DNA of 63,998 nt, filler included, from Malassezia furfur (GCA_052055015.1; 36 parts of 36 records of this genome joined end to end with filler, not necessarily neighbours in it); one strand, 5' to 3'; counted from the first letter of the whole stretch, positions 1 to 63,998 are shown. The notes: a model not told the origin generated them from the letters alone. Numbers and translations are program-made.

Positions 1-1708
1 GCGCGAGGTGCGCCTCGGCGCGCGCCGCACGGATCTGCTGCTCGGCGTCCGCCCATGCCGCCGCCGTGTCGCGGTTTGCCTTGGCGCGCCGCGCGTCGCG
101 CAGCGCGTCCTCGAGGCGGGCGAGCAGCGCGGCGGTCTCGTCCGCGTCGTGCCCCCGCGCGCGCAGCGTCGCCTCGGTGCGGTTGCTCTCGGCAATCTCG
201 GTCTGGGTCTGCACCAGGAGCGACTGGGCGTGCGCGAGCTTCTTGTCGAGCACGGCGAGCTCCGTGTCGTACGAGTCGGCGAGGTCGTGCAGCAGCGTCG
301 ACACGAGGCCGAGCGCCTTGCCCGCGGCACGCTGGCCGGCCTCAGAGGTATGGGCACCGGCCGCGGGCTCCGGCGCGTGCGGCCGCGAGGGACTTGCGCG
401 GAACCGCTCGTCCTCCACAATGTAGTCCTCGGCGTTGCGCCCCTCGCGGTTGCGGATCTTGGGGTCTGCGCCGTGCTCGAGGAGGAGCTTGACGAGGCGC
501 TTGGAGCGCGCGCGCGCGGCCATGGTGAGCGCCGTCTCCCCCTCGTCGTCCTGGAAGTTGAGGATGTCGGCGAGCTGGTCGCCGTACTCGGCGAGGCGGT
601 GGATCATCGTCTCGAGGTAGTAGCGGCTTGCGTGCGGCTTGCCGCGGCTCAGCGCGAGGTCGACGACGTGGTGGAAGACGGTGCGGTCGTTGCGGTCGAT
701 GTTGAGGATGCTGCGATGGAGCAGCTCGAACAGCTCCGGAAACTTGCGCAGGTCGTAGTTGTTGCTGAACATCGCCGCGCGCATCAGCGCCGTCTGCCCG
801 TTGCTGTTCACGCGGAAGACGTCGGCGCCCGCCGAGAGGAGCAGCTTCACGACGCGGATGCGGCCCATGGCGCACGCCCAGTGCAGCGCGGTGTGCTCGT
901 CCTCGTCGATGCTCATGTTCGGGTCAAAGTCCAGCGGCGGGTTGACCAGCAGCGGCGGGATCGTCGTCGTCTCGCTGATAAAGTAGTCGAGGATGATCTC
1001 GGCGTAGCGCACCTGCGGCTCGGCGTCCTCGTAGGTCGGCGTGCGCTGCTGCACGGCGTAGGCGTCGCGGTAGCCGTACGGCGCCATGTGCGCGCCCGGC
1101 GTGTACACGGGCGGGCGGCCGCGCGCGTCCGTGTAGCGCGGCGCGTACGCCGCGTGCTCGGGCGCGATCGGGCTCGGCGTACGGCTCGCGCTGCTCATGT
1201 CGCTCGGCGAGGGGGAAATGGAGCCCTCGGAGCGGTTCAGGTCGTCGTGGCCGAGCACCTCGCTGCTGCCCTCCTCGCTCGAGGCGCGCAGGCGCGCGGG
1301 GTCGAGCACCTCGCTCGGCGTCTTTTTCAGCCGGCCGGACGAGGCGATCGCGTGCTTGGGCGCGGGCGGCGGCGAGCGCTCCGACGGCACAAACGCAATG
1401 ATCGGCTCGAGCAGCTCGCGGATGTGGTAGTGCTCCGCCAGCGCGATCGCAACGTCCATCGGGATCCACGTGCCCTGGTACTTGCCGTAGCCGCCCTGCA
1501 CCTTCTCGTGGACGCCCTTCTGCACCTCCTTCTCGAGCACGCGCGTGCGCTGCGACTTGTCGAGGCCGACCACCTTGAGGATCTGCGTCGCGTTCAGCCA
1601 CGCATCGCTCCGCCGCCGCATCACCGCCACATCCTTGATGATGCACTCGTACACCGGCACACCGGAGTACGTCGCCTTGAAGATCTGCCCGGGCGGCACC
1701 GCAGGCAT
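1..1708 (-). CDS. MBP1: MBF/SBF-type APSES (KilA-N) transcription factor with ankyrin repeats, Mbp1/Res1-like; 3' end truncated
   Basis: Translated by hand because the ORF track misses it (no stop before the window edge): MPAVPPGQIFKATYSGVPVYECII...WLNATQILKV...HEKVQGGYGKYQGTWIP, then ankyrin repeats HTALHWACAMG, GQTALMRA and GETALTMAAR. Confidence 0.92.
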   Translation of the reverse strand, partial: MPAVPPGQIFKATYSGVPVYECIIKDVAVMRRRSDAWLNATQILKVVGLDKSQRTRVLEKEVQKGVHEKVQGGYGKYQGTWIPMDVAIALAEHYHIRELLEPIIAFVPSERSPPPAPKHAIASSGRLKKTPSEVLDPARLRASSEEGSSEVLGHDDLNRSEGSISPSPSDMSSASRTPSPIAPEHAAYAPRYTDARGRPPVYTPGAHMAPYGYRDAYAVQQRTPTYEDAEPQVRYAEIILDYFISETTTIPPLLVNPPLDFDPNMSIDEDEHTALHWACAMGRIRVVKLLLSAGADVFRVNSNGQTALMRAAMFSNNYDLRKFPELFELLHRSILNIDRNDRTVFHHVVDLALSRGKPHASRYYLETMIHRLAEYGDQLADILNFQDDEGETALTMAARARSKRLVKLLLEHGADPKIRNREGRNAEDYIVEDERFRASPSRPHAPEPAAGAHTSEAGQRAAGKALGLVSTLLHDLADSYDTELAVLDKKLAHAQSLLVQTQTEIAESNRTEATLRARGHDADETAALLARLEDALRDARRAKANRDTAAAWADAEQQIRAARAEAHLA

Positions 1709-1746
1709 CGTCGCACACCCCGCGCGCCGCCCGCGCCCGCGCGCGC

Positions 1747-1846
1747 NNNNNNNNNNNNNNNNNNNNNNNNNNNNNNNNNNNNNNNNNNNNTTAATTAATT
1801 AANNNNNNNNNNNNNNNNNNNNNNNNNNNNNNNNNNNNNNNNNNNN
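1747..1846. other. Artificial contig spacer N44-TTAATTAATTAA-N44 (first of 35 identical spacers)
   Basis: Identical 100-nt block recurring every ~1.7-1.8 kb; the 12-mer puts stop codons in all six frames. Confidence 0.98.
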
Positions 1847-2392
1847 CCGAGTGACGATGACCTACTTGCGCACGCCGAGCTGCGCGCGCAGCTCGCCGCG
1901 AACGAGACCGACAGCCCGCTGCTCGACGGCCGCGCGAGCCTCGGGTACGTCACCATCGACGCGTGCCCGGGGCCCGGCGACGACACGGTGCACACGCCCG
2001 TGCCCTTCTCCGCGGACCAGCCGGACTACGTCGCGGCGCACCCCGAGCCGCCGCCGGACGACGACGAGGCGCGCGTGGACGTGGTGTTTGTCGACTTCAT
2101 CCTCGCGCCGCTCCTGGCGCTCCTCAACGACGCGGACGGCGCACGCACCTACACGTCGGCCGACGCACACCGCTGGGGCAACGTGTCGACGCAGTGGCTG
2201 TACCCGCGCTTTGCGGCGCACGCCTGGCGCCCGGAGGACGCGGCGCGCGCCTGGGCCGAGCTCGACACCGCCGCGCGGCTGCACGGCTACCCGCCGCTGG
2301 CCAAGTTCGACACGTACGCACACGACCCGTACGACGCGGTGCGCGCGGCGCGCGCGGCACATGCGCCGCTCGTCTTCCAGCCGGCTACGTAG
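1847..2392 (+). CDS. C-terminal fragment of a fungal 5'-nucleotidase-like metallophosphatase (YHR202W/Smn1-like)
   Basis: LGYVTIDACPGPGDDTVHTPVPF...VDVVFVDFI resembles the C-terminal domain of this family; ends in TAG at 2390-2392. Confidence 0.6.
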   Translation, partial: PSDDDLLAHAELRAQLAANETDSPLLDGRASLGYVTIDACPGPGDDTVHTPVPFSADQPDYVAAHPEPPPDDDEARVDVVFVDFILAPLLALLNDADGARTYTSADAHRWGNVSTQWLYPRFAAHAWRPEDAARAWAELDTAARLHGYPPLAKFDTYAHDPYDAVRAARAAHAPLVFQPAT

Positions 2393-3588
2393 CTACAGAT
2401 AGCCGCGGCACTGCGGCGAGCCACACAGGCACCGGATCGCCTCCTCGTCGCCCTCGCTGGATTGGACTGTGTCAGTGGGCGGCACGCACACTTGTAGTCG
2501 TACGTCAGCTCCTGCCCGGGCAAAATCGTGGTCTTGGCACTGCGTCAGCCCCGCACGTACAACAGCGCGATCCGCTTCTCGCCCTGCAGCGTCAAGATCT
2601 TCGCCGTGCAGTTCGGCGTGCAACAGTGCTGCGTCAGCAAGCCACCTACGTTCATCAGCCGCGCAATGTTGCCCTTGTGCGTCGCATCCACCACCACATC
2701 GTCGTCCACACGGAACAGGTAGGTCGAAAAGTTGCCCGCGCGCTCGTACAGCTTCTCGCGGTGGTCGGCCACCTGCTGCCGCACAATCTCGCCGACGTAC
2801 TCGATCACCATATCGCCCGCGGGAATGAGCTCCATCGCATACAGACCCCAGTCGTGGATCGGGCTCTTGGAGAAGCGCAGCTGCTTCTTGCGCGTCTGCA
2901 GCTGGTTGAACTTGAGCATGTCGGTGTCGGTGAGCGTCTCGCGCTTGTGCTGCTCCATGTCCAGCACCAGGCGCCGCGAGTCCGCACGGTTGTTCCGCGC
3001 CGAGCCGAGCGCGGGCCGATCCGCCGCGGGCGCTTCCGCCGCGCGGTTGCGGTCCGGCAAATGCGCGGCCTTTTCCGCAGCAGGGATCCGATAAAAGCCC
3101 TCGGCACGCGCACAGCCGCTCGCATGCGGGCCGTCGGGCGCCGCGCCCACGTCGGTCGCAACGCCCTGCGCCAAGACGCGCTGCAGGTACGACAGCTCCT
3201 CGCCGTCGGCCGCCACCCCCAGCGCAACGGGGTCGAGCACCCCGTCCGCCGCACGCGCCCCGTCCGCCGCCTCCTCAGCCGCGGCCGGCTTCGAGAGCTG
3301 CGCGGCCACCACATCGGGGCGCTTGCGGAACGACGGCAGATGCGTGTCGAGCACCGGCGGCGGCGCCGCCACGGCAAGCTTCGCGGTCGTCTGCGTCTTG
3401 TGCGCCGCAAGCAGCTGCGCACCCGGCCCGTCGGGCGCCAGGCACGCCGTGAGCCGCGGCGCCAGCACGCGGTTCTTCACGTCGCGCACAAACATCTGCT
3501 CGAGCGCCGCGAGCAGCTGGCGCTCGGCCTCCTCGACGAGCGCCGCACGCGTCCACACCGCCGGGCGCGGCGCCTCGCGCGGCGCATC
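2393..3588 (-). CDS. SET1: Histone H3K4 methyltransferase Set1, C-terminal N-SET/SET/post-SET region; introns 2629-2649, 2540-2560, 2467-2489
   Basis: GCARAEGFY, KFNQLQTRKKQLRFSKSPIHDWGLYA, VIEYVGE; splicing restores ARLMN|HCCTPNC, IALF|AKTTI, ELTYDYKF and CLCGSPQCRGYL*. Confidence 0.96.
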
Positions 3589-3688
3589 NNNNNNNNNNNN
3601 NNNNNNNNNNNNNNNNNNNNNNNNNNNNNNNNTTAATTAATTAANNNNNNNNNNNNNNNNNNNNNNNNNNNNNNNNNNNNNNNNNNNN

Positions 3689-5247
3689 GGCGCCGCACGG
3701 GCCCTGGCGGGCGTGCACGGGCCGCGCTAGGCGCCGTCGCGTTCGGCACGTGGCTGTGCGTGCTGCAGACGCTGTTGAGCGACGCCGGGACGCTGATCGC
3801 GTGGGGCTGGACGGGCTACCCCGTGCGCGGCCCGCAGGGCGTGCCGCACGGCGTGCTCGTCATCGCCGCGTTCGCGGCGGGCGTGCTCGGCGCGCTGCAC
3901 GTGCCCGCACTTGGCCTGCGCCGCGGCGTGTGGGCGGCGTATGCCGCGGGGTGTGCCGCGCTGTTCTTCCTGGACGACTGGGCGGGCCTCGCGGGCGGCC
4001 TCTTGGTCGCCGCGACGGCGCCGACGATGGCGCTGCCGCTGCTCCAGTCTGCGCTGACGCACGACCCACTCGCGGCGCTGCTCGGCGCGTGGGCCGTCGC
4101 GGTGGGGCAGTGGTTTTTGGGCGTGCTGACGGTCGCCTACGCGTTCCTGCCCGGCGCGTGGGTGATGCGCGAGCACACCGGCGCGCTGCTGGCGGTGCAG
4201 GGCGCGCTGCTCGTCGCAGGCCTACACGCGGCGCGCACGCCCGACGTCACCACGCGCCTGGCGGTCGCCGCGTCGACGCACCGGCGCCGCTTCCGCCGCG
4301 CGCTGTACGTCGTGCTCGGCGCGCTCGTGGGCGTTGCGTGCGTCGTGCCGGCGGTGCGCCGCGTGCCCGCACACCGCATCGTGCCGTACCACGCGGCGGA
4401 CCGCGTGTTCACCGCGGGCATCTGGACGGTGCACTTTGGCTTCGACCAGGCGATGCGCGACAACACGCGGCGCATGGCGCGCCTCTTCCGCGAGCTCGAG
4501 CTGGACGTCGTCGGGCTGCTCGAGACGGACCTGCACCGCCCCGCGTTCGGCAACCGCGACCTGACGCAGTACCTCGCCGAGGCGCTGGGGATGTACGCGG
4601 ACCTCGGCCCGAGCCCCAAGAAGCACACGTGGGGCGCCGTGCTCCTGTCCAAGTTCCCGATCGTGGAGAGCCGGCACTACCTGCTGCCGTCGCCGCACGG
4701 CGAGCTCGCGCCGGCGATCCATGCGGTGCTCGACGTGTTTGGCGTCCACACGCACGTCGTCGTCGCGCACAACGGGCAGGAGGAGGACGCGCTCGACCGC
4801 GAGCTGCAGACGACGGCGCTCGCCGAGCTGCTCGCCGCGACGTACCCCGCGCCCGCGGTGTTTCTGGGCTACCTCGTGACGCTGCCCCACATGAACCGCC
4901 CGAGCCCCTACGGGATCCTGTTTGGCGAGGGGCGCCTGCTCGACGCTGACCCGCGCGATTTGGACCGGTGGTGCGAGTGCCTCGGCTTCCGTGCGCTGGA
5001 GCGCGTCGCGTACGCGCGCGTGTCGCGCTTCACGGTGACCGACACCGAGCTGCAGACGTTCAAGCTGCGCGTGCCGCGCACCCCGATCGCGGCCGACCGC
5101 GACGTGCGGCCGCGCAAGCTTCCGTACGCCGAGCGCCCCGCGGCGGCGTGGGCGTACCCTGCGTCGCTGATCCAGCCGCACGCGCGGCTCAACGAGACCC
5201 ACATGTACGGCCCCGAGCTGTACCCCACGTACTTTGCTCCGCCATAG
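3689..5247 (+). CDS. CWH43: Cwh43/PGAP2-interacting GPI-lipid remodelling protein, C-terminal part
   Basis: TM helices followed by FTAGIWTVHFG, DVVGLLETD, GNRDLTQYLAE, HTWGAVLLSKFPI, GELAPAIHA, HNGQEED. Confidence 0.92.
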
Positions 5248-5250
5248 CTC

Positions 5251-5425
5251 CTACGCTTCGCTACGGGCACGGCGCCGCGCGCGCTGCTGCGCGCGGTGCG
5301 CCGCGCGCTTGCGGTTGCGCTCCACGTGGCCCACGCCGCGGTACGAGTCGGCGCCCACGGCACACACCTGCAGCGGCGCGCGGTGCGGCGCGGCGTGCCG
5401 CCGAGGCGACGCTCGCCGCCATCGG
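5251..5425 (-). CDS. Probable 3' tail of an unidentified gene convergent with CWH43
   Basis: Open frame ...PLQVCAVGADSYRGVGHVERNRKRAAHRAQQRARRRARSEA* ending 3 nt from the CWH43 stop. Confidence 0.35.
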
Positions 5426-5525
5426 NNNNNNNNNNNNNNNNNNNNNNNNNNNNNNNNNNNNNNNNNNNNTTAATTAATTAANNNNNNNNNNNNNNNNNNN
5501 NNNNNNNNNNNNNNNNNNNNNNNNN

Positions 5526-7253
5526 CGCGGCCGCCGGCACGAGCGCCGCGGCACACTGCACCGCGACGGGCGCGTCCGGCGCGCCGCTGCGCAGCTTCTC
5601 GGCGAGCAGGAAGCCGTACGTGTCGACGACCTCGACGCTCACCGGCACGCGCGCATCGAGCGCCGCGAGCATCCCGCCAACGCCCACGAGCGCGTTGCGG
5701 CTCTTGCACGCGGCGACGGCGCCGCTGCGCGAGCGCATCGCGCTCGCGATCTCGAGCAGCGCGCTCAAGAAGCCGTGCACCGCCGTGCGCAGCGGCGCGT
5801 CCGCCACGCGCACGATCGCCGCGCACAGCGGGCGCAGCAGCGCGCCGAGCGTCGCGCCCAGCACGTGCGCCGCGTCGTCCTCGCGGCGCGCCTGCGCGGC
5901 GAGCACGTGCAGCGTGCTCGCGAGCAGCTGCGTCTGCACCGCGGGCGGGCACACCTGCACGACGCCCACGAGCGTCGTCCAGGCGGCCGTGTGCAGCGCC
6001 GCCTTGTCGGCGGGCGCGCCGTGCATCGCAGGGATCGCGTCGAGGTACGCAAACAGCAGGCGCACCACGTAGCCGAGCGGCGTGCGCGCAAACGCGCGGT
6101 CGTCGACGCGCCCGTCCGCGTCGGCGAGCAGGCGCTCGTGCATGCTGCGCGCGAGCGCGTGCAGCACCCGCAGCACGCCGAGCGCGACGGGCACGTCGTG
6201 CGTCAGGAACGCGCGCTGCGCGACGCGCAGCAGCTCGTCGAGCAGCGCGGGCTCGGCGATCGCCTCGCCCGCGTACCGCGCGTCGGCGAGCACGGGCAGC
6301 GACGCAAGCACCACGGCGAGCGTCCCGCGATCCGTCTGCTGCGCGCCGCGCTCGAGCTCGCGGCACAGCGTCTCGAACGCGAGCGCGTACAGCGCAAACG
6401 CGGGCACCGCCGGCGCCGCGCCCGCCGCGCCGTCCAGCGCCAGCGTCACGGCGTGCAGCATCGCGGGCCACGCGTCCGCATAGTACGCGAGGCGCTGCGC
6501 GTGCACGAGCGCGGCCATCGCGCCGTCCGCGAGCGCCGCGTCGGGGTCCTCGCGCAGCTGCGCGTACTCGGCGAGCGCGTCGCTCCACCGCGCCACGAGC
6601 TCGGCGCGGTGCGGCGCCAACACCGCGTCGATCGCCGCGCCGCGCGGCGCAATCGCCAGCTCGGCCCACGCGTGCAGCACCGCGATCCGCAGGTACGCGG
6701 CGCTGTGCGGCGGCAGCGCGTCGAGCCCGCCGAGGCGCGTCATCGGCTCCGCACGGCTCTCGTCGAGCGCGCTCGTGAGCAGCTTCACAACGCGGTTCGT
6801 CTGCGGCGCCGCGTGCTCCGCGCCGCCCACACGCACGTACACGGCACACACGGCGACCGCCGCCGCGAGCACCTCGGGGAACGAGTCGGCGCCGAACGCG
6901 GGCGTGAGCGCCGCCGCGAGCGGCGCCTGGTACTGCTCGAGCAGGCGCGACGCGGGGAACGCTGGGTCGCGCGTCGCCGCGTACGCCTCCATCACCTCGC
7001 GCAGCACCTGCAGGCCCGCGCGCCGCACCGCGCGGCTCGTCGCGGTGCTCGCGGCAAACGCCATCTTGATCAGCTCCCCGACGCGGCTCGCGAGGTTGTG
7101 GGGGTCGGCCGCGTCCGCGGCCGCACCGACGTGCGCCGTGCCGCGCACCGCGTGCAGCACCGCGTCGAGGCACGCCAGCACAAACAGGCGCGTGCGCCAC
7201 CCGCACAGCGCGCGCGGCGCACGCGCGTCGGCGGGCGCGGCGCTCGCTGTGCG
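5526..7253 (-). CDS. LAA1: HEATR5/Laa1 AP-1 accessory HEAT-repeat protein, internal fragment
   Basis: WRTRLFVL, ELIKMAFAAST, DPAFPASRLLEQYQAPLAAALTPAF...PEVLAAAVAVCAVYV, LRIAVLHAWAEL. Confidence 0.85.
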
Positions 7254-7442
7254 NNNNNNNNNNNNNNNNNNNNNNNNNNNNNNNNNNNNNNNNNNNNTTA
7301 ATTAATTAANNNNNNNNNNNNNNNNNNNNNNNNNNNNNNNNNNNNNNNNNNNNCTTCCGACGCGCGCGGCACGACGCGCTTCCGTCTCGCCATGGCCTCC
7401 ACGGTGCGTGCGCCGCCGCGGCGGCGGAGCGAGCGGAGAGTG

Positions 7443-9074
7443 ATGGAGCGTACGTGAATACGGCTGACGCAGTCAAGGTGCTCTACTCTCTCGACACGAG
7501 CCCCCACCATACCATGATCGCACGCGCGTCGCAGCGCGTCGCTGTACGCGTCGCGCACGCGCCCGCGCCGCTCGGGACACTCGGGCGGGTCGCGCTGAAG
7601 ACGTGTTTGGGCGTGATCTGCGTCGCGAGCCCCGAGCTTGTGCTGGACCGCGCGAACGACTACATTGTGTACGCCATCGACCCGGAAGAGTCGCACCGCG
7701 TCGCGCAGCGCTCGCCGACGCACCGCGCACCGGACGCGGCGCGGGCGACGCCCCATGCGAGTCCGTCGCGGCGCACCGGCACGCCACACGTGCTCGTCGG
7801 CAAGGGATTTCTGAGCGGCGCGCTCGAGGAGCCGGGCGACGGCACATCGTACGTCACCGGGCGCGTCCGCACCGAGCCGCGGCACACCTACTCGGCCTTT
7901 TCCTCCGACGAGGACGAGGAGGGGGGAGAGGCGTCCAACGACGTACTCGAGGTCGTCCTACGCATGAAAGAGGCGCCACAGCAGAGCCGCGAACACCTCG
8001 CGACGCTCATGCAGGGCCTCGGCGAGGCGCGGCACACGCCGCCGGCGCGCACAGCGTCGACCTCGGCCCCGGCCTCGGCGCCCACCCCTGCACCCGCTGC
8101 GCCCTCTACGCCGACCGCCGAGCAGCGGCAGCTCATGTCGATGCTGCATGTGATTGCAGGCGCGCTGCCCGACCAAAAGGCGCGTCCGCCGCCGCCGAGC
8201 GCGCCGAGTGCACCGCCCAGCGGGCGTGCCGACCGTATCTGCTACAACTGCGGCACCACCACGTCCAAGACGTGGCGCATGCTGCAGCTGCCCGCGGGCG
8301 AGCCGGTGCCGCACCCAGCCGCGGAGCGCCCGCCGGCCGACGTCGTGCCACTCACGTGGACGCCCAAGTACGCGCGGGCGACGCAGTGCGTCGCCGACGG
8401 CGAGACGCGGTGGCAGGCGTGCAATGCGTGTGGCCTCTACTTTACGAAATACAACACGTCGCGCTCGGAACGCATGTGTGCGGGCGCACGCGCCGACAAG
8501 CGTCGTGACGCGCGCGCGCCGAAACGCATCAAGACGGAGGAGAGTGGCAATGGCAAGCCGCTCCGCCCGGCGCCGCCCGCGCAGCACGCGCGCGCGCTGC
8601 AGGACCTGAGTGGGAACGTGTCGCCCGTGCGGCGCACGGCATCGAGCCCCGTGCGCTCGCAGCGCATGCCGCCGCCGGCCGCGAGCCCACGTACATCGCG
8701 CAACGTGCGTGCCGCAACGCCGGGGCAGTACGGCGTGCCGTCGTACCTGATCCATTCGTCGCCGAACACGGCGATGCACCGCCTGTTGAGCGAGACGGAG
8801 CACGACCTCGACGAGATGCACGCGCACGGCGACCTGCCGACGCCCAGCAAGCTGTTGGCTTTGCGTGCGCCGACGTCGCCGAGCCCCGTGCGTCGCAGCC
8901 CACGCAAGCAGCCGCACGGCACGCGCGGCGCGGTGAACCCGTACGCGACACACGCGAGTGGCGCCACGCCGCTCTTTTCGAACGCGACGCCCTCTTCGCC
9001 CGCGCTGCCGCTCGACGAGCACGCCGAGGGGCCGCCGAGCCCGAGCGCCGAGCGCGCGAGTCGCGCCGAGCGGC
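7443..9074 (+). CDS. AMS2: Ams2/Spt21-like protein with a GATA-type zinc finger; intron 7450-7472; 3' truncated
   Basis: Spliced start ME|LKVLYSLD; GRVALKTCLGVICVASPELV...DYIVYAIDPEE (Ams2/Spt21 N-terminus); CYNCGTTTSKTWR...ACNACGLY. Confidence 0.7.
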
Positions 9075-9174
9075 NNNNNNNNNNNNNNNNNNNNNNNNNN
9101 NNNNNNNNNNNNNNNNNNTTAATTAATTAANNNNNNNNNNNNNNNNNNNNNNNNNNNNNNNNNNNNNNNNNNNN

Positions 9175-10243
9175 GACGCCGCACACGCCGCGGCGCTGGT
9201 GTACGTCCCGTCCGAGAAGCGGCCCCCCGCGCTGCGGCGGCGCCTCCTGCCGCGCCTGCCGCCCGCGCGCCGCGACGAGGTGCAGCGGTTCGCGCTGCGC
9301 TGGGACACGGTCGACAACGCACTGGTAGGTCGCGTGCTCACCCTAGCAAGCGCTCCGCTTCGTGTTCCTGCTGCTCGACGCACACTACCAAGTTGATGTG
9401 CCCCGCACGCGCGCACAGGCGCTGCGGCGCCCGTCCGTGTGGGTGCTGAGCCGCACGCTCGCCAAGCCCACGCGCCTGTGGCTCGGCCAGTGGCTCATGA
9501 TCCTCAGCGAGGGCGTGGCCAACCTCCGCCGCGCCTCGCTGCTCGTCGTCTGGCTCGTGTGGAGCGTGCAGCGCCTCTGGGCGCGGCGCACGCACCCCGT
9601 TGTCGTGGCCCAGACCGACACGCCGCCGACCCCGCCGGCGCCGCACACCGAGCGCCTCGCGCTCGCAGGCGAGGCCCTCGCGACGCTCGCCGAGGGGTGC
9701 GACATGCTCGCCTTCGCGTCCGGCACCGGCCTGTTCTGGCGCGCGCTCGGCCTGCGCCGCCGGCCGCAGGGGTGGATCCAGCGCCGGCGCCGCGGCGTGG
9801 AGCGCGTCGGCGTGTTTGTCTCGCTCGGGGCGCTCGCCGTGCAGCTGTACGTCCTGCATGTGCAGCAGCGCGAGACGCTGGACGAGATGCACGCAAGCGC
9901 CGGCGCCGTACAGCACCAGCTCGAGACGTTTGACGCGCCCGAGGCCCATCGCCCGGACGCGCCGGACGCGCCGGACGCGCCGGCAGCATGGGACACCGAC
10001 GCCCCCGCCGCCAGCGCGGTGGCCGCCACCCCCTACGACCAGTACCTCGCGAACCGCCGGCGGCTGCGGTGGCTCGGCATCGAGCGCGTGTGTGTGTGCA
10101 GCGACGCAAGCTTTGCCCTGTACGAGGCGTGTGCGCCCGACCGCGAAAAGGATCGGTTCGAGGCGTCGACGGGGTTGCTCGCCGCGACGCTGCGCCTGCT
10201 CCGCCTGTGGAACGAGGCACGGTTGGGCGCACTGGATATCTGA
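9175..10243 (+). CDS. Membrane protein, possibly Pex11-family; intron 9325-9346; 5' truncated
   Basis: Two ORF-track frames joined by a 22-nt intron (DNAL|QALRFVF); helical/hydrophobic pattern with C-terminal ...SDASFALYE...GLLAATLRLLRLWNE. Confidence 0.45.
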
Positions 10244-10258
10244 GCTGCTCGCTATGGC

Positions 10259-10888
10259 CTAGTTGTCCTCGAGCCACCGGTACTCGAACCGGAAATCGCT
10301 CTTGCGCCGCTGGCACCACGACCCCTCCCAGTCAAAGTACACGTACGCGCCCTGCTCGTACTCGTCGGTGATCGCCTGCGGCTGCGAGTGCCGCTGGAAC
10401 CAGGTGAGGTACTGCTTGTGGAAGCGCCACGACTGCTTCTTGAGCTCCCGCGCGGCGAGGTATTGGTGGTATGTGCCTTGCTGGTAGTAGAAGATGTAGA
10501 ACAGCGTGTCCACGTCAAACTTGGCGTACAGCGCAGGGTTGTCAAAGATGGACGCAGGCGTCTGGGGGTAGTAGTGCGGCGTGGGGAACGGCTCCTTCGG
10601 CACATAGTACCGCGGACTCTCCGAGTCCACCGGCTCCGGCACACCGCCGGCAAAGCTCGCGTCCAGCGTGTGCTGCGTGTGCGCCAAATTCGCATCGCGC
10701 TGCAGCGACCGGTGCTTCGCCGACTCAAACGAGCTCACCAGGTCTGACAGCGACTCGGGCAGGCGCCCCGCCTCCGCCGCGCGCTCGCCCGCGCCCTCGG
10801 GCGCGCCAGATGCCGCCACGACCGCCGCATCCGCCCGGCCGTCCGCCACACCGCCCTCGCTCTCGGCCGCGGCCTCCGTGGGCCGTGG
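10259..10888 (-). CDS. NOT5: CCR4-NOT subunit Not3/Not5, C-terminal NOT-box
   Basis: PFPTPHYYPQ, DTLFYIFYYQQGTYHQYLAARELKKQSWRFHKQYLTWFQRH, GAYVYFDWEGSWCQRRKSDFRFEY. Confidence 0.93.
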   Translation of the reverse strand, partial: PRPTEAAAESEGGVADGRADAAVVAASGAPEGAGERAAEAGRLPESLSDLVSSFESAKHRSLQRDANLAHTQHTLDASFAGGVPEPVDSESPRYYVPKEPFPTPHYYPQTPASIFDNPALYAKFDVDTLFYIFYYQQGTYHQYLAARELKKQSWRFHKQYLTWFQRHSQPQAITDEYEQGAYVYFDWEGSWCQRRKSDFRFEYRWLEDN

Positions 10889-10988
10889 NNNNNNNNNNNN
10901 NNNNNNNNNNNNNNNNNNNNNNNNNNNNNNNNTTAATTAATTAANNNNNNNNNNNNNNNNNNNNNNNNNNNNNNNNNNNNNNNNNNNN

Positions 10989-12701
10989 GCCGCCGGTGCC
11001 GCCCGCGCAGCTGCTGCACGTGCTGCGTGCGGCGCTGGCCGTCGGCGCGATCGGTGCCGTGCGCCCGGTGCTCGTGGAGCACGCGTGGGTGTTTGGCGCG
11101 TGCCCGGCGCTGACCGCCGTGTACCTGCGCGTGGTGCGGCACATGCTGGCGCCCGCGTACCAGGCGCATTCGCTGGCGCACCGCGCGCCGGGCACCGCGC
11201 TCGGGCGCCTGCTGCCTGCGCGCGGCGCCGCCGGCGCGCCCGCGCTGCAGCTCACGCTGTACGCGCCCGAGCCGCGTGCGAGTGTGCGCGAGCGCTTTGT
11301 GTACTTTGTGGGCGACTGGGCGCGTGAGGTCGTGGTGTGCGCCGATGCGGCGGCGGTCGTGCGCGAGGCACTTCCCTTCCTGGCGCCCGTCGGCCCCCAG
11401 CTCGGGCAGGACGTGGTGCTGGTGCAGCAGCTGTGTCGCCTGGGAACCGCGGCGTGGCGCGACGCGCCCGAGGCGTGGCTTGCGCTGGTGCGGGCGCAGC
11501 TGCTGCCTGCCATCTCGGTGGCGGCATCCGATGCGGCGCTGCTGTACGAGGTGTGGGCGCTGCTGGAGCAGCTGCCGTACGCGGAGCGGTTCCGTGTGTG
11601 GGGCGAGTGGGAGCACCGCGCGTACAAGCGGCGCGAGCTGGCCTTCCGGCGCAAGGAGACCGAGCGCGAGGCGCGCGGCATCCTGCGCCGCGTGAGCGCT
11701 GACAATGTGCGGAGCAGCGGGCGGAGCCTGGCCAAGGCGTCGCACGCGAACCCCACCGTGTTCTTTGGGGTGGCGCTGCACCAGATCCAGTCGTACGACA
11801 ACCTGATTGAGCCGGTGGTCGATGCGGCCAAGTACCTGACGCCGCTCGAGTACGACGTCTTTACGTTTAGTTTGATCGAGGCGCTGAGCAACCCCGAAAA
11901 GGAGCGCACCAAGTCGGACGGGACGAACGCCAGCCTCTGGCTGAAGAGCCTCGCGGCGTTTGCGGGCGCCTTTTACAAAAAGTACCCCGCGATGGACTGC
12001 ACGCCGCTGGTGCAGTACCTCGTGAACCAGCTGCGGCGCAACCACGTCAAGGACCTCGTCGTCGTGTCCGAGCTCGTGCAGAAGATGGCGGGCATCGAGC
12101 CGATCGGCGAGCTGTCCGAGCCGCAGATCGCCGCGCTGTCGGGCGGCCCGCTGCTGCAGAGCGAGGCGGCGCTCACGCACATCCCCACGCCGCCGAATGC
12201 GGGGTCGGTGCCCACCGCGGTGCTGGTGGCACGCACCATGTACAAAAAGGGCGGCGCGCGCCTCCTGGCGACGCTCATGTCGAGCCATCTGGCGCTCCCG
12301 CTGCTGATCCTCATGGCGCAGCAGCGCCAGGCGTGTGTGTTTGTCGCGCCCGCCGACGAGGCGCACATCAAGTCGCTCGGCAGCACGCTGGACCACGTCC
12401 AAGAGACGCTCTTCCAGTACGTGCACTTTTGGGCCTCGACCGAGGGCGGCGCGGCGTATGCGGCGCACATGCTCCCGGCGCAGGACCTGCTCCGCCGCTT
12501 TGGCCTCGAGGCGGCGATTGCCTTTCACATTGCGCGGCCCAAGCTCGCGTACGAGGTCAAGGTACGTGGCGCACTGACCCAGACCACGCGGTATGATCCT
12601 GGCGCGCGCAAGAAGGACGAGCGGGCGGCGCCAGCCACGGACACGGCAGGCGGCGCACCGGCCGGCGACAGCGGCGCACCGGCCGGCGACAGCGGCGTAC
12701 C
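10989..12701 (+). CDS. THO2: THO complex subunit 2 (Tho2/Rlr1), internal fragment; probable in-frame intron 12562-12582
   Basis: LPYAERFRVWGEW, ILRRVSADNV, QIQSYDNLIEPVVDAAKYLTPLEYDV, KSDGTNASLWLKSLAAF. Confidence 0.93.
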
Positions 12702-12802
12702 NNNNNNNNNNNNNNNNNNNNNNNNNNNNNNNNNNNNNNNNNNNNTTAATTAATTAANNNNNNNNNNNNNNNNNNNNNNNNNNNNNNNNNNNNNNNNNNN
12801 NA

Positions 12803-12907
12803 AGGTCCGCGCCGCCCGCACGCACCGCGGACCTTGCGTCGCTCGTGTCGTCCGTCAAGCGGCACGGCGCACCGAGCGACCGCCGCGCCAAGCGCGCCCG
12901 CTCATAG
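12803..12907 (+). CDS. 3' tail of a gene, possibly pre-rRNA processing factor Esf1
   Basis: ...DLASLVSSVKRHGAPSDRRAKRARS* resembles the Esf1 C-terminal LxxLVxSVKRK motif; stop is 12 nt from the convergent PP2C stop. Confidence 0.35.
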   Translation, partial: RSAPPARTADLASLVSSVKRHGAPSDRRAKRARS

Positions 12908-12919
12908 TCTCCCTCGTAT

Positions 12920-14360
12920 CTACTTGCGCCTATCGCGGTACAGATCCACCTTGCTGAGCCGCTCCTTGCGCCGCCCATGCGTCGAGTCCTCGTTGTTCGC
13001 CTTGCCCCACCCCGCCAGCGGCACACACACCACCGTCGCATTGTCGACCGCGCCGAGGTTCTCCGCGTAGCGCAGCACGCGCTTCGCGGCCTCCTGCGGG
13101 TGCGCCGCGCCGCAGCACAGGTCCACGATCTCCTGGTCGCTCGCGACGTCGCTGATCCCGTCGCTGAAGCCCACGACAAACGCCACGTCCGTGCCGCGCA
13201 GCAGGTGCGTCGACACGTCCGGCTCGGGCGTCACGCCGAACCGCTTCGCGTCCGCGTCGCCAAACGCGCGCGTGTTGGCCAGCGTGCCCATCCACCGGTT
13301 CTCGCCGAACGAGTCGGTCACGACGCCCGCGCCCAGCCGGCTCAGCCGCTCGGCCTCCGCCGGGTCGTCGGGGTGGTGGTAGGTGGTCAGCGGCACGGCG
13401 CGCCCGTCCTGGACGGGGCACAGCACGAACCGCGTGTCGCCCAGGTGCACGGTGGTGAGCGAGACGTACTGGCTCGCGTACCACGGCGCCGCAGGCTTGT
13501 CGAGACTATGCACCAGCACCACACTCGCGGTGCTTCCCGCGCCTCGGTACGCCTCGTTCTGCTGGATCTCGCGGTCCATCTGCGTGAGCGCGCGGGCGAC
13601 GTACCATGAGCCACGCGAGCGTCGCGCGCTCCTTCAGCGTGAGCTCCTTGCCGTGCATCTCGTCGGGCGGCGCAATGCGCTCCGTATGCCGCACGCCCGG
13701 CGCCGTGTCGCTATCGAGCGCAACGTAGTGCTCCAGCGCGCGCTCGGGCGGTGCCGCGGAGCTCGCGGCGAGCGCCGAGAGCGACGCAAAGCGCTGTGTG
13801 GGTGCGTCGCGCTTCGGCGCGCGGCCCAGCCGGTCCTTGCGCACCCACCGCTCCAGCACACCGCCCGCGTACCGCCGGAAGTAGCCGCCGAGCGACCGCA
13901 TGTACCGCACCGTATCGGTGACCATGTCCGGCTCGGCCGCCTCGAACACGGCATGCAGCCGCTCGGCGAGGCGCTGCGACACGCTCGGGCCGCCGTGCCC
14001 GTCGAAGCACGCGAACCACACCACCTGCGCGCCCAAGTCGGGGCCGCCGGCCTCCATGCACGACCACCCGAACCACGGGTCGCGCGTCTGCCCGCGCGGC
14101 GTCGCGTCCACGATGCTCTGACGCAGCTGCTCGCACGGGAGCATCACGCACGCATACGACACCGCGTCTTCCTGCCGCGCACGCTCCCCACGGCTCGCCA
14201 GCGCACCAAACGTCTGCCCGGGCTTGAGCGGCACACGCGCACACGAGCCGCCGGGCGCACGTACACGCACGTACTCGTGGTACGCGTGCCGCTGCACCGA
14301 CGGGCCCGCGCGCGCGCGCGCAATGCGGGTCACACTACACCCACACGCCCGCAGCGCCAT
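12920..14360 (-). CDS. PP2C-family phosphatase, probably mitochondrial (Ptc6-like); intron 13580-13604; complete
   Basis: Arg-rich N-terminus MALRACGCSVTRIAR; RGERARQED, WFACFDGHGG, GSTA, HLGDTR, LANTRAFGD, FSDGISD, DNAT. Confidence 0.88.
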
Positions 14361-14613
14361 GATCGACCGAGCCACAAAAGGCGGGCACACCCAAAAAAAA
14401 AAAAAGCCGCACGGCCGCACCTCCACCTCTATGGCGTGTCGGTGCGCTCGCCGCGGCGGTACGGCGGCGTCACGTCGCCGTCCGCGTGCGCGCGCACGGG
14501 GCTATGGCGGGGGNNNNNNNNNNNNNNNNNNNNNNNNNNNNNNNNNNNNNNNNNNNNTTAATTAATTAANNNNNNNNNNNNNNNNNNNNNNNNNNNNNNN
14601 NNNNNNNNNNNNN

Positions 14614-16187
14614 CGCTGCAGCAGCGCCTCGCCGAGTCGATGCGCCGCCGCGCAGCAAAGCCCAAGGCGCGCACAGACGCCGCGCAAACCAAGGCGCCTG
14701 CCGAGCCCGAGGCCAAGGGCGAGGAGCGCAAGACGGAGACGGCGTCGGCGTCGGCCGCGCCGAAAGAGGCACAGACGGACGCCGAGGCGTCTACAACCGT
14801 CACCGAGCCCAGCCTCGTCGCACAAAAGGCCGCGGAAACGGCGGAGAGTGCGCAGGTGCCCGCGACGTCCGCCGAGTCTCAGGCCGAGACCAAGGAGGCC
14901 GAAAATCCTGCTGAGCCCGAGGAGACGGCGAGCCAACCAGTCGATGCCAAAGAGCCCACGACCGAGCCGGTCGATGCCACGGCAAAGCCGGATGGCGGTG
15001 CGGAAGCAAAAGAGGGAACGGAGACTGCCGGCGCGCAGAAACCGACCGTCGAGGCCGAGGGCAAGGAGCCGGCCGCTGAGGCTGCCGAAACAAAGCCGGC
15101 CGCTGAGGCCACAGAAGCAAAGGAGCCGGCCGTTGAGGCCGAGGCCAAAGGGCCGGCCGTTGAGGCCGAGATCAAAGAGCCCGTGGCCGAGGCCCACACA
15201 GACAAGCCGGCCATCAAGAACGAGGCGAAGGAGTCCGCGGTTGAGACCGCCAAAAAGGAGCCGGCAACCGCGGCCGAACCGCCTGCGGTGCACGAGGCTG
15301 GCGACGCGCCCACGGCCACCGACGACACGCCGGCCAGCTTGAGCGAGGCCGAGGCGACGGCAGGCTCGGAGCAGCCCGAGTCGCGCGATGCATCTGCGCC
15401 GTCGCCCAAGACCGAGGCGGCGGCAGCTGCTGCGAGTACGATGGGCGCTGCACCGACGGAGCCTGCCGAGGCGCCGGCGCAGAGCGAGTCGAAGGCAGAG
15501 GACACTGCGCGCGCCGCACCGGAAGTGGCTGATCCTGCAAAGGCAGAAGGGCCTCGTGCGCAGGAACCGGGCGAGGCCCCTACGGTGGAGGCCGAGGCGC
15601 CCATGGCAGAGGCCGAGGCCCCGGCGGCAGAGGCCGAGGCCCCTACGACAGAGGCAGAGCCCCCCACGGCGGAGGCCGAGGCTCCCATGGCGGCGGCCGA
15701 GGCCCCCACGACGGCGGCCGAGGCTCCCACGGCAGAGGCCAAGGCACCTACGGCGGCGGCCGAGGCTCCTATGGCGGCGGAAGAGGCTCCCACGGCAGAG
15801 GCCGAAGCTCCCGCAGTGGAGTCCGAAGCTCCCGCGGTGGAGTCCGAGGCCCCCACGGTGGGTGAGGCCTCTGTGACCGAGGCGGGCGGCGCGGCCGCTT
15901 CGCCCACCACCGATGCCCAGCCCACCGCTGAGACCAAGGCCCCCAGTACCGACACTGCGCCTGCCCAGGCTAGCCTGGATGCCGAGTCTGGAGCGGAGAT
16001 TGCGGCGACCACGGACGCCGAGCCCCGTGCCGCCGAGGCCCCATCGACCGAGAGCACGGCAGCGGGCCCGGACACGTCCAACGAGGCGGCGTCTGGGCCC
16101 GACGCCGAGGCCCCTGCGCCGGCGGCCGAGGCTTCTGCCGCGGTGGAGGCGGAGCGTTCCGAAGAGCCGGGCGCCTCCCCCCCATAG
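14614..16187 (+). CDS. Ala/Glu/Pro/Thr-rich low-complexity repeat protein, C-terminal part; function unknown
   Basis: 515-aa open frame with KEPAVEAEA and EAEAPTA repeats, ends TAG. Confidence 0.7.
15588..15860 (+). repeat. Coding tandem repeat, 13 x 21 nt (EAEAPxA heptapeptide)
   Basis: gaggccgaggcgcccatggca / gaggccgaggccccggcggca / ... / gagtccgaggcccccacggtg. Confidence 0.9.
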
Positions 16188-16421
16188 ACCAATGCGTAGC
16201 CACACGCCAGGGCGGCTACGGTGCGTTGCTAGTGTACATCTATACGTCGTCGATCCGCGCGGTCGCGGGATCGGGCGCCTTGCCGCCGCGCGCGTTCCCC
16301 CGCGCCGCGTGGCCGCCGCGGNNNNNNNNNNNNNNNNNNNNNNNNNNNNNNNNNNNNNNNNNNNNTTAATTAATTAANNNNNNNNNNNNNNNNNNNNNNN
16401 NNNNNNNNNNNNNNNNNNNNN

Positions 16422-17116
16422 GCTGGGGCGCATTCTTCCGCCCGCACGCCGCGCCGCTGCCGCGCGCGCTGCTGCCCGGCGCCGAGGAGCACGACGTGCT
16501 GGTCACGTCGGCGCCCGCGCGCGCCGCCAAGGGGAGCGGTGCGCGCGGCGCGGCGGCGCTGCGTCGGCTGCACCTGCCCGCGTCGCTCGTGCCGTCGTTC
16601 TTGGACTGCGCCGCGGCGAACACCGCGGCGGACCGCGAGACGTGTGGCCTGCTGCTGGGCCGCGAGGTGGACGGTGCGCTGCACGTCACGGACCTTGTGG
16701 TGCCGCCGCAGACGGGCACGAGCGACAGCTGCACGGCGACGAGCGAGGAAGAGGTCACGGCGCTGCAGCTGTCCGAGGACCTGTTGACGCTCGGGTGGAT
16801 CCACACGCACCCGTCGCAGAGCTGCTTCCTCTCGTCGCTGGACCTGCACACGCACGCGGGCTACCAGGCGCTGCTGCCCGAGGCGGTTGCGGTGGTGTGT
16901 GCGCCGCAGCACCGCCCGAGCCTCGGCGTGTTCCGGCTGACGGACCCGCCGGGGCTGCGCTACATCCTGCAGTGCACTGCGTCGGCGCCCTTCCACGCGC
17001 ACGTCGTGCCCGGCAAGAACAAGGAGCTGCCGCTGTACACGGACGCGACGAACGCGCATGTGCGCCTCGACCACGCGCGGCATGCGCCGCCGGTCCGCGT
17101 CCGGGATTTACGATAG
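16422..17116 (+). CDS. AMSH/STAMBP-like JAMM deubiquitinase, C-terminal domain
   Basis: ETCGLLLG, PPQTGTSDSC, LGWIHTHPSQSCFLSSLDLHTHAGYQALLPEAVAVVCAP, GVFRLTDPPG. Confidence 0.92.
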
Positions 17117-17135
17117 TATGTACAGATACCCACGC

Positions 17136-18128
17136 CTAGTTGGCCCGGCGCAGCCACGCCTCGTAGCACGCGCGGTCGCACGGCGCGCCGTCCGGGCCGC
17201 GGTACACCTCGGCGTCGTGCAGCGGCGCGTGGCACCGCGTGCACACGAAGCACGCGGGGTGCCAGTCGGCGCGCAGCGCATGCACCACCTCGTCGTCGAT
17301 GGGCCCGTGGCACGCCTGGCACTTGGGCCGGTGCAGCCGCGTGTGGCACTGGGTCAGCTTCGCAACGACGTACCGCGTCGCAGTAGGGGTGTGCGCCGTG
17401 CACAAAGAACGGCTTGCCGCCCTCGGTGGCGCTCGGCGCGGCCTCCGCGCCCGGGCTCGGCGCGTCGCGCGGCTCAAAGAACGGGTCGCCGCACCCCGCA
17501 CAGAAAAAGTGCAGCTCGTGGTACGAGCGCTGGCCCAGCCGCGCGTCGTCGATCGTCACGAAGCGCTCGTCGATGATGGGCGTCTCGCAGTAGAAGCAGC
17601 GCCGCGCAAAGCGCTCGTGGTAGTCCAGGTGGCAGTACGGCCGCCCGTCGTGCGCGTAGAACGATACATGCTCCAGTGGCGTCGCACACGCCGCACACAC
17701 AAAGCACCGCGCGTGCCACGCCGCGTCCATCGCATGCACCAGCGGGCCCACAATCCCGCGCTGGCACCCCGCACACGCCACCGACGACGTAAGCGACACG
17801 TCGCTCGCATCCTCGGCGTCGTACGGCACCTCGCCCCCGGTGCGCGCGCGCGCCGCATGCTGCGGCAGCGCCGCCGCCGACGCGTCAAACGACACCGTCG
17901 CGTCGCCGACCTCCGCCGCAGGGTCCATCAACGCGTCGGTCAGCTCCTCGCCCTCGATCAGCAGCAGCGGCACGGGCGGCCCCCCGGGCACCGCCGGCAC
18001 CATCTCGTACGGACGCACGCTGCGCACGGGCGACGGCGTGCGCGCAATGCGCGGCACACGGCCCTCGGGCGTGCGGCTGCGCGTCGGCGTCTCGGGCCGC
18101 GCAGGCGCACCGAGCGTCCCCGGCGGCG
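17136..18128 (-). CDS. Paxillin-like LIM-domain protein, C-terminal LIMs; intron 17349-17373
   Basis: CAGC...WHARCFVCAAC...YCHLDYH; CFYC...YHELHFFCAGC...YCDA|CH; CQAC...WHPACFVCTRC...CDRAC. Confidence 0.88.
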
Positions 18129-18302
18129 NNNNNNNNNNNNNNNNNNNNNNNNNNNNNNNNNNNNNNNNNNNNTTAATTAATTAANNNNNNNNNNNNNNNN
18201 NNNNNNNNNNNNNNNNNNNNNNNNNNNNGGGGGAGGCACACCTCCACGTGCCTCCACGCGACACGACGCGCCGCGCGTGCCGCTTTCGCGCGCCCGTCTT
18301 CG

Positions 18303-19934
18303 ATGAGCACGAACCGGCTGCAGCGCACGCACCGCTCGACCAAGATCCCCAATGCGAAGCTGCGGCCGGTGCCGGTGGCGCGCGGCGTGTCGGAGCGGGC
18401 GGCGGCCGACGCCGAGGACGACGCGCACTTCCAGCGCATCCGCAACCACGGCGCGACCGCCGGCGCCCACGCGCCGGCCGACTTTGCCGCGTCGCGCCCG
18501 CTGCGCGGCACCGTGCTGAGCATCACGGGCATTATGGACGATAAGCGCGAGCTGATCGACATTGCCGAGGCGCTCGGCGCATCAGTGCATCGCAACCTCA
18601 CAAGCGACGTCACGCACCTCGTCGCGCGGCAGCCCGGCTCCGAAAAGTACCGCTGCGCCGTGCGCTGCGGCATGCACGTCGTGCGCCCCGAGTGGCTGCA
18701 CGCCGTGCGCGAGGCCTGGCTCGCGGGCGACGATGTCGTCGATACAGCACATCTCACCGACGAGCACCGCCTCGGCGCGCTCGAGGGCCTCTGCGTCGCG
18801 ATGAGCGGCGTCGACGACGCGACGCGCACGCGCCTCTCTGCGCGCATCGTCGAGCACGGCGGGAGCGTCGTGCCCCGCCTGACCCTCGACGGCTCGCTCA
18901 CGCATCTCGTGTGCGGGCCCGACGACGGACGCGTGCGCAAGAGCTACACGCGCGTCGTCGAACACCAGGCACTCGCGCGGCACTACACGCCCGACGCCCT
19001 GCCACCTGCTGTGCGCGCCGCCGCCGCCATCCGCCTCGTGCATGCGGCGTGGGTCGACGACTGCTGCGACGCGCACGTCCTCCTGAGCGAGGACGAGTAC
19101 GATGCACGCGCACCGCTCGCGCCGCGCCCCGTGCGCACCGCGCGAGTGCTGCCTGCCATAGAGCGCACGGCGAGCGCGCCGACGGCGCCCACCGCGCCCA
19201 TGGGGCCCGCGCCGCCCGCACCCGCCAAGGACGTCGCGCGTCTCGTCGCACGCGTCCACTCGGACACGCACGCACCGACGCCGCCGCCTGCCGCCGCGGC
19301 GCCGACCGCGGGCCTCTTGGGTCTGTCGCGCGCGGCGCGCTTTGCGCACGACGCCCCGCGGCTGTTCCGCACGTATGCGTTCCACGTCGCCATGCACGAC
19401 GACGCACGCACTCGCCGCGTCGCGGGCGTCGTCCGCGCGCACGGCGGCACGCTCGTCGACGCCGCACACGCGACCTACCTCGTGCGCCCGCTGTGTGCGC
19501 CGCCCGAGCCGGCACCCGTGCAAGGGACGCGCGTCACGCACCACTGGATCGAGCTGTGTCTGTTTTACGACCGGCTCGTGGACCCCGCGGCGCACCTCGC
19601 GTGCGTGCCGGCCACCGCGCCGATGCCCGTGCGCGGCGCCGAGCGCGTGCGCGTCAGTTTCACGGGCGTCGACCGCCAGGGGCCCGAGTACCACCACGCC
19701 GTCGCGGCGATCGAGGCCGCTGGCGCACGTGTCGAAGACGCGTTCAGCCGCGCGCACACGACGCACCTCGTGTGTGTCGGCGACGCACGCACGAACGTCA
19801 AGGCGCAAAAGGCGCGCGAGTGGGGCGTGCCCGTTGTGGGGTATGCGTTTCTCCAGGCGATGCTACGGGGAGAGATCGGGGCGGAGGCCGAGGGCAGCGC
19901 GCCGCGAGAGGCGGCGAGCGCGCCGCGTGCCGAC
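18303..19934 (+). CDS. Multi-BRCT checkpoint/replication scaffold (Rad4/Cut5/Dpb11/TopBP1-like); 3' truncated
   Basis: Four BRCT-like units: PLRGTVLSITG...VTHLVA...PEWL; LEGLCVAMSG...LTHLVC...WVDDC; THHWIELC; VSFTG...TTHLVC...KAREWGVPVV. Confidence 0.85.
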
Positions 19935-20226
19935 NNNNNNNNNNNNNNNNNNNNNNNNNNNNNNNNNNNNNNNNNNNNTTAATTAATTAANNNNNNNNNN
20001 NNNNNNNNNNNNNNNNNNNNNNNNNNNNNNNNNNGTGCGGTCCAAGGGCGATGGAAGCGGCTCGTGGCGTTCCGCATGCAGCCGTCTTCGCAGCACGTGA
20101 CCCTTCGGCCGAGCACGCGACGCGGTGCAGGGCGGCGTCGGCCGCGGCACAGGGGCGCTAGCGGCGCGCACGCGAAACCCTTGATCGCCGTCGGCGGAGT
20201 ACGCGTTTGGCACTTTGCGGAGAACG

Positions 20227-21736
20227 ATGCACGGCCCGGTGCGGCCGCGAGGCGCACTCACACCCCACGCGGGCCTGTCGGACCCCCTAATAGCCACACC
20301 CGCAGGCGCCGTCGGGTCGCAGCGGGTCGCGTGCGAGATTACCGGCCGCGAGCTGCTGCAGCGCATCCAGCACGCCGATCCGTGGGTCGTGCCAGGCGCC
20401 ACCCCTGCGCCCGGCTGGGTACCAGCACCCACGAGCAATACACACGCAAGGCGCGATGGGCCACCAATGGGCGCCGCGACAATCCCGCGCTTTGTCGCGC
20501 ACGACGACTCGCCCGTACTCATCTTGGATACCCGCCCATCGCACATCTTTGCCGGCTACAACTCAAACCATTCCGGCACAGATACGGACGCCTCCGTGAC
20601 CGCGGGCCACCTGCGTGGCTCGATCAACTTGCAGGTACCGACGCTGCTCCTGCGCCGCACGCGGCGCCTGCTGGGCGGCAGCCCAGCGGCGCTGCCGAAC
20701 GACTTTTCCCTGGCGGCCTACATCAATACCGCGGCGGGTGCCGAGCGCCTCGAGCAGGTGCGCACGCGGCGGTACGCGCAGCTCGGCGAACATATCGTGC
20801 AGCATCCGCACTTTGACGCATTGTTCGACGTATACTGGTTCATGGACGTCGTCGTGCACTTTGAGGAGAGCGACGCGACGCCGGCGGCTGCCGCCCAGCG
20901 CCCAGATAGCTCGAGTTATGCGGGGCACATGCTCCTGCAGCTCCTCGAGGCGCTCCAAGAATCACGCGCCGAGCTCGCACGCAACGACGCGCTGCTCCTC
21001 GATGAGCGCCGCGGGCTCTTTTATGTCCGCGGCGGTTTGCACGCCGTGCGCCAGACCGAGGGGAGCGCCGCCTTCTTTTCGTCAACCGCGCATGCCGACT
21101 CACACGCGACGCCCGAGGTGCCCTCGTCACCACGGAGTGCACCGCCGTACGTGTCATCGAGCGTGCCGCCCTTGCGGCGGCCCAAGCCGCTGTCACTGCC
21201 CGACGCCGCGCTCGACGCACGCCGCGGGAGTCGGCCGTCACTGCCGCGTCTCGATACGCGCCTGAGCGAGCCGGTGGCGCCGCGCGCCGAAAGCGCTGCG
21301 CCTCGGCACTCGCTGCGCCCGCTCGACCTCACGAGCGTCGCGCCCGACACTGCGCCGCTTTCGGCGCGGTGTGGCGGCGCAATGTGCGGCACGCCGCCGA
21401 CCGCGCGCGGGAGCGACGCCGAATTTGTGGTGTCGACCGTGATCCCCGGCTTCCTCTACTTTGGCCCCAACATCACGTGTTCCACCGACGTCGAGACGCT
21501 GCGTGCGCTCGGGGTGCAGGCCGTGCTGAACACGGCGGTCGAGATCGATGATGGGGGCGCCGAGGAGCTGGCGCTGCGCACGCACTTTGCCAAGTACCTG
21601 CGCATTCCGCTGCGCGACGTCGTCGAGCAGCCCCACGTGCAACAGAGCCTCGCACAGGCGTGCGACTTCCTCGACCGCGCGTGGCTCTACTCGTGCCCGA
21701 CGTACGTGCACTGCCGCGCGGGCAAGTCGCGCTCGG
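20227..21736 (+). CDS. MAPK-phosphatase-like dual-specificity phosphatase with N-terminal rhodanese-like domain; 3' truncated
   Basis: ILDTRP...GHLRGSINLQVPTLLLRR; VIPGFLYFG, LRIPLRD, catalytic VHCRAGKSRS. Confidence 0.87.
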
Positions 21737-21836
21737 NNNNNNNNNNNNNNNNNNNNNNNNNNNNNNNNNNNNNNNNNNNNTTAATTAATTAANNNNNNNN
21801 NNNNNNNNNNNNNNNNNNNNNNNNNNNNNNNNNNNN

Positions 21837-23517
21837 CCGGCGGCGCGCGCACGGGCTCCGTGGGCGTCGAGGGCGTGGGGGTCGGCTGCTGCAGCTCCGC
21901 GACCTTGGCGCGCAGGGCGCCCATCTCGGCGCGGTAGCGCACGAGCAGCGCCTGTGTCTCGGCGCTTGGGGTGCCAACGAGCAGCGACAAGTCGCCGTCA
22001 AACTCGTTCGGCTCGGCACGTACCGCGACCTTTTTGATGCGGCGCGCAAAGTTGAGTGTGCCGAGCGACTCTTCGACCATGTCGGGGTTGGGGTTGAGCG
22101 TGCACACCACCGCGATGCGTGCGTTGCCGTTCAGGCTGTTTTGCAGGATCCGCGTGAGCTTGGAGTCGCGGAACGGCACGTGGATCGCGTGTGAGCGCGG
22201 CGCGCGCTCGTGGCGCTCGGCGGCGCTCCGCTCCGACAGCGCATAGATCACCTTGCCGAGCGACAGCAGGCTCTTGTTGATGTTGGCGCCCTCGGTGCGC
22301 CGGCTTGCGCCCCACGTGTGCCGCTCGCTGCCTGCGAGGTCGATGAGCGACAGTTCGCTGATGCGGTAGTGCCGCCCGACGTGCTCGGCGTCGGTCGCCG
22401 AGGTGCGCTCCCACGACTCCACGGTCACTTTGAAGCACGTGTGGCTCCGCGAGGAGCGCTCGTTCCAGTCGGTCGCGCCGACATGCCGGTTCGCCTCGCC
22501 ACGCGCAAGCAGCGCAAATACCTGGCTCGGCGAGGTGACTACCTCTTCCTGGAGCGGCGCGACAAACACGGCATTAGCGCCGCGCCGCCGGTCGTCGCGC
22601 ACCTGCGGCTGGCTGCTGGGGTCGAGCAGGTCGCGCACGATCTCGTTCCAGATCTCCAGGTAGCTTACGCGCACGAGGTACTCGCGCTCGGCGGAGCCCT
22701 GACAGATGCCCTGGAACACGTCGCAGACCGCGCGCGGGATGATGCCGGGCTCGGTGCCGTGCTCGCCGCCGCTCAGCGTAAACGTCTTGCCGCTCGCCGT
22801 CTGGCCATAGGCAAACACCACGGCATTGTAGCCCCGCAGCACGCTCTTGACCAGCGGCCGTGCCAGCGTCGTGTACACGTCCGCATTCGAGCTGCCCGTA
22901 TGTACACCGTCAAACTGGTACGGCACGCCCACGTTCGGCTGCACCTTTTGCGCGGCGATCGCAGGGTCCAACATGACCGTCGCCGTGTCAGGGGTGGTGA
23001 TCCATGCACACGCTTCGTCTTCGTACGTCGGGCGTAGGCTGGGTAAGTGGGTGCAGACGTACCGTACGTGCACAAGAACCGAGTCGCTCCCATCGGCGCC
23101 CGCGTCGACTTCGTCGTCGTCCAGCAAGAAGGACGACTCGCCGAGCTCCTCGGCAACAGCGTCCACATCGACGCGCTCCGCCGCCTGCGGCAGGGCGCGC
23201 GGCGCAAGTGCCGCCGGGGGCACCGCGCGCGTGGGCGACGCAGTGACCAGCGCCGTCGGCGCACGGCTGGGGCCAGCGGCCGGCGCAGCGAACGGCGCCT
23301 CGCGCCTGGTCCGCCGCGGCACCCCGTCGGTGATCTTGGCACGCAGTGGCCGGGGCGCCGTAGACAGCGGCGTGCTGCGCTCGGGGGAGGCCGTGCGCAC
23401 CCGCGGCGCTTCACTGCGCTCGCCGGAAACCATGCGCACCGGGGACCGCGCCACGGTCGCCATCGACGTGCCAGGCCGCGGCGGCGCGGTGCCCAGCGCC
23501 GACCGTGTCGGTGACAT
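21837..23517 (-). CDS. Kinesin motor, kinesin-7/Kip2/Tea2-like; in-frame intron 23039-23062; 3' truncated
   Basis: VHVR|LRP after splicing, FAYGQTASGKT, SYLEIWNE, TDWNERSSRSH, LIDLAGSE, HVPFRDSKLTRILQ. Confidence 0.93.
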
Positions 23518-23636
23518 GGCCGTCGCCGGCCGTGGGNNNNNNNNNNNNNNNNNNNNNNNNNNNNNNNNNNNNNNNNNNNNTTAATTAATTAANNNNNNNN
23601 NNNNNNNNNNNNNNNNNNNNNNNNNNNNNNNNNNNN

Positions 23637-24194
23637 GACGAGGCGGCCCGTGCGCAGCCGGCGCCGCTCTTCCTCCTGTCCCAGGAATCCGACGCGGATG
23701 CCGACGAGGCGCCGATCCCCATGCCCTCGTCGTCCGTTGCGTGTGCGGCCACGGCGTCGTCGTCGCTGCGTGTGCCGTCGTCGCCGCCACGCCCGCCCGC
23801 CCGGCGCAAGCGTCGCCGCACCGTCGGCCAGCCGTCGCTCTTTGTGGAAGAGGCCGAGCGCGAGACGGATAGCGACGTGCACGGCGAGTCCGACGAAGAC
23901 GATTCCGGGCCCGGCTCCTCCGACGAGAACGAGGAGGACCGCGCGGCGGTCGGCGACTTTGTCGCGACGCAGCACGACGGCTACAACCAAGAGGCCATCT
24001 ACCTGCAGTCGCTCCTCTCGCAGCGGGCGCCCACGCCCTTCCGCGGGCGCGACCGGCTGCAGGAGCTGCTTGCGCGCCGGCGCGCGCTGCAGCCGTCGTC
24101 CGAGGTAGGGCACTCGGACGACGACGCCTACTCGAACGACTCGTTCGTGGTGGGCGACGACGAAATCTCGTGGATGGAGAGCAGTGATGTATAG
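23637..24194 (+). CDS. Acidic C-terminal tail, probably of Mph1/FANCM helicase
   Basis: LFVEEAERETDSD...ENEEDRAAVGDFVATQ...YNQEAIYLQSLLSQ, NDSFVVGDDEI. Confidence 0.55.
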   Translation, partial: DEAARAQPAPLFLLSQESDADADEAPIPMPSSSVACAATASSSLRVPSSPPRPPARRKRRRTVGQPSLFVEEAERETDSDVHGESDEDDSGPGSSDENEEDRAAVGDFVATQHDGYNQEAIYLQSLLSQRAPTPFRGRDRLQELLARRRALQPSSEVGHSDDDAYSNDSFVVGDDEISWMESSDV

Positions 24195-24202
24195 ACGCCA
24201 TG

Positions 24203-25249
24203 CTACATAGGCACCTCGACCGTGACCACTGCGTCGTCGCGGCACCCCGCGGCGCCGAGCAGATTCGCTTGGTCGCCCGCGCGGAACGTAATCACGCTCG
24301 AAGAGCCCGCAAAGATGGTGTCTGGGTGAGCCATGCACGTACCCTTTTCGCTGCCCGTACGGTTCGCCGCAATCAGCGTCGTGCGGTGGCCCTCGTGGCC
24401 CGGCTCGCCCATGCCCGGCACCCACAGCGGGATGCACCGCGCGACCCAGTAGTTGATCGTCGTGACGCTCGGCTGGTTGTGGCTGGGGTCTGTGCGGTAG
24501 GTCTCGTGCTCCTCTTCCGGCAGAAGCCAGTTCATGGGGAGCACGAGCAGGTCGACCTTGTTCTTGTCGCAGTAGTGCGCAAGCTCGTACTTTTCAAAGT
24601 CGGAGTCGAGCAGGTAGGCTGCGGTCAGGCGCACGACGTACGGTTCAGGTCCATGCAGATTGCCACGCAGATCCGCCCGAGGCGCGGCACATCCACGTAC
24701 GAAAAGCCGCGGCCTTCGTCGGCCCACGGCGTGTCGGCCTCGAAGAGAAAGTGCTTGCGGAAGACGTTGGCCAGGTTGCCCTGCGGGTCCACAAGCATCG
24801 CCGAGTTGAACGCCTGGTCGCGCACCTTGGGCAGGTACGTCGAGGTGGCCGCCTCGAGCGCCTGCGGGGTGCGTGCGTCGACGAGGCCTTGGGCGAGCTG
24901 GCAGTCTTCGAGCGCTTCGGGTGACATGCGCTCGGGGAAGCCGGCCACGACGTAGCACTCGAACTGCTTGGCCAGCGACGTCGCCAGCGCATACGTCGCG
25001 CCCTCGCCGCGGTACGGCAGCTCGAGCAGCGGCGCAATATGGTCAAACGAGTCGAACAGGTAGCCTGGGTCAGTGCGCAACCCCCGTACCGGTCAAGGCC
25101 ATCTCGGGCAGGACGAGCAGGTCGATCGAGCCAGGCGCGACGCTGGGTGAGTGGGCAGGCACGTACCTCTTGAGCATCGCGCGAATATGCGCGGCATTCT
25201 CCTCGCACTTGCCGGGCTGCGACGCAAACTGCACCGAGGCGACGCGCAT
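24203..25249 (-). CDS. NTA1: N-terminal amidase Nta1 (carbon-nitrogen hydrolase); introns 25143-25166, 25065-25089, 24619-24641, 24322-24342; complete
   Basis: Spliced product MRVASVQF...IDLLVLPEMALTG|YLF...FNSA...FRKHFLFEADTPWADEG...AICMDLNP|Y...NRTGSEK|DTIFAGSS; E-K-C triad present. Confidence 0.9.
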
Positions 25250-25429
25250 GGTGGTGGGCCCCGTGCGGCCGCTTCCTCCACTTCACGACGATGGTCACCC
25301 AGGCAGAGCTCGAGGCCGCGATCCACGAANNNNNNNNNNNNNNNNNNNNNNNNNNNNNNNNNNNNNNNNNNNNTTAATTAATTAANNNNNNNNNNNNNNN
25401 NNNNNNNNNNNNNNNNNNNNNNNNNNNNN

Positions 25430-26028
25430 GAGAGGGGTAGCTTTGGCGGGCGCGGCGGCGGCGTTGCGGAGTGCGGGCGCGCCTGGGATGCGGGCGCGGG
25501 CGCCGCAAGCGTCGCGGCCGGTGCCGCATCGTCTTGTTGGGCGTAGTGGTGCTGCAAGCGGGACTTCTCCTCCATCGCACGGGCCTCCGACTTGGTGAGG
25601 TACGGTGAGGCCGTGTGGGGATCGGGCGCCTCGGTCGGGGGCGTGACAACGAGCGGGAATTGCAGCGTCGTGTGTGGGCTCGCCTGCGACCCAAACATGG
25701 TCGTGGGTGCCGCAAGGGCGCTGGTGTCCGGGCGCGTCGTGGTCCGGGTGCCGGAGCCAGCGACGTACGACGTCGGGCGCAGCGCAGACGGCGGCGGAGC
25801 AGGGATGTGCGCGTCGGGCACCTCGGTGGGGGGCGTGCCAGCAAGCCCTGCGGTGGGATTGTGGTATGCGTCGACCTCGCTGCGTGCGCGCTCGTACAGG
25901 GCGGCCTTTTCCTCGGCGGCCGTCGGGAAGGAACCGCCGGCGGCCGGCGGCGGAGGGGCCGGCGCCGCGGCCGGCGCCGCTCCCGGCGTCGCGCGTTTCC
26001 GACTCGGCGCAGCTCGCCGCGCTGACAT
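25430..26028 (-). CDS. Hypothetical Pro/Ala-rich protein, N-terminal part
   Basis: ATG at 26028 with open frame; FPTAAEEKAALYERARSEVDAY and AMEEKSRL helical motifs. Confidence 0.55.
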
Positions 26029-26100
26029 GGCAAACTGGAAAAAAAGTGGGCGGATTGGCCATTGTGCAAAATTTCTCGCTCCACCTACTCCACGTGGGAC

Positions 26101-27122
26101 CTATGTCGTGAGGCGCGCCAGCCAAGTGCGCACCTCCTCGAGGCTGTCCTCGCCCGCGCCGGGCTGCCACGCGCCGCGGCGGTCGATGCTCGCGAGGCCA
26201 AAGTGCGCCCGCCCGTCTTCCACGAGACTCGTCTGTAGCTGCGCAAGCACCTCGTCCCCGGTCCGCGACGTGCGCGCAACATAGTCGGCCTGCGCCTCGC
26301 GCCGGTGCCCCGCGCCGGCACGCACATTGTGTCCGAACCGCGTCGGATGCAGCTCGGCAGCGACGCGCGCGTCCCCTGGCGCGGCCCACGCAAGGAACGG
26401 CAGCGCGCGCAGCACGGGCTTCGCCGCAGCGTACACCTTTGTCCACACCGACGTGTGCGCCGCCTCGACCTCGGCGATGCCCTCGACGGTGACGCGCCCC
26501 GTCTGCGTGGTCAGGCCACGCGAGGCGCGGCGCGAGGCGAGCGCCGCATCGAGGCCGCGGCGGCACCGCGCCAAAAGCTGCGCCCGCCGCTTTTCGTCCT
26601 GCAGGCTGTGCCGGTCGGCAAACACGGGCGAGAGGTCCGCGCGCGTAAACAGCACGAGGAGCGCGGGCGGCGCGCGCGTGCCACGCGCCTCGCGCCGCGC
26701 CGCAAGCGTGCACAGCGTGTCGTGCAGCCAGTCGACGCTGTCCATCAGCGCCGCCTGCAAATCGGTGCGCTTCAGCGTCGAGAGCGCCGCAGCGGCGGTC
26801 GCCGACTCGCTCCCGCCGCGGCTCGCGACCGACGCGTCGATGCAGTAGATCAGCGCGTCGGCCTCGTCGAGGTGTGCGTGCGCCGCGTGCCGCAGGCGCG
26901 CATGGCCGGGCACGTCGACGAGGTGCATCGCCGGCGCGCGGTCGGACGCCGCGACGTCGGCGGCGTTGACACGCTGCGACGTCGCCGTGTCCGGTGCGAC
27001 GTCCATCGCGAGGCGCAGGAACACGTTGGTCTTACCCGCGCGCTCGCCGCCGAGCAGCAGGACGGTGGGGTGCGTCCGCGCAGGCCGCGCGGCGACGGCG
27101 GCCTCCTTGGCGGGCGCCGTGC
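26101..27122 (-). CDS. SRP102: Signal recognition particle receptor beta subunit (Arf-like GTPase); 5' truncated
   Basis: PTVLLLGGERAGKT (G1), LVDVPGHARLR (G3), LIYCIDAS, LLVLFTRAD. Confidence 0.75.
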
Positions 27123-27222
27123 NNNNNNNNNNNNNNNNNNNNNNNNNNNNNNNNNNNNNNNNNNNNTTAATTAATTAANNNNNNNNNNNNNNNNNNNNNN
27201 NNNNNNNNNNNNNNNNNNNNNN

Positions 27223-28915
27223 TCGCAGGCCCCGCCTCGCGCTCAGGCCGCACGGGCGACACAGGTGTGGCGGGCGCCGCCGCCGCCGCCGCCGCCGCCT
27301 CGCGCGGAGGGTTCACGGCGCGGATCGTCGGGGCCGTGTACGCAATCTGCAGCTCGTCGAGGCGGACAGGCGGCGCTGCCTCCGTCCGCTGATTCGGCGC
27401 ACCCACCGTCGGCCGCATCGGCCACGGGGGCGTGTCGCGGGGCGTTTCGCGGGGCGTTTCGCGGGGCGTTTCGCGGGGTCGTTCGGCGGCGCGCGCCACA
27501 GGGGCGGCGTTGCGTGACGACTCGGCGGCGCGCAGCGCGTGCGGAGTGTCCCGCGGGCGTTCGGCGGCGCGCACTACAGGGGCAGCATTGCGTAGCGGCT
27601 CGGCGGCACGCACCACAGGCGCAGCGCTGCGTGGCGGCTCCGCAGGGGGCACCACAGGCGCAGCGCTGCGTGGCGGCTCGGCGGGCGGCACCGGCCGCAT
27701 CGTCGGCGCGGCGTTCCGAGGCGGCTCGGCGGGCGGCACCGCAGGTGCAGCATTGCGTGGTGGCACCGCAGGCGCCGCCTCGCGCGTCACAGCACTCCCG
27801 CGCCGCGCGTCGGTAGGCCGTACGACGCGCCGCGGCGGCGGTGCATGCCGCTCGCGCGGCGGCAGCGGTGGCGGCGGCGCCCTACGTCGCACACGCGTCG
27901 GCCCCGCGTCCTCGGGCTGTACGGGAGACTGCGGCTGCGGCTGAGGCTGTGGCTGTGACGGCGTCGGTGCCTCTGCAGCTGTCGGCTCCTCGGGCGCCGG
28001 CGTGCGATGTTCGTCGCGTGAATAGCTCCGCGTCGGCGGAAAGTGCCGCGTGGCCGCCGTGATGGTCGGCAGGCGCGAGTGCGTCGGCAGCGGCGCAGCC
28101 GACGACCGTGGGTTCGTAAACGCACCACCATAGTGGCTCAGGGGCCTCGGCAATGTGCCGCGCTCGGCCGGCTCCGCCTCGGCGCGCACCGACGGCATGG
28201 TGCTTTCCAAGTACGCCTCGAGCGACGCAAAGCGCCCATCGGGCGTCGACGTCGTGGGCGTCGCCTGTGTGCCGGGCGCGGGGTGCGTCGAGTGCATCTC
28301 GCGCAGCTGGTCGTAGGCGGTACGTAGGAACGGCACTTGGGACGGCGGCGGCGGAGGCAGCGGCCGCGACGCACTGCTAGTGCTCGACGTGCTCGCGATG
28401 CTCGTATCGCCACGAGACGCCGACGGGGGCTGCGGCGCAGGCCGCCGTGGCCGCACGGGCGTCGTCACAGAGCGGTCCGCATCGGGCGCCGGCACAGTCG
28501 CCACACTGGGGCTCGCGGCGCGCGGGGTATAGCGTCTGGCGCAGTCTGTACAGGCCGCGACGTGGGAGGAGGGATGGGTGGATGGGATGGGGGCGTAGCG
28601 GCCGCGGCCGGCACTGGGGCGCTAGGCGCCGCAGGCCGCGTGTCCAAAGGCCGCTCGGATACCAAGGGGCGCGGCGTGCGCGTTGCAGGGCGCAGCGACG
28701 ACGGCAACGCCGCAGCTGGTGTCGTGCGCACCGCTTCTGGTGCGGTGGCCCTACCAGACGCACCCGGCGCCGGGAGACGCGGCTCCTGCGCACGGGCCTC
28801 TTTGGCCGCAGCAGGCGCCGGCGCCGGCGTTGGCGGGACGCTGTACGGCACCCACGCCCCCGGAATCGGGCGGGAGGCGCGAAGAGGCCGCTCGGCGGGA
28901 GTGGCAGACTCGGCG
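27223..28915 (-). CDS. Pro/Arg-rich hypothetical protein, internal fragment with an apparent frameshift near 28500-28620
   Basis: Two overlapping long frames (28465-28915 and 27223-28504) with similar composition; no intron signal between them. Confidence 0.5.
27436..27780 (-). repeat. Coding repeats: 12-nt PRET units plus ~39-nt AEPPRSAAPVVxx units
   Basis: cgcggggcgttt x3-4, and repeated AEPPR(N/S)AAP peptide. Confidence 0.8.
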
Positions 28916-29243
28916 NNNNNNNNNNNNNNNNNNNNNNNNNNNNNNNNNNNNNNNNNNNNTTAATTAATTAANNNNNNNNNNNNNNNNNNNNNNNNNNNNN
29001 NNNNNNNNNNNNNNNCATTCCCTCCCCCCAAAAAAAAATTACCCAATTTAGCCATCACTTTTGATCGTGTGTGTCGTGTAATCGGCACTGGAACCTGTTG
29101 TTCTTTGACTAGCAGCATCGCGCGCGTGTGGCGCGGACGGTGTTGAAGCAGCTTCCTGTAGCAGCCTATGTAAAGATGTCCCTTGGCACACGAGGGAGGA
29201 GGCCGTTGCGCGCGTGGTGCATCACGTGGTTTTTGTCCCCATC

Positions 29244-29488
29244 ATGTTTGGACGCGTGATGCACCTGGTGGTGGACGCGATGCTGATCAGCGTCGTGCTG
29301 TCCGGCATCAAACGGAACACGGGCCTGACGTTGTCGCTCGCGCGGATCCCCAACCGTGACTTGCGCAAGTTTTTCAGCGCGTACCTCGAGGCGGGCGAGT
29401 GGGTGCGTCGAGGTGTTGGCTCACGCAGTTGATGGACTTTACCGTGGTGATCCTCGGCCGCAGCCGCTCGTTTGAGCGGATCCGCTAG
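29244..29488 (+). CDS. Small conserved fungal protein (DUF1748-like), 72 aa; intron 29403-29428; complete
   Basis: MFGRVMHLVVDAMLISVVLSGIKRNTGL...YLEAGEW|LMDFTVVILGRSRSFERIR*. Confidence 0.8.
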
Positions 29489-29588
29489 GCGTGCATGGCG
29501 GTGGGGAAGGAGATGGATTCGTATACCCTATATGACACATATCAATCGACCCAGACGCGGCGTGGCGCGTATGGCAGCGAGCACTGCC

Positions 29589-30702
29589 CTATGCAGGCTC
29601 CGGGGCGAGCTGCGTGGTGGTCTGCAGCGCGCCAAGCCGCTTGTGGATGCTCTTGAGGAACTTTTCCACGAGCAGCACCGAGTTCATCGAGAGCCCCATG
29701 TGCTCCTCGCCCGGATCGAGCAGCCCCTGCAGCAGGCTCGCCGCCGTCTCGTACGCCAGCACGCAGCTCGTCGGGTCCCACGACAGCCCGTCGCGGTTCC
29801 CCTCGAGCTCGTCGAGCGCCGCGGCGCGCGCGAGCTCGAGCGCCTTGTCAAAGATTTGGCGGTCCGCCTGCTGCACGTTGTCCGGCAATGTGGAGGGGCT
29901 GCACAGGCCGCGCGCGTACATGGACCGTTCGTAGCAGCGCTGGAAGTGGGTGCGGAACCAGTGCGCGTAGTTGCGCATCTCGTCGGTTGGCTCGGTGTCG
30001 TGCAGCGACTCGGCGTACGCGTTGATGGCCGTGAGCCCGCGCTGTAGGAAGCCGAGCGCACGCACGTACAGCGCGAGGGCCTCGGCGATCGTCGTCTCTT
30101 GCGCGTGCAGCGCCGCCGAGTTGGGGCTGCTGCCCGCGGGGCTGATGCCGCCACTCGGTGGGCGTGCTCCGGACTGGTACTCGGCAAGCTTGGCGTCCGC
30201 AAACTCGCCGAGGACGTACGCCTTCTGCGCCAGGCCACGCAGGCGCTCCGCGTCATCGTCCGGCGCCACCTCGTTCGACGGCGGGCCGGGCGGCGGCGGC
30301 GGCTGCGACGCGTCCGCGGCATGGGCGCCCGAAGCGTGCGCCTTGTGGTGTGCCTCGCGGAACGCCGCGCCCAGACCCGGCGTGCCGCTGGCGTCGTCGG
30401 TGCGCGGCGAGCCTGCGAGCGCCGCGCCGACCGTCAAGCTCATGGCGCGCGACAAGGCGCTCGGCTGCAGCGTGCGCTCCGGCTCGCTGCGTTTCGGCAG
30501 CGGACGCGGCACGGGCGGGTCGCCGCCGTGCGCCACGCCGGGCTCGAACCCGAACGCGGTGTTGGGCGTGCGCGCCTTGTCGTGCAGCGGCATGTCCATC
30601 AGCCGACTCGCGAGCGCTTCTTGCGTGTCGGCGGGCGGCGCCGCGGCACGGACGGGCGCGGTGTGCGTCGGGGGCCTTGCGCGACTCGCGCGCCTGCGCC
30701 CA
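29589..30702 (-). CDS. ATG1: Autophagy kinase Atg1, C-terminal tandem MIT region
   Basis: SALSRAM, LAQKAYVLGEFADAK, AEALALYVRALGFLQRG, IFDKALELARAAALDEL, YETAASLLQGLLD. Confidence 0.85.
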
Positions 30703-30802
30703 NNNNNNNNNNNNNNNNNNNNNNNNNNNNNNNNNNNNNNNNNNNNTTAATTAATTAANNNNNNNNNNNNNNNNNNNNNNNNNNNNNNNNNNNNNNNNNN
30801 NN

Positions 30803-31251
30803 TGACGCTGTGGGCGCCGTATGCGCTGCTCGGCATTTTGCTGCGTACGCAGCGCGTTGTGGTGCCGCATGCGCGACCCGAGGCGCTTGCGCTCGCGCCG
30901 CAGGAGGAGGGCGCGGACGCTCCCACGCGCACATCCGCAGACGCCGCTGCAGACGCCGAGGCGACGCCGCTGCACGCGCTCGCGGGCACGGTCATGGGCC
31001 TGCACAACTGGAGCATTGTGCTGCCGCAGCTGCTGACGTCGCTGCTCTCTTCGCTATGTACGTGGCTAGCTGACCCAGTCTTTAGCGTGCCGTCGCTTGT
31101 GTGGGACGCGCCGACCGCCGCGGCGTTTGACAGCACCGGCCTGCTGTTCCGCGTGAGCAGTGTGTGCACGCTGCTGGCGGCCCTCCACACGGCGCGGTGG
31201 ATCCGGGCGCACGACTCGCCGGCCGGGGGCGGGGGCAGCAGTGTCATGTGA
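30803..31251 (+). CDS. C-terminus of a Sut1/SUC (SLC45-like) alpha-glucoside transporter; probable in-frame intron 31058-31078
   Basis: TLWAPYALLG...AGTVMGLHNWSIVLPQLL matches the WAPFALIG...AGxxLGxHNxxIVxPQ pattern. Confidence 0.75.
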
Positions 31252-31731
31252 GGTGGGTCTCGATTGGCCCCTGCGCGGCGGATGCATTACCTAAGCACCG
31301 CTGTGCGCGTGGGCAGTGCACTGGCATGTCGGTGCATGCCGCAGCACGTTGGGGCGTGGGCGAGTGGATCGGTCCGCATCCGTCATGGGGTGCCCACGAG
31401 GCCGGCCGACGTTGGCTGCAGTGTCTCCACTGTATGCGTGCCGGTGATTGGGTAGATGTTATATTAGATACGCACCGCGCAGGCCGAAGCAGCAGGCGTG
31501 GCCGGGTGTGCACCGCTGTGCCCGTGGCCTCCCCGACACAACGTATCAGCCGCGTACATCAGTCCGTGACCACCACCTCCTGGATCTCACAACGAGCGAC
31601 TCCGAGTCTGTACGTATGGATGAGGGGACGGGCACTCGGGCGCTGTCGCGCACGACGTGCGGTCGTCCCCCCTGGCGCATGAATGGATGCTGACCGATGC
31701 GTGTGTTGGACAGAAGTTTCCATCGTTCAGT

Positions 31732-32488
31732 ATGACCCAATCCCGCGAAGATTCCGTGTACCTCGCCAAGCTCGCCGAGCAGGCTGAGCGCTACGAGGAG
31801 ATGGTTGAAAATATGAAGCGCGTTGCGTCTTCCAACCAGGAGCTCACCGTGGAGGAGCGCAACCTGCTCTCGGTTGCGTACAAGAACGTGATTGGTGCGC
31901 GACGTGCGTCGTGGCGCATCGTCTCGTCCATCGAGCAGAAGGAGGAGTCGAAGGGCAACGAGGCGCAGGTGCAGATGATCAAGGTGTACCGCGAAAAGAT
32001 TGAGTCCGAGCTGGCCCAGATCTGCGAGGACATCCTCAAGGTGCTCGACACGCACCTCATCCCCTCGGCTGCGTCGGGCGAGAGCAAGGTGTTCTACCAC
32101 AAGATGAAGGGCGACTACCACCGCTACCTTGCCGAGTTCGCCACGGGCGACAAGCGCAAGGACTCGGCGGACAAGTCGCTCGAGTCGTACAAGGCCGCCT
32201 CGGACGTGGCCGTGACGGAGCTGCCGCCGACGCACCCGATCCGCCTGGGTCTGGCGCTCAACTTCTCCGTGTTCTACTACGAGATCCTCAACTCGCCCGA
32301 CCGCGCGTGCCACCTGGCGAAGCAGGCCTTTGACGATGCGATCGCTGAGCTGGATACCCTGTCGGAGGAGAGCTACAAGGACTCGACGTTGATCATGCAG
32401 CTCCTGCGTGACAACCTCACGCTCTGGACGAGTGACATGCAGGACACCGAGAAGCCCGCCGAGGGCGCCGCGGCCGCCCCTGCCGAGG
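31732..32488 (+). CDS. BMH1: 14-3-3 protein; near-complete; probable 5'-UTR intron 31610-31713
   Basis: [74 protein letters not shown]. Confidence 0.98.
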
Positions 32489-32588
32489 NNNNNNNNNNNN
32501 NNNNNNNNNNNNNNNNNNNNNNNNNNNNNNNNTTAATTAATTAANNNNNNNNNNNNNNNNNNNNNNNNNNNNNNNNNNNNNNNNNNNN

Positions 32589-34228
32589 AGTGGCTGCGAG
32601 GCGGGGCGCTTGGCGCCCGGAGCGCCCGGCGTGGGCGCTGCGTGCGCCGCGTGCTCGGCGGGGCGCACACGTGCCGGCTGCTTGCTGTTCTCCTTGGCGC
32701 TGTCCAGCTGTTCCTGCAGGTAGTCGACGAACCGCACGCCGTCCATGAGGAAGGGCATGCCGTGCTCGGTCTCCCATGCAGGAATGACGCGCAGCAGCTC
32801 GTGCTCTACCTTGGGTTTCTGGATCTTGACGCGCTTGCGCATCTTTTCCTCGCGCAGCAGCCGCCCCGGATCGCCTCGGTTATTGCGTCCGAGGAGCCGT
32901 GAGCCGTCCTGCGCACTCTCCTCGAGGGCGCGCGCCTCGTTGCAGATCTCCTGGTACCGTCCAATCAGCGCAAGCAGCGGCGCACGCTGCTCGAGCATTT
33001 CGCCCAGTCGTGCACACATCTGCTCGTGCTGTGCAAGGATCGCATCGTAGTCAAACGTCGTCTCCGACTCGGCGTCGGGCAGCTCGAGAAAGTAGGCGGG
33101 GAACAGCGCGTGCCGCTCCGCATCGGACATGAACAGTGCATCCCATTGCTCCCAAATCTGCTCACGCGTCTTGGCGATAAAGAGCGTCATGTGCTGCGAC
33201 TTGAGTGCACGCATCTTATCAAGCTCCTCTTTGTACTGGGTCAGTGGCAGGGACAGACGTACCGCATGCACGACCTCAAGTGTGCTTCCCCGGTGATCCA
33301 GCACAAATGCATCCATCTCGGCCTCGGGCACATCGAAACGCATCCACAGCTCGCACAGCTCGTCGTAGTAGGTCTGAATATTGGTCTCGCGCTGCGTCTT
33401 TTCCGCTTCGAGCGCCGCGCGTTTCGCGTCACACTGCGCGAGCACGTCGTCGGTCGGCTGCAGCAGCGGCGCAGCAGGGGCCTCGGCGCTTGGTGCGGGC
33501 GCCTCGCTTGGGACAAACTCGCCACGGAATACGCCGTCATGGAGCACGGGGCGCTGCTGGGTATACCGCAAGAGCGCCGCATCCAACGCGCCCTCCGCGC
33601 CGGGCGCCGCCTGCAGCGCCCCGTCGTCGGCGAGCGATACGGCGGGTAAAAGGTGCAGCTCAGCCCAGAGCTGCAAAATCTCGGTAAACTGCGTCTCCAT
33701 CTGCAGCTTGCGCGTGGTGTAGAGTTGCTGGACGTGCTGCCAATGCTGCTCGAGCTGCGCAAGGCGCGAGGGCGTCACATCCTCATACGTGCCATGCGCA
33801 GGCCCGGGCACGGGCAGTGCGCCGCCAGCACTCGACATACACGCATCAAGCGTTTGAATCTGGTCGACGACCAGCGCGCACTGCTCGCGCTGTGCGGTGT
33901 AGGTGCGCTCGAGCCGCGCCTGCTCCTCTTCGAGCTGCGCGGCCTGCGCGAGCAGGGGCGTGTCTGCCGCAGGAGTAGACTGTCGTTCTGCACCTGTTGC
34001 GGCTAGCAGCTGCGCAATCGCGCGCTCGCGCTCCGCACACTGCTCGGCGACGCGCGCGACGTCGGCCTGGACCACGCGAAGTTGCGCGTGGACAGCATCG
34101 TGGATACACGTCTTCAAAGAAGCCATCGCCTTCTCAAGCTCGGCAGGCGGGCTGCCCAGCTGCGCATGGAGCGCCGCGAGCTCGGCGCACGATGCATCGA
34201 TCAACGCGCTCAGCGTCGAGGCGTCCAT
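32589..34228 (-). CDS. ASE1: Ase1/PRC1/MAP65 spindle microtubule crosslinker; in-frame intron 33236-33262; 3' truncated
   Basis: Coiled coil; REQIWEQWDALFMS, SRLLGRNNRGDPGRLLREEKMRKRV, WETEHGMPFLMDG. Confidence 0.88.
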
Positions 34229-34372
34229 CGTGCGCCGCGATGGTCGTGGGCGCCGTGTTGCTTTCGCACGTGNNNNNNNNNNNNNNNNNNNNNNNNNNNN
34301 NNNNNNNNNNNNNNNNTTAATTAATTAANNNNNNNNNNNNNNNNNNNNNNNNNNNNNNNNNNNNNNNNNNNN

Positions 34373-35306
34373 TGCCGTTCAGCAGGTCGGCGAGCGCCGT
34401 GCCGCGCTCGACCTTGAGCGTCTGGATGGCTGCGTGAGCGGGGCACGTACTCTGGTAGGCCGTCGTAAACTCTTGCTGGAGCATCGCCTGGAACGCCGTC
34501 TCGATGTCGCGCGGGTGCGGATGGCCCGTGCAGTTGTACACGGCGTCCTCGTCGATCACGCCGCCCGCCGCATGGCACGCCTGGAGGATGTTGAGCGCGC
34601 GGCGCATGTCCCCCTTGGCGAGCGTGAGGATCGCGTCGCGCGCCGCGGGCTCCACCTCGCAGTGCTCGGCGTCGATCACGTAGTCGACGCGGCGCGCGAC
34701 CTGCGCGGTGTCGAGCGGCGAGAAGCGGAAGCGCGTGCACCGGCTCTGGATCGCGGGGATGATCTTGTTGACGTAGTTGCAGATGATGCAGAAGCGCACG
34801 TTCTTCGTGTACTGCTCGATCACGCGCCGGAGCGCCGCCTGCGCCGCCTGCGTCATGGCGTCCGCCTCGTCGAGCACGATCAGCTTGAACGTGTCCTGCT
34901 GTGTGCTGAACACGTTGCGCGTGCTCGCGAACGACTTGATCTGCCCGCGCACGACGTCGATGCCGCGGTCGTCGGACGCGTTCAGCTCCAGCACGTGGTT
35001 CTTGAACTGCTTCCCGTACAGCCGGCGCGCGAGCGCCATGATCGTCGACGTCTTGCCCGTGCCCGGCGGGCCGTAGAAGAGCAGGTGCGGCAGCTGGTCC
35101 GCCTGCACAAACTTTTCGACTGCGTCAGCCGCGCAACGTACGGGTCGCGACAATGTGCGCGTGCGACAGGATGTCGTCGAGCGAGTCGGGGCGGTACTTT
35201 TCGACCCTGCATGTCAGTCGCCGGGCACGCACCAGGGGAGCACGTCGCGCCCCGGCGCGTCCGCGGGGGCGTCCGCCGCGCGCGCCTTGCCCTTCGCGTC
35301 GGCCAT
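34373..35306 (-). CDS. RFC3: Replication factor C subunit 3 (yeast Rfc3/human RFC5); introns 35207-35232, 35120-35141, 34430-34450; 3' truncated
   Basis: Spliced LPW|VEKYRP...IVATL|EKF; PHLLFYGPPGTGKT, LELNASDDRGID, DEADAMT, IQSRCTRFRF. Confidence 0.95.
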
Positions 35307-35353
35307 GGTCGTTCGCGCGCGCCCGATCGCACACGCCCGATCGAGTTCCCTCG

Positions 35354-36056
35354 ATGGCCGACGCGGCGTGGGTCGAGGCGGTGGACGCGGCGCCGGACGC
35401 GGCGCACCGCGTGCACGCGCTCGAGGCGCTCGACGCACACTGGCACGCACAGGGCGTGCACGATGTCGACGTCGGTGCCGTTTCGCTGGCCTACCACCTA
35501 CATAGCGCGACGCCCGCCGTGTCGCTCGCCGCGTGCGCCGCCCTCGAGACGCTCGTGGCCGCGGCGCACACGACACGCACCACGCTCACGCTCGTGCGCA
35601 GCGTGGCGCCCGCGGCCCTCGAGCGCACCGGCGACGCGCACGAGCGCGTGCGCGCGCACGCCGAGCAGCTTCTCGCGCACATCGCCGACAAGGCCTATGC
35701 GGTGGTGGACCACGGCGTGCGCGAAAGTGATGCGCCGCACACCGTGTGGGAGCGCCTCGTGCGCGACGTGGGCCTCACGGCGCCCGCGCCGCGCATCCGC
35801 ATCGCCGTGCTCCGCCTGCTGCCCGAGCTCAAGGCGCGGCATGCGCGCATGCACCTGCATCCGCTGCTCCCGGCGCTCGTCGACCAGGTGCAGGCGGGCG
35901 ACGCGGGGGTGCGTGCCGCGGCGCGCGACGCCATCGTCGCGATGTTTACCACTGCGCCGCACACCGCACACACCGACCTGCGCGACGCGCTGCACGACGC
36001 GGGGGTGCGTGCCGCGACGCAGGAGGCGCTCCTCGAGGCGGTCCTGCGGGGCGCCA
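35354..36056 (+). CDS. STU1: CLASP/Stu1-like TOG/HEAT protein, N-terminus
   Basis: ALERTGDAHERVR, VWERLVRDVGL, LPALVDQV..GDAGVRAAARDAIVAMF, DLRDAL...GVR. Confidence 0.65.
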
Positions 36057-36156
36057 NNNNNNNNNNNNNNNNNNNNNNNNNNNNNNNNNNNNNNNNNNNN
36101 TTAATTAATTAANNNNNNNNNNNNNNNNNNNNNNNNNNNNNNNNNNNNNNNNNNNN

Positions 36157-37677
36157 GCGGGGGGGCAGCCGGCGGGGGGACCCTTTGGGTCGCAGCCGAG
36201 CCAGCCCTTTGGGTCGCAGCCGACCGGCCAGCCTTTCGGGACGCAGCCGACCGGCCAGCCTTTTGGGTCGCAGTCGAGTCAGCCCTTCGGAGCGCAGCCG
36301 ACCGGCACCCCTTTCGGAACACAGCCAACTGGCACCCCTTTCGGAACGCAGCCGACTGGCACCCCCTTCGCAGCGCAGCCGACTGGCACCCCCTTCGCGA
36401 CACAACCCACTGGGGCCTTTGGGCCGTTTGCCACCCAGCCGAGCCCCGCCCCATCCAGCGGGATTCCACCGGCCATCGCCCAGCGGCTGCAGGCGCAGCG
36501 CACGGCGTCTTCGGCGCCCGCGTCGCCCAAGGGCACGCCGGCCGCTGTGCCCGCCAAAGTATCGTTCGCGACCGCCACGCCGCCGCCCAAACCTGACTCG
36601 TCGACGAGCAGTGCGCCCAAGCTCAAGCCGCAAAAGACCGGCTCGATGAACCCCTTTTCGATCCCGAGCGATTTTGAGGAGCCCGCGCCGCCGCCGCAGC
36701 CAAAGCAGCCGTCGCTCGCGGAGCTGGCGTCGCAGTCATGGCTCGGCACCAACGAACCGCTCGTGCAGGAGCCGACGTCGATGCCCGAGCCGATGGCGCC
36801 GCAGTCGACCGGCCTGATGAGTAGCATCGCGTCCGAGTTTGCGCGCCCCGGCGCCGGCGGCAGTGCGGCGCCGCACAGCGCCAGCATCAGCACGGCAGCT
36901 GCCGCCCCGCCGCGCAGCGCCAGCATCAGCACGGCCGCCGCCGCCCCGCCGCGCAACGCCAGCATCAGCACATCCGCCGCGCCGCCGCGCAGCGCCAGCT
37001 TTGCGCCCGAGCCTTTCGGCGCGGCGAGTGGAGGTGCGCCGCCGGATCCCTGGGCGCGGCCGTTGGGGCCGCAGCGCACGGGCGCCGGCACCGACGGCCC
37101 GTGGAGCGCTGCGCCCAAGGACGCCGCAGGCGCGCACGGCCCGATGCCGTCGATCTGGGGCAGCGTCTCCCCGGCATGGGACACGCAGCCGCGCGCGTCG
37201 CAGCCGTGGACGCCGTCAGAGGCGCTGCGCACGTCGTCGTTCGATGTGTCGGGCACCGCGCCCCTCGACACGCAGCGCACCGGTGCGCCGTCGCATGCGT
37301 TCCCGTCGGCGTTCTCGCCGTCGGGACGCAGCCACACGGGCCTGGGCATTTCGTCGCACACCGCGGACGCGTCGGCGACGGCGCCGCGCGCCGACCTGGC
37401 GCCCCACGCGACGGGAGGCACGCCGTCGTTTGCCGGCGCGGGCTTTTCGTCGCCGTTCTCGGCGTCGTCGCCGACGTTCCCCAACCCCCACCAGCCGACG
37501 GGCCTGGCGAGCCAGCCGACGGGCCTGACGAGCCAGCCGACGGGCTTTGGCGGGATCAAGCCATTCCAGCCCACGAGCTCGTTTGGGCACAGCCTGCTCA
37601 AGCACCACGGCCAGGCGCCCGACGCGGCGCCCGCGCGCGGCGCGGCGCCGCCCACGCAGGACCTGCTCCAGCTGTAG
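36157..37677 (+). CDS. Endocytic adaptor C-terminal tail (AP180/epsin-like)
   Basis: Many QxTG motifs, an NPF motif (PQKTGSMNPF) and terminal clathrin-box-like DLLQL*. Confidence 0.7.
   Translation, partial: AGGQPAGGPFGSQPSQPFGSQPTGQPFGTQPTGQPFGSQSSQPFGAQPTGTPFGTQPTGTPFGTQPTGTPFAAQPTGTPFATQPTGAFGPFATQPSPAPSSGIPPAIAQRLQAQRTASSAPASPKGTPAAVPAKVSFATATPPPKPDSSTSSAPKLKPQKTGSMNPFSIPSDFEEPAPPPQPKQPSLAELASQSWLGTNEPLVQEPTSMPEPMAPQSTGLMSSIASEFARPGAGGSAAPHSASISTAAAAPPRSASISTAAAAPPRNASISTSAAPPRSASFAPEPFGAASGGAPPDPWARPLGPQRTGAGTDGPWSAAPKDAAGAHGPMPSIWGSVSPAWDTQPRASQPWTPSEALRTSSFDVSGTAPLDTQRTGAPSHAFPSAFSPSGRSHTGLGISSHTADASATAPRADLAPHATGGTPSFAGAGFSSPFSASSPTFPNPHQPTGLASQPTGLTSQPTGFGGIKPFQPTSSFGHSLLKHHGQAPDAAPARGAAPPTQDLLQL
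36181..36414 (+). repeat. Coding tandem repeat, ~9 x 21-27 nt (PFGxQPTGx)
   Basis: ccctttgggtcgcagccgaccggccag-like units. Confidence 0.85.
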
Positions 37678-37930
37678 CCCGTAGCGCCCCTGATCACGTG
37701 AGCCACGCCGAAGGCACGCCCGGCGCGGCGCGCGGGTGGAGTGCAGGCGACATGCCGCCGAGCACGCAGGTGAGCGCGTCGGCGGCCGCAACCTTGCGGC
37801 GCTTCGCGAGCCTCGAGGGGGGGGACGCTGNNNNNNNNNNNNNNNNNNNNNNNNNNNNNNNNNNNNNNNNNNNNTTAATTAATTAANNNNNNNNNNNNNN
37901 NNNNNNNNNNNNNNNNNNNNNNNNNNNNNN

Positions 37931-39488
37931 CGCGCCGGGCGGCGTGATTGAAGACTCGCGCACGCTTGCGCCCGTGCAGCCGCTGCCGCAGTCCGAGGTG
38001 CTTGCGCGCGTGCGCGCGAGCACGTCCGCCGCGCAGGACAAGCAGGACCTCGCCGACGAGGACGCCGCACACAAGGCCGCCGCGCAGTGGCAGCTGAGCC
38101 TGCACGGCACGCTGCTCAGCCTGCAGAGCAAGGAGATGATCGCGTTCGACAGCACCGAGGAGCACCCGCTGTACCTCACGCTCGACGGGCGCGAGACGGT
38201 GCGCCTCGGCGCGCCCGAGGCGCGGCTCTGGGCGCTGCTCCCGGAGGATGCGTCGCAGGGCGTGCCGCTCGGCGCGCTGCAGGACGCGCTCGGCGCCGAC
38301 ACGCTCAAGCAGGCGCAGGCGCGCGCGTTCCGCAACAAGCTCGCGCGCCGCCTGCCCGACGGCGCGCTCGCGCGCGCCGAGGGCGTCGCCGCCTTCTCGG
38401 ACGACGCGCGCGCCGAGCTGCTGACGATCGCCGAGACGGGCCGCCTGGGCGACGACAAGAAGCTCGCGGAGCTCAAGAAGCGCAAGATGGTCGCGCAGCG
38501 CAAGCTGCTCGCGTTCCGCATTGCCAAGGGCCCGCAGTTTGCGCGCACCATCCAGAAGCTCGAGACGGACCTCACCGCGGAGCTGCTGGCGTCCGGCGCG
38601 TGGAAGACGGCGGCATTCAAGAAGTACAACCTGGACGCGGCGGGCGTCGTGCCGCCGAGCGGCGCGCTGCACCCGCTGCTCAAGGTGCGCGCCGAGTTCC
38701 GCAAGATCTTCTTCGAGATGGGCTTTGCGGAGATGCCGACGAACCGCTTCGTCGACTCGTCGTTCTGGTGCTTCGACTCGCTGTTCGTGCCGCAGCAGCA
38801 CCCCGCGCGCGACGTGCAGGACACCTTCTTCGTCGCGGACCCGCCCGCGGCGCAGGAGATCCCCGAGGCGTACCTCGCGCGCGTCGTCGAGGCGCACGAG
38901 CGCGGCGCGTTCGGCTCGATCGGCTACCGCTATCCGTTTGACCGGCGCGTGACCGAGTCGCTCGTGCTGCGCACGCACACGACCGCGGTGTCGTCGGCGA
39001 TGCTGTACCAGATCGCGAACCAGCCGGGCGGCTTCCGCCCCGCGAAGCTGTTCAGCATCGACCGCGTGTTCCGCAACGAGGCCACCGACATGACGCACCT
39101 CGCCGAGTTCCACCAGGTGGAGGGCGTCGTGGCCGACTACGGGCTGACGCTCGGCGACCTGATCGGGTTCATGCAGATCTTCTTCACGAAGATGGGCGTG
39201 AAGCGCCTGCGCTTCAAGCCCGCGTACAACCCGTACACGGAGCCGAGCCTCGAGATCTTCTCGTACCACGACGGCCTGCGCAAGTGGGTCGAGATCGGGA
39301 ACAGCGGCATGTTCCGCCCCGAGATGATCCGCACGATGGGCATCCCCGAGGGCGTCAACGTGCTCGGCTTCGGCCTCTCGCTCGAGCGCCCGACCATGAT
39401 TCGCTACGGGATCCGCGACATCCGCCACCTCGTCGGGCACAAGGTGCCGCTCGACGCCGTGGAGCACGCACCGGCCGTCCGGTTCTGA
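37931..39488 (+). CDS. FRS2: Cytosolic phenylalanyl-tRNA synthetase alpha subunit; 5' truncated
   Basis: GALHPLLKVR, FDSLFVPQQHPARDVQDTFF, LRTHTTAVS, FSIDRVFRNE, HLAEFHQVEG, PAYNPYTEPS, GLSLERPTMI. Confidence 0.96.
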
Positions 39489-39704
39489 AATAGACACACG
39501 CACGTGGCATTTAAGCGCGCACGTAAGAGAAGACCGGCGGCGCACCGGCGGCGCTTCGGCGGCGGCGTTCCTGCCCCTGGCCTCCGTACCTTGCAACCCA
39601 ACCCNNNNNNNNNNNNNNNNNNNNNNNNNNNNNNNNNNNNNNNNNNNNTTAATTAATTAANNNNNNNNNNNNNNNNNNNNNNNNNNNNNNNNNNNNNNNN
39701 NNNN

Positions 39705-41374
39705 GCTGCCGCGCAGCGCCGACACGTACGTGGCGCTTGTTGCGGTACTGCGCGCCGGGCGCATCTACCTCCCCCTCGACGAGACGCTGCCGCCCGCGCG
39801 GCGTGCGCAGCTCGTGCAGGACAGCGGGTGTGCGCTCGTCGTGGCGCCTACGGAGGGCGAAGTCGACGACGTGCCGTGCACGACGGTCGGCGCGCTTGTC
39901 GAGGCGGGCGCGGAGCATGCTGCGCCGCCGCCGCCCGCCGCGTCCGACGTCGCCTACCTCCTCTACACCTCTGGGAGCACTGGCACGCCCAAGGGCTGCC
40001 TCTTGTCGCACGCGAACCTCGGCGCGGCGATCGCCAACTTCTTCGCGCGCTTCGAGGCCGCACGGCCGCACACGCTGGACGACGGCGCGCGGTTCCTCGC
40101 GCGCAGCGCCGAGGCGTTTGACGTGCATCTCCTCGAGGCGCTGCTCCCGCTGACCGTGGGCGCGACGATCGTCACAATGCCGCGCGCGCGGCTCCTGCGC
40201 GACCTCGGCGCAGCGATGGCCGCCGCGCGGCCGACGCATGCGTGCGTGGTGCCGTCGCTGTTCACCACGCACGGGCGGCGTGTCGTGCCCGAGGACCTGC
40301 CGACGCTGCGCCTGCTGGTCGTCGGCGGCGAAAAGATCGACGACGCGATCCTCACGGCGTGGGGCGACGCGCCGATCCCTGTGCTGAATGCGTACGGCCC
40401 GACCGAGGCGACGATCGGCATCTCGTGTGCGACAGTGACGCGCGACGCGCTCGCGACGCAGATCGGGCACGCGTTCGGCGGCAATCAGTACGTGGTGCTG
40501 ACCGGCGACGCGTCCGACGCCGCGCGGCGCGTCGCGCTCCGCGGCGAGGCCGGCGAGCTGTGCATCGTCGGCACCCACGTGGGGCTCGGCTACCTCCACA
40601 CGCCCGACGCGCGCGCGTTTTTTGCCCATGCGGGGCACGCCGCGTACGCCACGGGCGACCGCGCGCGCATTGCGCCGGACGGCAGCGCCGAGTACCTCGG
40701 GCGCCTCACTGCGTCGCAGGTCAAGGTGCGCGGCGCGCGCGTCGAGCTCGACGAGGTGACGGCGCATGTGCGGGAGACGAGCGGCGTGCCGCACGTCGCG
40801 ACGGCGCTGCTGACGCACGGCGCACGGCCCGAGCCGCACCTCGTGACGTTTGTTGCGCGCGCGGCGCATGCGCCGGACGGCGCCCTGGAGCGCGCCGACG
40901 ACGTGTGCGACGTGCACGCGCTGCATGCGCGGCTGCGCGCCGAGCTGAGCACGTACATGGTGCCGAGCGTCGTGGTGCCGCTCGCCTACCTGCCGCTCGC
41001 GAGCGTGTCTGGGAAAGTGGACACGCACGCGCTGCGCGCGTGGTACGAGGCGAGCGCCATGGAGGCCATCGCGCCCGCGGACGACGCGCCGCCCACGACC
41101 GATGCGGAGCGCAGCGTCGCCGAGGCGGTCGTGGCGACGTTGGCGCTGCGCACGCCGCCGGGCGTGCACGCCGATCTGTTCAGCTACGGCCTCGACTCGA
41201 TCCGGGCGGTGCGGCTTGCGTACGCGCTCGAGGAGCGCAGCGTGCGTGTGCCGCTCGCGACGGTGCTGAGCACGCCGACGATCGCGGGGATCGCCGCGCA
41301 CGGACCCAAAGCCGCCGCGGCGTCAGCACCCGCGGCGGACCCGGGCGCGGGCGCGGACGCGGACGCGTACGCGG
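39705..41374 (+). CDS. NRPS fragment: adenylation domain plus thiolation (PCP) domain, possibly a ferrichrome-type siderophore synthetase
   Basis: AYLLYTSGSTGTPKG, AFDV, NAYGPTE, GELCIVG, YATGD, QVKVRG, SGKVD; PCP motif DLFSYGLDSI. Confidence 0.9.
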
Positions 41375-41474
41375 NNNNNNNNNNNNNNNNNNNNNNNNNN
41401 NNNNNNNNNNNNNNNNNNTTAATTAATTAANNNNNNNNNNNNNNNNNNNNNNNNNNNNNNNNNNNNNNNNNNNN

Positions 41475-42071
41475 CCGCGTTAGCCCCCGCACCCTCGGCG
41501 CCAGGGCGCGGCACATCGTACGCCTTGCAAACTGCGTCAGGATCGCCACGCACTCTCGTCCATGTACGCGTCCACCAGCTCCGGCGGGGGCATGTGGAAC
41601 GCCAGCTTGCGCGTGATGCGCGGCGATACGCACTCGTCCACGTTATCCAGCGCATCCTTGGCGAGCTCGGGGCCGTAGCGCGCTGCCAGCATCTCTTGCA
41701 ACGTGTGCAGCTCGACGAGCTCGGTGCGGTGCGCCGCATGCAGGATCGCCAGCAGCGGCTCGCGGATCGCCTCGGGCGGCTCCGTGCTGGGTGAGTGCTT
41801 GCACGTACCCTGGCATCTCGAGCAGCGCAAAGCGCGCATAGAGCGTCTCGCAGTACAGCTCGAGCAGCTCGAGCAGCTCAATGTGCACGTCGTCCATGAT
41901 CAGCGACTCGGTCTTGACGCGCGCCGTCTCGACCTTGCCGCGCACAACCAGGTCGGCAATATCGCGCCGCGCCTTCTTCGCGAGCGACTCGCGCTTCGCC
42001 TGCAGCATGTGCGCGCGCTGTACCGCGAGCTTGAGCTGCACCTTGGTCCGTCCGCTCGCCCACCGGACCAT
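41475..42071 (-). CDS. IST1: ESCRT-III-associated Ist1; introns 41787-41808 and 41532-41553; 3' truncated
   Basis: TKVQLKLAVQR, ARRDIADL, ARVKTESLIMDD, ELLELYCETLYARF, LVDAYMDEI|CKAYDV. Confidence 0.9.
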
Positions 42072-42129
42072 GGTGTGGAGGCTGAGTAAGACACGCGACG
42101 CGCGCGCGCGCGCTTCTTTCGGACACGCC

Positions 42130-43141
42130 ATGGCCGCCCGCGACCCGGTGCGTGTGTCGAGTGCGGGGGCGCCGGCGCCGCACGCGCCCCTGTACACCGA
42201 CACAAGCTTGGACGATGTGCTGGCGATGGTCGACGAGCACGCGCTCGAGCGCGACGAGTCCGTCGACCCGATGGCGCTCCTTGCGTACTACCGCCGGCTG
42301 CTGCCCTTCCGCTCGCTGTTCACCTGGCTGAACCAGGACGTGGCGCTGACGCGCAGCTTTACGCACCGCGAGTTTGCATTCACGCTGCAGAACGACGCGT
42401 ACCTCCGCTACCAGAGCTTCTCCAGCTGGGACGAGTGGAAGCGCGAGGTGTGCCGCCTGAACCCGTCGCGTTTCGAAATCGGGCCCGTGTACAGCGCCAA
42501 GCCCAAGGACCGCAAGACGATGCAGAAAGCCAGCTTCCGGCCCGTGGAGCGCGAGCTCGTGTTCGATATCGACATGACCGACTACGACGAGATCCGCACG
42601 TGCTGCTCCGACAAGCAGATCTGCGCGCGGTGCTGGAAGCTGATTGCAGTCGCCGTCGAGGTGCTCGACGGCGTGCTCTGCGAAGACTTTGGCTTCCGCC
42701 ACATCGTCTGGGTGTACTCCGGACGCCGCGGCATCCACTGCTGGGTGTCGGACCCCGAGGCGCGCGCGCTCCCGGACGAGGCACGCAAGGCGCTCGTCGG
42801 CTGGACCGAGGTGATCCGCGGCAGTGCGAACCAGACGAAAAAGGTCGCGCTCGGCAACGCGGCGCCCGGCGCGCCGCGCGTGCTGCACCCGAGCCTGCGC
42901 CGCGCACTCGGCGCCGACGTCGTGGCCAACTCGGGCTCGCAGGGGACGGCGTCCGCCGCGCGCGGCCCCCTGCAGCGCGCCTTTTTCGACACAATCCTCA
43001 CGGACCAGGACGTGTTCCGCGAGCGCGCGCGGTGGGAGACGCTGCTCGCGCTGCTCCCGGCCAACGACAGCGAGGCGGTGGCGCGTCTCGAGGCCAAGTG
43101 GGCCGCCGCGCCGCGCTCGAGCGTGCGCAAGTGGGACGACG
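42130..43141 (+). CDS. PRI1: DNA primase small (catalytic) subunit; 3' truncated
   Basis: YYRRLLPF, HREFAFTL, YLRYQSF, RELVFDIDMTDYD, WVYSGRRGIHCWV. Confidence 0.96.
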
Positions 43142-43241
43142 NNNNNNNNNNNNNNNNNNNNNNNNNNNNNNNNNNNNNNNNNNNNTTAATTAATTAANNN
43201 NNNNNNNNNNNNNNNNNNNNNNNNNNNNNNNNNNNNNNNNN

Positions 43242-44904
43242 GCCATGTGTTCCGCACGGACGACACCTTTACGCCGGCGGCGGTGCGCGAGAAGATTGAC
43301 GAGATCCTCGACTTTGAGGAGAACCCCGAGTACCCGCGGCGCATCACGGACGCCAACTACCTCGAGCTGCTCGAGCGTGCGAAGAGTGCGCCGGAGAATG
43401 CGCAGGGCGATGCGCCGGTGAGCTTCAAGGACCAGACGGTGCTGATCACCGGTGCCGGTGCGGGTCTCGGCAAGGCGTACGCGGTGCTGTTTGGCCGCCT
43501 GGGCGCGAATGTGGTGGTGAACGACTTTAGCGAGAAGAACGCCAACGCGGTCGTCGACGAGATCAAGAAGAACGGCGGCCAGGCGGTTGCGAGCGTGGGC
43601 TCCGTCGAGGACGGCGAGAAGCTCGTCAAGGACGCCATGGACGCGTTCGGCAGCCTGCACGTGGTGGTGAACAACGCGGGCATTCTGCGCGACAAGTCGT
43701 TTGCCGGGGCGACGGCCGAGGACTGGAACGCGGTGCAGAATGTGCACCTGCGCGGCACGTACAAGGTGTGCAAGGCGGCATGGCCCATCTTCCAGCAGCA
43801 AAAGTACGGCCGGATCATCAACACCACGTCGGCGGTGGGCATCTACGGCAACTTTGGCCAGGCGAACTACTCGACGGCCAAGTCGGGCATTTTGGGCCTG
43901 ACGCAGACGCTCGGTGTGGAGGGCGCCAAGTACAACATCCTGGCGAACACCATTGCGCCGAACGCCGGCACGGCGATGACCTCGACCATCTGGCCGCAGG
44001 AGATGGTGGATGCGTTCAAGCCCGAGTACGTGGCGCCGATCGTGGCGTACCTCGGCAGCAAGGACAACACCGAGGTGACGCGCGCGCTGTTTGAGGTGTC
44101 GGGCGGCTGGGTGGCCGCCGTGCGCTGGGAGCGTGCGGGCGGCAAGGCGTTCAAGGGCAAGGACATTGGCCCGGAGAAGATCGCCAAGAACTGGGCCAAG
44201 ATCACCGACTTTGACCCCGAGCGTGCGTCGTGGCCGACGTCGCCGAGCGAGTCGCTGGGCGACATTGTGGCCAACTTTGGCGCCGAGGGCGACGACGAGG
44301 ACGACGAGGGCGCGGGCGAGGGCGAGAGCTTCGACGACCCCGAGGACCCGCAGCTCGTGAAGGACGCCAAGGCACAAAAGGCGGACGCGACCGAGTTTGC
44401 CTACGGCGAGCGCGACGTGATTCTGTACAACCTGTCGGTCGGCGCCACCGAGAAGCAGCTCGACTTTGTGTACGAGCAGGCGGACAACTTCCAGGCGCTG
44501 CCGACGTGGGGTGTGATCCCCCAGTTCAGCGCGGGCACCAACCTGAACCTCGACTTCCTGCCCAACTTTAGCCCGATGATGCTCCTGCACGGCGAGCAGT
44601 ACCTCGCGATCAAGGGCCCCGTGCCGACCGAGGGCGTGGTGGTGAACCAGCCGCAGCTCATCGAGGTGCTCGACAAGGGCAAGGCCGCCGCGGTCACCAC
44701 GCGCACGCTCACCACCAACAAGGAGACGGGCGAGGTGATCTACGAGAACCAGAGCACGCTCTTTATCCGCGGCTCGGGCGGCTTTGGCGGCAAGAAGACG
44801 GGCCGCGACCGCGGCGCGGCGACCGCGGCGAACGCGCCGCCGAAGCGCGAGGCCGACAAGGTGATCCGCGAAAAGACGACCGAGTCGCAGGCCGCGCTGT
44901 ACCG
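43242..44904 (+). CDS. FOX2: Peroxisomal multifunctional beta-oxidation protein (second SDR domain plus hydratase 2), internal fragment
   Basis: ITGAGAGLGK, NNAGILRDKSF, GNFGQANYSTAK, ERDVILYNLSVG, LLHGEQYL, FIRGSGGFGG. Confidence 0.95.
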
Positions 44905-45004
44905 NNNNNNNNNNNNNNNNNNNNNNNNNNNNNNNNNNNNNNNNNNNNTTAATTAATTAANNNNNNNNNNNNNNNNNNNNNNNNNNNNNNNNNNNNNNNN
45001 NNNN

Positions 45005-46666
45005 CTGCGTGGGCGAGTCGGGCGCCGCCCATGCGTCGCGCCTGCGCCGCGCGCTGCCCGCCGCGCTCGAGGTGGGCGTCGGCGTAGTGGAGGCGAGGCC
45101 CCAGGCGCTCGCACCGGATGCCCACGCATCGTGCGGCGTCGGAAGAAGCAGCGAGCTCGGCCAGTCGTAGAGCGCGCGGGTCGTAGGGGTGTGTGTATCG
45201 TACATGGGAGTGGACAGCGCCGCACGCGGCGTCTGCATTAGGTAGCGCGAGGGCGTCGGCAGCAGGTCGGCTGCGTGCATCCGCGGCGACGCGCCACTCG
45301 GCGCCGCGGTGCGCCGCCTGCGCACCTCGCTGGGCGCCACATGGCGGCTCGGCGTCGTGAGGATGTCCATGCTGGGCGGCGGCGAGGGAGTGCGCCATGC
45401 ATGCTCCGATGCCGCCGAGGACAGGGGCGAAGTGAGGGGGATATCGGACACCGCGTACGCATACTGCCCGGGGCCCTCGCGCGGCACACGCACGCGCTGG
45501 GGGCTCGGCGCAAGCGACAGCATTGTGCCGGGGTGCGCATGCGACGCAAAGCCCGCACGTGCGCCGCGGGGCGGCTTGGCCTCCGCGGCACCGACGCCCG
45601 CGGCACGCTCGTAGCAGTCGTCGCATACCCAGTCGTGTGCGCCGAGCTGGTCGACATGGCATACGCCGACGCACGCGAGGTGCAGCCAGCGCGAGCACCC
45701 GTCGCACTGCACCATGTCCATGTGTGGGTCGGTAAAACCGCAGCGGCATCCCATCACAGGCGCAATGCCGCGCGCCGTCAGGGCATGTGCGGTGTGCGCC
45801 ATGCGGCGGCGCAGGCGGCGCTTGGGGCCCGCCGCCGGCGTCGTGCCGGGGCGCGGTCCGCGGCGGCCGTCTGCCCCGATCCACCAGTCTTTGCACGACG
45901 TGTGCCGCATCCGGGGCACACGGTGCCGGCGGCACTGGTCGCGCAGGAGCTTGGCGACCATCGGGTGGTGATACGACTCGGCGGCGGGCTGCCGCGCATT
46001 TTCCTCGGCATCGTCGTCCGAGTCACTCAGCGACGCACGCGCGAGCCAGCGCGCAATCTGGCGCCGGCGCTGTGCGGTGTGCCGCGCAGCGGCTTCGTAC
46101 GTGCCGCTCCATGCATTGTGCGGCGAGTCGGGCCACGCTGGGCGCTCAGGCAGCGTGTGCGCCGTACCAGCGAGCGGCGTGCCACGTACATCGCTGGAAG
46201 AAGGCGGCGCGCTGATGAGAAGTGGGGGCATCACGACGCGCCCGAGCCCCTCAACGTCCACCGGACACAGTGCGGCGCCAGAGCGCTGGGGCGCGGCATC
46301 CGGGTGAGACACGTGGGTCATCGGATCGATGCGCGCAAGCGGCTTGCACAGTTCGTGGAGCGGCGAGAGCGGCGGCGAGGGTGGTGCGCCGGCGTGCTCG
46401 CTGCGCATCGCTGGCTGGGCGCGCCCATGGGAAGAACGCAAGACGTACTGTGTGCGTCCCCAAGTTCCGCGCATCGACGACGGCGACGATGACGGCGAGG
46501 CGACGATCGGCGCCGGCGCGCGTGCGCGCGGCTTGCGCGGCGTCGAGGCAGGGCCTGGCGCAGAGGACGACTCGAGCATCGAGGCAGGCGCTGCGTCGAG
46601 CGGCCGGCGGGAGCGAACGAACGGCGCGTGGCCGCCGCGCGGTGGAGGCGGCCCCCGCACGCGGGT
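45005..46666 (-). CDS. PHD-finger protein, otherwise disordered; fragment
   Basis: CRCG...MVQCDGCSRWLHLACVG...WVCDDC. Confidence 0.8.
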
Positions 46667-46767
46667 NNNNNNNNNNNNNNNNNNNNNNNNNNNNNNNNNN
46701 NNNNNNNNNNTTAATTAATTAANNNNNNNNNNNNNNNNNNNNNNNNNNNNNNNNNNNNNNNNNNNNC

Positions 46768-47307
46768 TGGGTGCGCCGCGCCCTCACGCGGACGCCGGCG
46801 CCGGCGTGGGTACAGACGCTGCCGGACTGGCGCCCGCCGCGCACGCCAACGTACACATGGTACGAGTGGAAGGCGATCGCCGTCGAGCGCACAACGCACA
46901 CGCTGCTGTTCCTCGGCGAGGACGCGCTGCTCGTCCTCCCGGCGTACGCCGCACGGCTGCGCGGCGAAGCGGCGCCGGCGCCGTACCTGTACCTCTTGCC
47001 CGACGCCGGCGCGGCCGCGGACAAGGCGATGGGCGTCGCGGCGTGCGACGGGCGCGTCGTCGTGCTGTGGCGCACGCTTACGCTGCTCGACCTGCAGCCG
47101 TGCGCGCGCGAGGCGGCGGACGACGCCGCGGCGCCGTGCGTGGTGTACGACCATGTCCCCCCCGCAGACGACGCCTTTGCGGGGTGCGAGGGCGTCGCGA
47201 TGGACGCTACGAGTATCTATGCGGTGATGAACGACGCGGCGCCTGCGGCGGCGGGGGAGGCGCCGGCGCGCGTGCGGCGCGTCGCCGGCTTCCACTTTGT
47301 GCCGTAG
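46768..47307 (+). CDS. Hypothetical protein, C-terminal fragment
   Basis: Open frame with coding-like GC3 ending ...VAGFHFVP* 66 nt before the CFT2 ATG. Confidence 0.55.
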   Translation, partial: WVRRALTRTPAPAWVQTLPDWRPPRTPTYTWYEWKAIAVERTTHTLLFLGEDALLVLPAYAARLRGEAAPAPYLYLLPDAGAAADKAMGVAACDGRVVVLWRTLTLLDLQPCAREAADDAAAPCVVYDHVPPADDAFAGCEGVAMDATSIYAVMNDAAPAAAGEAPARVRRVAGFHFVP

Positions 47308-47373
47308 CTGGAAGGAGCGCGCGCGGATACCGACGCACACACCTGCATTGCGCGTCCGCCGCCCTCCACCTCG

Positions 47374-48427
47374 ATGCTCGAGTTTACGCCGCTGGCGGGC
47401 CCCTTCCGCGCGGCGGACGCCAAGGGCAAGCAGCGCGAGGTCGAGAGCGTCGAGCAGCCGAAGGCGGTCGCGTACCTCGTCGAGATCGACGGGTGCCGCA
47501 TCCTGCTGGACTGTGGCGCGCCGGAGGACTTTGTGTTTGCGGACGCGGCGCCCGCGCCGGAAGACGCGACGCACCGCCCCGAGCTGGCCGGCACGCTACC
47601 CGAGATCCTCGCGCGCATTGGTGCGACGATCGATGTGGTGCTGCTGACGCACGCGGAGCTGGCGCACCTCGGCCTGTACGCGTATGCGCGCGCGCACTAC
47701 GGGCTGGTGGGCACGGTGTATGCGACGCTGCCCGTGCAGACGATGGGCCGCCTGGTGATGCACGAGGCGGTGCGGGCGTGGTCGTCGGAGATCGACGTGG
47801 GCGCGTCCGGGCGGCTGCTGCCGACCGAGGCGGAGGTCGACGAGGCGTTTGATGCGATGCGCACGCTGCGCTTCCTGCAGCCGACGCCGCTCGACGGCAA
47901 GTCGGCGGGCCTGGTGCTGACCGCGTACAATGCGGGCCACTCGCTCGGCGGCACGGTGTGGAAGCTGCGCTCGCCGTCGGTCGGCACCGTGGTCATGGCG
48001 CTGGACTGGAACCATAGTCGCGAGCGGCACCTGGACCGCACGGCGCTGCTCCCCTCGGCGCACACGCCGTTTGGCGAGCTGCGCAGCGTCGATGCGATCG
48101 GGCGCGCCGACGTGCTCATCACCGACATCGAGCGCGGGCTCGTGACGAACGCGGGGCGCAAGGACCGCGACGCCGCGCTGCTCGACCGCGTGCACCAGAC
48201 GCTGCAGGGCGGGCACTCGGTGCTGATCCCCGTCGACAGCGCCGCGCGGCTGCTCGAGCTGCTCGTGCTGCTCGACCAGCACTGGTCGTTTGCGTACCAG
48301 CACCAGCGCTTCCCCCTGTGCCTCGTGAGCGCGACGGGCCAGGAGTTTGTCGAGCGCGCGCGCACCTTTATAGAGTGGATGTCGCGCGAGTGGGCCGCGC
48401 AGCTGCTCGCCGACGACGCGGGCAAGG
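47374..48427 (+). CDS. CFT2: Cleavage/polyadenylation factor CPSF100/Cft2 (metallo-beta-lactamase fold); 3' truncated
   Basis: YLVEIDGCRILLDCG, IDVVLLTHAELAHLG, YATLPV, AYNAGHSLGGTVWK, DWNHSRERHL, VLIPVDSAARLLEL. Confidence 0.93.
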
Positions 48428-48527
48428 NNNNNNNNNNNNNNNNNNNNNNNNNNNNNNNNNNNNNNNNNNNNTTAATTAATTAANNNNNNNNNNNNNNNNN
48501 NNNNNNNNNNNNNNNNNNNNNNNNNNN

Positions 48528-50185
48528 CGTGCGGTGCGTGGGGTAGCACCAGCGCGACCCGCGGCGGCGCCGCACGCCGCGCATTCGCGTCGAGGATCGA
48601 GTAGCAGTACAAGAAGCCCGTGTGCTGCGCGACGTGCGCAAACTGGTGCACGACGTTCGCGTTGCAGTAGCGCAGCGGGTTCAGCGGCGAGGTGATCGCG
48701 CGCTGCACGACCGCCAGGCCGGGCGCCCAGCCCGCCTCGGCGTGCAGCGCCGAGGTCCCCGCCGAGGACGCAGAGCTGAACGACGTGCCGTGCAGCGTCG
48801 GCATCAGCTGCGGCGACAGCTCAAACGAGCACGCCGTGGGGTACGTGTGCGCCAGCGACGCGGGGCCGTCGTCGTCCGCCAGCGTCGCGTCTGCGGCGCT
48901 CGGCGCCTGGCGCAGGTCGCGCCACCGGAAGCAGAAGATGTAGAACACCGCCTGCGCCACCGCATAGAACAGCGCGTGCTCGCGCTGGCCGGGCGCGGGC
49001 GCCCGCGCGCCCTGCTGCGCAAACGCCTCGAGGCCCGCGTCCAGGTAGGTGCACAGGTTGAGCACGACGGTGCGCGTCGTCGGCGCGTCGATGTACTGCG
49101 CCCGCGCCACAAAGCTCGCGACGTAGCTCGCGGCGGCGATGCGCAGAAACGCCGCGGCATCGGTGCCCGCGTGCGCACGCGCGTCGCGCTGCGGCGCATA
49201 CAGGCTCTTGCTCAGCAGCGTGCCGAGAAACATGTCCGCAAACTCGGCGTCCAGCGACGCATACCAAAACAGCACAAACTGCACGTGCCGCGACCGGAAC
49301 GTCGGCAGCACCGCGCGCGTAAACAGGCCGAGCAGCGTCTGGTACAGCTGGTACCGCCGCGCGTCGGCCCCCGCGTCCGTCGCGCCAGGGCCGACGTGCT
49401 GCGCCAGAAAGTCAAACAGCACCTTCATCAGCGCATCGAGCTTGCCGGCCAGCACCGCCACCTCGCCCCACGCGGGCGTCGGCGCCGCGGCGCGCGTCGG
49501 CAGCAGCGCGTCGTTCACGTCGTAGCCGTCGTCGTCGTCGAGCGCATCGAGCGACTCGTCGTCCACCGCGCCGTCGTCGTGGCCGTCGTCGGGCGCCTCG
49601 TCCTCCTCGTCCTCCTCCGCCGCATCCTCGTCCACACGCCCGTCCAGCACATGCGCAAGCGGCGCAGCGGCCGCGGGCGCCAGGCCCTGCTCCTCGAGCT
49701 CGTCCAGCTCCACCTGGATCTCGACATCGACCTGCAGCACATGGTCAAGCACCGCGGCCCAGATCGGCTCGGTGAGCGCCTCGCAGTACGCCGTGACGCG
49801 CAGCACATTGCGCACGTACAGCACCTGCGCCAGCGTGCGGTCGCGCTTGTGCGGAAAGTGGCGCGCCACCTGCCCCTGCAGCGCCGCAGCGAGCGTCGGC
49901 ACGAGGCGCAGCAGCTGCTGCAGCAGCGCATGCAGCCGGTCGTACAGCGCGCGCCGCGTCGGCCGCGGCGCGTCGGCGGCGACGAGCGCCTCGTCGTACC
50001 ACGCGGGGTGCAGCCCAAAGTTGGCAAACACGCGCGCCGCGACCTGCGCGACCCACTCGCCCCGCGCGCTCACCAGGGCGCACACGAAGCGCACCCAGGC
50101 GTCGGCGACCGCCGGCGGCGCCGCGAGCCATGCATAGTCGAGCACGGCGTCCAGGAGCTCGGCACAGGAGCGGTCGAGCGCGGGG
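48528..50185 (-). CDS. RRN3: RNA polymerase I initiation factor Rrn3, internal fragment
   Basis: HFPHKR, YVRNVLR, LQVDVEIQ, KLDALM, LPTFRSRHVQFVLFW, AAASYVASFVARA, FYAVAQAVFYIFCFRWRDL, LNPLRYC. Confidence 0.94.
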
Positions 50186-50285
50186 NNNNNNNNNNNNNNN
50201 NNNNNNNNNNNNNNNNNNNNNNNNNNNNNTTAATTAATTAANNNNNNNNNNNNNNNNNNNNNNNNNNNNNNNNNNNNNNNNNNNN

Positions 50286-51938
50286 CGCTGGCGTTCGCCG
50301 AGGCGCGGGCGCTGTGCACCGACCTGGCCGCGCTCTATACCGGGTCTTCGGCATCGCTGCACGTACCTGGGCGCGTCGAGGAGCGGACAGCCGCCGTGCA
50401 CTACGACGAGCGCGTGCGTGCGCAGCTTGTGCTGACACTCCCCAGTGTGCCCAGCAAGCTGCCGGCGCCGTCCGAGGACGCGGCGCAGGTGACGTATGCG
50501 ACTGCCGCCGACGCCGGCGTGCCACCCCTTTTGCGCCTGCTGCTCAGCGCATTGCAGGTGAGTGTGCATGGCACGCGTGAGGGCCACGACGTGCCGCTGC
50601 TCACGCGCAGCTGGCACGGCGCGCAGGCGGACGCCGCGCTGGTGCTGCGCGACGAGGCCGACCGCTTCGCCGAGGCCGACACGCGCACCCCGCTTACGGA
50701 TGCGGCGTTCGTGAGCGGCATTGCGTTTGACGCACACGCCCACGCCTGGCGCGTCGCCTGGCTGTGTGATGTCGTGATACGTACGTCCCCGTCGACTTAC
50801 GCAGCCTACCCCAGCGCCGAGCCGGGCATCGATACGGTGCACCTGGATGCTGCACTGGCATTGCGCCTCGACCTGTCGCGTCTTGTCGGGCGCGTCGATG
50901 CGCCGCCGCCGCAGACGCCCTTTCATTTTGCGGCCGGCGAAGGCCACCCGTTCCTGAGCGCCGAGGACCCATACGTGGTGGATGTCGACCTGCTCGCGCT
51001 GTACAGCGAGGGCGTGACCGTCCCGGATGAGACCGCCGAGCAGCGGCACCACCACATTGCGTCGCGGCTCACGCTGCTGCCTCTGTCGATGCTCGTTCCG
51101 CACGCGACGGGTGTGCAGCTCGTCGCGCCGTTCAGCCAGAGCACGCAGCTCGCGCAGGCCATGGCGCGTGCCAAGGACCTCGAAAACGCCGCGATCGCGT
51201 CCGACGCGGACATTGCGCTTGCGCCGCTTGCCGCGGCGAACAAGGCGCAGCACGTCGACCGCACTGCGCGGCCTACGCCCGCGCGGCAGACATCGATGCC
51301 GCCGGCACGCACGGCCGATGGGCCGCCTGCGCACGACGTCGCGACGGCCGTGATGCGGGGCATTGTCGTGCTGACGCGGCATGCACACGCGCCGCTGCGT
51401 GTGCAACCGACCATGTACGTGCGCATGCGCTCGCTGAACCGCGCACATACCCTGCCGAACGGCGCGTGCGGCGTGTTCCTGTGCATCGAGCTCGAGAGTG
51501 CATTGACGCATGGCGACGTGCAGGTGCACGACGTCGACATTGCGGTGGGCGGGCCGATTGCACCGGACGCCGCGAGCCCTGCGCTCCTCGCCGAGTCGAT
51601 CACGCCCGTCGTAGCGCCCGCGGAGGGCGGCGCCGCATGGCCCATCCGCCTTGGTCCTGGCGCGCAGTACAACGTGCTGTACACGGTGCAGCTCGACAAC
51701 TATGGCGGTGCGCCCGGCGCGCTTGCGTCGCTCGTCGAGCAGTGGTCGCCGCGGCGCGAGACGCGTGTCACGGTGCGAACCGCGATCGTGCGTGCCGAAG
51801 GAGAGGCGCCCGTGACGTGTGCGTCGCAGTGGGACGGCGTGCTTGACTTGCGCACGCTGCAGGTCGAGCAGTACGTGCGTCTCGTGGCCGAAGCGGCCGT
51901 GTACGACGCGACGCAGTACGATGCAGACCGTGCGCCGC
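50286..51938 (+). CDS. Probable TRAPP II subunit Trs65-like protein, internal fragment; probable in-frame intron 50781-50804
   Basis: YVRMRSL...FLCIELES, VHDVDIAVGG, WPIRLGPGAQYNVLY resemble basidiomycete Trs65-domain proteins. Confidence 0.5.
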
Positions 51939-52038
51939 NNNNNNNNNNNNNNNNNNNNNNNNNNNNNNNNNNNNNNNNNNNNTTAATTAATTAANNNNNN
52001 NNNNNNNNNNNNNNNNNNNNNNNNNNNNNNNNNNNNNN

Positions 52039-53687
52039 CGTCGCGTCCGGGCGTGGGCGGCGGACGAGTCCACCGCAGTCCCGTGCGACGCCCCCGTCCG
52101 GCGCAGGGGTCAGTGCGACGACCCAGTCGCGCAGCCGCGAGGCGACCGCGCGGCTGCACACGGCGCTCGCGCAGCAAAAAGCGCGCGTGCATCGTGTGCA
52201 CCCTCATCGCGAGCGGAGCTCGTCGCTGAGCCTGCTCGATGCCGCGGAGCTTGATCTGGACGATAAGGCGGTGCAGACGCGTCGCCCCGTGCGCCGCAAC
52301 TCGATCATCGGGGCGCAGCCCGACTCGCGGATGCAGGCGGCGCCCAAGATGCTCATGCCGCTGCCGCGGTGCGGCAAGCAGGAGATGTCGACGCGCGAGA
52401 GCGAGCTGCTCGGTGCGCTGACGACCCAGTGTGCCGCGCACGACACGGCGGCGATCGACGCGGCCGTCGACGCGTATCTGGCGGAGCCCGGCGATGTGCG
52501 CAGCATCGCGGGCTTCAACGCGCTGCTGCAGGCGCTGCGCGGAGCGCGCGTGCCGGCCGCGACACTGCTGCGCGTGTACCACGACATGGAGACGCACGGT
52601 CCCGCGCCCAATCAGTGCACGTACACCCTGCTCGTGGACGCGCTGTGTGCGCGCGTGCTGGATGCGCCGCACGGGGAGCGTGCAAAGGAGTCGTACACGT
52701 GTGTGCGCGAGGTGCTTGCGCTTGCGCAGGCCGCACACCGCATGCACTTTTTGCTGCCGACGATCGGCGCGTACAACCGGCTGCTGGCGTGCTGTGCACA
52801 GTCCGGCCGGACGTGGGAGGCCGTGCAGGTGCTGTCGATGCTCGAGGAGAACGTGCTGGTGACGAAAGACGCCGACTCGTACCGGCTGCTGATCGAGGCG
52901 TTTGCGAACAGCACGGAGCCTGCGTACGACGGCGAGCTGCCCGCGGAGCGCAACGTGCGCTGCCTCAAGGCGTGCAAGCAGGTGTTTGCGACGTTCGAGC
53001 ACGTGTCCGGTGCCATGGCCACGATCCAGCCCGGGAACGAGGCGTTCAGTGCTGCGCGGTGCGAGCGCGTGTGGGACGCGATGCTCGATGCGCACTTTAC
53101 GCTCGGCGACGCGGCGGGCGCCGTCGCGCTGCTCGAGCGCATGATGGCGCAGCGCCCCGCGGCGGACGGCGCGCTGCCGATCGACGAGCGCGTCGCGTCG
53201 ACGATGGTGCTGGGCTTTGTGCGCGCCGGCGACGTGCGCGGCGCGGTGCAGTGGCTGCATCAGCTGCAGGCGTCGGCGCTTGCGCAGCCGTCCGGGCATG
53301 CGCTGGAGGGCGTGCTCTCGGCGACGATGCAGCAGCCGCCCGTGGACGCCGCGCAGCTGCTGCGCCCCGTCGCCGAGGCGCTCGCCGTGCGCGATCCGCT
53401 GCCGCACGCGGCGGCGGCGATGTGTGTGCAGCACCTCGCCAACGTGCTCGAGAAGCGCAAGGTGTGGAAGCAGCTGCCGCCCGCCGAGATCGATGCGTGC
53501 CTGGCGGCGCTGCGTGCGCTAACGGCGCGTGTGTTTGCCACGTATACGGACGAGGGCAAGCCGCTGCGCACCAAGCACCAGGCGCTGCCCGTCGCTGCGG
53601 TGCTGCGCCTCGTGGCGCAGCTGACGTTTGCGGGCCGCGCCGAGGACGCCGCGGCGTTCTTTGCGCTGGCGGTGCCCGTGCTGCGCC
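52039..53687 (+). CDS. Pentatricopeptide-repeat protein, probably mitochondrial; internal fragment
   Basis: SIAGFNALLQAL, PNQCTYTLLVDALC, PTIGAYNRLLACCAQSG, DSYRLLIEAF, VWDAMLDAHF. Confidence 0.82.
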
Positions 53688-53787
53688 NNNNNNNNNNNNN
53701 NNNNNNNNNNNNNNNNNNNNNNNNNNNNNNNTTAATTAATTAANNNNNNNNNNNNNNNNNNNNNNNNNNNNNNNNNNNNNNNNNNNN

Positions 53788-55434
53788 ATACCCCCCCGCC
53801 CGCCTATGCGCCCGAAGCGGCGCCGATCCTGTCGGATAGTCCGATCCACTTTTTCGTGTCGCGCTATGCGATCGCGATGGTCGCGATGGTACGCCGCCCA
53901 CCAAGCCACCGCCCATGCTGACATCAGGTGATTATCACGAACCGCATTCAGCACGTATGCACACCGTACGGCCGCCCCGCGCGCATCACACCGACGGAGC
54001 GTGTCATGCTGCGCGTGCCATCGATCGCGATGCTATCGTACGCGCTTGTGCGCCTGCTGCAGGCGATGTGTGCCGATACCACCACACCGACGGCCCAGGC
54101 GTGGCTGGCGTACGTGCGGCCGTGGGTGCCGCACACGACCAAGACGCTGCAGCCCGACTCGCTGCTGTGGCTCGCGCTGCTCAGCGCGTGTGTCGCGCAG
54201 TGTGTGAGCACCGCCGTGCGGTCGCTCGAGCTGACGTACGTCTTTGCCGCCGACTGACCGCAGGAGCGCCCAGGACGACCCGTCGACGTTCAACTTGGTC
54301 GGCTTCGGCTTCATCCTGTACATCCACGCGCACGCGCGCCAGTTTGCGCCAAACGCGCACGTGTATCTGATTGTGATTTCGCGGATCGTCGAGCTGCTCG
54401 GCATGAATGTGCTGCTGTGCCGCCGCCCACCGCTCGTGTCGCGCCTCGTGTTCACCATGGTGCTGAGTGCGGTGATGACGGTGCACTACGTGTACACGGC
54501 CGTGCAGTCGGACGAGTACCCCATCATCCACAGCGGCGGGCGGTTGATGGAGGTGAGCATCCTGGGCATGATTGTCCTGACGATCGCGCTGCACCTGCTC
54601 ACGATGTACTTTGTCGACCGGCGCGTGGACCTGCACCGTCTCTTTTTCCACCGGAGCAGCCTGCCGCACAGCACGGACGACTTCTCGCTCGCGGTGCTCA
54701 AACTCGGCACCGCATGCCTGCACGCGACCAAACTCACGGGCTTCTCGTGCGAGCTGCAGGCGCTCGACACACCGCTCCGCACCTACGTCGAGCTCCGCCC
54801 CGACGGCAGCACGGTGATCGAGAACAGCATCGAGGACCTCGAGCAGATGGACTCACACACCTACCACCCGCTCGAGCACGAGATCAAGGACCTCCGCGTC
54901 GTCCTCGAGCACTCGGGCGTCGAAATGGGCGGCGTCGTCCGCGGCGCCGACAAGATGCGCGCGCTCACGCGCTTTTTCCAGACGCTCCTCGAGATCGTGT
55001 GGACGATCGTGCGCGAGGGCGCCACGTACACCGCTCGCTACCTCCCCGCGCCCCCCGCGTGGGTGCACCATATCCCGCGCTACGTCCGCCTCTTTTGGCA
55101 CGGCACCAACGGCGAGGCAGAGCGCGACGCACGCCTCGCGCGCGAGGCCGCACAGCGCGCCGAGGCCGAAAAGGCGCACACGCGCATGGAAGAGCTGCGC
55201 GCGCGCCGCGCCGAGCGCGCGCTGCACTCGGACGACGCCTCGGACGAGGACGAAGCGGACCTGGACGCGACCCAACTCGTTGCGCTCGCGCAGCAGGACC
55301 AGGGCGCCGACGCCGCGACGTTCCAGGACATGCTTGTGAAGCACATGCTGCGTGCCGATGCCGCGCCGCCCCTGACGCGCCGCGCTACGTCCGCCTCTTT
55401 TGGCACGGCACCAACGGCGAGGCAGAGCGCGACG
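53788..55434 (+). CDS. Polytopic membrane protein, Asi1/Asi3-like N-terminal region; introns 53889-53927 and 54236-54263
   Basis: Spliced FFVSRYAIAMVAM|VIITNRIQHVC; DPSTFNLVGFGFILY; DDFSLAVLKLGTACL; several TM segments. Confidence 0.5.
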
Positions 55435-55534
55435 NNNNNNNNNNNNNNNNNNNNNNNNNNNNNNNNNNNNNNNNNNNNTTAATTAATTAANNNNNNNNNN
55501 NNNNNNNNNNNNNNNNNNNNNNNNNNNNNNNNNN

Positions 55535-55962
55535 CGCGCAAGAAGAACGAGGTGCAGCACCAGCGCAACCTGGCGCGCGCCGAGGGCGCGGCCGCGGCGG
55601 CGCCCGCGGCGCCCGCGAAAAAGGCTGGAGCGCTCGGATCGGGCATCGCGGCGCGTGCCGCGCGCCGCGCCGAGCTCGAGGCCGATGTGCTGCGTGCCAA
55701 AGGTAGCACTGCCTCCCTGGGTCGCTTTGACAAGACGCTCGAGGGTGAAGCGAAGCCGCGCGGCGTGAAGCGCACCTTCCGCCCAAATGAGATCGACACG
55801 CGTGCTGAGCGCGCCTCGAACCTCGCACTGTTGTCCAAAATTGACAAGGATGGCGCGAACCTCAACGTGCGCAAAGCGATCAAGCACGCGAGCAACGCCC
55901 AAGGCTCCAAGGCGATGGTGCAGCGCAGTGAAAAAGAGCGTGCGCCGAAGCGCCGCAAGTAG
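55535..55962 (+). CDS. RRS1: Ribosome biogenesis regulator Rrs1, C-terminus
   Basis: KKNEVQHQRNL, STASLGRFDKTLEGE, RGVKRTF, LNVRKAI. Confidence 0.85.
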
Positions 55963-55976
55963 TGTATCTATAGCCA

Positions 55977-57165
55977 TTATGTCCAGAGCTTCAGCAGGCC
56001 ATCCCACGCGCCCGTCACGACCTTGGACGTCTCGTGCGGGAGCCAGGCGTGACACACCACCGCATCCTTGTGCGCGGGCAGGCGCTTGATCAGGCTGCCC
56101 TTGTCCCAGTCCCAGAACACCACGTTGCCCTGGCTGTCGCCCGACGACAGGAAATGTCCGTCCGGGCTGAAGTTGACCTGGCACGCAAAGCCCGTGACGC
56201 TGTGCCCCTTGAACGCGCGGCTGCTCTGTTTGTAGGTGTCGGCGTTGAACACAAGCACCTGGTTGTCCATCGACTGCGCCGCAAGCCACTTTTCATCGGG
56301 AGACAGTGCGACGGCGGGCATCGACTGCATGTGCGGGTCGGCAATGTACTTGGTCACCACCGGGATGTCAAAGTCCCAAGCGCGCATCGACTTGTCATCG
56401 CTTGTCGAGACAAAGTGGTCCGCATCGGTAAACGTCACCGTGTTGACCGCGCCCTGATGCTCCTTGTACTCTTGCGTGAGCTGCTTGGCGCGCACGTCGT
56501 ATTGCAGGATGCGCTTGTCGCTCGTCCCAGCCAAAAATACGTCGTTGCTCGCGAGTCGGTACACAACACAGTTGCCGACGCATTCGAGTGGCATCGACTG
56601 CAGACACACACCGGTTTCCGTGTCCCACAGCTTGATCACCTCGTCGTAGCCCGATGTGAGGAATTGAGTGCCATCCGCGTTGAACTGCACATCGCGGATG
56701 CCTTTGACGTGGCCGAGGAAGGTACGCAGGCAGTTGCCCTCATGATACACATCCCAGAGCTTCACCTTGGTATCCATGCTGCCACTCAGCAGCAGATGCC
56801 CGCTCTGCGGGAAGAGCCGGGCGGAGCTGATCGCTTTCGTGTGCCCGGTCCAGGTATGGATGCATGTTTGGGGTATAAAGCACTGCTGCGACCCCGGCTC
56901 GCCGCGCAGGTTGGTGTCGGTGTCCGTGGGAATGTGCATATAGGTGCGCCCTTGGTAGTCGTACATCGACGTCCCGTGGAAGAAGCTCTTTTCGGTGCCA
57001 CGCGCCAGATCCATCGCACGCCGGCGCTCGAGCTTGGCGTGCTCCTGCTTGCGCTGCTGCGCGCCGGCTTCGGCGGCGGCCAACTCGGCCGGCGTAGGGC
57101 CGACGGGGCCAGGCACCGGCGCCTCGGGCGTGACCTGCTCGCCCTCCCAGCCCGCCCAGGGGCCC
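55977..57165 (-). CDS. CDC40: Second-step splicing factor Prp17/Cdc40 (WD40); 5' truncated
   Basis: YDYQGRTYMHIP, CFIP..CIHTWTGHTK, SGHLLLSGSMD, FVSTSDDKSMRAWDFDIPV, AQSMDNQ, WDGLLKLWT*. Confidence 0.94.
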
Positions 57166-57265
57166 NNNNNNNNNNNNNNNNNNNNNNNNNNNNNNNNNNN
57201 NNNNNNNNNTTAATTAATTAANNNNNNNNNNNNNNNNNNNNNNNNNNNNNNNNNNNNNNNNNNNN

Positions 57266-58892
57266 GCCGGGACGACCGCGACCGCCGAGACGACCGCGAC
57301 CGCCGAGACGATCGCGACCGGCGCGGCAGCTTCGGTGGGCGCTGGCGCGGTCGCGACCGCCCGGTGCGTCCGTGGGACAACGACGAGCGTGCGCCGGATG
57401 CACCGCCGCGCTTCGATGCGCCCGAGCGCAGCCGCCCGCGTCCGGCGCCGTACCACCTCGACGAACCCCACGAAACGCGCCCGGCGCCGGCGCCCTACAC
57501 CGAGACGCGCACGACCGGCAGCCCCGAGGCGCGGCGTGCGCCATCAAGTGCGGACCTGCGTGCTGCAGCGCCGCCCGTGCCGCCGGCGCCTGTGCGCCCC
57601 AAGCTGACGACGCCCGTGCGTGTGCGCAGCGGTCCGCGGCCCGGCACCCTTGCGCGGCGCGCGCGCGCGCGGCCTGCGCCGCTTGCCGAGCGCGTGTTCC
57701 GTGGGTGTAGCACGATGGACGACTACGAGATCACGGTCAAGCTCGGGCAAGGCACGTTCGGCGAGGTGAAGAAGGGCAAGCAGGTCGCGACGGGCCGCGA
57801 CGTGGCGCTGAAGAAGGTGACGATCCACGAGGTGAAGGACGGCATGCCGATCACGGCGCTGCGTGAGATCAAGCTGCTCAAGACGCTGCACCACCCGTAC
57901 ATTGTGCCGGTGATCGACATGGTGTACCGAGCGGCGACGGAGCGCGGCAAGATGGGCGAGGTGTTCATGGTCGAGCCGTACATGGACCACGACTTGAACG
58001 GCCTGCTCGACAACCCCACGATCCAGCTGCAGATGAACCAGATCAAGTTGTACATGCGCGAGCTGCTCGAGGGCACCCTGTACATGCACCAGAACAACAT
58101 CCTCCACCGCGACATGAAGGCGGCCAACCTACTCATCGACAACAACGGGCAGCTGCAGATCGCCGACTTTGGCCTCGCACGGCCCTACTACGACCCGGGG
58201 CAGGCGTGGCGCGCGCGGGGGTGGAAGGGCGGCGTGGTGAACTACACCGACATGGTCGTCACGCGCTGGTACCGCCCGCCGGAGCTGCTCGCCGGACAGC
58301 GCAACTACGGGCCGCCCGTCGACATGTGGGGCATCGGGTGCATCCTCGCCGAGATGGTCACGGGCAAGCCGCTGTTCAAGGGCGCGTCCGAGATCAACCA
58401 GCTCGAGCTAATTGCGTCGCTGTGCGGCTCGCCGAACGACGACAACTTCCCGGGCTGGTCCAAGCTGCCCGGCGTGAAAAACGCCACGCCCTCGGGGCGC
58501 CCAGACACCAACCCCAACGTGCAGGGCCGCCACGACTTTGGGCGGCACCCGCGCGTGGTGCGGCAGCACTTTACCACGGTCGTCGACGTGGGGCGCGAGT
58601 GTGCGGACCTGATCGACCGCCTCCTCACGCTCGACCCGTGCAAGCGCATCACCGCCGCCGAGGCGCTCGAGCACGAGTGGTTCTGGACGAAGCCGTACCC
58701 GGCCGACCCCGCGAGCCTGCCCAAGTACGTGCCGTCCAAGGAGATCGACCGTGCCAAGCGCGACCACCAGCACAAGATGGCGGGGCGCGTGCACATGGCC
58801 AACATGCCCGTGCCCATGGGCGTGGCGCCGCCGCCGCCGATCGTCGCGCCGCCGATGGCCATTCCGCCGCCGCAGCAGCCGCCCGCGCCCGG
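57266..58892 (+). CDS. BUR1: CDK9-family kinase Bur1/Sgv1; both ends truncated
   Basis: LGQGTFGEV, VALKK, GMPITALREIKLLK, YMDHDL, HRDMKAANLL, DFGLAR, YTDMVVTRWYRPPELL. Confidence 0.9.
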
Positions 58893-58992
58893 NNNNNNNN
58901 NNNNNNNNNNNNNNNNNNNNNNNNNNNNNNNNNNNNTTAATTAATTAANNNNNNNNNNNNNNNNNNNNNNNNNNNNNNNNNNNNNNNNNNNN

Positions 58993-60615
58993 ATACTGCC
59001 GCGTGGTCGCCCACGCGACGCTGTACACGGGCCCGTGGTCGACGCGTGCGACGCCCGCGTTCATGTCCCACGACGCGACGCACCGCCCGAGCGCCAGGTC
59101 CCACAGGCGCACCATGCCGTCGTCCGCGCCGGTGAGGAGCCACGTGCCGGTGGGGTCCGGCGCGGCGGTGCGCACGCGCCCCGCGTGCGCATACACCACG
59201 TCGGTGTGCGTCGGGAACGGGCGCAGCTCGCGCGGCGACGGGAGCTGCGGCAGCAGGTCCTCGGCGCGCTCGATGTCCAGGCGCTGCCGGCGCACGCGCG
59301 GCGCGAGGTACAGGTCGAGGCACCGCTGGAAGCGCTCCTGCACCGCCGCGTCGTAGCCGGGCACGAGCCGCAGCGCCGCGTACTTGGTCGGGATATAGGG
59401 CAGCTTGCGGTCCTCCGGGTCGGCCGCCTCCCACTCGGCGCGCTCCGCGTCGCTGAACAGGTACTCGGCCGGCGGGTTGTACGACTCGACGTGCGACGGC
59501 AGCGGGAGCTTGGGCGCGGGCATGTGCATCGCATGGTCCGCGCGCGCGACGTCCGCGTCGCTCCACAGGTTGTAGAACGGCGGGCGCTCCTTGCCGGGCG
59601 CGTGCGCGACGATGCGGCCCTGCCGGATCGCACGCACAATCTTCATCACCTTCTTGTGCTCCCACTTGCTCGGCACAAACCGGCTCTTGGGCTCGGGGCG
59701 CGCGCTCATGGGCGTCACCAGCTGGTGCTGCGTGAACCAGTCGGTGGCCGGCTCGTACGGGTCGTACGCATCGAGCGGGATCTCGGCACGCTGCAGCCGC
59801 CGGATGATGTCGAGCTCCTCGTCGGTGAGCCGCACGTCTTTGCCGCCCAGCTGGTCGCGCGCAGAGAAGTATGCATCGCCCTCGCCGTCCACCGTGTCCA
59901 GGAAGCGGTCGAGCTCGTCGCCCTGCGCGGGGCGCAGCACCCGCTTGCCGTTGATGTCGTAGCCGAGGTGCGGCAGATCGTCGTACCAGTGCAGCGGCAC
60001 ATTGCCGATGCGGTTCTCGGTCTCTTCGGTGCTCGAGTCGCTGTCGTACTCGGGCTCGATCTCGGGGTACGCCATCTTGTTCTCGCCGGTGATCGCCGAG
60101 CGCACCACGCGCCCACGGAACGAGCCGTCGTCGTTGCGCGCGTCGTCGTACAGGTGCGCCGCCTGCGCCCGGTCGATGCCCAGCCGGTTCGTGCTCGGCG
60201 CCCGCTCGTCGGGCTTTGCGCGTGCACGCGCAATCATGCGCGCGAGCGCCGCGTCGCCCTCTTCGGCGTCCGACAGGTCGCCGGGCGTGTCGGCGTCGCC
60301 ATACACTGCGTCAGAAGAAGACGTACGCTCGTCCTTCGCCTCGTCCCAGTCGTCGATCTCGTCGCTATCGAAGCCGGAGCCCGAGCCGGAGCCCGCGTCG
60401 CCCCCGTCCTCGTCGTCCTCCGCCTCCTCGTCGTCGTCGTCGTCCTGCGCGTCCAGCTCCGGGAACGGCTCTTCCTCCCCGTCGTCGTCCACCTCGGCGT
60501 CGTCCTCGTCGTCCAGCTCGAGCGACTGCGCAAGCGTGTCGAGACCCGGCTCAGGCTTCGCACGCCCGCGCGCCGCGGCCGGCGCCGCCAAGGCGCACGG
60601 CCACGGCGTGTTTCT
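58993..60615 (-). CDS. ERB1: Ribosome biogenesis protein Erb1/BOP1, N-terminal two-thirds
   Basis: Acidic N-terminus; YPEIEPEYDSDSSTEE, NRIGNVPLHWYDD, FVPSKWE, ESYNPPAEYL, ERFQRCLDLYLAPR, LPSPRELRPFP. Confidence 0.95.
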
Positions 60616-60715
60616 NNNNNNNNNNNNNNNNNNNNNNNNNNNNNNNNNNNNNNNNNNNNTTAATTAATTAANNNNNNNNNNNNNNNNNNNNNNNNNNNNN
60701 NNNNNNNNNNNNNNN

Positions 60716-62254
60716 ACGGCGGCGGCGTCTTGATGTCGAGGATCGCCGTCGCGACGCTCGCGACCTGCGGGCCGAAGCGGAAGCTCTGCGTGAGCTGGTA
60801 GTGCGCGCTTGGGGGGTAGACGCGCGGGTGGAACGCGGCGGCGCTGCCCCCGCGGAAGCCGTAGATCTTCTGGTGCACGTCGCCCACCACCACGATCGCA
60901 CACGCGCCGCGCGCACGCAGCAGGATCGCCGTCTGGCACGCCGACAGGTCCTGCGCCTCGTCGAGGAGCAGCGCGGTGTACTCGGCGAACGCGTGGCCCG
61001 TGCCGTGCAGCTGCAGCAGCTTGACGTACGCATCGTGTGGGCACGCGACCGGCGCGCCGCGCGGCGTGCGCCCGGCGCAGATCATGTCCCAGAGCGCCGC
61101 GGCGCACGCCGCGACGTCGGCGGGGCGCAGGTCGGTGTACTGCTGCAGCTGCCGCGGCACATGCTTCTCGGCACGCAGGTGCGCATCGGCAGACTGCAGG
61201 AAGCGGTCGAGCGTGCGCAGCACATAGGTTGCGACGGACGTCGGCGAGAGCTTGTCCGGCCGCGTGTCTTCGCGGAGGCGGCGGCCCTCGGGCAGCTGGC
61301 CGCGCAGCAGGTGCACCACGTCGCGCGGGCGCAGCGTGCCGAGCGCCTGGCCGTCGGGCAGCTGGACGTGCCGCAGCGCGACCGCATGCATCGTGCGGCA
61401 CTCGACGTTCGCCGGGAACTGCGCGCGCGCCGAGCGCGCGGTCGCCGCGTTGAAGGTGATGTACAAAAAGCGCGACGAGGGCCGCCGCTGCGCAAACGCG
61501 AGCAGGCAGCGGGTCTTGCCGGTCTGCGTGAGTAGACAGCACGTACACCGGCATACGCCTGCACACACACGAGGTCGTCGCGCTGCAGGGGGTGCGCGAC
61601 GAGCTGCTCCTGCTCGTCGGTGAGCGCACCGGGGGGTATCGGGGCGCGGCGCGGCGCAAAGAATGCGTCGAGCGCCGCGGCACACGCGGCGTCCAGCGCG
61701 TGCACCGTCTGGTGGTAGGGGCGCTGCGCCGCGCCGCTCGCAAAGTGCCGCGACACGCGCAGCACCGCGAAAAAGACGCGCGCGTAGCACAGCAGCTCGA
61801 CGGCGTCCGGCGCGTCGAAGCGCGCAAACGCGTCGTCCGCGTCGACGCGCCCGAGCACGAGTGCGCCAAAGAAGAGCTGCGCGGCGCCCGCGTCGACGAT
61901 CGTCTGCCGCGCCGCGCACGGCAGCAGCTCGTGCAGCTGCAGCGGCGGGCGCGCGAGGTGCAACGCCGCGAGCGCCTCGGTGTAGTGCTGCACGAGCGCG
62001 GCCTCCGCGCCGGGCACCTCGTCGCCCGTGCGCACGCCGCGCTCGTACGCGGCCTCGGCGTGCGCCCATTTGTGCCAGCGCTTGCGCCACGGCGCAAAGT
62101 GCGCCGCGTTCACAAACGGGCGCAGCCGCCGGTCCGCACACAGCAGGCACACCACGTCCGCCATCGACAGGTGCGCGAGCATCGCAAACACGGTGCGCCG
62201 CGGCATGCACTCGAGCAGCGTGCGCCGAGGCGCGTCGCGGCCCCGGACCTTCAT
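60716..62254 (-). CDS. FBH1: F-box DNA helicase Fbh1-like (UvrD/SF1); intron 61524-61546; 3' truncated
   Basis: F-box-like LLECMPRRTVFAMLAHLSMADVVCL; LTDEQ; Walker A VQAYAG|TGKT; LYITFN, CRTMHAVA, HDAYVKL, LLDEAQD, VGDVHQKIYGFRG, LTQSFRFG. Confidence 0.87.
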
Positions 62255-62582
62255 GGTCCGCGCGGCTGACTCAGCACCATGACCCCGGCGCGCTCGACGG
62301 CCCAGCTGCTCGACGCCGCGGCGCTCGCCGCGCGCGCGNNNNNNNNNNNNNNNNNNNNNNNNNNNNNNNNNNNNNNNNNNNNTTAATTAATTAANNNNNN
62401 NNNNNNNNNNNNNNNNNNNNNNNNNNNNNNNNNNNNNNGTGGCGGCGCCCGTGCGCAGCCCTGTTTAGTCATCGACGGGCTGTGTCCGTCGGCGGCCCAG
62501 GGCGCGCCTGGTTCGCCGCCGCGGCCGAGACGCGCGTGGTGGTTTGTGTCCTGCCTGTGCTTCGGCTGCTCCTTTGTGCGTG

Positions 62583-63998
62583 ATGGAGCGACGCTTTGGT
62601 GCTGCCCTTCCCGTGCCGCCCTCGGCGGCGTCCACGCACACGCCCGGCGCCGCGCCGCCTCTGGCCGCTGCGTCGCCTCTGGCCGCCTCGTCGCCCTTGG
62701 CCGCCACGTCGCCGCGCGCCGGCACCGGCATCGTGCGCGAAGGCGCCCCGCGGCGCATTCCCTTGAGCCCGCTGCGTGCGGCGCCTGCGCTGCAGCCGTC
62801 GCCGTCGCTGGTGCCGAGCGCGGCGCTCTCCTCGCCGAGCGCACACTCGGGCAACAACTCGCCGTTCCTGCACTGGGCCAACGAGCTGCCCGACGACCCG
62901 GTGCAGGCGTCGCATGTCATGCACCTGTACCCCGCGTCGCTTGCGCCGCCGTTCAGCCCGGGGCATGCGATGCACCGCACGCCCAGCGACGTGTCGCAGC
63001 CGCGCTCGCCGCACACGACGGGCCTCGGCTTGCAGCCTGGCGCGGCGCTGCCCCAGACGCCGTCCCGCTTGATACCCCCCGTGCTGGGCACCGCGCCGCG
63101 TGCGTCGCCGGAGCCGAGCATCTTTGAGCGCAACATTGAGCCGGCGAACCGCGCGCGCTCGCCACAGGAGGCGATCGACGCCTCGGTGCCGCCCGTGTTG
63201 GACGACGCGGCGAGTGCGATCGTCGACGATGCGAGCACCCTCGAGATCCTGCAGCCGGAGCACGCGGCGCACGTCGCGTCGCCGCCGCGCTCGCCCGGCA
63301 TGCGCATGCGCAGCGCCCACCTCTCGCCCGTCGGCACGGGCGCCTGGACGCCGACGCGCGGCTCGTCGCGCATGCGCCATTGGAGCGGCGGCCCGCCCGG
63401 CGAGAATGCGCCGGCCTCGCGCTCCGCCGCGCACCAGCAGCAGTTTGGGCGGCAGCACGGCCACCGGCGCCCGCTGTCGGATGCGTCGAACGTGTTTACG
63501 AGCCTGCCGGCCGCGCGCGAGGAGCGCAGCAGTGCGCTGCGGCCCCCGACGCCGCGCACGCCGCACACGCGCTCCTACTCGGTGCAGACGGCCACGAGCC
63601 CGAGCCTGAGTGTCGACGGGGCGATCATCCCCGGCAACGACGCGGCGACGATGGGGCATAGCCTCGACGGCCTCGCGGATGCATTTGTGCAGCTCGCCAC
63701 GACGCCGAGCGAGCCGCGCATGGTCACGACGCCCGGCTCGGTGTCATCGCCGCACGGCTCGTACTTTGCGCTGAGCCCCGACGAGGGGGCGCGCGGCGCG
63801 CTTGGCGCGGGTGCCGCGGGCGTCGCCAGCCCCGGCGCGATTCGGTACCGTGTGCTGGAGCGCGACGCGGCGCCCGCGGGCGACCACCTCCTGGACGCCG
63901 TCGCCCCCCCCCCCGCGCAGGAAGACGAGCAGGCGGGCCGCGGCGGGCCGTACCGTGTCTTGTCGCGCCTCGGCACGGGCGCCTTTAGCAAGGTGCTC
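62583..63998 (+). CDS. Ser/Thr protein kinase with a long disordered N-terminus; kinase domain starts at the window edge
   Basis: Not in the ORF track (no stop); frame open from MERRFGAAL through SIFERNIE...VPPVLDDAA to GPYRVLSRLGTGAFSKVL (glycine loop). Confidence 0.8.
   Translation, partial: MERRFGAALPVPPSAASTHTPGAAPPLAAASPLAASSPLAATSPRAGTGIVREGAPRRIPLSPLRAAPALQPSPSLVPSAALSSPSAHSGNNSPFLHWANELPDDPVQASHVMHLYPASLAPPFSPGHAMHRTPSDVSQPRSPHTTGLGLQPGAALPQTPSRLIPPVLGTAPRASPEPSIFERNIEPANRARSPQEAIDASVPPVLDDAASAIVDDASTLEILQPEHAAHVASPPRSPGMRMRSAHLSPVGTGAWTPTRGSSRMRHWSGGPPGENAPASRSAAHQQQFGRQHGHRRPLSDASNVFTSLPAAREERSSALRPPTPRTPHTRSYSVQTATSPSLSVDGAIIPGNDAATMGHSLDGLADAFVQLATTPSEPRMVTTPGSVSSPHGSYFALSPDEGARGALGAGAAGVASPGAIRYRVLERDAAPAGDHLLDAVAPPPAQEDEQAGRGGPYRVLSRLGTGAFSKVL

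Follow-up and report, generated by a model that had tools for sequence, protein, structure and literature searches.

Introns of 21-28 nt with the branch motif beside the 3' splice site in Malassezia contigs

The window, that is, the whole stretch of 63,998 nt analysed here, is not one locus and consists of 36 unlinked contigs of 1560-1746 bp each, joined by N44-TTAATTAATTAA-N44 linkers. The best protein matches are those of RFC3 (99% to M. brasiliensis) and of NTA1 and a kinesin (98% to M. furfur); judged from these 98-99% identities, the host is a Malassezia near M. furfur/M. brasiliensis, in agreement with the genus named in a preliminary description of this DNA. The window contains 26 introns (about 0.43 per kb), spread over 17 of the 36 contigs; since these contigs are unlinked, the distribution favours the genome-wide occurrence that had been claimed. 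All 24 introns listed previously run from GT to AG at the coordinates and lengths given for them, 7 on the plus and 17 on the minus strand, and Pfam and homologue alignments bear out the gene names SET1, NTA1, and RFC3. Two introns, at 60306-60326 (21 nt) and 53889-53927 (39 nt), are added to that list. In the following list, frame switches are those called by a codon-usage Viterbi model that is blind to the splicing motif.

2467..2489, minus strand: SET1 intron 3, 23 nt, GTGCGT..CTGAC-A-CAG, phase 1; gapless SET1 C-terminal alignment.
2540..2560, minus strand: SET1 intron 2, 21 nt, phase 2; gapless SET1 alignment; in-frame stop if retained.
2629..2649, minus strand: SET1 intron 1, 21 nt, GTAGGT donor, phase 0; gapless SET1 alignment; interrupts N-H-C-C, a conserved stretch in the SET domain.
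7450..7472, plus strand: intron of an Ams2/SPT21-like GATA factor, 23 nt, phase 1; motif on the coding strand; stop if retained; the Pfam Ams2-SPT21_N match begins, at profile position 10, with the first residue of exon 2.
9325..9346, plus strand: intron of a gene without known family, 22 nt, GTAGGT, CTCAC-CC-TAG; frame switch from +0 to +1 at 9349/9350; codon score 9.3 spliced versus -43.9 retained.
12562..12582, plus strand: intron near the 3' part of the THOC2 gene, 21 nt, phase 0; called from the motif on the coding strand alone; in-frame codon score at the 7th percentile of coding windows.
13580..13604, minus strand: PP2C phosphatase intron, 25 nt, phase 0; frame switch at 13604/13605; codon scores; Pfam PP2C in the downstream exon.
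17349..17373, minus strand: LIM protein intron, between LIM domains, 25 nt, phase 0; frame switch at 17373/17374; the frames of the flanking LIM matches are offset by the intron length.
23039..23062, minus strand: intron of a Kip2-like kinesin, 24 nt, CTTAC branch motif, phase 2; junction gapless in 16/16 homologues; interrupts the V-x-V-R-x-R-P strand at the motor start.
24322..24342, minus strand: NTA1 (CN-hydrolase) intron 4, 21 nt, phase 1; gapless in all homologues reaching it.
24619..24641, minus strand: NTA1 intron 3, 23 nt, phase 1; gapless; frame switch at 24642/24643.
25065..25089, minus strand: NTA1 intron 2, 25 nt, GTACGG donor, phase 1; gapless; frame switch at 25072/25073.
25143..25166, minus strand: NTA1 intron 1, 24 nt, phase 2; gapless alignment.
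29403..29428, plus strand: mitofissin intron, 26 nt, GTGCGT donor, phase 0; frame switch at 29405/29406; stop if retained; the Pfam Mitofissin match (profile 1-52 of 69) ends on the last exon residue.
31058..31078, plus strand: intron near the 3' end of a gene without known family, 21 nt, phase 1; motif on the coding strand; in-frame codon score at the 0.6th percentile.
33236..33262, minus strand: MAP65/Ase1 intron, 27 nt, phase 0; Pfam MAP65_ASE1 positions 6-264 in the upstream and 268-446 in the downstream exon.
34430..34450, minus strand: RFC3 intron 3, 21 nt, phase 1; gapless against 12 homologues.
35120..35141, minus strand: RFC3 intron 2, 22 nt, phase 1; gapless; frame switch.
35207..35232, minus strand: RFC3 intron 1, 26 nt, GTGCGT, CTGAC-ATG-CAG, phase 2; gapless; frame switch.
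41532..41553, minus strand: Ist1 intron 2, 22 nt, phase 1; the Pfam Ist1 match of the upstream exon ends at profile position 156/164 on its last residue; stop if retained; the contig breaks off 18 codons into the downstream exon.
41787..41808, minus strand: Ist1 intron 1, 22 nt, phase 2; frame switch at 41801/41802; Pfam Ist1 positions 1-76, then 80-156, across the junction.
50781..50804, plus strand: intron of a gene without known family, 24 nt, CTTAC branch motif, phase 1; motif on the coding strand; in-frame codon score at the 0.6th percentile.
53889..53927, plus strand: probable 39-nt intron, GTACGC donor, CTGAC-ATC-AG tail, 7 nt after the branch A; in-frame TGA; removal joins two open stretches; blip of the codon model at 53891-53921.
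54236..54263, plus strand: intron of a gene without known family, 28 nt, phase 2; frame switch from +2 to +0 at 54254/54255; stop if retained; codon score 23.5 spliced versus -34.5 retained.
60306..60326, minus strand: intron in the acidic N-terminal part of Erb1/BOP1, 21 nt, phase 1; strict motif on the coding strand; in-frame codon score at the 0.3rd percentile; BOP1NT domain in the downstream exon.
61524..61546, minus strand: UvrD-like helicase intron, 23 nt, phase 0; frame switch at 61549/61550; the Pfam AAA_19 match opens with the first downstream-exon residue, at profile position 22.

Scanning the 36 contigs for a strict motif (GT[AG][CG]G[TG]-N4-16-CTNAC-N1-4-YAG, 18-30 nt in total) returns 25 sites, all of 21-28 nt and all on the strand that the codon-usage model assigns as coding, whereas 200 dinucleotide-preserving shuffles of the same contigs give a mean of 0.9 sites (sd 0.9, maximum 4), an enrichment of at least 25-fold. 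These 25 introns measure 21 nt (seven cases), 22 and 23 nt (four each), 24 and 25 nt (three each), 26 nt (two), 27 nt and 28 nt (one each), so that the mode coincides with a floor of 21 nt, estimated from the 26 introns in 60.5 kb alone. As previously stated, six of the 24 introns originally listed are exactly 21 nt long and none is shorter. The strict motif scan of the window finds no intron below 21 nt; the sole shorter match, of 17 nt (2540-2556), falls within the 21-nt SET1 intron, and the SET1 alignment favours the 21-nt form. Two further strict-motif matches look like products of chance: the 61-nt one at 52369-52429 sits in an uninterrupted 524-aa ORF, whose frame its removal would shift, and the one at 57859-57900 is on the non-coding strand. 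With 25 of the 26 introns at 21-28 nt, the tiny introns are essentially the whole intron population of the sample; the label of a class of spliceosomal micro-introns stands as regards the spliceosomal type and falls as regards a special class set beside ordinary introns.

The anatomy of the introns is highly uniform and corresponds to the one first described. GT and AG delimit all 26, and in the 25-intron set the donor is GTACGT in 18, GTGCGT in four, GTAGGT in two, and GTACGG in one, in line with the extended consensus GTRNGT. The branch motif, of the form YTNAY, reads CTGAC in 15, CTCAC in eight, and CTTAC in two, and follows a G+C-rich spacer of 6-12 nt; in several of the 21-nt introns the stretch from the donor to the AG has no A but this one. 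One nucleotide separates the motif from YAG in 21 of the 25 introns, two in three, and three in one, which leaves 5, 6, and 7 nt after the branch A, respectively. The branch motif therefore abuts the 3' splice site, and no pyrimidine tract is present in the introns. The branch A lies 16-22 nt from the 5' end of the intron, and the shortest position, 16, equals the loop size first proposed; in yeast, the distance from the 5' site to the branch is far above this range. From the sequence we infer both the excision of these segments and the identity of the branch nucleotide.

Removal of the introns restores reading frames and conserved motifs, as had been noted, and the evidence for this is of several kinds. 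Specifically, 11 of the 26 junctions (three in RFC3, four in NTA1, three in SET1, and that of the kinesin) align without gaps to distant homologues. The SET1 alignment comprises 13 full-length homologues out of 16 examined, and the Pfam SET match breaks off at profile position 66/105, precisely where the exon ends at intron 1. For NTA1, three of 11 homologues end before the intron 4 junction, and those that are gapless across it include Ustilago, Violaceomyces, Acaromyces, and Serendipita. Moreover, Pfam profile coordinates run on across two further junctions, in MAP65 and Ist1, and of the 14 introns with lengths not divisible by three, 11 coincide with a frame switch in the codon-usage model, which places no other intragenic switch anywhere in the window. 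Profile coordinates or frame switches thereby back most of the introns that lack a homologue alignment. The remaining 11 introns of the 25-intron set are multiples of three, 10 of them without an in-frame stop, and their codon scores, if retained, would rank among the bottom 0.2-12% of coding windows.

Four of these stop-free introns (12562, 31058, 50781, and 60306) stand outside the frame and homology checks, their basis being motif, strand, and codon statistics, and one of them could be false, given the approximately 0.9 matches expected by chance. That some of the four are retained short coding insertions matching the motif by accident is nevertheless very improbable. Public predictions in other Malassezia species do translate through such segments, and the orthologue of NTA1 intron 3 is read through in two public Malassezia proteins; against this, all four have the full consensus and are on the coding strand, their in-frame codon scores fall at the 0.3-7th percentile of coding windows, and the other stopless multiples of three that were testable by profiles or homologue alignments proved to be introns in six of six cases. 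Even less credible is an origin of the whole set in non-spliceosomal removal of the Ire1/tRNA-ligase type, known from HAC1/XBP1, or in frameshifts from sequencing or assembly. The XBP1 intron is 26 nt long, and this similarity of size is all that speaks for the Ire1-type route, whereas GT..AG ends, the extended donor, and the CTNAC branch motif are common to 25/25 introns spread over 17 unrelated contigs, and a 15-nt composite consensus is not expected from random indels. The shuffle statistics of the motif effectively refute both forms of this explanation.

The reading that best accounts for these data, with a probability of about 0.92, is that the segments are ordinary U2-type (GT-AG) introns of the furfur/brasiliensis group of Malassezia, compressed almost to the smallest size that the three splicing signals allow. 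Each intron would be built of a 6-nt donor, mostly GTACGT, a spacer, an R-CTNAC branch motif, and a tail that is nearly always one base followed by CAG. By general knowledge of base-pairing, the donor would be read by U1 and later by U6, and the branch motif would pair with U2. The 3' splice site would be the first YAG, kept beside the branch by a 3-nt tether, so that neither a pyrimidine tract nor a long-range search for the 3' site would be needed; the lengths would cluster at 21 nt since 6+6+5+4 is the least length at which the donor and branch helices can still be bridged.

Very short introns are already published for Malassezia, and those described here are spliced in public gene models; only their detailed anatomy is new, and the novelty initially attached to them was overstated. 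M. sympodialis has 5350 introns with a mean of 30 bp, 99% of them supported by RNA-seq (PMC5389616, Table 2), the median intron of M. restricta is 30 nt (PMC9241646, Table 1) in an annotation with the lower limit on intron length set to 15-20 (PMC9241646, Table 1; PMC6473144), and a review mentions "very short introns" in the genus (PMC7426719). Public models splice 8/8 comparable junctions, in M. brasiliensis RFC3 and in M. furfur NTA1 and kinesin (P0001, P0121, P0305). The introns of the window share with the published ones the genus, the type of element, and the order of size, about 30 nt or less, but they are more narrowly distributed and shorter (21-28 nt in 25/26, mode 21), with a 5-nt tail after the branch A. 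A literature search brought up no description of branch-site geometry for Malassezia.

The orthologous RFC3 introns of a lower-GC relative (locus L025) are longer, at 30 nt (intron 1), 79 nt (intron 2), and 39 nt (intron 3), with 8-13 nt after the branch A, and the compaction is for this reason lineage-specific. The geometry could tentatively be ascribed to a lineage-specific, specialised or reduced spliceosome, in which U2AF/Mud2, Slu7, or Prp18 are lost or relaxed or the 5' ends of U1/U2 are altered, a doubtful reading to which the longer orthologues, the tail fixed at 5 nt in 21/25 introns, and the length mode at the floor lend some weight. The second-step factors of yeast do become dispensable at such distances: in S. 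cerevisiae in vitro, exon ligation proceeds without Slu7, Prp18, and Prp22 at branch-to-3'-site distances below 7 nt (Brys and Schwer 1996, as cited in PMC3392075), and Slu7 is dispensable below nine nucleotides (P-complex structure preprint, bioRxiv 10.1101/212811). The same in vitro splicing of substrates with spacings below 7 nt (PMC3392075) suggests, however, that an unmodified spliceosome may tolerate short tails, and Prp17, the sole splicing factor that the window offers, shows good conservation (its match to human PRP17 has E 2.6e-127). Neither the window nor loci L001 and L025 yielded an snRNA. The Malassezia introns resemble these yeast substrates in a spacing below 7 nt, which offers a mechanism for choosing the 3' site by proximity, although short spacing belongs to engineered substrates in yeast and is the genomic norm in the Malassezia sample.

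It is unlikely, though conceivable, that the M. furfur lineage holds nearly its whole intron complement on a hard mechanical floor of 21 nt, composed of a 6-nt donor, a 6-nt bridge, a 5-nt branch motif, and a 4-nt tail, with the 3' site chosen purely by the 3-nt tether, and that the need for U2AF/Mud2 as readers of the pyrimidine tract and for Slu7 and Prp18 as docking factors of the 3' site may be relaxed or removed. If this were true, simultaneous binding of U1 and U2 across the intron would be sterically implausible, and Malassezia, because it is culturable and transformable, would serve as a tractable fungus in which to study the splicing of minimal introns. Moreover, the 10/25 introns that are in frame and stop-free would imply that this yeast keeps retention in check through near-perfect splicing and not through nonsense-mediated decay.

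The Malassezia introns have partial counterparts in distant lineages. Tiny introns also occur in nucleomorphs and microsporidia. Stop-free introns with lengths in multiples of three are reportedly depleted in Paramecium, a deficit that the Malassezia introns, in this small sample, do not share, with 10/25 of this kind. Fused branch points and 3' splice sites characterise the introns of Giardia, Spironucleus, and Trichomonas, with the motifs VCTRACACRCAG and RCTAACAARHTAG (PMC6679479). In both systems the donor is extended and conserved and the branch motif is tied to the 3' site at near-invariant spacing, but the 12-13-nt diplomonad/parabasalid motif is absent here, where a 9-nt R-CTNAC-[GC]-CAG takes its place, and the spacing is 7-8 nt there versus 5 here; in those protists, an unrelated lineage, introns are very scarce and some are trans-spliced, in contrast to the density of the Malassezia sample. 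The parallel is a resemblance in design only. Lastly, the ultra-short introns of the ciliates Paramecium and Nyctotherus, of about 25 bp (PMC5014332), have a comparable length range and a similarly sharp lower limit, but they are A+T-rich, whereas those of Malassezia are G+C-rich.

The reading of the 21-28 nt segments as spliceosomal micro-introns, put forward in the preliminary description, is borne out by eleven gapless protein junctions, by the continuity of Pfam profiles, by frame switches and by an excess of motif sites (25 against 0.9), and their excision is demonstrably needed for intact proteins. Homologues were retrieved with unaltered exon queries, and the spliced translations were then aligned to them. 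Specifically, all three junctions of RFC3 are gapless against 12 homologues ranging from Malassezia to Coprinopsis and Rhizopus, and the four junctions of NTA1 are gapless wherever a homologue covers them, including those of Ustilago, Violaceomyces, Acaromyces and Serendipita (n=11, a set in which some shorter or mis-predicted Malassezia sequences miss certain junctions and two homologues read through the third intron). For SET1, 16 homologues were examined: the C-termini of the 13 full-length ones align without gaps across the three junctions, two of the others run into the first intron and then stop, and one is without eight residues. The single junction of the Kip2-like kinesin aligns without gaps in all 16 homologues; this intron splits the V-x-V-R-x-R-P strand with which the motor begins, and the translation that retains it aligns to solved structures only from residue 205. 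Homologues thereby verify 11 of the 26 introns in the window. Moreover, Pfam profile coordinates run on across the intron in MAP65_ASE1 (264 to 268) and Ist1 (76 to 80), and further matches break or begin exactly where an exon does.

Pfam matches delimited by exon edges
SET: broken exactly at the exon end, profile position 66/105
Mitofissin: broken exactly at the exon end, profile position 52/69
Ist1: broken exactly at the exon end, profile position 156/164
AAA_19: begins exactly at the exon edge, profile position 22
Ams2-SPT21_N: begins exactly at the exon edge, profile position 10

A codon-usage model trained on Pfam-supported exons, with a seven-state Viterbi segmentation blind to the motif, places same-strand frame switches within genes at 11 of the 14 introns of non-3n length (those starting at 9325, 13580, 17349, 24619, 25065, 29403, 35120, 35207, 41787, 54236 and 61524); at the other three (2467, 7450 and 41532) the adjoining exons are too short for the model. 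Introns of 3n length, when read in frame, score within the lowest 0.2-12% of coding windows, and the four starting at 12562, 31058, 50781 and 60306 are supported solely by motif, strand and this in-frame codon score. A phase test on GC3 only agrees in just 18 of 25 introns, because its 150-nt windows are confused by adjacent introns and short exons. The remaining discontinuities of the model all have ordinary causes, of the kinds listed below, and were rejected as introns.

Model discontinuities rejected as introns
about 18308: frame change at a start codon behind a 5' leader
25930-26130: intergenic
27479-27982 (-): Pro/Ala-rich coding repeat
47305: stop that separates two neighbouring genes in the same frame

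The low-complexity repeat at 27479-27982 consists of imperfect units of about 13 residues, is called non-coding by the model and is without a Pfam match. At the last locus, the TAG at 47305-47307 (+) is followed about 60-70 nt on, in the same frame, by the start of a gene with a Lactamase_B_6 domain, possibly of the CPSF-100/Cft2 type; the packing is tight, and the pair at 47305-47400 looks like a single ORF broken by a stop.

Each of the 24 introns previously proposed is a GT..AG element of the length assigned to it (7 on the plus strand, 17 on the minus strand). A scan of the window for GT[AG][CG]G[TG], spacer, CTNAC, 1-4 nt and YAG recovers all of them plus one more, giving 25 motif sites of 18-30 nt against a mean of 0.9 (sd 0.9, maximum 4) in 200 dinucleotide-preserving shuffles, and the codon-usage model puts 25 of 25 on the coding strand. 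Below 21 nt the scan returns one match only, a 17-mer nested within a 21-nt SET1 intron. With a looser motif and the codon model together, a further, probable intron of 39 nt emerges, which contains an in-frame TGA and whose removal fuses two open coding stretches, and no longer introns were detected in the window by the codon model and the motif scans. The original list is thereby slightly extended, to 26; two other, longer matches look like chance.

Additional sites
60306-60326 (-): intron, 21 nt
53889-53927: intron, 39 nt, donor GTACGC
52369-52429: probable chance motif match; its removal would cause a frameshift within an unbroken 524-aa ORF
57859-57900: probable chance motif match on the non-coding strand

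The window is not a single locus: it is made of 36 contigs of 1560-1746 bp in descending order of length, with G+C contents of 0.64-0.77, joined by artificial linkers.

1747-1846, and 34 more: linker, N44-TTAATTAATTAA-N44, between contigs

Since the contigs are merely concatenated, neighbouring positions across linkers carry no meaning and, being unlinked, the contigs serve as a sample scattered over the genome. In this sample, 25 of the 26 introns measure 21-28 nt, with a density of about 0.43 per kb and a presence in 17 of the 36 contigs; the proposal of a distinct class of micro-introns is therefore unsupported, as these introns are the intron population itself. In protein searches, the large RFC3 exon shows 99% identity to a M. 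brasiliensis protein and 95% to one of M. japonica, the NTA1 exon 98% to a M. furfur protein and the kinesin exon 98% to a protein of M. furfur CBS14141. Judging from these identities (98-99% to the two nearest species), the source organism is a Malassezia near M. furfur/M. brasiliensis, in agreement with the genus guessed beforehand.

For the anatomy of the 25 introns of 21-28 nt, the earlier account (donors, CTNAC, short tail, GC-rich spacer and no pyrimidine tract) proves accurate throughout.

Anatomy of 25 introns of 21-28 nt
Donor: GTACGT 18, GTGCGT 4, GTAGGT 2, GTACGG 1
Branch motif: CTGAC 15, CTCAC 8, CTTAC 2
Position of the branch A: 16 (8 introns) to 22
Bases after the branch A: 5 nt in 21/25, 6 nt in 3/25, 7 nt in 1/25
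Terminal trinucleotide: CAG 24, TAG 1
Length: 21 nt in 7, 22 in 4, 23 in 4, 24 in 3, 25 in 3, 26 in 2, 27 in 1, 28 in 1
Phase 0/1/2: 8/11/6

The base before the branch motif, tallied from the printed intron sequences, is mostly a purine, and the 3' signal is effectively a single 9-mer, R-CTNAC-[GC]-CAG. The spacer between donor and branch motif is 6-12 nt long and rich in G+C (G 74, C 72, T 32, A 23), a pyrimidine tract is absent from the spacers of all 25 introns, and the exon bases that flank them have no consensus. The mode of the length distribution is also its minimum (21 nt), with counts dropping steadily above it, as expected for shrinkage up to a hard limit of 6+6+5+4 nt. Lengths of 3n are found in 11 of the 25 introns, ten of which are without an in-frame stop.

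RFC3 allows a comparison within the genus, as a metagenome scan with its exon returned two Malassezia-like loci. At L025 (154-1600, +; G+C 0.54) the gene has five introns of 30, 79, 66, 61 and 39 nt, with 8-13 nt after the branch A, whose removal yields an unbroken product of 349 aa; the introns of 30, 79 and 39 nt occupy positions identical to those of the window introns of 26, 22 and 21 nt, and the other two (66 and 61 nt) are without counterpart in the window. At L001 (3102-4133, +; G+C 0.655) RFC3 is one uninterrupted, intronless ORF, and the whole 13.9-kb locus carries at most one candidate micro-intron (8203-8226); a motif match at 9265-9288 was rejected for its position on the non-coding strand. 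As the three RFC3 genes differ in their introns, intron number and size are variable among Malassezia, and the most compressed introns, at least for this gene, belong to the lineage of the window. Among public predicted proteins of other Malassezia species or related sequences, two of NTA1 (P0124, P0128) and one of RFC3 (P0010) have insertions of 8-9 residues at micro-intron junctions, and in two of SET1 (P0156, P0157) the translation continues into the first intron; both features probably reflect gene callers translating in-frame micro-introns.

Tiny introns of Malassezia are already in print, and the implied novelty of the finding does not hold. The curated annotation of M. sympodialis counts 5350 introns with a mean of 30 bp, 99% of which have RNA-seq support (PMC5389616, Table 2; the length distribution is its Figure S8), and M. 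restricta is listed with 2150 introns with a median of 30 nt and a mean of 37.2 (PMC9241646, Table 1). The annotation of M. restricta set the minimum intron length at 20 and 15 (PMC6473144), the 'very short introns' of Malassezia genes are mentioned in a review (PMC7426719), and a kingdom-wide intron survey includes M. sympodialis without highlighting it for length (PMC8476143). In Giardia, Spironucleus and Trichomonas, fusion of the branch point with the 3' site at a fixed spacing has been described (PMC6679479), with motifs that, as presented there, are longer than, and different from, that of the window. A literature search, with most subscription journals outside its reach, found nothing on Malassezia branch-site geometry or on a length floor. 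What may be new is quantitative, namely the 21-nt floor where the distribution peaks; the nearly constant 5-nt tail behind the branch A, the many in-frame introns without a stop and, on the evidence of one gene, the greater compression of this lineage than of a lower-GC relative may be new as well. The known picture of tiny Malassezia introns is sharpened, rather than a new one revealed. In practice, stop-free 3n introns of 21-27 nt escape ORF-based and many default gene callers, and the rule GTRCGT, 6-12 nt, CTNAC, 1-3 nt, YAG would improve the annotation of these skin yeasts.

According to the general knowledge of the U2-type spliceosome, the donor would be read by U1 and afterwards by U6, the branch motif would be paired by U2 and the 3' site would be the first YAG past the branch; with just C-N between the branch A and YAG, the 3' site would be tethered to the catalytic centre. 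To our knowledge, a donor-branch distance of 16 nt and a 5-nt tail are near the limits for any eukaryote. In S. cerevisiae, Slu7, Prp18 and Prp22 are all reported as unneeded when the distance from branch to 3' site is <7 nt (PMC3392075, citing Brys and Schwer 1996), and Slu7 is described as dispensable at <9 nucleotides (bioRxiv 10.1101/212811); since these yeast factors are unneeded at short distances, an unmodified second-step machinery could handle such introns. The specialised spliceosome suggested in the preliminary description is a speculative idea. The harder puzzle is early assembly, as just 6 nt lie between the donor and the branch motif. Should this geometry apply throughout the genome, nature would have provided an experiment on how U1 and U2 can engage signals 10 nt apart and on whether the second-step factors, required in yeast only at longer spacings, are still needed. 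Malassezia is a culturable and transformable fungus. No snRNA was matched by Rfam in the window or in L001/L025. The window does encode a second-step factor, the well-conserved Prp17 (E 2.6e-127 against human PRP17, with the WD40 region aligned end to end), and another of its contigs carries an ORF whose architecture we take to be that of a Swi4/Mbp1/Swi6-type cell-cycle transcription factor.

55986-57164 (-): Prp17/CDC40, C-terminal 393 residues, the 5' part lying beyond the contig end
2-1744 (-): ORF, KilA-N (APSES-type) DNA-binding domain and, behind it, ankyrin repeats
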